DNA from: Candidatus Saccharimonadota bacterium | GTDB lineage: Bacteria > Pseudomonadota > Gammaproteobacteria > Enterobacterales > Enterobacteriaceae | Assembly (NCBI GenBank): GCA_000217635.1 | Contig: CP001817.1 | Coordinates: 210,001 to 242,000, forward strand | DNA: 32,000 nt | Direction of reading: 5' to 3' | Shown: positions 1 to 32,000 of the stretch, one piece after another | Layout: each line of letters opens with the position of its first letter | How positions within the stretch are numbered: position 1 is the first letter of the stretch | The notes under the pieces: generated by a model | Told to the model about the DNA's origin: nothing | The model's input: the letters and a program-made list of their open reading frames with translations, nothing else | Database searches by the model: none | Position numbers and translations under genes: made by a program

Positions 1-63
1 GAAATTACATTAAATGTATTTATTATTTTTTTATCAACAAAACATATAATTTAGGGTAATCTA

Positions 64-735
64 ATGAATTTTTTTAATGCCGAATCATATATTTATGTTA
101 AATTCTTTATTAGTCTTTTTACAATTATTAATCCAATTGGATTAATTCCGGTTTTTATTTATTTAACGAATTCACAAACAAGTAGTGAAAGGAATTCAAC
201 AAATATCAGAGCTAATTTTACAGCTTTAATTATTTTGCTTTTTTCTTTATTTTATGGTTATCGTATTTTAAATTTTTTTAATATATCTATTGATTCTTTT
301 CGTATTGCAGGTGGTATATTAGTTGCAATGTTTGCATTTTCTATGATGAATGGTACATTATTACAAAATAGAGTACAGATTAAATCTAAAAATGTTTCTT
401 CTAATATCAATAACCAAAGTACATCATATAAAAAAGAAGATATTTCGATTATTCCTTTAGCTATGCCATTTATAGCAGGTCCTGGCGCGATAAGTTCTGT
501 GATTCTTTGGAGAATGCAATATTCTAATTTATATAATTTAATTGGATTTTCTGTTGTAATTTTATTTTTTTCTTTTTTTTGTTGTTTAACATTTAAAATA
601 GCTCCATATATTACTTCAATAGTAGATGATATTTACATTAGAATAATAAATCGTATTATGGGTTTATTATTGTTATCAGTAGCAATAGAATTTATTTTTA
701 ACAGTATTAAAACAATTATATTTAGTTATATTTAG
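64..735 (+). CDS. MarC-family (UPF0056) multi-pass inner-membrane protein
   Basis: 223-aa ORF, hydrophobic throughout. It has the IPLAMPFIAGPGAISS block typical of the MarC/YchE/YhgN family and sits next to lipB. Confidence 0.75.
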   Translation: MNFFNAESYIYVKFFISLFTIINPIGLIPVFIYLTNSQTSSERNSTNIRANFTALIILLFSLFYGYRILNFFNISIDSFRIAGGILVAMFAFSMMNGTLLQNRVQIKSKNVSSNINNQSTSYKKEDISIIPLAMPFIAGPGAISSVILWRMQYSNLYNLIGFSVVILFFSFFCCLTFKIAPYITSIVDDIYIRIINRIMGLLLLSVAIEFIFNSIKTIIFSYI

Positions 736-808
736 ATTTTTTTGTATTTTTTATATATTTAATTTTATAGAATTATATAATTATAATTTTTACAGTTAAA
801 AAATTAAT

Positions 809-1444
809 ATGCATATTATTATTCGAGATTTAGGTTTGTGTAGTTGGTTATCAATTTCGAAAGCTATGAATGATTTTACAAAGATTCGTAATTATTGGAC
901 GTGTGATGAACTATGGTTAACAGAGCATTATCCTGTTTTTACTTATGGTTTATCAGAAAAAAATATAACTTATCATTATATTAACAATATTCCTATATTT
1001 TTATCAAATCGGGGAGGAAAAATAACATATCATGGTCCAGGGCAATTAGTTGTATATATATTATTAAATTTAAAACGTAATAAAATTAAATTTAGATATT
1101 TTATTAATACTATAGAAAATATAGTTATCCAAGTATTACGTTATTTTTATATTTCAGCACATATTAAAAAAATAAACCGGGAGTATATATTAATAACAAA
1201 AAAAATATGTTCTCTTGGTTTACGTATTATTAAAGGTTGTTCCTTACATGGTTTTTCATTAAATGTTAATATGAATTTAATTCCTTTTCAATATATACAT
1301 CCATGTGGAGAAAAAAACATTAAAATGACACAAATTTATCATTATAACAAAAATATTAAAATACATATAATTAAAAAAATTTTAATACAAAAGTTTTGTA
1401 AAAATTTTAAAATTTTAAAATATTGTAAATATTCAAGTCAATAA
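809..1444 (+). CDS. lipB: Octanoyltransferase LipB; the ORF is open but carries an internal compensated double frameshift
   Basis: 211-aa ORF collinear with E. coli LipB (EHYPVFT, RGGKITYHGPGQ, KKICSLGLR, HGFSLNVNMNL). The conserved PGVY block is not in the annotated frame. It is readable in another frame between A-runs 1166-1172 and 1198-1205. Confidence 0.85.
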   Translation: MHIIIRDLGLCSWLSISKAMNDFTKIRNYWTCDELWLTEHYPVFTYGLSEKNITYHYINNIPIFLSNRGGKITYHGPGQLVVYILLNLKRNKIKFRYFINTIENIVIQVLRYFYISAHIKKINREYILITKKICSLGLRIIKGCSLHGFSLNVNMNLIPFQYIHPCGEKNIKMTQIYHYNKNIKIHIIKKILIQKFCKNFKILKYCKYSSQ

Positions 1445-1510
1445 TATTAAATTTTTTAAGTAATTAATATTATTTATAAAATAAAAAATATAATTATAAA
1501 GATAATATAT

Positions 1511-2456
1511 ATGAAAAATAATAAAATAAATAAAAAAAAATCTTTAAATATACCAACAAATGATATTACATCAAATATAAATAAAATAGAAAAAAATATA
1601 AAAATATTAAAAAAACCAGACTGGTTACGAGTTCGTTTTCCAGTCATTACAACAAATATCAATAATATAAAATCAATACTACGAAAAAATAAATTATATT
1701 CTGTTTGTGAAGAAGCGCAGTGCCCTAATTTATTTGAATGTTTTAATCGTGGAACAGCAACATTTATGATTTTAGGTTTTATTTGCACTAGAAAGTGTCC
1801 ATTTTGTGCTGTTAAAAAGGGTCGCCCAATTGTTCCAGATTATTATGAACCGCAGAAATTATATAATGTTGTTATGAAATTAAAATTGAAATATGTTGTA
1901 TTAACGTCTGTAACACGAGATGATTTACATGATGGTGGAGCTCAACATTTTTATAATTGTATACGTTTTATTCGTAATATTAAAAATATTAAAATTGAAA
2001 TATTAGTTCCAGATTTTCGTAATAAAACAAAAATTGCTTTAAATATTTTTCAATCTTGTCCTCCGGATGTATTTAATCATAACATTGAAAATGTTCCACG
2101 ACTATATCCTAGTATTCGTCCGGGATCAAATTATCACCATTCATTAAATTTTTTATATACATTTAAAAAATATTGTCCGAATATTCCTACTAAATCTGGA
2201 TTAATGTTAGGTTTAGGAGAACGTCATGACGAAGTGCTTTCCGTTTTAAAAGATTTAAAAAAAATATGGTGTTTCTATAGTTACATTAGGACAATATATG
2301 CAACCTAGCCAAAAACATTTACCTGTTAAAAAATATATTAGCCTTGAAGAATTTTCTGTTTTTAAAGATTATGCATTATCTCTAGGTTTTAGTCATGTAT
2401 TTTGTGGCCCCCTTGTTCGGTCTTCTTATCATGCCGATCAACAAAATTTATCTTAA
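1511..2456 (+). pseudogene. lipA: Lipoyl synthase LipA, frameshifted in an A8 run (may be rescued by slippage, or a homopolymer sequencing error)
   Basis: The 1511-2264 part carries CEEAQCPN and the radical-SAM CTRKCPFC motif. The next frame continues [15 protein letters not shown]...[13 protein letters not shown] to a stop at 2454-2456. Removing one A from 2257-2264 gives about 314 aa collinear with E. coli LipA. Confidence 0.88.
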
Positions 2457-2647
2457 TAAAAACATTTTTTGTATAAATTAAAAAATATTTTTATATATAA
2501 CAGTGATTTTAAAAAATAATATTTATTATAATATCTATATATTATTAATTAATTTTTATAATTTTGATATATATTTGAATATAATATTTTTTAAAAAATA
2601 TCTTTATTTGTTTTATTTTATTTTTAATTATAAATTATTGTTGTATA

Positions 2648-2739
2648 AATTATTAAACTTCTTACGCATCATATATAAAAACACCAATAAAAACTTTTAT
2701 TGGTGTTTTTATATATGATGCGTAAGAAGTTTAATAATT
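2648..2739. repeat. Perfect inverted repeat (45-bp arms, 2-nt centre); candidate bidirectional intrinsic terminator for convergent lipA and sppA
   Basis: Checked base by base: 2648-2692 pairs perfectly with 2695-2739. The inner part reads AAAAACACCAATAAAA-AC-TTTTATTGGTGTTTTT. The right arm overlaps the sppA stop codon (2731-2733) and its last two codons. Confidence 0.9.
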
Positions 2740-4596
2740 GATTTGGTAATTTAAACAAAGCGCTAAATATCTATTATTTTTAATATACTCTTGAATTGAA
2801 TTAACCATATTTATAGGAAAAAATATTGTATTCCACATAATATGTGGTATGTATAATGATAAATTTTCTTTCAATGATTTGTTAATTATATTATATATTT
2901 GATGTATATAATTAATTAAAAAATTATTTGGTTTTTTTAACCATACAATCTCATATTTTTTTAATTGTGTTAATTTTGCTGCTTTTATAATAGCAGAATC
3001 AAAATCTCCTAATTGATCTACTAACCCTATATCTTTTGCAGTTTTCCCTATCCATACTCTTCCTTGAGCTATTTTATTAATTTGTTGAAAAGTTTTATTT
3101 CGCGCTTTAGCTACCAATTTAATAAATTTTTTATATCCCTTGCAAATATTAATTTTCATTACTTTTTTTTCTTCAAGCGTTAAATTATTATATGAATGAA
3201 AATTATTAATAGGGAATGTTTCTGATCCAATGTTGTAAATTCCTAAAGTTGATAATGTTTTTTCAAACGTTTGCAAAACTGAAAAAATTCCAATTGATCC
3301 AGTAACTGTTAGAGGATGCGCTATAAGAAAATTTCCTCCCAGAGCCATCCAATATCCTCCAGAAGCGGTAACATTACCCATTGAAATCACAATTGGCTTG
3401 GTACTATTACGAATGATGAATATTTTTTTTCTAAGCATTTCAGAAATATTCGCATTTCCTCCAGGGCTATTAATTCTTAAAACAATAGCACGAATTTTAG
3501 GATCATTTTTTGCATATTGCATTTGTTCGATAATAGATGATATATTCATTGCTTTAGAATTATGTATATTATTATCGATTGTTCCGTTTGCAATAATAAT
3601 AGCGATTTTTATTAGGTAATTTGGATAATTTTTATTTTTAAAAATATAATTATTAATATCGATTGAATTAAATTTTTTATTTTTTTTATTCATTCCAAAT
3701 TTTTTTATTAAATATTTATTAATATTAAAATAAGTATCAATTTTATCAATTAAGTGATGTTTAAGTGCAATATATGTGATTGAATTTTTATTTTTTTTTA
3801 ATGCATGTATAATTCTATATGATATAGGAAAAATATCTTCTTTCGTTGTTCTTCTGTTTTTTGCAATAGTTTCTAAATATTGTTGCCATATTGTATTCAT
3901 CCAACTTGTATTAATAATTTTATGAAAATTAGAAGGACCATTATGTAAAAACGGTTCAACGGCAGATTTATATTTTCCCACACGAAATACATGTATATGT
4001 ACTTTACATGTATTTAAGAAATCTTTAAAATATAATTGTTTACTAGAAAATCCGTGTAATTTAATTTTTCCGTGTGGTAGCAAAAATATTTTATTTGCAA
4101 AACTAGCTAAATAATATTGAATTTGCGTGTACTGAGATCCGATAGCATAAATACATTTCCCAGATTTTTTAAATTCATTTAATGCTTTTCCGATATAAGA
4201 TAAAATTACTGGGTTGCTAGTAAAATTACTATACATTTTTAATATTAATCCGGTAATTCTTGGATCTTTTTTTGCTTGCCTAATTTTTTTAACGATTTTA
4301 AATACTGAATTTTTGGTATCTTTATTATTTAAAAAATTTAATTGATTACAAGAATTATTTTTTAGATATTGTGTATCTATTGCTTTTTCTTCTAAATTAT
4401 TATTTAATTTAATAATTAAAGCGCTATTATATTTAGGTCGATATAATCTATTTGAATTATTTTTTTTGAATATATCCATAATCCAATGCCGATAATAAAA
4501 AAGATAAACAATACATTTAATAATATTTTCTGTAAAAATATTAAAGATCCAATAAAGATATTTAAATGGTTGTATTATTTTTAAAAAAAATTTCAT
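2731..4596 (-). CDS. sppA: Signal peptide peptidase A (protease IV), S49 family
   Basis: 621-aa ORF, similar in size to E. coli SppA (about 618 aa). It has a duplicated S49 architecture, an N-terminal membrane anchor, and GNVTASGGYWMA and QGRVWIG blocks. Confidence 0.9.
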   Translation of the reverse strand: MKFFLKIIQPFKYLYWIFNIFTENIIKCIVYLFYYRHWIMDIFKKNNSNRLYRPKYNSALIIKLNNNLEEKAIDTQYLKNNSCNQLNFLNNKDTKNSVFKIVKKIRQAKKDPRITGLILKMYSNFTSNPVILSYIGKALNEFKKSGKCIYAIGSQYTQIQYYLASFANKIFLLPHGKIKLHGFSSKQLYFKDFLNTCKVHIHVFRVGKYKSAVEPFLHNGPSNFHKIINTSWMNTIWQQYLETIAKNRRTTKEDIFPISYRIIHALKKNKNSITYIALKHHLIDKIDTYFNINKYLIKKFGMNKKNKKFNSIDINNYIFKNKNYPNYLIKIAIIIANGTIDNNIHNSKAMNISSIIEQMQYAKNDPKIRAIVLRINSPGGNANISEMLRKKIFIIRNSTKPIVISMGNVTASGGYWMALGGNFLIAHPLTVTGSIGIFSVLQTFEKTLSTLGIYNIGSETFPINNFHSYNNLTLEEKKVMKINICKGYKKFIKLVAKARNKTFQQINKIAQGRVWIGKTAKDIGLVDQLGDFDSAIIKAAKLTQLKKYEIVWLKKPNNFLINYIHQIYNIINKSLKENLSLYIPHIMWNTIFFPINMVNSIQEYIKNNRYLALCLNYQINY

Positions 4597-4996
4597 ATTG
4601 TTTTTTTCCTAATATTTTATATATTATCTTAATATATAAATATTATCTTAAAATATATAATATATAACTGATATTATATAAAAGTATAAAATTTTAAGTT
4701 GTTTTTATGTTTTTTTAAATATTTTAATATTTTTTTTAAAAAAATTTTTATAATAAAATATTTATTTTTTTATATATTTTTTATTTATATATAACAAGAT
4801 ATTTACATTAATAAATAATATTATATTGAATATAAATTCTTTGCTACTTTAATAGTTTCCTAAGTTAGGAAGTTAATAAAAATTTTTTTATATATATAAT
4901 CTTTTAGTATTAAAAACATTAAAATAATTAATTTAATAAATAAATAAATTTATTAATAAAATGTTTAAATGTTATGGTACATATACAATATAATAT

Positions 4997-5407
4997 TTAA
5001 ATAATACACATATTCGGTAAATTTTTTGGTTTTCCATTTAAATCTAAAGCTACATAGATAAATATTGATTTTGCTACACAAAAATATGCTCCAAAATTTT
5101 TTTTAGAAACCTTCTTAGTCCACATTTCAATTTGAATAGTCATTGATGAATTACCAATTTTTATGCATTTTGCATAACAAAAAACTAAATCGCCTGAAGA
5201 GATAGGTTGTAAAAATGTTATATAATTTACATGTACAGTAGAAACTTTATTTCCAGAAATTTCTTTAGCTAAAATAGCACCGCCAATATCCATTTGAGAC
5301 ATAATCCATCCTCCAAATATATTTCCATTCACATTTTTTTTTGAAGGCATTACTAATGTCTTTAACATTAAATTTTTTTGAGATATAATATTATTATTTT
5401 TTTTCAC
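4997..5407 (-). CDS. yciA: Acyl-CoA thioesterase YciA (hotdog fold)
   Basis: 136-aa ORF. The NGNIFGGWIMSQMDIGGAILA block and the size match E. coli YciA. Confidence 0.85.
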   Translation of the reverse strand: MKKNNNIISQKNLMLKTLVMPSKKNVNGNIFGGWIMSQMDIGGAILAKEISGNKVSTVHVNYITFLQPISSGDLVFCYAKCIKIGNSSMTIQIEMWTKKVSKKNFGAYFCVAKSIFIYVALDLNGKPKNLPNMCII

Positions 5408-5536
5408 ATGTTATTCACTATAGTATAGTATTAATTTTTTATTAATAAATATGGATTTTTTTATAAATGTTTTATATGTCACTATTTCTTATTTAGATAT
5501 ATTATTTTATTAATTTTTAATAACCGAGTTAAATAA

Positions 5537-5560
5537 CTTTTAAATCATTAGATTTAAAAG
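5537..5560 (-). terminator. Candidate hairpin downstream of yciC (10-bp AT-rich stem, 4-nt loop)
   Basis: cttttaaatc (5537-5546) and gatttaaaag (5551-5560) are reverse complements. The hairpin lies 34 nt past the yciC stop. The stem is AT-only, so support is weak. Confidence 0.3.
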
Positions 5561-5593
5561 ATACTGCTATCTTAGTGATTAATTATATTTGAG

Positions 5594-6346
5594 CTATATA
5601 ACGTTTTTTAGTTTTATTAAAGCATTAAATCGAAATAGATAAATAATAATATATGCATACCCAAAATTTAGAAAAAAATTTATTATAAATACATTGATAT
5701 TAACAGGAAAAATATACAATGTTATAAAAAAGGTAAGTATTATCCATTTTAAAAAGTTCCAAATTAAAATGGGTACGATCATAATATATATATTCTCCCA
5801 TGAAATTAAAATACTATTTCTTAATGAAGATAATATATTCCTATTTTCTATTATTAGAAGCACAGGTGATAATGGAAGCAGAATATTTAATAGAATCCCG
5901 GGTGCTGTAAAAAAAATAAATCCTATTTCTATTATAAAAAAATTTAAAAATATTAATGGTAATAATCGCGGGATATAACTAATTGATTGTATTATTATTT
6001 GGTATATTCCTTCTTGTTTTTTAGAAACAATAGATTGTATTAAAAGTATTATAGATCCATATAAAATTGTATTATTTAGTAATAAAGATAATGTCTTGAC
6101 ACAAAAAACATGTAATATAATTTTTTTTTGTTCAGGTGTTATGTTTTTTATTATTTGAAATAATGAATTTTGTTTTAAACATAATGTTTCATATAACATT
6201 GATAATTCATTTATATGAGGACCAATAATATATTGAATTATTATTGTTAATAATGAACATAATATTGATAAGATAATTATATTGACAATTTGTTTTTTAA
6301 AAAATCGGTAGGAATCACTACTAATGGTATATATCATAGCAAACAT
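5594..6346 (-). CDS. yciC: UPF0259 inner-membrane protein YciC
   Basis: 250-aa hydrophobic ORF. It is collinear with E. coli YciC (YRFFKKQ..., ITPEQKKIIL, C-terminal IIYLFRF) and sits between trpA and yciA as in enterobacteria. Confidence 0.75.
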   Translation of the reverse strand: MFAMIYTISSDSYRFFKKQIVNIIILSILCSLLTIIIQYIIGPHINELSMLYETLCLKQNSLFQIIKNITPEQKKIILHVFCVKTLSLLLNNTILYGSIILLIQSIVSKKQEGIYQIIIQSISYIPRLLPLIFLNFFIIEIGFIFFTAPGILLNILLPLSPVLLIIENRNILSSLRNSILISWENIYIMIVPILIWNFLKWIILTFFITLYIFPVNINVFIINFFLNFGYAYIIIYLFRFNALIKLKNVI

Positions 6347-6533
6347 ACATATGTCCTTATCAAAATTCTTTTTTTTTAAAAAATTTTATTAATATAGGTT
6401 TAGGTAAAAAATATTTTTTTAATTTGTCATAAGAACAATATATTTTTTAAAATATTTTTAATGTAACATAATATTTTACAAATAAAAAATAAATATGTAA
6501 ATAATAATATTTATTGTTTGATTATAAGAAATT

Positions 6534-7349
6534 TTATGAAATTTGTTTGGTTGCATTTTTTAATGGAATTACAATTTTTTTTATTTCTTGTATTAATTGA
6601 ACACTATTCGAAATATTTTTTTCAATACTATTTATAATAAACGAGCCGCAGATTATCCCTCTTACACCATTTTGTAATGATTTTTTATTTGTTCTTTTGT
6701 AAAAATTCCAAATCCTTGTACAATAGGTTTTGAATGATATTTTTTAATTTTTATCGTTTTTTTTTAATGAAAATTTTATTGTAGTTTTTTGTAATCCAGT
6801 AGTACCGGATCTTGATAATAGATATATATATCCTTGACTATATTTTGATATTTTTTTAATTATTTTTGTTTCAGCATCAGGAGGGCAAATAAATACTTGA
6901 GCGATATTATATTTCTTAGAGGTACGTCGAATATCACTAGATTCTTCATAAGGCATATCTGCTATTAATATAGAATCTATTTGTATAGAAGAACATTTAG
7001 CATAAAATTTTGAGATTCCATAAGAAAAAATAATATTCATGTATACTAAAAGTCCAATTGGAATAAACGGATATTTTTTTCTAATAATATGTAACATTAA
7101 AAAACATTTTTTTACTGTCATTTTACTAAAAAAAGAACGTAAATGTGCTTTTTGTATAATAATTCCATCTGCAATAGGATCAGAAAAAGGAATGCCTAAT
7201 TCTAAAGCATCAACACCACTTTGAATAAGTACATCAATAATCTTTAAGGATACATCTATAGATGGGTCACCTAATATTATAAATGGAATAAAACACCCTT
7301 CTTTATTTAATTTTAATTTTTTTAATAAAATTTTATATCGTGATTTCAT
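6534..7349 (-). pseudogene. trpA: Tryptophan synthase alpha chain, two homopolymer frameshifts (one extra base, then one missing) with an intervening stop
   Basis: The N-terminal 201-aa ORF carries EGCFIPFIILGDP, ALELGIPFSDPIADG and YLLSRSGTTG. The middle block TIKIKKYHSKPIVQGFGIFTKEQIK is in a second frame. The C-terminal block KSLQNGVRGIICGSFIINSIEK...stop at 6534-6536 is back in the first frame. With both corrections the protein is 271 aa and collinear with E. coli TrpA. Confidence 0.88.
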
Positions 7350-8535
7350 TGTTATTCTCAGTATTTATCATTTTCTTAATAGTAGACATATCTTTATCCC
7401 CCCGACCAGATAAATTTACTATAATTGTTTGTTTTTTAGAAGGAGAATTATTCATTAATTTTAATGCATAAGCTAATGCATGTGAAGATTCTAAAGCCGG
7501 GATTATCCCCTCTTTTTTAGATAATAATAAAAAAGCCTGAACTGCTTCTGTATCTGTAATTGATACATATTTTACTCTTTTAATGTCATGTAACCAAGCA
7601 TGCTCTGGACCGACAGCAGGAAAATCTAAACCGGCAGAAATTGACCAAGAATCACTTATTTGCCCGTCATTATCTTGCATTAAATAAGATTTCATACCAA
7701 AATAAATTCCTATTTTTCCTTTTTGTATAGCAGAACCATGTTTTTTTGTTTTTAAACCTAACCCGGCAGGTTCTACTCCAATTAATTTAACTTCTTTATT
7801 TTTTATAAAATTATTAAATATTCCTATAGAATTAGAACCTCCTCCAATACAAGCAATTATTTTATCTGGTAGTTTTTTTTCTTTAAGTAAAATTTGTTGT
7901 TTTGTTTCTTTTCCAATAATTTTTTGATATTCTCGTACAATTGTGGGATATGGATGAGGTCCTGCTGCTGTACCTAACATATAATATGCGTTAGAATAAT
8001 TTTCTGTCCAATCTCGTAATGCTGCATTACATGCTTCTTTTAGTGTTTTAGTACCTATTGATACAGGAATTACTGTTGCTCCCATAATTTTCATTTTTGC
8101 AACATTAGCTGACTGTCTTTTAATATCTTTTTCACCCATATAAATACGACAATTTAAGTTAAATAATGCTGATGCAGACGCAGATGCTATTCCATGTTGT
8201 CCTGCTCCTGTTTCTACAATGATATTATTTTTATTCATATATTGTGCTAGTAATATTTGTCCTAGTACTTGATTGGTTTTATGAGCCCCTCCATGTAATA
8301 AATCTTCTCGTTTTAAATAAATTTTTGTATTAGTACCTTGTGTTAAATTATTACATAAAGTCAAGGGTGTAGGTCGTCCAGCATAATTTTTTAATAAATT
8401 AGATAATTTATCTTGAAAAATTTTATCATGTAAAGAATTAATAAACGCATTTTCTAATTGATATAATGCCGGCATTAAGATTTGAGGTACATACATTCCA
8501 CCAAATTTTCCAAAATAAGGGTTTAGTAATGTCAT
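7333..8535 (-). CDS. trpB: Tryptophan synthase beta chain
   Basis: 400-aa ORF with [11 protein letters not shown], the PLP-lysine region [11 protein letters not shown], and GGGSN. It overlaps the trpA start by 17 nt. Confidence 0.95.
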
Positions 8536-8558
8536 ATTTTTTCTTTTTTTTAAAAGTT

Positions 8559-9935
8559 TTAGTTTTTTAATATATATTGTGCTGGAAAATTTTTTATAAT
8601 ATTAAACGCGTGTCTAATTTTTTTAGAATCTTTAATTCCCGGAGAAATTTCTAATCCTGAATTTAAATCTAAGCCACAAAAACCTAAAGTCGATGCTTGA
8701 AATATATTATTTAATTTTAAACCTCCTGCTAACATCATCTTGGAAACATTATTTTTTTTTAATAATATTCCAATCAAATTTTTTCCGGTACCTCCATTTT
8801 TATGGTCTATTAAATAACAATTTATATAGTTATATCTTTCTATAGGAAAATTATTAAAAACTGGTAACGCTTTCCAGATCTTTACATTTTTTGGTAGTAA
8901 ACTGCGTAATTTTTTAATATAATCTTGATTTTCTTGTCCATGTAATTGGACTACTGCTAAAGATAATTTTATTACTCTGGATAAAATATATTTCATACAA
9001 GAATTATAAAAAACTCCAACATATTTTAATTTAACTTGACTAGTTATTTTTTTGCAATCGCGTAGTTTGATATATCGAGGAGATTTATAAAAAAATAAAC
9101 CTCCATAGATGCTACCGCTTTTTTTTACAATAAATGCGTCTTCTACTCTTGTTAATCCGCATACCTTGTTCTTTCCATATATCATGCTACATACAGTCTT
9201 TTTAAGAGAATTGGATTTCATTAAATGACTACCTATTAAAAATCCATTAACGTAACGACTTAACATACGAATTTGTTTATATTTATTAATTCCGGATTCA
9301 GAAATAACAATTCGATCTGAAGGAACTAGAGGTGCGATACGACATGTTGTCTTTAAATCTATAGATAAATTTTTTAAATTTCTATTATTAATTCCAATTA
9401 TATCTGCATTAAGTGATAATGCACGATGTAATTCTGATATGTTATGTACTTCTGTAACAATATCGATATTCATTTTTTTTGCTACATTAGACATAATAAC
9501 ATATTGAGAATTACTTAAAATAGACATCATTAATAAAATAGCATCGGCTTGATAATATCTAGCGTAATAAATTTGATATGGATCTATAAAAAAATCTTTA
9601 CATAAGAGAGGTTTATTAGTGCATTGAGATGCTTGTTTTAAATACTTAAATTTACCTTTAAAAAATTTATTTTCTGTCACAATAGATATTGCACTGGCAT
9701 ATTTTTTATAAACTTGGATGATTTTTGGAATATTAAACTTAGTTCTTAATAGTCCTATAGAAGGAGAAGCTTTTTTACATTCTAAAATAAATGCTGGGTT
9801 ATTTTTTGTATTTCTTTTTAAAAATTTTTGATTTTTTATATTGCTATAAAATGATTCTAATGGCTTTTTTAATTTATGTAGTTTTATCCATTCATTTTTA
9901 TAGTGTAATATATTATTTAATGTATTACTATTCAT
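8559..9935 (-). CDS. trpC: Bifunctional indole-3-glycerol-phosphate synthase / phosphoribosylanthranilate isomerase
   Basis: 458-aa ORF with the size and domain order of E. coli TrpC(F). It carries [15 protein letters not shown], then a PRAI half (KVCGLT..., VQLHG). Its start overlaps the trpD stop as TAATG. Confidence 0.93.
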
Positions 9936-10948
9936 TAGTTATTCTTTATAGTAAAGTGTGATAGTTGATGTATAAAGTTATATATTTTACCACTATTAAT
10001 AAATTGAATGATTTTAGACGTATTAGAGATTAAGTCATGTGAATAATTTGTTATTTTTAATAATAATGCTACATTAGCGGCAATTGTATCAACATAATAT
10101 TTTTTACCTAATCCTTTAAATAAATTGATTGTTTCTCTGTAATTTTCTTTTTTTTGTTTTGTAGAATATATAATTCTTTTTTGTTTTTTAAACCAAAAAT
10201 CTTTTGGAGTTAAATTATACTGTTTAATTGTATTATTTTTTACTTCAGCAATTTGAATTTTATCACATAATATTATTTCATCAGCACCTTCGCTATGAAC
10301 AACTATAGCATTATTATATTTTAATTTTTTTAATATTTTAGCAAAGTATAATAATAGTTCTGGTGAATGTACACCGATTATACCATAAGATGGATTAGAA
10401 GGATTAAGTAAAGGACCTAGTATATTAAAAATTGTTTTAGTATTTAAAATTTTACGAACTTTTTCTACTTTTTTAAATATATATAAATATTGATTAGCAG
10501 ATAAAAAACAAATATTAAAAACGTCTAATAATTTTTTAGATCTCTCAGGTGATATAAAAACATTAATATTTAAATGATTTAATAAATCTACAGATCCTAC
10601 AGCACTAGACGAGCTAACATTACAGACTTTTATAATTTTTATCCCATAACAGGCGGCTACAATAGAACTAACAGTTGAAATATTAAAACTGTTTTTTTGA
10701 TCTCCCCCCGTACCTACAATATCAGCATAAATATAATTTAATTTTGGAAATTTTGGGATATATTGCAAGCAAGCATTTCTAGCTCCTATTACTTCCTCAA
10801 TTGTTTCTTTACGTGCCGCCATTATTGCTAGTATAGCGGATAATTGAATATTATTAATTTTTTTATTCATTATGTGATCAAATAAAAAAAACATTCTTCT
10901 TTTTTTTAAAAATTGATTATTATAAATTTTTGTTAAAATTTTTTTCAT
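9935..10948 (-). CDS. trpD: Anthranilate phosphoribosyltransferase (no fused glutamine amidotransferase domain)
   Basis: 337-aa ORF with DIVGTGGDQKNSFNIST and FNILGPLLNP blocks. It is the first gene of the trpDCBA cluster. Confidence 0.9.
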   Translation of the reverse strand: MKKILTKIYNNQFLKKRRMFFLFDHIMNKKINNIQLSAILAIMAARKETIEEVIGARNACLQYIPKFPKLNYIYADIVGTGGDQKNSFNISTVSSIVAACYGIKIIKVCNVSSSSAVGSVDLLNHLNINVFISPERSKKLLDVFNICFLSANQYLYIFKKVEKVRKILNTKTIFNILGPLLNPSNPSYGIIGVHSPELLLYFAKILKKLKYNNAIVVHSEGADEIILCDKIQIAEVKNNTIKQYNLTPKDFWFKKQKRIIYSTKQKKENYRETINLFKGLGKKYYVDTIAANVALLLKITNYSHDLISNTSKIIQFINSGKIYNFIHQLSHFTIKNN

Positions 10949-11168
10949 ATTTATTTATATTTATTTAATGATATAGTGTTGAGAAAATGTTTTATATATA
11001 TTTAAATATTAAGGGTATTTGATTTTATTTCTATATATTTGAATAATATTAATATTAAATTATTAATAATGTTTAAATTTATTTAATATATATATACAAT
11101 ATTATATATTTTATATTTAAGAAGGGCAGATATTTTTTATGTTTTTAAAGATATAATTTTTTAAAAAA

Positions 11169-11174
11169 AAGGAA
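11169..11174 (+). promoter_or_regulatory. Shine-Dalgarno-like AAGGAA 5 nt upstream of the ATG at 11180
   Basis: A purine-rich AAGGAA is rare in this AT background. It precedes the ATG that opens a hydrophobic MNNFIIFLLFF peptide, and supports 11180 as the true start of the transporter gene. Confidence 0.45.
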
Positions 11175-11223
11175 TATATATGAACAATTTTATTATTTTT
11201 TTATTATTTTTTTAGTTTCAATT

Positions 11224-12108
11224 ATGTGGGGAACTACGTGGATTGCTATGAAGATAGTAATTACTACCATTCCTCCGATTTTTGCAACAGGACTACGTTT
11301 CTTAATAATAGCACCGTTATCCATGGTAACTGCTTGGTTTTCTGATACTCCTCTATTATTTCCTGTTGGACAGCGTATTATGCAAATTTATATATCTATT
11401 TTTTATTTCTCAATTCCATTTACATTAATGTTATATGGTGGGCGGTATGTTAATGTACCAACAGCATCATTAATTTTTTCAGGTATGCCAATTATTAGTT
11501 TATTAATATCCTATATCATATTTAATGAATTAATCAATTCATATCAATTCATTGGGATGTCTATATATTTTATATCGCTAATATTTTTTTTACTACTGCA
11601 GTGGAAGAGCTCTCATATACATCAAGAATTAGGTGTTTTATTATTATTTATATCTTTAATATGTCAATCGATTATTTTTATTTATTTTAAAAAAAAATTT
11701 AATCATATCTCTGTTTTATCTTTTAATAGTATTCCTTCTTTAATTTCTGGTATATTATTGATTATTTTTGGGTGGAATATAGAACATCCTGTATTAAATA
11801 ATTTTTCTATGCAATCAATGTGTGCAATTTGTTATTTAAGTGTTTTTGTTGGATTTTTAGGTACTATATCTTATTTGTTTTTACAAAAAAAAATTGATTC
11901 TTGTTATGCATCTATAGTATTTATAATTTTCCCGATCGTTTCTCTTTTTTTAGATAGATATATGTATATGACAAAAGTTTCAAATTTTGAATATTTCTTT
12001 ATTATGTTTTTATTATTTAGCGTAATAATAACATTATTTACATCAAAAAAAAATATTTGTCTTATAAAAAAAATAACGAAACAACGTTTTAATAGAAAGG
12101 TAGCGTAA
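11224..12108 (+). CDS. EamA/DMT-family transporter (YedA-like); the true start is probably 11180, with a T-run frameshift
   Basis: 294-aa ORF with about 10 hydrophobic helices, opening MWGTTWIAMK, which corresponds to IIWGSTY about 18 residues into E. coli YedA. An upstream ATG at 11180 with an SD sequence is in another frame. Confidence 0.8.
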   Translation: MWGTTWIAMKIVITTIPPIFATGLRFLIIAPLSMVTAWFSDTPLLFPVGQRIMQIYISIFYFSIPFTLMLYGGRYVNVPTASLIFSGMPIISLLISYIIFNELINSYQFIGMSIYFISLIFFLLLQWKSSHIHQELGVLLLFISLICQSIIFIYFKKKFNHISVLSFNSIPSLISGILLIIFGWNIEHPVLNNFSMQSMCAICYLSVFVGFLGTISYLFLQKKIDSCYASIVFIIFPIVSLFLDRYMYMTKVSNFEYFFIMFLLFSVIITLFTSKKNICLIKKITKQRFNRKVA

Positions 12109-12842
12109 TGTCAGAAAAAATTCAAAAGATATTATCTAATTTAGGTTATGGTTCACGTCGTTATATTGAAAAGCAAATTTTTTTAGGTTTAATTTATGTT
12201 AATTCTGTACTAGTTTCTATTGGTGATCGTTTTGAATATTATAATATTCAAACAATTACGATTAAAAAAAATTATCATATAAAATTTGATCCTAAACGAG
12301 TATTGTTATATAACAAACCTATTGGAGAAATATGTACTCGTAAAGATGAAAAATGTAGAAATACTGTTTTTAAAAATTTACCTAAATTACATCATTCTCG
12401 CTGGATTAATATTGGTCGATTAGATTATAAAACTTCTGGATTATTATTATTTACAAATTTTGGTGAATTAGCTTATAGACTTATGCATCCTTGCTATATA
12501 ATTATCAGAGAATATTTAGTCAATGTATCGGGTATTTTTACGAAAAAAAAAATGGATATTTTAAAAAAAGGTGTAATTCTTGATCACTCATTATCAAAAT
12601 TTCATTCAATAAAATATATCTCTGGAACTTGCAATAATAAATGGTTTACGGTATCTCTTTTTCAAGGTAAAAATAAAGAAGTGCGTCGTTTATGGAAATA
12701 CGTTGAAATACATGTAAATTCATTAACTCGAATACGTTATGGAAATATATTTCTTCCAAAATCTTTAAAAGTGAGAAAATATATTGAATTAAATTCAATA
12801 CTTATTAAAAAAATTTTTAAACTTGTATCATTAAAATATTAA
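12108..12842 (+). CDS. rluB: 23S rRNA pseudouridine synthase, RsuA/RluB family
   Basis: 244-aa ORF with an S4-like N-terminus (KILSNLGYGSRR) and the catalytic block GRLDYKTSGLLLFTN. Its start overlaps the upstream stop as TAATG. Confidence 0.8.
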   Translation: MSEKIQKILSNLGYGSRRYIEKQIFLGLIYVNSVLVSIGDRFEYYNIQTITIKKNYHIKFDPKRVLLYNKPIGEICTRKDEKCRNTVFKNLPKLHHSRWINIGRLDYKTSGLLLFTNFGELAYRLMHPCYIIIREYLVNVSGIFTKKKMDILKKGVILDHSLSKFHSIKYISGTCNNKWFTVSLFQGKNKEVRRLWKYVEIHVNSLTRIRYGNIFLPKSLKVRKYIELNSILIKKIFKLVSLKY

Positions 12843-13090
12843 TTTTTATATTTTTTATATTCAAAATTATATATAATTTTAAAAAAATAGATCAAATACT
12901 ATATATAAATATTTATATCTATTTAATATATATTGATTTTGAATATAAAATTTATTTAATTGCAAGTTTATATTTAAATTTTCTGTGTAAATCTAGATTA
13001 TATATCTATAAAAATAGATATCGATGTTAATGGATTAAGATACTACATATATAATTTTATTTTTAAATTTTATTTAAGTTAATTAAATTT

Positions 13091-13880
13091 TTAAAAAATA
13101 TATTTTTTTAAAACAAATTTTAAAGTTTTTGCGTGTCCTATTAATACATTTTTATTTTGAATATAATTACAACCTCCAAAAAGATCAGTTATTAATGCTC
13201 CTGATTCACGTGCCTGTAATTCCCCAAAAATATTATGATTATATTGATATGTCAGGTTAATATATAAATCTATTTTTCCTGCAGCTAGATATGCTAAATC
13301 TAAACCAGAACACCCAAAATTTCTAATTTGTATATTTTCTTTTAATAATATTTTAGTTATTAACATACATAAATTAATCTTTTTTACATGAATATAGTTA
13401 AAGTAGATTACAAAAATTTTTTTAGCAATATTATTGTATGTTTTACAGCGTATTCTGCGGCCATTTAACTGAGTACCTTTTCCTTTAATAGAAGTAAACA
13501 AATCGTTTTTTATTGGATCATAAATAACTGAGAAATTTATTTCTTGATTATTTATAATACAAATAGATAGACAAAAATAAGGGATCTTATGAATAAAATT
13601 TGTTTTTCCATCTAAGGTATGAATAAACCATTTTGTGTTATTATTTTTGTATATATTTTGAATATTATCAAGATTAAAAAATTGTATGATTTGGATATAC
13701 ATTATGTATAATATTATACATAACATTAAATATTTTTTTACATATAATTTTAATAGATTTATAATTACTCTCTATATCAATATTATTATCTTGATTATAA
13801 CTAATTCTATCATAATGTTGCGCGATAAGATCTCCACCTTTTCGAATAGCACGAATAGCAATATTTAATAATGGATTCAT
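13091..13880 (-). pseudogene. suhB: SuhB (inositol monophosphatase family / rrn antitermination factor), frameshifted in a T6 run, with catalytic residues substituted
   Basis: ORF 13674-13880 (MNPLLNIAIRAIRKGG...YPNHTIF) and ORF 13091-13726 (NLDNIQ...WFIHTLDGKTNF...GCSGLDLAYLAAGKID) together cover E. coli SuhB. Removing one base from 13676-13681 joins them into 262 aa. Confidence 0.85.
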
Positions 13881-14066
13881 TAAAACCTCTTTCTAAATAT
13901 AGTAGAAAATATTATACCAAATTGATGTTATTTTGTATTAAAAATAATTGAATGAATTATGTATTTAAAAATTATTATTTTAAATATTTTATAAATTTTA
14001 AAAATAAATAATTTATTGAAAATTTTAAATATTTAATTTAATTAATTAAATTTTCTAGACTATTCA

Positions 14067-14071
14067 AAGGA
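14067..14071 (+). promoter_or_regulatory. Shine-Dalgarno-like AAGGA upstream of rlmN
   Basis: AAGGAAAG lies 6 nt before the ATG at 14078. Confidence 0.45.
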
Positions 14072-14077
14072 AAGTGA

Positions 14078-15169
14078 ATGATATATAATACCAATTTAAA
14101 AAATAAAAAAATAAATTTATTAAATTTTAATTTAATACAGATGAAAGAATTTTTTTTATCATTAGGTGAAAAGAAATTTCGTGCCCTTCAATTGATGGAT
14201 TGGATTTATAAAAAATATTGTTGCAATTTTAATTTTATGGATAATTTTAGTGATATTTTAAAAAAAAAATTAAATGAAATTGCGATTATTAAACCTCCGC
14301 AATATATTTCAAAAAAAATATCCATGGATGGAACAATAAAATGGAATTTTTTTGTAGATTCTGGATATGTTGAAACTATATATATTCCAGAAAAAAATAG
14401 ATCGACATTATGTATATCATCACAAATCGGTTGTGTATTAAAATGTAATTTTTGTGCAACAGGTAATTTAGGTTTTACTCGAAATTTACTGGTTTCTGAA
14501 ATTATCGGTCAAATTTGGTATATAATGAATATTATATATCATAAATCTTATATTAATTTTTCTTTATCTAAAATTACCAATATAGTTATGATGGGCATGG
14601 GAGAACCATTACTAAATTTAAAAAATGTTATTCCGGCATTACACATAATATTAAGTAAATACGGATTTAGTTTTTCTAAACATAAGGTTACATTATCTAC
14701 CGCAGGTATTGTTCCTGCAATAAAAAAAATATGTGGAAAAATTGACGTATCTTTAGCTATTTCTTTACATGCTTCTAATGACTTACTACGTAATACTTTG
14801 ATGCCTATTAATAAAAAATTTAATATTAGTTCATTATTAACAGTTGTTAAAGAATATTTAAATTTTTCTAAAGCAAATCGTAGTATGGTGACTATTGAAT
14901 ACGTAATGTTAAAAAATATTAATGATTCAATAACAAATGCATTTGAGTTAGTTTTATTATTAAAAAATATATCTTGTAAAATTAATCTTATTCCCTGGAA
15001 TCCTATAAAAGATTCAACATATCAATGTAGTACAGTTGAAACTATTTTAAAATTTTCTGAATATTTAGTAAAACGAGGTTTGATTGTAAAAATTCGAAAA
15101 AATAGAGGATCTGATATTTATGCAGCATGCGGACAATTATCTGGATTAAAGAATATAAAAAATAACTAA
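14078..15169 (+). CDS. rlmN: Radical-SAM 23S rRNA/tRNA A-C2 methyltransferase RlmN
   Basis: 363-aa ORF with the CVLKCNFCATG radical-SAM cluster motif, MGMGEPLLN, and C-terminal AACGQL. Confidence 0.92.
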   Translation: MIYNTNLKNKKINLLNFNLIQMKEFFLSLGEKKFRALQLMDWIYKKYCCNFNFMDNFSDILKKKLNEIAIIKPPQYISKKISMDGTIKWNFFVDSGYVETIYIPEKNRSTLCISSQIGCVLKCNFCATGNLGFTRNLLVSEIIGQIWYIMNIIYHKSYINFSLSKITNIVMMGMGEPLLNLKNVIPALHIILSKYGFSFSKHKVTLSTAGIVPAIKKICGKIDVSLAISLHASNDLLRNTLMPINKKFNISSLLTVVKEYLNFSKANRSMVTIEYVMLKNINDSITNAFELVLLLKNISCKINLIPWNPIKDSTYQCSTVETILKFSEYLVKRGLIVKIRKNRGSDIYAACGQLSGLKNIKNN

Positions 15170-15299
15170 AAAATTTTTTGTCTATAGTTTTTATACATAC
15201 TATTATTCATTAAATTTTAAATATATATAGAATTTAAAAATTATTTAATTATTTAAAATTATTTTTATTTATAATATATATTTTTATAGAAAGGTTAAT

Positions 15300-16600
15300 A
15301 TGAAAAAAAAATATCAATCTATTCGAGGTATGCATGATTTTCTCCCTGAAGATACAATATACTTGCAAATAATAGAAAAAAAATAATAAAAATTTTAAAA
15401 AGTTATACATTTCAAGAAATTCGATTTCCTATTATAGAAAATTCTGAAATTTTTAAAAAAAGTATTGGTTATGACACTGATGTAATGTCTAAAGAAATGT
15501 ATAGCTTTTATGATCGTAATAAAAAAAAAATTTCTTTACGACCAGAAGGGACGGTTAGTTGTATTCGAGCATGTATACAGCATCATATTTTTAATAAATC
15601 ATTATTTCAAAAATTATGGTATTATGGTCCAATGTTTCGTTATGAACGTCCACAAAAAGGACGGTTTCGACAATTTTATCAATTAGGAATAGAAATATTT
15701 GGAACGTCTAATCCGATTTCAGATTTCGATATTATTTTATTAACAATTAAAATTTGGAATAGTTTAGGGATATTAAAAGATTTAACTTTAGAAATTAATT
15801 CTATTGGTTCAATTGCGGTTCGAAATAGTTATTCTATTGATTTACAAAAATTTTGTAAAAAATATTTAAATAAGTACCATTTAGATGGTATTAATGAATC
15901 AATTATAAAAAATCCAATTCGTTTATTAGATAGCAAAGATCCAAATATTAAATTAATGATGCTACATGCCCCGAAATTAAAAAATTATTTAGAAATATCT
16001 TCTATATTAAGATTTAAAAAATTACGTAGTTACTTAGATCAAAAAAATATTAGTTATATTATTAATGATAGATTAGTTCGTGGATTAGATTATTATAATG
16101 ATACAGTATTTGAATGGAAATCCCCTAAACTAGGAACGCAAAATACAATTTGTGCAGGCGGTCGTTATGATTTATTAGTTAAAAATTTAGGGGGTCCAAA
16201 TAATTCTGCTATAGGTTGCGCAATAGGTATTGACAGGTTATTTTTATTAAAAAATACATTTCAAAAAAAATTAGAAAATTATAAGGATTATACGGATATA
16301 CATATTATTTTTGTAGATAAATTATATGCTATATTTGCTTTGGATATAGCTGAAAGATTAAATTTTATTTGGCCACAATTAAAAATTTATACTAACATAA
16401 CTCAATTTAATTTATCTAATCAAATAAAATATGCAATTCAAAATCATACAAAATTTTTATTAATTTTAGATTCATATTTTTTAGGTTTAAATAAAATGAT
16501 CGTGAAAAATATTTCTAAAAAAAACAATATCAAAAATATTTTTATAGAATTTTTCAAAATCCTTGTATTTTTTATAATTTTATATAATTATTTTTATTAA
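15300..16600 (+). pseudogene. hisS: Histidine--tRNA ligase, frameshifted in an A8 run near the 5' end (essential gene; slippage rescue or sequencing error is likely)
   Basis: The ATG at 15300 (AAGG SD upstream) encodes MKKKYQSIRGMHDFLPEDTIYLQIIEKK, then stops at 15384. The next frame continues IIKILKSYTFQEIRFPIIE... into the 371-aa ORF (LRPEGT, YYGPMFRYERPQKGRFRQFYQLG, AGGRYD). One extra A gives 433 aa collinear with E. coli HisRS. Confidence 0.9.
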
Positions 16601-16659
16601 TTATTTATCGTTTTATAAGTAATAAAAAACTACTATAAACATATAGAAAGAGAAAATTT

Positions 16660-17909
16660 ATGAAGAACCTTGATAATAACTTATACAATGATAAAATTTT
16701 TAAATTGATTAAACAAGAAAATTTGCGTCAAGAAAATTCCATTAACTTAATAGCTTCAGAAAATTATGCAAATTCTATGGTTATGCAAGCACAAGGATCA
16801 TGTTTAACAAATAAATATGCTGAAGGATATATTGGAAATCGTTTTTATAGTGGTTGTCATATTATTGATAAAATTGAAAAAATTGCTATTAATCGAGCAA
16901 AAAAATTATTTCAAGTTGATTATGTAAACGTTCAACCTCATTCCGGGTCTCAAGCAAATTTTTCAATCTTTCAGGCCTTATTAAAGCCTAATGATATTAT
17001 TTTAGGAATGAATTTAATGCACGGAGGACATTTAACGCACGGATCTTCTGTAAATTTTTCAGGTAAAATGTATCGTGCATATAGTTATGGGGTTGATAAT
17101 AAAGGGCAATTAGATTATTCTAATTTAGAATATTTATCTAAAAAATATCGCCCTAAATTGATTATTGGGGGGTTTTCAGCTTATTCAGGGTTATGCGATT
17201 GGAAACGTATGCGTGATATTGCAGATTATATCGGTGCATATTTTGTTGTAGATATTTCACATATAGCCGGTTTAATCGTGACTGGGTTATATCCTAATCC
17301 ATTTGATTATGCACATGTAGTTAGTACGACTACACATAAAACTTTAGGTGGTCCACGTGGAGGTTTAATTTTATCACGACATGGCAATATCGAAATGTAT
17401 AAAAAATTAGATTCTTCCGTATTTCCTGGTAGTCAAGGAGGACCTTTAATGCATGTAATTGCTGCTAAAGCTATTGCTTTTAAAAATGCATTAAATCCAA
17501 ATTTTTTATTATTACAAGAAAAAATTTTAGAATATTCACAAATTATGGTAAAAGTTTTTATTGATAGAAATTTTTTAGTAGTATCCGGGAATACATATAA
17601 CCATTTATTTTTATTAGATTTATCAAATAAAAATATAACAGGTAAAGAAGCGAGTGAACTTTTGTCTTCTGTTAATATTATTGTCAATAAAAATACTATT
17701 CCTTATGATACTAAAAGTCCTTTTATTACATCCGGAATTCGTATAGGTACACCTTGTTTGGCATATCGAGGATTCAAAAAAATAATATTATTAGTATATC
17801 TTATTGGATATGTGATATTTTAGATGCTCCTAATAATTTAGATATGCGAAATGTTATTAAAGAAAAAGTTTTAAAAATGTGTTCTCAGTATCCTATTTAT
17901 AAAAATTAA
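16660..17909 (+). pseudogene. glyA: Serine hydroxymethyltransferase, C-terminal frameshift in an A7 run
   Basis: The 387-aa ORF has the PLP-lysine block [13 protein letters not shown]. After RGFKK the annotated frame gives a non-homologous tail. The other frame gives [19 protein letters not shown]...CSQYPIYKN with a stop at 17907-17909, matching the E. coli C-terminus [10 protein letters not shown]...ARYPVYA. Confidence 0.92.
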
Positions 17910-18646
17910 AAAACTTTTTAATTGATAAGAAAATAAGTAATAAAAAAGAATTATATAATATATAAATAATAAAAAAACTTACATAAAATATAAATTTATT
18001 AAATATTTTTTATGTATAAATAATATCTAAATTCTCAAAGAATTTTTAAAAAATATTTAATTATTCTTATACTATATTTTTTCTGTTATATAAAAATATT
18101 ATACTAATTTTTTTTTATTATTTAATAATTTTAATATTAATTTTTAATTAATTCAATAAGTAGACATATAACAATATATTTTCTAAAAAAAATAATTATA
18201 TTTTTAAAATATGTATGAAATGTTATTTATTTAAAATAATAAGATATTAATTTAATGTAATATTGTATTCCTGTCTGCATAAGACATATTATTTTTAATA
18301 ACATTAATATATATTATTTAAGTATAAAGAAGATTTTTTTATCTTATAAAAAATACATTTATTTTTAATTTTATTATATAAATTAAATTTTATTTTATAA
18401 TATCCAGTATATTTTAAATAAATACATTTATTAAAAATTTTTGTAAATATAAAAGATATAATATACTAATTTAATTTTTAAACTCTATAAATAAACTAAA
18501 AATATTTATTAAAATAGATACTATTAATATAGTATAAAATTTATTGTTATATAGTTCATTAGTTTTATTCAGATAATTAAGTTTTAAAATTTATCTGTTG
18601 TTTTTGAAATATATATCATTGTATAAAATAAATAACTACAATTAAA

Positions 18647-20707
18647 TTAAAACATTTTAATTTTATTTATAAAATTCCAAATCCATTGTAACCGTTTATA
18701 ATCACTAAAAAAAGTTCGATTAAAATATAATATATTGTTATGAAATTTCCAAATTTCTGGTCTCTTTACAATTATTTGAGAAAGATGAAAAACATCAATT
18801 TTATTTGTCTTAGAAAATATTATATATCCCGAGTTAGTTCGTGATTCTATTCTTTTTATACCTAAAAATTGAGAAATAATTTTAATTGAATGTAATAAAA
18901 ATAAATTTTTAGCGTGTATTGGTAATTCTCCAAATAGATAAAATAAATCAATTTTTATTTTGTTTAATACAACTATATTTTTTGTATGTGTTATTTTTCT
19001 ATAAAATGATAAACGTGTATTAATATTAGAAATATATTTTTCTGGTAGTAATGCTGATGTATGTAATTTAATTTTAATACTATTTTTAGGTAATAATTCT
19101 GTAATTTTTTTATTATTTTTAATACATTGTATAGCACGTGATAAAATTTTTGTATATAAATATAATCCAATACAATTAATATGTCCACTTTGAATATCAC
19201 CAAGAATGTTTCCTACCCCTCTCATTTCATAATCATATTTTGATAATTTTAATCCAGATCCTAATGTTTGCATGGTACGAATAATTTCAAGTCTTTTTTT
19301 AGCATGAGTAGTAATTGTCTTAAAATCAGAAATAAAAAACCATGCATATGCTTGCTCTGCTGCGCGACCTACACGACCTCTTAATTGATGTAATTGTGAT
19401 AAACCAAATTTATCAGAATTTTCAATAATAATTGTATTAACATTACTTATATCTAAACCGGTATCTATTATTGTAGTACATACTAAAACATTAAAACGTT
19501 TTATTAAAAAATTATGCATAATAATGTTTAAAATATTTCCAGACATTTTTCCATGACTGATACAAAATTTTGCTTCCGGTATTAAAGTGGATAAAATTTT
19601 CGTTTTTTCTTCTATTTTTTTGACTGAATTAAATAAATAATATACTTGTCCATTTCTTTTTAACTCTTTTAAAATAATATTTCTTATTATCTTTAAATCA
19701 TATTTTTCAACAAATGTTTTAACCGGTACACGTTTTTGAATAGGTTGAGATATAATAGATAAATCTCGTAAACCAAGTAAAGAAAAATGTAGGGTACGAG
19801 GAATTGGAGTAGCAGTAAGAGTTAAGATATCTATAAATAGATAACGTTTTTTAATATTTTCTTTATGATAAACTCCAAAACGATGTTCTTCATCAACAAT
19901 TAATAATCCTAAGTTTTTCCATTGTATATGAGTAGATAAAATTTTATGGGTACCAATTAATAAATTAATTTCTCCATTTTTTAATTTTTTTTTATTTCTT
20001 TCTCTTTTTTTTTTAGTTAAACGAGTTATAAGTTTTATGATATAAGGATATTTTTTAAATCTTTGTTGGATATTATAATAATGCTGTTGCGCTAATAATG
20101 TAGTAGGTACTAAAAGAGCAACTTGTTTTATATTATCTAAGGCAATAAATATTGCTCTCATAGCTACTTCTGTTTTTCCGAAACCAACGTCACCACAAAT
20201 TAATCGATCCATTGGATGATTTTTATTCATATCATGTAAAACTTGTTTTATGGATTGATTTTGATCTGCAGTTAAATTAAACGGAAAAGATTTACAAAAT
20301 TTTTTATATCTAAGTGGATTAATAATAAAAGAAAAACCAACGGTAAGTAAACGTCGTGAATATAAATCTAATAGATATACTGCGGTATCACAAATTTTTT
20401 TTTCTATTTTTTTTGTATTTTTTTTCCATCGACTATCACTTAATGTATTTAATTGAACGTTTGAGTGTATTGTATTTTGATATGGAGTAACTAAAGATAA
20501 AGAGGTAATAGGAACATAAAGTTTTTCATTTTTTGCATATGTAATAATAATATATTCATTAATTATGTTTTTTATATTAAATACACATAAACCTGTATAT
20601 CGACCTATACCATATTTTATATGTACAACTAATTGATTTTTAGTAAAAAAATCATTTTTTTTATTGTAATAAGTATGCAAAACGTTATTATTTGTTATTG
20701 AATTCAT
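18647..20707 (-). CDS. mfd: Transcription-repair coupling factor Mfd lacking the N-terminal UvrB-homology module
   Basis: 686-aa ORF beginning just before the RNAP-interaction domain (HIKYGIGRYTGL...KLYVP). It has the helicase motifs GDVGFGKTEVA, VDEEHRFG, TATPIPRTL and QLHQLRGRVGR, and the C-terminal domain is retained. E. coli Mfd is 1148 aa. Confidence 0.9.
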   Translation of the reverse strand: MNSITNNNVLHTYYNKKNDFFTKNQLVVHIKYGIGRYTGLCVFNIKNIINEYIIITYAKNEKLYVPITSLSLVTPYQNTIHSNVQLNTLSDSRWKKNTKKIEKKICDTAVYLLDLYSRRLLTVGFSFIINPLRYKKFCKSFPFNLTADQNQSIKQVLHDMNKNHPMDRLICGDVGFGKTEVAMRAIFIALDNIKQVALLVPTTLLAQQHYYNIQQRFKKYPYIIKLITRLTKKKRERNKKKLKNGEINLLIGTHKILSTHIQWKNLGLLIVDEEHRFGVYHKENIKKRYLFIDILTLTATPIPRTLHFSLLGLRDLSIISQPIQKRVPVKTFVEKYDLKIIRNIILKELKRNGQVYYLFNSVKKIEEKTKILSTLIPEAKFCISHGKMSGNILNIIMHNFLIKRFNVLVCTTIIDTGLDISNVNTIIIENSDKFGLSQLHQLRGRVGRAAEQAYAWFFISDFKTITTHAKKRLEIIRTMQTLGSGLKLSKYDYEMRGVGNILGDIQSGHINCIGLYLYTKILSRAIQCIKNNKKITELLPKNSIKIKLHTSALLPEKYISNINTRLSFYRKITHTKNIVVLNKIKIDLFYLFGELPIHAKNLFLLHSIKIISQFLGIKRIESRTNSGYIIFSKTNKIDVFHLSQIIVKRPEIWKFHNNILYFNRTFFSDYKRLQWIWNFINKIKMF

Positions 20708-21286
20708 ATTAAATATATCTTTTTATAAAATTTTATAAACAACAATTTATATTATTATTTTTTTATTTATATAATTTTTAAAATTTTAATAGCTGTATAA
20801 ATAGTATAGAAATTTATTTTTCTAAAAAAAATTATATAGAAAATGTGATAAAATCTTTTATTTTGTATAAAAAATATTTTTTAATTAAAAATATAGAATT
20901 TAAATGAATATTTATTAAATGATATTTAATAAATTTATTACATACTTTTTCAATAAAGTATTTATATACTGATATAATAATATATTTAAAAATTATAAAA
21001 ATTGATATTTTTTTAGAAAAATATATTATATAGAAAATATAAATTTATTATATATATTTTTTTAAAAATAATTTTATGATAAATATTTTTTATATATATT
21101 ATAATATATTATATCATAATATATTTTTTTATATTTAAAAAATAATAAATTTCTTATAAAATATGTAATTGTATTACTATAACATCATAAAAATTAGTTT
21201 AATATAATTTTTTAAAATATTTTTAAAAGAATTATATTATTAATATTTTTATTAAATTTTAAATATTTTAAATTTTAGGTAATAAT

Positions 21287-22285
21287 ATGACAATTAAAGT
21301 AGCTATAAATGGATTTGGTCGAATTGGTAGAATGGTTTTTCGATTATCTGAAGAACGATCTGACATTCAAATTGTAGCAATCAACGATTTATTATCGACT
21401 AATTATATAGCATATATGTTAAAATATGATTCTACACATGGACCATTTAAAGGAACAATTCAGGTATCTGATAATATTTTAACAGTTAATAATAATAAAA
21501 TTCATATTTTTTCAGAAAAAACCAAAAATATAGATTGGAAATCATTAAATATTGATGTAGTAGTAGAATCTACCGGTATGTTTTTAACTGAAAAAAAAGC
21601 ATTAGAACATATTCATGCAGGAGCAAAAAAAGTTGTTTTAACCGGACCTGTAAAAGATGATAATATTCCAATGTTTGTAAAAGGTGTTAATTTTAGTCAA
21701 TATAGTGGTCAAAAAATTGTATCTAATGCTTCGTGTACAACAAATTGTTTAGCTCCTTTAGTAAAAATATTAAATGATGAATTTATTATAATTGAAGGAT
21801 TAATGACTACTGTACATGCTACAACAGCCACTCAAAAAACTGTTGATGGTGCATCTATACGAGATTGGAGGGGAGGTCGAGGTGTTCTTCAAAATATTAT
21901 CCCCGCTTCAACTGGAGCAGCTCAAGCAGTAGGAAAAATACTACCAGAATTATATGGTAAAATTACCGGGATCGCTTTTCGCATACCAGTTGCCAATGTG
22001 TCGGTTGTAGATTTTACAGTTAAATTACAGAAAAATGTATCTTATAATAATGTATGTGAAGCAATTAGACTAGCATCTAAAACATATATGAAAGATGTTA
22101 TAGGGTACGTTAATGAAGAAATGGTATCTAGTGATTTTAATGGATCCCACTTAACTTCAATATTCGATGTAAAAGCAGGTTTATCTCTAAATAATAATTT
22201 TATGAAATTAATTGCATGGTATGATAATGAAACTGGATACTCTAGTAAAGTACTAGATTTAGTAGCATGGATTATGCATTCTTAA
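21287..22285 (+). CDS. gapA: Glyceraldehyde-3-phosphate dehydrogenase
   Basis: 332-aa ORF with INGFGRIGR, the active-site block [12 protein letters not shown], and WYDNETGYS. Confidence 0.96.
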
Positions 22286-22346
22286 TTTTTAAAAAAATTA
22301 TAATACTATTAAATTTTATAAATTTAAAAAAAAATATAATTTAAAC

Positions 22347-22378
22347 TGACAGTATTGGACTTTTCGTTGATACTGTCA
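22347..22378. terminator. Candidate hairpin between convergent gapA and fldA (9-bp stem, 14-nt loop)
   Basis: tgacagtat (22347-22355) and atactgtca (22370-22378) are reverse complements. The stem has mixed composition, unlike the surrounding AT-only sequence. Confidence 0.35.
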
Positions 22379-22413
22379 TATAAGAATATTATTTATGTTA
22401 TTAATATAAAAAA

Positions 22414-22988
22414 TTAATAAGTAGTATTTAGTTTTTTTAAAAAAATATATGAAAATAGACTATATCGTATAATATTTTTTAAATTAATTTCTGATAAAAT
22501 TAATTTTACCCATTGTGCGACTCGTGTATTAGTTAAATTAGACTGTCTATCTTCATCAATCGGAAGTCCAAAAAAGTGTGTTTTATTCGCTTGAGCTTTT
22601 GAAGATTCAAAATGATATTCATGAATCGGCCATTTTCCAATAAAATTAGCGTGTTTTTTTTTAAAAAAATTATACATAATACCAAGAGCATCACAAAAAT
22701 ATTCAGAGTAATCTTCTTGATCACCACAACCAAATAAACCAATAATTTTTTTATTAAAATTTATATTTTTTAACATAGGTAATGATTCAGACCAATCACA
22801 TTGTAGTTCACCATAGTACCACGTTGGTATTCCTAATAATAAAATTTTAAAATCTTCCATTTTTTTAATTGGGCTATGAGAAATATCAAAAAGACTTGAT
22901 TTTTCTTTTCCAATAATTTTATGTATTAATCTAGAAATTTTTTCGGTGTTTCCTGTATCGCTGCCATAAAAAATTCCAATTTTTTCAT
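22414..22988 (-). pseudogene. fldA: Flavodoxin FldA, frameshifted in the A6 run immediately after the start codon
   Basis: The ORF 22414-22860 starts at [23 protein letters not shown], which is mid-protein. Upstream, [40 protein letters not shown] (the FMN phosphate loop) is in that same frame. The ATG at 22986-22988 is out of frame by one base. One added A gives 191 aa collinear with E. coli FldA. Confidence 0.88.
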
Positions 22989-23502
22989 ATTTTTATCTCT
23001 ATTAATATTTTTAAATTTTTAATAATTATATTTTTTGAACCTTTGATATTATTTTCTATATAAAAAATTTATTTAAAAATTTTAGTGTTTGTGTTTTTGC
23101 TTTCTTTTTTGTCGTTAATAATTTATATTATTTGTTTTATTTATAATAAAAATTTTGTATAGATATATAATTTTTAATTATATTTTTCTAAAAAGATATA
23201 ATTCTTTTGTTTATGTAAAAATATTAATATAATTAAATAATTTAATTAACATTACTTATATAACTATAATATATAAATTATTAATTTTAATTTATTAAAA
23301 TATAATAAAAATATTTTTAATAATTATTTATATTTTTTATAAAAAAATATGCTATTTTGGTGTATATTTAACTGATATATCATAATATTCATATCTTTTA
23401 ATTTAATTATTTACAATGATATTTTTTTAAAATTCATTTTATTTTAATAAAAATAACATATTTTTATATTTTTTAAAATAAATTTTATTACGGTTATTAA
23501 AT

Positions 23503-24251
23503 ATGAATAATTTACTTCTTGAAAAAATTATTAATAAAAAATTAAAAAATAAACATACTTTACATGATTATATTCCAAATGGATTACAAGTAGAGGGATG
23601 TTCGGAAATTTACAATATTGTAACTGGAGTCACAGCATGTCGAAAATTATTAAAGAAATCATTAGACTATCAAGCTCACGCAATAATTGTACATCATGGA
23701 TATTTTTGGAAAAATGAAAATCCAAAAATTATTGGTATGAAACGCAATCGATTAAAAATTCTTTTAACCAATGATATTAATCTTTACAGTTGGCATTTAC
23801 CTTTAGATATACATCCTGAACTCGGAAATAATGTTCTATTAGGAAATGCTTTGAATATTTCTATACAAGGTTATATTACTCCGCTAGTATTATGGGGGTA
23901 TTTTAAAAAAAAAATTATTAGTTAGTGAATTAAAAAAAAATAAAAAACGATTTTTCATAGAAAACCATTTCATTATGGAAATAAAACGAAAATATATTAC
24001 GCGAGTTGCATGGTGTACTGGTCGTGGGCAAAATTTTATAACAGAAGCTTTAAATTTTAATATAGATGCTTATATAACAGGCGAAGTTTCTGAAGAAACT
24101 ATTCATATTGCTGAAGAAAATAACATTCATTTTTTTTTCTTTAGGTCATCATGCTACTGAAAGATCAGGAATATATCAGTTAGGTCAGTGGTTATCTCAA
24201 CAAAATTATAATTTAAATATTAAATTTATTGATATTGATAATCCTATTTAA
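23503..24251 (+). pseudogene. ybgI: Nif3-family dinuclear-metal protein YbgI (GTP cyclohydrolase 1 type 2 homolog), two homopolymer frameshifts
   Basis: There are three collinear pieces: 23503-23925 (PNGLQVEG, VHHGYFW, WHLPLDIHPELGNN), 23975-24160 (RVAWCTGRGQNF, AYITGEVSE), and a tail GHHATERSGI...IDIDNPI with a stop at 24249-24251. The breaks are in the A10 run 23905-23914 and the T9 run 24130-24138. The corrected length is 248 aa (E. coli 247). Confidence 0.86.
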
Positions 24252-24364
24252 ATTTTTAAATATTATTTTCTTAATCTTATTATTTAAATAAATAAAAAAT
24301 AATAAAGAAGAAGACAGGATATTTTATTAATTTTTCTTAATCAACATATTAATGTGAATTTCTT

Positions 24365-27190
24365 ATGAAACATAAAAAAAAAAATTTTCCTACTTTAAAA
24401 AATGATTGGTTATATAGTGAAAATCAAGTTTTTTTAAAAAATATATATCAACGTTTTTTAAGAAACCCCAAAAAAATTGATTCTATATGGTATAAAATAT
24501 TTAAAAATATTGATAATAAAAAAGATCTTATTACTTATGATAATAAAGATATTGGTAATAGTATAATAAATAAAAAAAAGAAAAACGATCAAAATTTAAA
24601 AAAAAATATATTTAATAATAATACTATATCAATACGTGAACGATTTTTAAATTTAATACGTTCTTTTAGAAAATTAGGTCATTATTCTGCTCATTTAGAT
24701 CCATTAAATCTTGCGATAAAAAAAAATATTATGGAATTATCGTTAGATTACTATAATTTTTCAAAAAATGAACTTAAAGAATTGGTAAATAAAGATTTAT
24801 TTCCCTACAAAATACATTTGAAATCATATTATGATATATATATTCTATTAAAAAAAACATATTGTAGTTCTATAGGTTTTGAATTTATGCATTTAAATAA
24901 AATAAATGAAAAAATATGGTTACAAAAATATATTGAAAAAAAAATTTTCTCTTTATACGGCATCAGAAAAAACAAAAAAAATATTATAAAAGGATTAATA
25001 CAATCTGAAACATTTGAAAGCTTTATTCATACTAAATTTCCAGGAACTAAAAGATTTTCTTTAGAAGGTTGCGATGTATTAATTCCTATGTTAAAAGAAA
25101 TTATTCAATATGGAATATTGAATAAAACTAAAAAAATATTTTTCGGAATGGCTCACCGAGGAAGATTAAATGTAATGTTTAATATTTTTAAATGTAATAT
25201 TCCTCAAATGTATCAAAATTATTTTAGTAATAATGATCAATCACATTATACTGGTGATGTAAAATATCATTTAGGTGCTAAAATAACAATTAAAAAAAAC
25301 TTTCATAAAATTGATATAGTATTATTAGATAATCCATCTCATTTAGAAATTATTACTCCCATTGTATTAGGACAATGTAAATCATTTTTAGATTCTACAA
25401 AAACAGAGAGTGATTTATCAAATAATATAATTCCTATTATTATTCATGGAGATGCTGCATTTACAGGACAAGGTGTTATACAAGAAACGTTAAATATGTC
25501 ACAAGTTCCAGGATATTGTGTTTTTGGTAGTATACATATTATTATTAATAATCAAATAGGATTTACTACTTCTAAAAAAAAATATTTACAGTCTAGTACA
25601 TATTGTACCGATATTGCTAAAATGATTGATTCGCCAATATTTCATGTCAATGCAGATCAACCAGAATCTGTAATTTTTATTATTAAACTTGCTTTAAAGT
25701 TTCGATTTTTATTTAAAAAAGATGTATTCATCGATTTAGTTTGTTATAGACGGTTAGGTCATAATGAAGCTGATGATCCTTCAATAACACAACCACTTTT
25801 ATATAAAACAATTAAAAATCATAAAAAAGTATGTGATATTTATTTAAATAAAATAAATAAATTTAACAATAAATACACCAAAAAAACTCAAAAATATTAT
25901 GAATTATATAAAATATATTTACATCACAATTTAAAAAATAATATAAATAAAAAACAAATTGTTAATCTGTACAATAATAAAATTAAAAAAAATCAAATCA
26001 TTATTGACAAAATAAAAAATTTCTCTTTTTCTAATTTAATTAAAAAAATGCTACATATTTTAACTCCCCCAAAAAATTTTTTATTACATTATCAGGTCAA
26101 AAAAATCTTTGATAATCGTTTAAAAATGATCGAAGGAAATAGTTTATGGGATTGGGGATCTGCAGAGATTTTATCTTATGCGGCATTAATAATAAAAGGT
26201 ATCACTTGTAGATTATCAGGGGAAGACGTAAGACGAGGTACATTTTCACATAGACACGCTGCAGTTTATTGTCAAAATACAGGTAAGACATATATCCCAT
26301 TAAAAAACATTTTTTCAACTCAAAATAACTTTCATATATGGGATTCAGTATTATCTGAAGAAGCTACTTTAGCATTTGAATATGGTTATTCAATTTCTAA
26401 AAATTTTTCTTTAAATATCTGGGAAGCACAATTTGGAGATTTTGTTAATGGAGGGCAGGTTATAATTGATCAATTTATTGTTTCTGGTCAACAAAAATGG
26501 GGGCATAATTCATCTATAGTATTGATGTTACCACACGGATATGAAGGACAAGGACCTGAACATTCTTCAGCAAGAATTGAAAGATTTTTACAACTTTGTG
26601 CTCAAAAAAACATGCGAGTATGTATACCTACAACTCCAGCTCAGCTATATCATTTAATACAAAAACAAGGTACTACAATATTAATTAAGAAACCTTTAAT
26701 TATTTTTACTCCAAAATCATTATTAAGAAACTCCAAAACATTTTCTACATTAAAAGAATTATCTCATGGAACCTTTCAAAAGGTATTAATACAGAAAAAA
26801 AATATTTCATGTAATACAATAAAAAAAATTATTTTTTGTTCAGGAAAAATTTACTATGATTTATTAAAATATTATCAAAAAAACAATTTAAGCAATATAT
26901 TAATAATGCGTTTAGAACAATTATATCCGTTTCCAACAAAATCTATTAAAAAAGTTATCCATCAATTTTGTTTTATAGAAAACTGTATTTGGTGTCAAGA
27001 AGAACCAAAAAATCAAGGGGCTTGGGTATTTTTTTATTTTAATTTTAAAAAATATATATCTAATTTTTTTAAAAATGTTCAATTACAGTATATTGGAAGA
27101 CCAAAATGGGCTTCTACTGCTGAAGGTAATTTATCTTCACACAAAATAGAACAACACAATATTATTAAAAAAGCTTGTACACCTTGTTAA
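24365..27190 (+). CDS. sucA: 2-oxoglutarate dehydrogenase E1 component
   Basis: 941-aa ORF (E. coli 933 aa) with HGDAAFTGQGVIQETLN, CYRRLGHNEADDP and HGYEGQGPEHSSARIERFLQL. Confidence 0.96.
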   Translation: MKHKKKNFPTLKNDWLYSENQVFLKNIYQRFLRNPKKIDSIWYKIFKNIDNKKDLITYDNKDIGNSIINKKKKNDQNLKKNIFNNNTISIRERFLNLIRSFRKLGHYSAHLDPLNLAIKKNIMELSLDYYNFSKNELKELVNKDLFPYKIHLKSYYDIYILLKKTYCSSIGFEFMHLNKINEKIWLQKYIEKKIFSLYGIRKNKKNIIKGLIQSETFESFIHTKFPGTKRFSLEGCDVLIPMLKEIIQYGILNKTKKIFFGMAHRGRLNVMFNIFKCNIPQMYQNYFSNNDQSHYTGDVKYHLGAKITIKKNFHKIDIVLLDNPSHLEIITPIVLGQCKSFLDSTKTESDLSNNIIPIIIHGDAAFTGQGVIQETLNMSQVPGYCVFGSIHIIINNQIGFTTSKKKYLQSSTYCTDIAKMIDSPIFHVNADQPESVIFIIKLALKFRFLFKKDVFIDLVCYRRLGHNEADDPSITQPLLYKTIKNHKKVCDIYLNKINKFNNKYTKKTQKYYELYKIYLHHNLKNNINKKQIVNLYNNKIKKNQIIIDKIKNFSFSNLIKKMLHILTPPKNFLLHYQVKKIFDNRLKMIEGNSLWDWGSAEILSYAALIIKGITCRLSGEDVRRGTFSHRHAAVYCQNTGKTYIPLKNIFSTQNNFHIWDSVLSEEATLAFEYGYSISKNFSLNIWEAQFGDFVNGGQVIIDQFIVSGQQKWGHNSSIVLMLPHGYEGQGPEHSSARIERFLQLCAQKNMRVCIPTTPAQLYHLIQKQGTTILIKKPLIIFTPKSLLRNSKTFSTLKELSHGTFQKVLIQKKNISCNTIKKIIFCSGKIYYDLLKYYQKNNLSNILIMRLEQLYPFPTKSIKKVIHQFCFIENCIWCQEEPKNQGAWVFFYFNFKKYISNFFKNVQLQYIGRPKWASTAEGNLSSHKIEQHNIIKKACTPC

Positions 27191-27205
27191 TAAAAGAGTA
27201 AAAAA

Positions 27206-28393
27206 ATGACAGATACTAAAGTTTTAGTTCCAGAATTACCTGAGTCTATTAGTAATGCGATTGTTTTAAAATGGCACAAAAATATTGGAGATGTTGTAAA
27301 AGAAGATGATTTAATTGCAGAAATTGAAACCGATAAAATCATTTTAGAAATTTCTTCACCAACTTCTGGCGTAATAAAATCACAGTTTTATAAAATAGGA
27401 GAGTCTGTAAAATCAAAAGATATTTTAGCTTCTATTTCTCATAAAATTTCTTTAAAAAAAGAAAAAGTACATAAAATTAATGGAATTATTAATAATAATA
27501 GAAAAAATAATAAAAATGAAATAAAAAATAACAATAATGAAAATTTAAAAAGTTTTACTCCGGCAATACGTAGAATGTTATTAAATAAAACTATAGATAT
27601 TAAAAACATAAAAATTAATAAAATAAACAATCAATTTATTTCTGATAATATTATTAAGAATAATAATAAAATTGAAAAGAATAAAAAGGATCATCGTTCA
27701 ATTACTCGTATTAAAATAAATACATTACAAAAAAAAATATCTGAAAAGTTGTTATATACAATGCAAAATACCGCAATGTTAACAACATTTAATGAAATAA
27801 ATATGCAAGAAGTTATACGAATACGAACAAAACATAAGGAAGCATTTTTTAAAAAGTATGATGTACATTTAGGTTTTATGTCTTTTTTTATAAGAGCCGC
27901 AACTCAAGCTTTAATGATGTTTCCGGATATTAATGCTTCGATTGATAATAATGAAGTTATTTATCATGATTATTATGATATTAATGTCGCTATAGCAACA
28001 AAACGTGGATTAATAGCTCCTATACTACTTAATACCAATTTAATGGATATGTTTGAAATAGAAAAAAAAATAAAATATTATGCAGATTTAGGAACAACAG
28101 GAAAACTATCTTTAAATGATTTAAATTCAGGAACTTTTACAATCACTAATGGTGGTGTTTTTGGATCATTAATGTCTACACCGATAATAAATCCACCTCA
28201 AGTAGCAATTTTAGGAATACATAATATTAAAAATAGACCTATTGTAGATGATAATATAATCAAATCATGTCCGATGATGTATATAGCATTATCATATGAT
28301 CATCGATTAATTGATGGAAAAACAGCGATAAAGTTTTTAAAATATATAAAAGATATTTTAGAAGATTCATCTCGAATGATATTAAAAATATAA
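27206..28393 (+). CDS. sucB: 2-oxoglutarate dehydrogenase E2 (dihydrolipoyllysine succinyltransferase)
   Basis: 395-aa ORF with a lipoyl domain carrying EIETDKIILEI, an E3-binding remnant TPAIRRML, and a catalytic core TITNGGVFGSLMSTPIINPPQ...SYDHRLIDG. Confidence 0.96.
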   Translation: MTDTKVLVPELPESISNAIVLKWHKNIGDVVKEDDLIAEIETDKIILEISSPTSGVIKSQFYKIGESVKSKDILASISHKISLKKEKVHKINGIINNNRKNNKNEIKNNNNENLKSFTPAIRRMLLNKTIDIKNIKINKINNQFISDNIIKNNNKIEKNKKDHRSITRIKINTLQKKISEKLLYTMQNTAMLTTFNEINMQEVIRIRTKHKEAFFKKYDVHLGFMSFFIRAATQALMMFPDINASIDNNEVIYHDYYDINVAIATKRGLIAPILLNTNLMDMFEIEKKIKYYADLGTTGKLSLNDLNSGTFTITNGGVFGSLMSTPIINPPQVAILGIHNIKNRPIVDDNIIKSCPMMYIALSYDHRLIDGKTAIKFLKYIKDILEDSSRMILKI

Positions 28394-28693
28394 TTTTTGA
28401 ATATATAAAAAATATCAATGTATTAATAATAACATTTTTATTAATTACTTCATTTTCTCTAATACATTTATAATTTATTTTTTTAACTATTTGTATATAT
28501 AATTTTTTTATAGTATTAAGAATAAAAATTTTTATATATACAATATAAAGATATATTATTTAATTAATTTAAATTAATACACATTTCTTTTAAAGAATAT
28601 AGCAATAAAAAAATACTGACGATAAATATTATAATTTTATAAAATTTAATAATTTTCATCATTATTTTTTTTACATATAAAATAGGTTTTTTT

Positions 28694-29389
28694 ATGAATA
28701 AAATAAAAGTAATTTTTATGAGACACGGGGAAAGCGAATGGAATCAGTCTAATCAATTTACTGGATGGCAAGATGTATTATTATCTAAAAAAGGAATACA
28801 GGAAGCACAGATTGCAGGAAAACTTTTAAAGAAAAATGGATTTTTTTTTGATTATGCTTATACATCTATGCTAAGTCGAGCAATTTATACATTATGGTAT
28901 ATTTTAAAAATATTAAAAGAAACTTGGATTCCTATTAAAAAATCATGGCAATTAAACGAACGTCATTACGGCGCTTTAGAAGGATTAAATAAAAAAAAAA
29001 TTAGAAGTATATATAGTAAAGAACAAATACAATTGTGGAGAAGAAGTTTTCTTCATACCCCCCCTGCTTTAGATATTAAAGATACACGATACCCTGGTTA
29101 TGATCGACGGTATATTACATTAAATAAAAACGAACTTCCAGTATCAGAAAGTTTAGAAAATACCTATAATCGCGTTATTCCATATTGGAAGAATGTTATT
29201 CTTCCTACCATTAAAGATAAAAAAAAAATAATTGTTGTAGCTCACGGAAATTCTTTACGAGCTTTAATTAAATATTTAAATAATATTAATAACGATAATA
29301 TTATTAATCTTAATATTTCTACAGGTGCTCCAATTGTATATGAATTTTCAGATACTTTATGTCCATTAAATTATTATTATTTAAAATAA
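28694..29389 (+). CDS. gpmA: 2,3-bisphosphoglycerate-dependent phosphoglycerate mutase
   Basis: 231-aa ORF with RHGESEWN, LNERHYGAL and AHGNSLRAL. Confidence 0.94.
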   Translation: MNKIKVIFMRHGESEWNQSNQFTGWQDVLLSKKGIQEAQIAGKLLKKNGFFFDYAYTSMLSRAIYTLWYILKILKETWIPIKKSWQLNERHYGALEGLNKKKIRSIYSKEQIQLWRRSFLHTPPALDIKDTRYPGYDRRYITLNKNELPVSESLENTYNRVIPYWKNVILPTIKDKKKIIVVAHGNSLRALIKYLNNINNDNIINLNISTGAPIVYEFSDTLCPLNYYYLK

Positions 29390-29572
29390 ATTAAAATATT
29401 AAAATACATAAAAAAATATTACATCTTATATAAGAATATTTTTCTTTATAAAAATATATAATAAAGCATGTAAATTTATTTTTAAAAATAGAGAAATTTT
29501 ATTATATATAAAATATTTATATTATTATTTTAATAAAATTATAAAATACTCAATATATAAATAATAATTATC

Positions 29573-29577
29573 GAGGG
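29573..29577 (+). promoter_or_regulatory. Shine-Dalgarno-like GAGGG upstream of pfkA
   Basis: The unusually GC-rich tcgagggcggtatcgca lies immediately upstream of the ATG at 29588. GAGGG is 10 nt from the start. Confidence 0.4.
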
Positions 29578-29587
29578 CGGTATCGCA

Positions 29588-30550
29588 ATGATTAAAATAA
29601 TTGGCATATTAACTAGTGGCGGCGATGCACCCGGAATGAATGCTGCAATTCGAGCAGTAACACATACCGCTTTGAATAAAGGGTTAAATGTCATAGGAAT
29701 TCAAGATGGATTTTTAGGTTTATTTAAAAATCGTATGATACAATTACAAAAGTCTAATGTTTCAAATATTATTAATCGAGGCGGAACACTTTTAGGATCT
29801 GCTCGTTTTCCTGAGTTTTCTCAAAAAGATATTCGATTAACTTCTATAAAAAATCTTTATCAGAGAAAAATTGATGCTTTAATTATTATTGGTGGAGACG
29901 GGTCATATATCGGGGCAAAATATTTAACTAATATGGGTTTACCGTGTATCGGGATTCCTGGAACTATTGATAATGATGTAGCAGGAACTGATTATTCAAT
30001 CGGATATTTTACTGCTTTAGAAACAATAGTTGAGGCTATTGATAGATTACAAGATACTTCTGCTTCTCATAAACGTATATCAATTGTAGAAATAATGGGG
30101 CGTTATTGCGGTGATCTTACCCTAGCTGCGTCAATAGCTGGAGGTTGTGAGTTTATTATATTACCTGAAATTACCTATACAAAAGAAAATTTATTAATAG
30201 ATATTAAAAAAAGCATAAAAAATGGAAAAAATCATGCAGTTATTGCAATTACCGAGCATTTATATGATGTTAAAAAACTAGCACGATATATTCAAGAAAA
30301 AACTAAAAGAGAAACTAGAGCTACAACTCTGGGATATATTCAAAGAGGAGGAACTCCTGTTGTTTATGATAGAATTTTGGCTTCTCGTATGGGATCTTAT
30401 GCTGTTAAATTGCTTTTAGAAGGATATCAAGGTAGATGTGTTGGAATTATTAATGAAGTTTTAGTGCATCATGATATAAATAATGCTCTTAAATATATGA
30501 AAAAACCTTTTAAAAGTGATTGGTTAGTAACTGCAAAAAATTTATACTAA
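29588..30550 (+). CDS. pfkA: ATP-dependent 6-phosphofructokinase
   Basis: 320-aa ORF with [27 protein letters not shown] and LGYIQRGG; the same length as E. coli PfkA. Confidence 0.96.
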
Positions 30551-30572
30551 TTTTTTATTTTAAACAATATAA

Positions 30573-30597
30573 TAAGTGCCGGGTACCCCGGCGCTTA
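30573..30597. terminator. GC-rich hairpin (11-bp stem with one G-U pair, 3-nt loop) between convergent pfkA and tpiA
   Basis: taagtgccggg (30573-30583) pairs with cccggcgctta (30587-30597). It starts 23 nt after the pfkA stop. On the minus strand it is followed by UUAUAUUGUUU. It is the only strongly GC-rich non-coding element I noticed in the window. Confidence 0.5.
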
Positions 30598-30729
30598 AAT
30601 CAATATTTTATTAATAAAATTAATTATGCATATAAAAAAATGATTAATATCATTTCTTATATAATAATATTTATAAATATAAAATAATTAATTTATTTTT
30701 TAATAATAAGAAAATTTATTAAAAATATT

Positions 30730-31506
30730 TTATTTATTTATTATTTTTATAATTTTTTTAAATTCTTTTAAAATGAGAGATGCTCCTCCAATTAAAAAAC
30801 CATCAATATCATGTTGATAAATTAATTCTTGAACATTATGCTGAGAAACAGAACCACCGTATTGAATAAAAAAATTTTTAATATTATTATTAGATTTACT
30901 TTTAATATAATTTCGTATAAAACAAGATATATTTTGTACTTCTTTTGGTGATGCAGATTGTCCTGACCCTATTGCCCAAATTGGTTCATATGCAATAATA
31001 GAATTATTAAATGCATTTTTTCCACATAAATCAAATATTAAATCTATTTGTTTTTTGCATATTTCTTTAGTTTTTTTATCATTATGTTCTTGAATTGTTT
31101 CTCCTATACATAATATTGGTATTAAATTTTCTTCTTTTAACATATAAAATTTTTTAGCAACTAATGCATTATTTTCATAATGATTTAAACGTCTTTCGGA
31201 ATGTCCAATAATAACATATTGAATTCCCATATCTTTTAACATGATTGGAGAAATCTCTCCGGTAAACGGTCCTGAAAAATGTACATCAACATTTTGAGAA
31301 CCTAAAAAAAATTTTTTTTGATCAGTAGATAGAATATTTTGAATAAAATTAGCATATAATAAAGGAGGAGCTAATACAACTGTACAAATTTTATAATATT
31401 TTATGAGAAACTGATTTAATGGTTTTAAAATGCGTAAAATAAATTTTTTACTACCATTCAATTTCCAGTTACCGATAATAATTGGTTTAATCATATTTTC
31501 AATCAC
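30730..31506 (-). CDS. tpiA: Triosephosphate isomerase
   Basis: 258-aa ORF with GNWKLNG, IIGHSERR, AYEPIWAIGSG and YGGSV. Confidence 0.94.
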   Translation of the reverse strand: MIENMIKPIIIGNWKLNGSKKFILRILKPLNQFLIKYYKICTVVLAPPLLYANFIQNILSTDQKKFFLGSQNVDVHFSGPFTGEISPIMLKDMGIQYVIIGHSERRLNHYENNALVAKKFYMLKEENLIPILCIGETIQEHNDKKTKEICKKQIDLIFDLCGKNAFNNSIIAYEPIWAIGSGQSASPKEVQNISCFIRNYIKSKSNNNIKNFFIQYGGSVSQHNVQELIYQHDIDGFLIGGASLILKEFKKIIKIINK

Positions 31507-31620
31507 CTATCTTTAGCAATTATCAGAAATTTACAACTTATACTCCAATAATTGCTGAACTATAAAATATTAATATTTTTAATCTAAATATTATTTATAT
31601 CACTTATTTAAGGGTTTTTT

Positions 31621-31908
31621 CTATTTAGAAAAACAATTTGTACGTTCTCTTAATTGTTTTCCGGGTTTAAAATGAGGAACATATTTGCCATGTAAATTAA
31701 CTTTTTCTCCTGTTTTTGGATTTCTACCTACACGCGCGAAACGATAATGTAAAGAAAAACTACCAAATCCTCTAATTTCTATTCGATTTCCCTTTTCTAA
31801 AGAAAAAGACATATATTCTAAAATATCTTTTATAATACGTTCAATAATTTTTACTTGAATATAAGTTTTTTTTTCAGTAATTCGTTCAAATAATTCTGAT
31901 TTATTCAT
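31621..31908 (-). CDS. ihfB: Integration host factor beta subunit
   Basis: 95-aa ORF, nearly collinear with E. coli IHF-beta ([35 protein letters not shown]). Confidence 0.9.
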
Positions 31909-32000
31909 ATATCCTCTAAATAATTTTTATGTATAATAAAACATCATTATTCAGAAATTGTATAATTTTTAAAAATATTTATAATTTATATTATTCAGAA

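What the first reader, a model, noticed from the sequence alone, without database searches (positions are those of the whole stretch)
1..32000. Twelve frame disruptions, each inside an A/T homopolymer, affect 9 of 27 conserved genes
Read directly from the sequence, the disruptions are as follows. lipB: A7 1166-1172 is one short and A8 1198-1205 has one extra. lipA: A8 2257-2264 has one extra. trpA: plus-strand T9 6757-6765 has one extra and T6 6681-6686 is one short. yedA-like: T7 11207-11213 is one short. suhB: plus-strand A6 13676-13681 has one extra. hisS: A8 15376-15383 is one short. glyA: A7 17776-17782 is one short. fldA: plus-strand T6 22980-22985 is one short. ybgI: A10 23905-23914 and T9 24130-24138 each have one extra. 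In each case a 1-nt change in that run restores collinearity with the E. coli ortholog, and corrected lengths are close where I tallied them (yedA-like 309 vs 306, glyA 416 vs 417, ybgI 248 vs 247). Six events are insertions and six are deletions. I saw no disruption outside a homopolymer. hisS, glyA and fldA are single-copy essential functions, so they cannot all be dead. I see three explanations: (i) real lesions tolerated because RNA polymerase slippage on long A/T tracts restores some in-frame mRNA, as reported for Buchnera and Blochmannia (Tamas et al., PNAS 2008, from memory); (ii) homopolymer-length errors from the sequencing platform; (iii) run-length heterogeneity among the many genome copies per cell. 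This density is well above what I recall for published Buchnera genomes, so explanation (ii) must be taken seriously.
Basis: partly seen in the sequence, partly recalled or inferred. Interest (0 to 1): 0.7.

Follow-up and report, generated by a model that had tools for sequence, protein, structure and literature searches.

The report
Homopolymer sequencing errors in Buchnera genome
The twelve frameshifts are really in the sequence, and there are at least nine more, but they are almost certainly base-counting errors in the published Buchnera (Cinara tujafilina) genome rather than broken or specially decoded genes.

Summary
The window is Buchnera aphidicola from Cinara tujafilina (BCt, the 444,925-bp chromosome). 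All 12 reported one-base frame disruptions are at the stated A/T runs, and each stated one-base edit restores a full-length ortholog.

Frameshift-aware alignment to four sister Buchnera found 21 well-supported indels, 2 probable and 1 possible, in 13 of 26 genes. Five genes that look intact (lipB, sppA, trpC, trpD, sucA) hide compensating +1/-1 pairs. Between each pair the conserved sequence, for example PGVY, FDW and DFGL, sits in the "wrong" frame.

- Extra and missing bases are balanced, 11 to 12.
- The hit rate per run rises with run length, from 0.2% at 4 nt to about 15% at 8-10 nt.
- Runs as short as 4-6 nt and essential genes are hit, and ybgI is hit four times.
- The same tests on 45-55 kb of orthologous sister sequence give essentially nothing.
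- At seven sites a sister has the same local sequence with exactly the corrected run length.

This is the signature of flow-based (454-type) homopolymer miscalls. It does not fit real lesions rescued by RNA polymerase slippage. GenBank, UniProt and RefSeq carry the truncated or scrambled proteins as real. No reads were available, so the verdict is an inference, at about 0.9 confidence.

The parts
1166..1172 (+). lipB, A7, one base short. First half of a compensating pair inside the open ORF 809-1444.
   Evidence: The corrected segment reads NKPGVYINN (7/9 identical to sister L032). The deposited frame reads INREYILIT (1/9). HMM score rises from 218.8 to 242.6 bits.
1198..1205 (+). lipB, A8, one base extra. 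Second half of the pair.
2257..2264 (+). lipA, A8, one base extra. It truncates the deposited LipA to 265 aa.
   Evidence: Sister L031 has A7 in the same context. The deposited protein P0121 is 265 aa.
4460..4467 (-). sppA, plus-strand T8 (A8 in the gene), one base short. Half of a hidden pair in the open ORF 2731-4596.
   Evidence: Corrected sppA scores 576.7 against 559.2 bits. Segment identity is 13/23 corrected against 5/23 deposited.
4534..4538 (-). sppA, plus-strand A5 (T5 in the gene), one base extra. T4 at 4526-4529 is an alternative placement.
6681..6686 (-). trpA, plus-strand T6, one base short.
   Evidence: The corrected segment between the trpA pair is 18/24 identical to L033. The deposited frame is 4/24 and contains a stop.
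6757..6765 (-). trpA, plus-strand T9, one base extra. The deposited TrpA is 201 aa.
   Evidence: Corrected TrpA covers model positions 2-256 of 256.
8752..8760 (-). trpC, plus-strand T9, one base extra. Half of a hidden pair in the open ORF 8559-9935.
   Evidence: The pair gains +27 and +31 against the two sisters.
8779..8784 (-). trpC, plus-strand T6, one base short. A3 at 8776-8778 is an alternative. Correction restores GTGKKFDWN (sisters have GTGKTFNWN).
10148..10160 (-). trpD, probable one base short in plus-strand T8 10148-10155 or T4 10157-10160. Half of a hidden pair in the open ORF 9935-10948.
   Evidence: The gain is +30 to +40 over two sisters. The exact run is ambiguous.
10195..10199 (-). 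trpD, probable one base extra in plus-strand A5. Correction restores the conserved DFGL (sisters have NFGL and DFGL).
11207..11213 (+). yedA-like DMT transporter, T7, one base short. It separates the ATG at 11180 from the body. The deposited protein starts at 11224 (294 aa).
   Evidence: The composite N-terminus MNNFIIFLLFF-LVSIMWGTTW matches sister L033 MEKLIIFLLFLLVSIMWGTTW.
13676..13681 (-). suhB, plus-strand A6, one base extra. The deposited protein is 211 aa.
   Evidence: Corrected SuhB covers model positions 1-255 of 267. Only one sister ortholog was available.
15376..15383 (+). hisS, A8, one base short. The deposited HisS is 371 aa.
   Evidence: Sister L036 has the same local sequence with A9.
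16517..16524 (+). hisS, second shift, A8, one base short, near the C-terminus.
   Evidence: The sisters end in YRIFQ(N/S)PCIF. The window has YRIFQNPCIF in another frame.
17776..17782 (+). glyA, A7, one base short. The deposited GlyA is 387 aa.
   Evidence: Sister L036 has TTTAAAAAAAATGAT (A8) in the same context. The corrected protein covers model positions 2-404 of 404.
22980..22985 (-). fldA, plus-strand T6, one base short at codons 2-3. The deposited FldA is 148 aa.
   Evidence: Three sisters read ATGAAAAAAATTGGAATT (A7). The window has A6. The corrected protein covers model positions 1-172 of 174.
23905..23914 (+). ybgI, A10, one base extra. The deposited YbgI is 140 aa.
23942..23955 (+). 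ybgI, one base short in A6 23942-23947 or T5 23951-23955.
   Evidence: Correction restores HRKPFHYGNK (sisters have NRTPFHYGNK). The four-edit protein scores 331.1 bits against 320.4 for the two-edit version.
23983..23992 (+). ybgI, one base extra in A4 23983-23986 or A4 23989-23992.
24130..24138 (+). ybgI, T9, one base extra.
   Evidence: Sisters L034 and L035 have CATTTTTTTTCT (T8) in the same context.
24936..24944 (+). sucA, A9, one base extra. Nearby T3 and T4 runs are alternatives. Half of a hidden pair in the open ORF 24365-27190.
   Evidence: Sister L036 has GAAAAAAAATTTT (A8).
24974..24981 (+). sucA, A8, one base short. Correction restores FSLYTASEKTKK (sister L035 has FYSYKTSEKTKK).
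   Evidence: Sisters L034 and L035 have ACAAAAAAAAATATT (A9).
22475..22480 (-). fldA C-terminus, possible one base short in plus-strand T6. It would end the protein at 176 aa (...SEINLKKYYTI) instead of 191 aa.
   Evidence: The gain appears against only one of four sisters, so this is inconclusive.

Best explanation
The disruptions are errors in the deposited consensus sequence of the Buchnera aphidicola (Cinara tujafilina) chromosome. The number of bases in A/T homopolymers was over- or under-called by one. This is the typical failure of flow-based pyrosequencing on a genome that is 78% A+T. In the living bacterium these genes are most likely intact and read in the ordinary way, with no special decoding.

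Shown here: the indels exist, they sit in homopolymers, they are balanced in sign, and their frequency rises with run length. They also hit genes regardless of essentiality and are absent from sister genomes. One-base edits restore sequence as conserved as the rest of each gene.

Inferred: the cause is the sequencing platform. I recall the genome was sequenced by 454 but could not verify this.
For: 1. Identity. The ORFs as they stand are the deposited BCt proteins, so the window is the public record unaltered.

2. Density. There are 21-23 indels in 26.9 kb of coding sequence, in 13 of 26 genes. The same alignment finds 0 internal shifts in three sister loci and one single-reference pair in a fourth. 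That is 17 events in 26.9 kb against 2 in 45.1 kb (P = 3.9e-6). The run-pair scan finds 5 genes in 19.6 kb of BCt ORFs that are open as deposited, against 0 in 55.3 kb of sister coding sequence (P = 0.0012).

3. Hidden compensating pairs. lipB, sppA, trpA, trpC, trpD and sucA carry them. The segment between the two shifts is as conserved in the unread frame as the rest of the gene (lipB 7/9, trpA 18/24, sppA 13/23). The deposited frame is at noise level. That means no time has passed since the "mutations".

4. Sister context. At seven sites a sister has the same local nucleotides with exactly the corrected run length. These are hisS 15376, glyA, fldA, ybgI 24130, both sucA sites and lipA.

5. 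Error-like profile. There are 11 extra and 12 missing bases. The rate per coding run is 0.2% at 4 nt, 0.9% at 5, 2.7% at 6, 4% at 7, and 14-17% at 8-10.

6. No curation. The depositors called the truncated ORFs as proteins: LipA 265 aa, YbgI 140, GlyA 387, HisS 371, FldA 148.

7. Context from the literature:
- The same laboratory's 2011 Serratia genome was 454-only (PMC3213167).
- 454 was reported as unreliable on poly-A regions of Buchnera and had to be corrected with Illumina or Sanger reads (PMC3890641).
- 454 indel errors concentrate in homopolymers (PMC3116506).
- A re-annotation table lists BCt with more CDS (394 against 369-384) and more of what I read as intergenic DNA (78.5 kb against 47-68 kb) than its listed relatives. 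I inferred the column meanings, because no header was visible. This is as expected from split genes (PMC11193766).
Against: - No reads and no independent assembly of this strain were available. The protein clusters hold only sequences attributable to this record: its GenBank and UniProt entries and WP_ re-annotations identical to them apart from the start.
- The sequencing platform of this record could not be verified, because the genome paper is not held.
- RNA polymerase slippage on poly(A) tracts is real in Buchnera and Blochmannia. A few of the long tracts (A10, T9) could therefore be true lesions.
- The sisters are different species, 57-80% identical at the protein level (whole-gene values), so their intact genes do not prove that BCt's are intact.
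Confidence: 0.9

Rival explanations
1. The lesions are real and are tolerated because RNA polymerase slips on A/T tracts and makes a fraction of in-frame mRNA. This has been shown for some Buchnera and Blochmannia genes.
For: The mechanism exists. The Blochmannia genome paper, citing earlier work, puts full-length transcripts at about 30% of those produced from frameshifted genes (PMC3017870). Annotators of Buchnera routinely treat single poly(A) frameshifts as functional (bioRxiv 10.1101/2022.08.28.505559). The affected genes are otherwise well conserved. A few sites are tracts of 9-10 nt (ybgI A10, three T9, sucA A9).
Against: - At least 15 of the 23 sites are runs of 8 nt or less, and some are only 4-6 nt.
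- Eleven sites carry an extra base and would need a transcript deletion. In Buchnera transcript deletions are rarely in homopolymers, and no frame-restoring transcript error was seen transcriptome-wide (PMC5574713).
- Eight genes need 2-4 independent corrections per transcript. Even at 30% per site, four corrections give under 1%.
- Accepted cases number 4-8 genes per whole Blochmannia genome, and some are conserved between species. Here there are 13 genes in 32 kb, and none is shared with four sisters.
- Slippage cannot explain hidden compensating pairs in which the conserved motif lies in the unread frame.
Confidence: 0.03
2. Run lengths truly vary among the many genome copies per cell or among cells. 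The consensus happened to capture a minority or near-equal broken variant at these sites.
For: Buchnera is highly polyploid and homopolymers are replication-slippage hotspots (established knowledge). Nothing in the sequence alone excludes mixed populations.
Against: It would need broken variants to reach consensus at over 20 sites in 32 kb, including hisS, glyA and fldA. Sister genomes assembled from short reads show none. The length-dependent, sign-balanced profile is what a measurement error predicts. In practice the deposited sequence would still misrepresent the functional genome.
Confidence: 0.04
3. These are true recent pseudogenes: ongoing genome erosion by homopolymer indels.
For: Homopolymer indels are a main route to gene inactivation in endosymbionts (background in PMC3017870). 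BCt has one of the smallest Buchnera genomes (PMC4898801).
Against: The hit genes include essential single-copy functions (hisS, glyA, fldA) and the whole trpDCA pathway, which the literature treats as intact in BCt. Parts downstream of the shifts are as conserved as parts upstream, and no stops or other lesions lie outside the runs. All orthologs are intact in four sisters.
Confidence: 0.01

Closest known systems
Flow-based (Roche 454) homopolymer-length miscalls in A+T-rich endosymbiont assemblies, for example the Buchnera Mp genomes, where 454 indels in poly-A regions had to be corrected with Illumina and Sanger reads (PMC3890641)
   Same: The indels are one base long, confined to homopolymers and of both signs. 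Their rate rises with run length. They are blind to gene function, and they are absent from related genomes made with other chemistry.
   Different: In that study the errors were found and removed before deposition. Here they appear to have stayed in the public record and its protein translations. The platform of this record was not verified here.
Frameshifted genes rescued by transcriptional slippage at poly(A) tracts in Buchnera and Blochmannia (Tamas et al. 2008; Williams and Wernegreen 2010, PMC3017870)
   Same: A one-base indel lies in an A/T tract of an otherwise well-conserved gene in an A+T-rich insect endosymbiont.
   Different: Accepted cases are few (4-8 genes per Blochmannia genome). 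The eleven genes that paper illustrates are otherwise in frame, and some frameshifts are conserved across strains or species. The one tract length given in the text I read is 11 adenines. Here the density is about 60 times higher. Most tracts are 8 nt or less, many genes have 2-4 shifts, and none is shared with a sister.
Genuine gene erosion by homopolymer indels in endosymbionts
   Same: The same mutational hotspot and the same immediate effect on the ORF.
   Different: Eroding genes are dispensable and go on to collect further lesions. Here essential genes are hit and nothing else is wrong with them.

Membership tests
Flow-based sequencing homopolymer miscalls (artefact) | Indels of one base, confined to homopolymer runs | tested here: met
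   All 23 events can be placed in A/T runs at or within a few score points of the unconstrained optimum. At least 18 of 23 are in runs of 6 nt or more, which make up 7.6% of coding bases (P = 1.7e-16).
Flow-based sequencing homopolymer miscalls (artefact) | Both over-calls and under-calls, with a rate that rises with run length | tested here: met
   There are 11 extra and 12 missing bases. The rate per coding run is 0.2% (4 nt), 0.9% (5), 2.7% (6), 4% (7), 15% (8), 17% (9) and 14% (10).
Flow-based sequencing homopolymer miscalls (artefact) | Blind to function: essential genes are hit, genes are hit several times, and chance compensating pairs occur with the true sequence preserved in the unread frame | tested here: met
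   hisS has 2 shifts, ybgI 4, and glyA and fldA 1 each. Compensating pairs occur in lipB, sppA, trpA, trpC, trpD and sucA, with the corrected frame as conserved as the whole gene.
Flow-based sequencing homopolymer miscalls (artefact) | Absent from the same loci sequenced with other chemistry | tested here: inconclusive
   They are absent from four sister Buchnera. No independent data exist here for the same strain.
Flow-based sequencing homopolymer miscalls (artefact) | The record was produced on a flow-based platform without polishing | not testable with these tools
   The genome paper is not held. The same laboratory's 2011 genome was 454-only. My recollection that BCt was sequenced by 454 is unverified.
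Slippage-rescued poly(A) frameshifts (Tamas 2008 type) | The frameshift lies in a long A/T tract (about 9 nt or more) | tested here: not met
   Only 5 of 23 sites are runs of 9 nt or more. Fifteen or more are 8 nt or less, including 4-6 nt.
Slippage-rescued poly(A) frameshifts (Tamas 2008 type) | A single indel in an otherwise intact gene | tested here: not met
   Eight of the 13 genes carry 2-4 indels. Five genes (lipA, yedA, suhB, glyA, fldA) carry one.
Slippage-rescued poly(A) frameshifts (Tamas 2008 type) | The frameshift is conserved among related strains or species | tested here: not met
   All orthologs are intact in the C. confinis and C. kochiana Buchnera and in two unnamed relatives from read-archive assemblies.
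Slippage-rescued poly(A) frameshifts (Tamas 2008 type) | DNA length confirmed, and mRNA shows length heterogeneity at the tract | not testable with these tools
   This needs reads and cDNA.
Eroding pseudogenes | Further lesions or relaxed constraint beyond the first frameshift, in a dispensable function | tested here: not met
   After the one-base edits every gene is a single full-length ORF covering its family model. Essential genes are affected.
Programmed ribosomal frameshifting | A conserved shift site at a fixed position in orthologs (as in prfB and dnaX) | tested here: not met
   No ortholog in the sisters has a shift at any of these positions.

The most novel reading that the evidence does not exclude
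A minority of the disruptions, most plausibly those in the longest tracts (ybgI A10 23905-23914, the T9 runs in trpA, trpC and ybgI, sucA A9), are real in the DNA and are read through by polymerase slippage. A more extreme version is that BCt really carries dozens of homopolymer lesions per 100 kb in essential genes and survives through transcript and genome-copy heterogeneity.
Probability: 0.06. Interest if true: 0.65.

Novelty: not a real feature. Interest (0 to 1): 0.15.

Why it matters
As biology it is ordinary: the genes are most likely intact.

As data quality it matters. At about 0.86 indels per kb of coding sequence, a rough extrapolation gives some 300 errors in this 445-kb reference genome.

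In this window half of the proteins held in GenBank and UniProt are truncated or locally scrambled, and RefSeq carries several of them unchanged. For four other proteins RefSeq works around the breaks with later or non-ATG start codons, without flagging them.

BCt is used as a reference point in studies of gene loss, metabolic complementation and evolutionary rates in Lachninae aphid symbioses. Undetected frame errors inflate divergence estimates. They mimic gene truncation and loss, and they could be mistaken for slippage-dependent genes.

Tried and rejected
- **Look-ups of the window's own proteins.** Exact look-ups in the contig index failed, as did one C. confinis protein. Sister loci had to be reached through homologs.
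- **Independent assembly of the same strain.** None was found. The top hits to corrected LipA and YbgI were the truncated deposited proteins, then relatives at 79% identity or less.
- **Papers not held.** The BCt genome paper and Tamas et al. 2008 are not in the library. Searches for a statement of the platform, or of frameshifts in BCt, found nothing.
- **Low frameshift penalty.** At a penalty of -7 the alignment produces single-reference noise in sister genomes too. I therefore accepted extra events only with support from two or more sisters, a clear motif match, and a clean result in the run-pair control.
- **fldA C-terminus.** A possible extra shift there stayed inconclusive.
- **Over-calls versus under-calls.** A trend for under-calls to sit in longer true runs (mean 8.0 against 6.5 nt) was not significant (P = 0.066). 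It would not separate the hypotheses anyway.
- **RNA genes.** There are no tRNA genes or Rfam matches in the window, so RNA genes could not serve as an independent check.
- **Other mechanisms.** Programmed ribosomal frameshifting and phase variation were considered and rejected. No shift site is conserved, and the targets are housekeeping genes.

Full report
**What the window is.** The sequence has 18-26% G+C. The ORF at 14078-15169 is 100% identical to an NCBI protein of Buchnera aphidicola (Cinara tujafilina), on a 444,925-bp contig. That protein is RlmN, deposited under another name. Ten further ORFs, exactly as they stand in the window, are deposited GenBank and UniProt proteins AEH39760-AEH39779. 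The window is therefore the public BCt chromosome, unaltered.

I count 26 complete genes: marC, lipB, lipA, sppA, a 4HBT thioesterase, yciC, trpA, trpB, trpC, trpD, a yedA-like transporter, rluB, suhB, rlmN, hisS, glyA, mfd, gapA, fldA, ybgI, sucA, sucB, gpmA, pfkA, tpiA and hupA.

**Checking the twelve sites.**
- All twelve runs are present with the stated lengths.
- NCBIfam profiles show the frame breaks independently of any Buchnera relative. LipA matches model positions 6-235 in one frame and 233-292 in another. YbgI matches in three pieces. The corrected proteins match end to end, and corrected LipB gains 24 bits.
- tblastn and a frameshift-aware alignment against orthologs from sister Buchnera put the breaks at the same runs.
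- A search for the best one-base edit at each break puts a run edit at, or within a few score points of, the unconstrained optimum.
- The yedA-like and fldA breaks sit at the very N-terminus. Sister N-termini confirm them: MEKLIIFLLFLLVSIMWGTTW and [17 protein letters not shown].

- *hisS.* The alignment found a second hisS shift at A8 16517-16524. The sisters end in YRIFQNPCIF, which the window encodes in another frame.
- *ybgI.* There are two further shifts, so the gene has four. The stretch HRKPFHYGNK is in yet another frame. The four-edit protein scores 331 bits against 320 for the two-edit version.
- *sppA.* A compensating pair lies inside the apparently intact ORF and is worth +17.5 bits when corrected.
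- *sucA and trpC.* A second pass and a systematic scan of run pairs found compensating pairs in both. Correction restores FSLYTASEKTKK in sucA and GTGKKFDWN in trpC.
- *trpD.* A probable pair restores DFGL.
- *fldA.* A possible extra shift at the C-terminus is inconclusive.

The total is 21 well-supported, 2 probable and 1 possible, in 13 of 26 genes. Eleven sites carry an extra base and twelve a missing one.

**Controls.**
- The same alignment at the same penalty gives no internal shift in the C. confinis locus (14.8 kb), the C. kochiana locus (11.6 kb) or one read-archive relative (9.0 kb). A fourth locus gives one pair, supported by a single reference. That is 17 events in 26.9 kb against 2 in 45.1 kb (P = 3.9e-6).
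- The run-pair scan flags 5 genes in 19.6 kb of BCt ORFs that are open as deposited, and none in 55.3 kb of sister coding sequence (P = 0.0012).
- All sister orthologs are called full-length.

**Why this is an artefact and not biology.**
1. *The compensating pairs.* Between the two shifts, the frame obtained by correction is as conserved as the whole gene: lipB 7/9, trpA 18/24, sppA 13/23, sucA 6/10. The frame as deposited is at noise level, and in trpA and ybgI it contains stop codons. If the shifts were real, the cell would be making scrambled versions of conserved motifs, and the unread frame would have no reason to stay conserved. Six such zero-age pairs in 32 kb is not credible as mutation. 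It is expected if about one long run in seven is miscounted.
2. *Sister context.* At hisS 15376, glyA, fldA, ybgI 24130, both sucA sites and lipA, a sister has the same local nucleotides with exactly the corrected run length.
3. *The profile is that of a measurement error.* The signs are balanced. The rate per coding run rises from 0.2% at 4 nt to 14-17% at 8-10 nt. There is no regard for essentiality.
4. *Slippage cannot cover the cases.*
   - Most runs are 8 nt or less, and some are only 4-6 nt.
   - Half the sites need a transcript deletion. Traverse and Ochman found transcript deletions rarely in homopolymers, and they saw no frame-restoring transcript error in Buchnera (PMC5574713).
   - Eight genes need several corrections per transcript. 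At the roughly 30% full-length fraction that the Blochmannia paper cites from earlier work (PMC3017870), four corrections leave under 1%.
   - Accepted cases number 4-8 genes per whole Blochmannia genome, and some are conserved between species. Here there are 13 genes in 32 kb, none shared with a sister.
5. *No curation by the depositors.* They called whatever ORF remained: LipA 265 aa, YbgI 140, GlyA 387, HisS 371, FldA 148, TrpA 201, SuhB 211. RefSeq later chose downstream or non-ATG starts, for example FldA beginning MGIFYG and SppA beginning inside the scrambled segment.

**Platform.** I recall that this genome was produced by 454 pyrosequencing, but the paper is not held.

Four points are circumstantial:
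- The same group's 2011 Serratia genome was 454-only (PMC3213167).
- In 2014 the same group polished a 454 assembly from this same aphid with HiSeq reads (PMC4122931).
- Another group reported 454 as unreliable on Buchnera poly-A regions (PMC3890641).
- 454 indel errors are known to concentrate in homopolymers, locally exceeding 50% per read (PMC3116506).

A re-annotation table also lists BCt with more CDS and more of what I read as intergenic DNA than its relatives, as split genes would give (PMC11193766). No header was visible in that passage, so I inferred the column meanings.

**What remains open.** No reads or independent assembly of this strain were reachable, so the verdict is an inference from pattern. 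I put it at 0.9. A few long tracts (A10, T9) could be real lesions or heterogeneous in the cell. Mapping the existing HiSeq reads would settle every site.

**Verdict.** This is not a real biological feature. Its value is as a warning about a reference genome and the protein entries derived from it.

Noticed in passing
window 22414-22500 (fldA 3' end, minus strand): Even after the N-terminal correction BCt FldA is 191 aa, against 174-178 aa in four sisters. One more base in the T6 run 22475-22480 would end it at 176 aa with ...SEINLKKYYTI, which resembles sister L034 ...SEISLKKYF. Only one of four sisters supports this.
   Followed up: partly
window 22980-22988, 15485-16600, 13091-13726, 2731-4596 (RefSeq protein variants P0368, P0363, P0365, P0372): RefSeq holds alternative versions of the broken genes that start downstream of the shift, some at non-ATG codons. 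FldA (188 aa) begins MGIFYG, HisS is 389 aa and SuhB 203 aa. SppA (582 aa) starts inside the scrambled segment and loses the N-terminal membrane helix. The annotation pipeline worked around the breaks and did not flag them.
   Followed up: yes
window 17910-18646: A 737-bp spacer lies between glyA and mfd. Two relatives carry pgl here (C. kochiana L028 and the SRR33594963 relative L029), and L029 also carries a BioB-like gene (Radical_SAM + BATS domains). The C. kochiana Pgl protein has no tblastn match anywhere in the window at E <= 1e-3. This fits the published loss of pgl in BCt. C. confinis has a similar gap.
   Followed up: partly
window 2457-2730: The lipA-sppA spacer is about 275 bp and contains a 71-aa GTG ORF (2503-2718). 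The same spacer is about 100 bp in relative L033. I did not examine whether this is spurious or a remnant.
   Followed up: no
L033 16612-17979 (trpC of the relative from SRR33594963): In the control run this sister's trpC gave one compensating shift pair against the C. kochiana ortholog (residues 363-373). It is the only internal event in 45 kb of sister sequence. It rests on a single reference and the run-pair scan did not reproduce it.
   Followed up: partly
whole window: There are no tRNA genes and no Rfam matches at gathering threshold in 32 kb, so no RNA gene was available as a frame-independent check on run lengths.
   Followed up: yes
L032/L034 (SRR21069242), L030 (ERZ27237417): Read-archive and ENA assemblies contain unnamed Buchnera about 76-79% identical at the protein level to BCt. 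That is as close as the C. confinis symbiont and closer than any other named genome seen here. Their hosts were not identified.
   Followed up: no

Follow-up and report, generated by a model that had tools for sequence, protein, structure and literature searches.

The window analysed here is a stretch of 32,000 nucleotides of the deposited sequence CP001817.1, from the Buchnera aphidicola BCt symbiont of Cinara tujafilina, and it has a G+C content of 22%. Close to its left end lies lipB (809-1444, forward strand), the predicted octanoyltransferase gene, whose ORF is open as deposited, encodes 211 amino acids and matches LipB profiles over its full length; it stands in the order marC/ychE-lipB-lipA, as in related Buchnera. 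The gene contains two adenine runs on the forward strand, an A7 run at 1166-1172 and an A8 run at 1198-1205, and between them is a 25-nucleotide segment (1173-1197) that is read out of frame. In the genomic frame this segment encodes INREYILI(T), and in the frame that we regard as ancestral it encodes (N)KPGVYINN. Across both runs the open frame of lipB reads AHIKKINREYILITKKICSLG, and the frame one base earlier reads KNKPGVYINNKK between them.

A frameshift-aware alignment places a missing base at 1172 and an extra base at 1198. The first run is one base shorter than the inferred true or ancestral A8 and the second is one base longer than an inferred A7, with the frame restored before the KKICSLG motif; an extra A in the first run and one fewer in the second convert the protein to AHIKKNKPGVYINNKKICSLG without changing the length of the ORF. 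The opposite indels are 32 nucleotides apart, and the ORF remains open between them. A preliminary description of this locus gave the positions and lengths of the two runs exactly, and both of the readings that it reported, INREYILIT in the open frame and NKPGVYINN one base earlier, are present. Its central observation also stands, namely that two opposite single-base indels in A-runs replace nine residues, the PGVY block among them, beside the lysine of KKICSLG, and an ORF caller would indeed report a gene in this state as intact.

Ancestral reading frame of lipB

The deposited protein belongs to the LipB family (NF010922, TIGR00214; Pfam PF21948), with a full-length profile match, but it fits the family better once the runs have been edited to A8 and A7. 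Against NF010922, the NCBIfam model of enterobacterial LipB, the deposited protein scores 218.8 bits and the edited protein 242.6 bits, a gain of 23.8 bits that carries it from below to above the curated cut-off of 235. Against TIGR00214 the deposited protein scores 154.8 bits, which is above the cut-off of 83.55, and the same edit adds 19.3 bits. In an alignment of orthologues, the pattern xxPGV[YF] followed by xxxxK is in frame at the lipB site in 20 of 20 sequences, and G125 and Y127 are nearly invariant. In the deposited LipB this PGV[YF] strand before the lysine is out of frame, being found in the -1 frame only, and it is in frame after correction of the runs. The residues K132 (of KKICSLG) and C166 (of PCG) of the window protein are retained and occupy invariant alignment columns; in E. 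coli LipB the catalytic residues are the lysine K135 (of KKICSLG) and the cysteine C169 (of PCG).

The nucleotide sequences of relatives can be read in the same way. The lipB genes of four related Lachninae Buchnera have GGA GTA TAT ATT AAT AA in frame, matching the window, and the lipB sequence GGAGTATATATTAATAA is identical in three other Lachninae Buchnera. Compared with the related loci, the window gene is one base short before the GGA GTA TAT stretch and one base long after it, and the shifted segment differs from those of relatives at only four nucleotides, two of which are at third codon positions of the ancestral frame. When the segment is compared with the Buchnera of Cinara confinis, seven of nine residues are identical in the ancestral frame and none of nine in the genomic frame.

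We find that the match of the alternative frame to PGVY is far beyond chance, and that this frame is, to judge from the sequence comparisons, the ancestral one. The preliminary description had proposed ancestral runs of A8 and then A7, which agrees with the NF010922 gain and with the PGV[YF] pattern shared by all 20 orthologues. It had also argued that the PGVY match was very unlikely to be fortuitous, and here the profile gain, the orthologue alignment, the DNA of relatives and the frameshift-aware alignment concur; the comparison with orthologues that it suggested as a check places PGVY in frame in the lipB genes of relatives.

Single-base indels across the window

To place the lipB pair in context we surveyed the whole window, using as reference the Buchnera of C. 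confinis (LT667503.1, 41 kb), which is the closest complete relative and is fully syntenic with the window. Twenty-five C. confinis Buchnera proteins were compared with the window DNA by a frameshift-aware dynamic programme, and the calls were then checked by eye. This yields 22 single-base indels in 10 of the 25 genes, all at A/T runs of 4-10 nucleotides and all within 809-24138: two in lipB, one in lipA, four in sppA, two in trpA, two in trpC, three in suhB, two in hisS, one in glyA, one in fldA and four in ybgI. None of the 22 is present in C. confinis, where all of the affected genes are intact.

Next to lipB, lipA (1511-2456, forward strand) has an extra base in the A8 run at 2257-2264 and is split into ORFs of 265 and 52 amino acids; with one A removed it encodes a protein of 314 amino acids that matches lipoyl synthase profiles end to end. 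The sppA gene, on the reverse strand, has an ORF that looks intact (621 amino acids) despite two hidden pairs, at both of which the alternative frame matches the C. confinis orthologue. The first pair (4460-4538) consists of a +1 change in the A5 run at 4534-4538 and a -1 change in the T8 run at 4460-4467, and it puts 23 residues of the N-terminal hydrophobic segment out of frame; residues 21-43 read FTENIIKCIVYLFYYRHWIMDIF in the genomic frame, LQKILLNVLFIFFIIGIGLWIYS in the alternative frame and LRKILLNILFLFLIMGIGLWIYS in C. confinis, the ancestral frame agreeing with C. confinis at 18 of 23 positions and the genomic frame at none of 23. The second (3606-3633) combines a -1 change in the T5 run at 3629-3633 with a +1 change in the T5 run at 3606-3610, and leaves seven residues (323-329) out of frame. 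The reverse-strand trpC(F) gene likewise stays open across a compensated pair (8752-8784; -1 in the T6 run at 8779-8784, +1 in the T9 run at 8752-8760), which scrambles the conserved GGTGxxFDW block of the PRAI domain at residues 386-392. In trpA, also on the reverse strand, the pair at 6681-6765 (+1 in the T9 run at 6757-6765, -1 in the T6 run at 6681-6686) has a stop codon between its two members, and trpA therefore appears truncated; a third candidate indel near the trpA C-terminus (6545) was rejected as an alignment end effect.

The remaining genes show uncompensated or multiple changes. In suhB (affected stretch 13093-13681, reverse strand) there is a +1 change at the run at 13676-13681 and there are two more indels in runs at 13093-13109, near the C-terminus. 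The hisS gene (affected stretch 15376-16524, forward strand) has a -1 change in the A8 run at 15376-15383, which cuts the start codon from the body of the gene, and a second -1 change in the A8 run at 16517-16524. A -1 change at the A7 run at 17776-17782 of glyA (forward strand) puts the C-terminal 40 residues in another frame, and a -1 change in the A-run immediately after the ATG of fldA (22980-22985, reverse strand; A6 in place of the required A7) puts the start codon out of frame with the FMN-binding N-terminus. Four indels lie at or near runs in ybgI (affected stretch 23905-24138, forward strand; A10 at 23905-23914, A9 at 23932-23940, A4 at 23983-23986 and T9 at 24130-24138), and one compensated pair is found here inside a gene that is already broken.

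Profile scans of all window ORFs give a consistent picture, with trpA, suhB, hisS, glyA, fldA and ybgI truncated and their missing parts in other frames, and in each truncated gene the shift of frame coincides with an A/T run. After one or two ±1 homopolymer edits lipA, trpA, suhB, hisS, glyA, fldA and ybgI fit their NCBIfam profiles over essentially the whole length, although in suhB, hisS and ybgI further short out-of-frame stretches remain that need additional ±1 edits. The affected genes have no lesion other than ±1 changes at homopolymers.

Several features of the window deserve mention in their own right. The corrected C-terminus of FldA (22414-22470, reverse strand) is about 15 residues longer than that of the C. 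confinis protein (...NKRNTK), which may be due to one more indel close to the stop codon or to a genuine difference in the tail. The product of mfd (18647-20707, reverse strand) covers profile positions 478-1142 of 1148 and so corresponds to no more than the C-terminal 686 residues of the E. coli-type protein; since the C. confinis mfd is of the same length (688 amino acids), this is a feature of the lineage and not an error. No ORF, profile match or tRNA was found in the non-coding gaps at 17910-18646, 20708-21286 and 22990-23502 (500-740 nucleotides), and gaps of similar size are present at the same places in C. confinis. The C. confinis sequence itself has only two split genes in 41 kb, era at an A12 run and lepB at an A11 run (LT667503.1, locus L086, 287-1152 and 1936-2849), which look like classical long-poly(A) frameshifts and are candidates for rescue by slippage.

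The likelihood that a coding run carries an indel rises steeply with its length, from 0.3% for 4-mers to 4.5% for 6-mers, 16% for 8-mers and 27% for 9-mers. The signs are roughly balanced, with about twelve losses and ten gains by manual reading when the C-terminal change in suhB is counted as two losses. Their distribution along the window is uneven: no indel was found in the 24.3-32 kb region, where 8.1 would be expected from the per-length rates (P about 3e-4), and this region includes sucA, sucB, gpmA, pfkA, tpiA and ihfB and contains many long A-runs, one of them A11. Sequence quality thus seems to vary along the assembly, and such patchiness suits an assembly of uneven quality and not selection. 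Run on two more Lachninae Buchnera assemblies that are at least as divergent, the same programme found no internal frameshift in nine gene comparisons.

Five segments lying between compensating runs were compared with C. confinis in both frames, and 53 of 70 residues (76%) match in the ancestral frame, as against 4 of 70 (6%) in the genomic frame; over whole genes, identity to C. confinis is 69-73%. Because identity in the ancestral frame is about that of the genes as a whole, the ancestral frame must have been under selection for essentially the whole of the divergence, and there is no sign of relaxed constraint on the old frame either in these segments together or in lipB. The indels are also more closely paired than independent placement would give, with 8 pairs no more than 80 nucleotides apart against 1.3-1.7 expected (P<5e-5), and seven of the eight are opposite in sign.

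Origin of the indels

The genome of BCt, as described by Lamelas and colleagues in 2011, was reportedly assembled mainly from 454 pyrosequencing reads. Reads of this type get the length of long A/T runs wrong in both directions. Libraries of C. tujafilina bacteriocyte DNA from the same laboratory were sequenced by 454 FLX and Titanium, and the co-symbiont genome needed Illumina polishing (PMC4122931); at the poly-A regions of Buchnera, 454 data have been described as unreliable (PMC3890641). Chromosomal trpABCD genes (PMC4898801) and a ychE gene (PMC3246468) likewise agree with BCt. In Table 1 of a published comparison (PMC11193766), CP001817.1 is given as 444,925 bp with 23.0% G+C, and among the Cinara Buchnera rows compared here it ranks first both in number of CDS (394, where other Cinara Buchnera have 370-385) and in amount of non-coding DNA (78,487 bp), as would be expected if its genes are fragmented. 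We infer that 454 sequencing is the platform behind the indels of CP001817.1.

The density of indels in the window, with 10 of 25 genes affected, far exceeds what biology is known to produce: in Blochmannia genomes sequenced with care, homopolymer frameshifts affect only 4-8 genes per genome (PMC3017870). Moreover, an obligate symbiont cannot do without hisS, with its two indels, glyA or fldA, and the uncompensated indels in hisS, glyA, fldA, lipA, suhB and ybgI cannot all be real, so that a process of error must be at work whichever reading of lipB is right. The indels are, in our interpretation, errors and not mutations. As one of about 22 A/T-run single-base errors in the window, the lipB pair is very probably (at roughly 88%) an artefact of the deposited assembly, the real runs most likely being A8 and then A7 and LipB being a normal protein with AHIKKNKPGVYINNKKICSLG. 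The mechanism that we propose is that the consensus of the deposited assembly would contain about one A/T-run miscount per kb over 809-24138; where two opposite miscounts fall close together and the intermediate frame has no stop codon, the ORF would stay open while a short stretch of protein is scrambled, an outcome that we would recognize in lipB, in sppA (twice), in trpC and inside the already broken ybgI.

This changes the meaning of the observation with which the analysis began. The preliminary description implied a biological lesion specific to lipB, and that part of it is not supported by the survey: about 20 further indels of the same kind are present in the window and break essential genes, other compensated pairs occur in sppA, trpC and ybgI, and within the shifted segments the ancestral frame has not decayed. 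The two other Lachninae Buchnera assemblies lack internal frameshifts in the nine gene comparisons, and C. confinis is intact across the region. A metagenome scan with a species-specific 25-mer from between the lipB runs found no independent sequence of the C. tujafilina Buchnera, the protein clusters being of size 1, and the window has no tRNA gene that could serve as an independent indel test.

The excess of close opposite-sign pairs calls for comment. It could reflect errors that are correlated or, more speculatively, finishing in which a frameshift was 'repaired' at a neighbouring run instead of the right one. Patches of low quality would account for the clustering of indels but not for the bias in sign; mis-targeted manual or automated repair of the frame would account for both, although this is speculation. 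Incomplete extension or carry-forward in pyrosequencing was considered as a direct cause of the opposite pairs and rejected, other A-runs lying between the two of lipB. Selection for real restoration of the frame would also produce close pairs of opposite sign, for which reason we still allow real compensated pairs a small probability. That BCt has many very recent pairs of this kind, in lipB, twice in sppA, in trpC and in ybgI within 24 kb, is highly improbable; if they were real, a high rate of homopolymer slippage together with rapid frame-restoring selection would be recoding short protein segments genome-wide.

For lipB alone, a real and very recent compensatory pair, with the -1 and +1 changes arising in either order and being fixed as the frame was restored, would leave nine foreign residues in an enzyme that is impaired or dead. 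The open ORF, the distance of only 32 nucleotides and the over-representation of close opposite-sign pairs are what frame-restoring selection would predict, and A-runs of Buchnera are frequent sites of replication slippage (PMC5574713; PMC3017870); real poly(A) frameshifts do occur in this symbiont (PMC3017870; bioRxiv 10.1101/2022.08.28.505559). Yet the foreign residues would include the positions of the nearly invariant G125 and Y127, and uncompensated indels lie in the same window in hisS (two), glyA, fldA, lipA, suhB and ybgI. With seven of nine residues still identical in the ancestral frame and only four nucleotide differences, the event would have to be extremely recent, and the same extreme recency would be needed for all five pairs at once; we consider a real lipB pair very unlikely. 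It is more doubtful still that the indels are real and mark an ongoing loss of the lipoate pathway (lipB and lipA) in this Buchnera, under selection relaxed by a supply of lipoylation from the co-obligate Serratia symbiotica or the host. The +1 change in the adjoining lipA and the large gene set of the co-obligate Serratia of C. tujafilina (PMC4122931) would fit with such a loss; against it, lipB and lipA are no more densely hit by indels than sppA, ybgI, hisS or suhB, so that there is nothing specific to the pathway, and sucA and sucB, which encode a lipoate-dependent complex, are intact in the window. Both lipB and lipA have ±1 homopolymer lesions only and match their profiles end to end once these are corrected, and both genes are intact in all of the related Lachninae Buchnera examined.

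It is also conceivable, but barely so, that the indels are real and are corrected in RNA, with transcriptional slippage at the A-runs yielding some mRNAs for the ancestral LipB. Single indels in long poly(A) tracts have been shown to be rescued in this way, and genes of that kind are annotated as functional (PMC3017870; bioRxiv 10.1101/2022.08.28.505559), but lipB would need an insertion at A7 and a deletion at A8 in one and the same transcript. Slippage depends exponentially on run length and is mostly insertional, and a transcriptome-wide study observed no restored frame in Buchnera (PMC5574713). Several of the window indels are at runs of only 4-6 nucleotides, and the frameshifts are not conserved in relatives, those of C. 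confinis being at A11-A12 tracts.

If the pair is an assembly error, as we favour, lipB is most likely intact, the lipoate pathway of the C. tujafilina Buchnera is normal and the scrambled block has no biological import. The consequences would lie in how the sequence is used. CP001817.1 is still included in comparative datasets, such as a set of 90 genomes (PMC11193766), and up to one homopolymer indel per kb would give rise to spurious calls of pseudogenes or gene loss for hisS, glyA, fldA, trpA, lipA, suhB and ybgI. The deposited proteins also include products of 'intact' ORFs with scrambled motifs, namely the PGVY block of LipB, the FDW block of TrpC and the N-terminal hydrophobic segment of SppA. 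Hidden pairs of this kind are invisible to quality checks based on ORFs and would bias rate estimates, dN/dS and structure predictions.

Comparison with known systems

Compared with E. coli LipB (structures 1w66 and 2qht), the window protein is similar in its full-length profile match, the KKICSLG lysine and the PCG cysteine; as deposited it differs in lacking the PGVY strand before the lysine, and after the A8/A7 edit it is a typical LipB.

The poly(A)-tract frameshifts of Buchnera and Blochmannia that are rescued by transcriptional slippage, said to have been described by Tamas and colleagues in 2008 and by Wernegreen and colleagues in 2010, resemble the window indels in that they are single-base changes in A-runs of otherwise intact genes in an AT-rich endosymbiont. 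The known cases that we examined are, however, single indels in long tracts (11 adenines in visC of B. vafer, A11-A12 in era and lepB of C. confinis), number 4-8 per genome and are often conserved between relatives, whereas those of the window are at runs of 4-10 nucleotides, occur at about one per kb and are in no case shared. The lipB gene departs from this type on both counts, with two indels at A7 and A8 where a single one in a poly(A) tract of about 9 or more would be typical, and with the orthologues of the four related Lachninae Buchnera in frame.

Evolutionary compensatory pairs share with lipB the two nearby opposite ±1 indels, which in lipB are 32 nucleotides apart, the open ORF and the short recoded stretch. 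In such pairs the recoded stretch evolves in the new frame, but in the lipB segment the ancestral frame is conserved to the same degree as elsewhere in the gene, and neighbouring genes of the window have indels of this type that are uncompensated and look lethal.

The explanation that we favour likens the indels to 454 homopolymer miscalls in AT-rich assemblies. As with these, the window indels are confined to homopolymers, rise steeply in rate with run length and include both over-calls and under-calls; they are patchy along the sequence and strike essential genes as indiscriminately as others, with ±1 edits restoring each. They depart from such miscalls in the excess of close pairs of opposite sign, which is not textbook behaviour for independent 454 errors.
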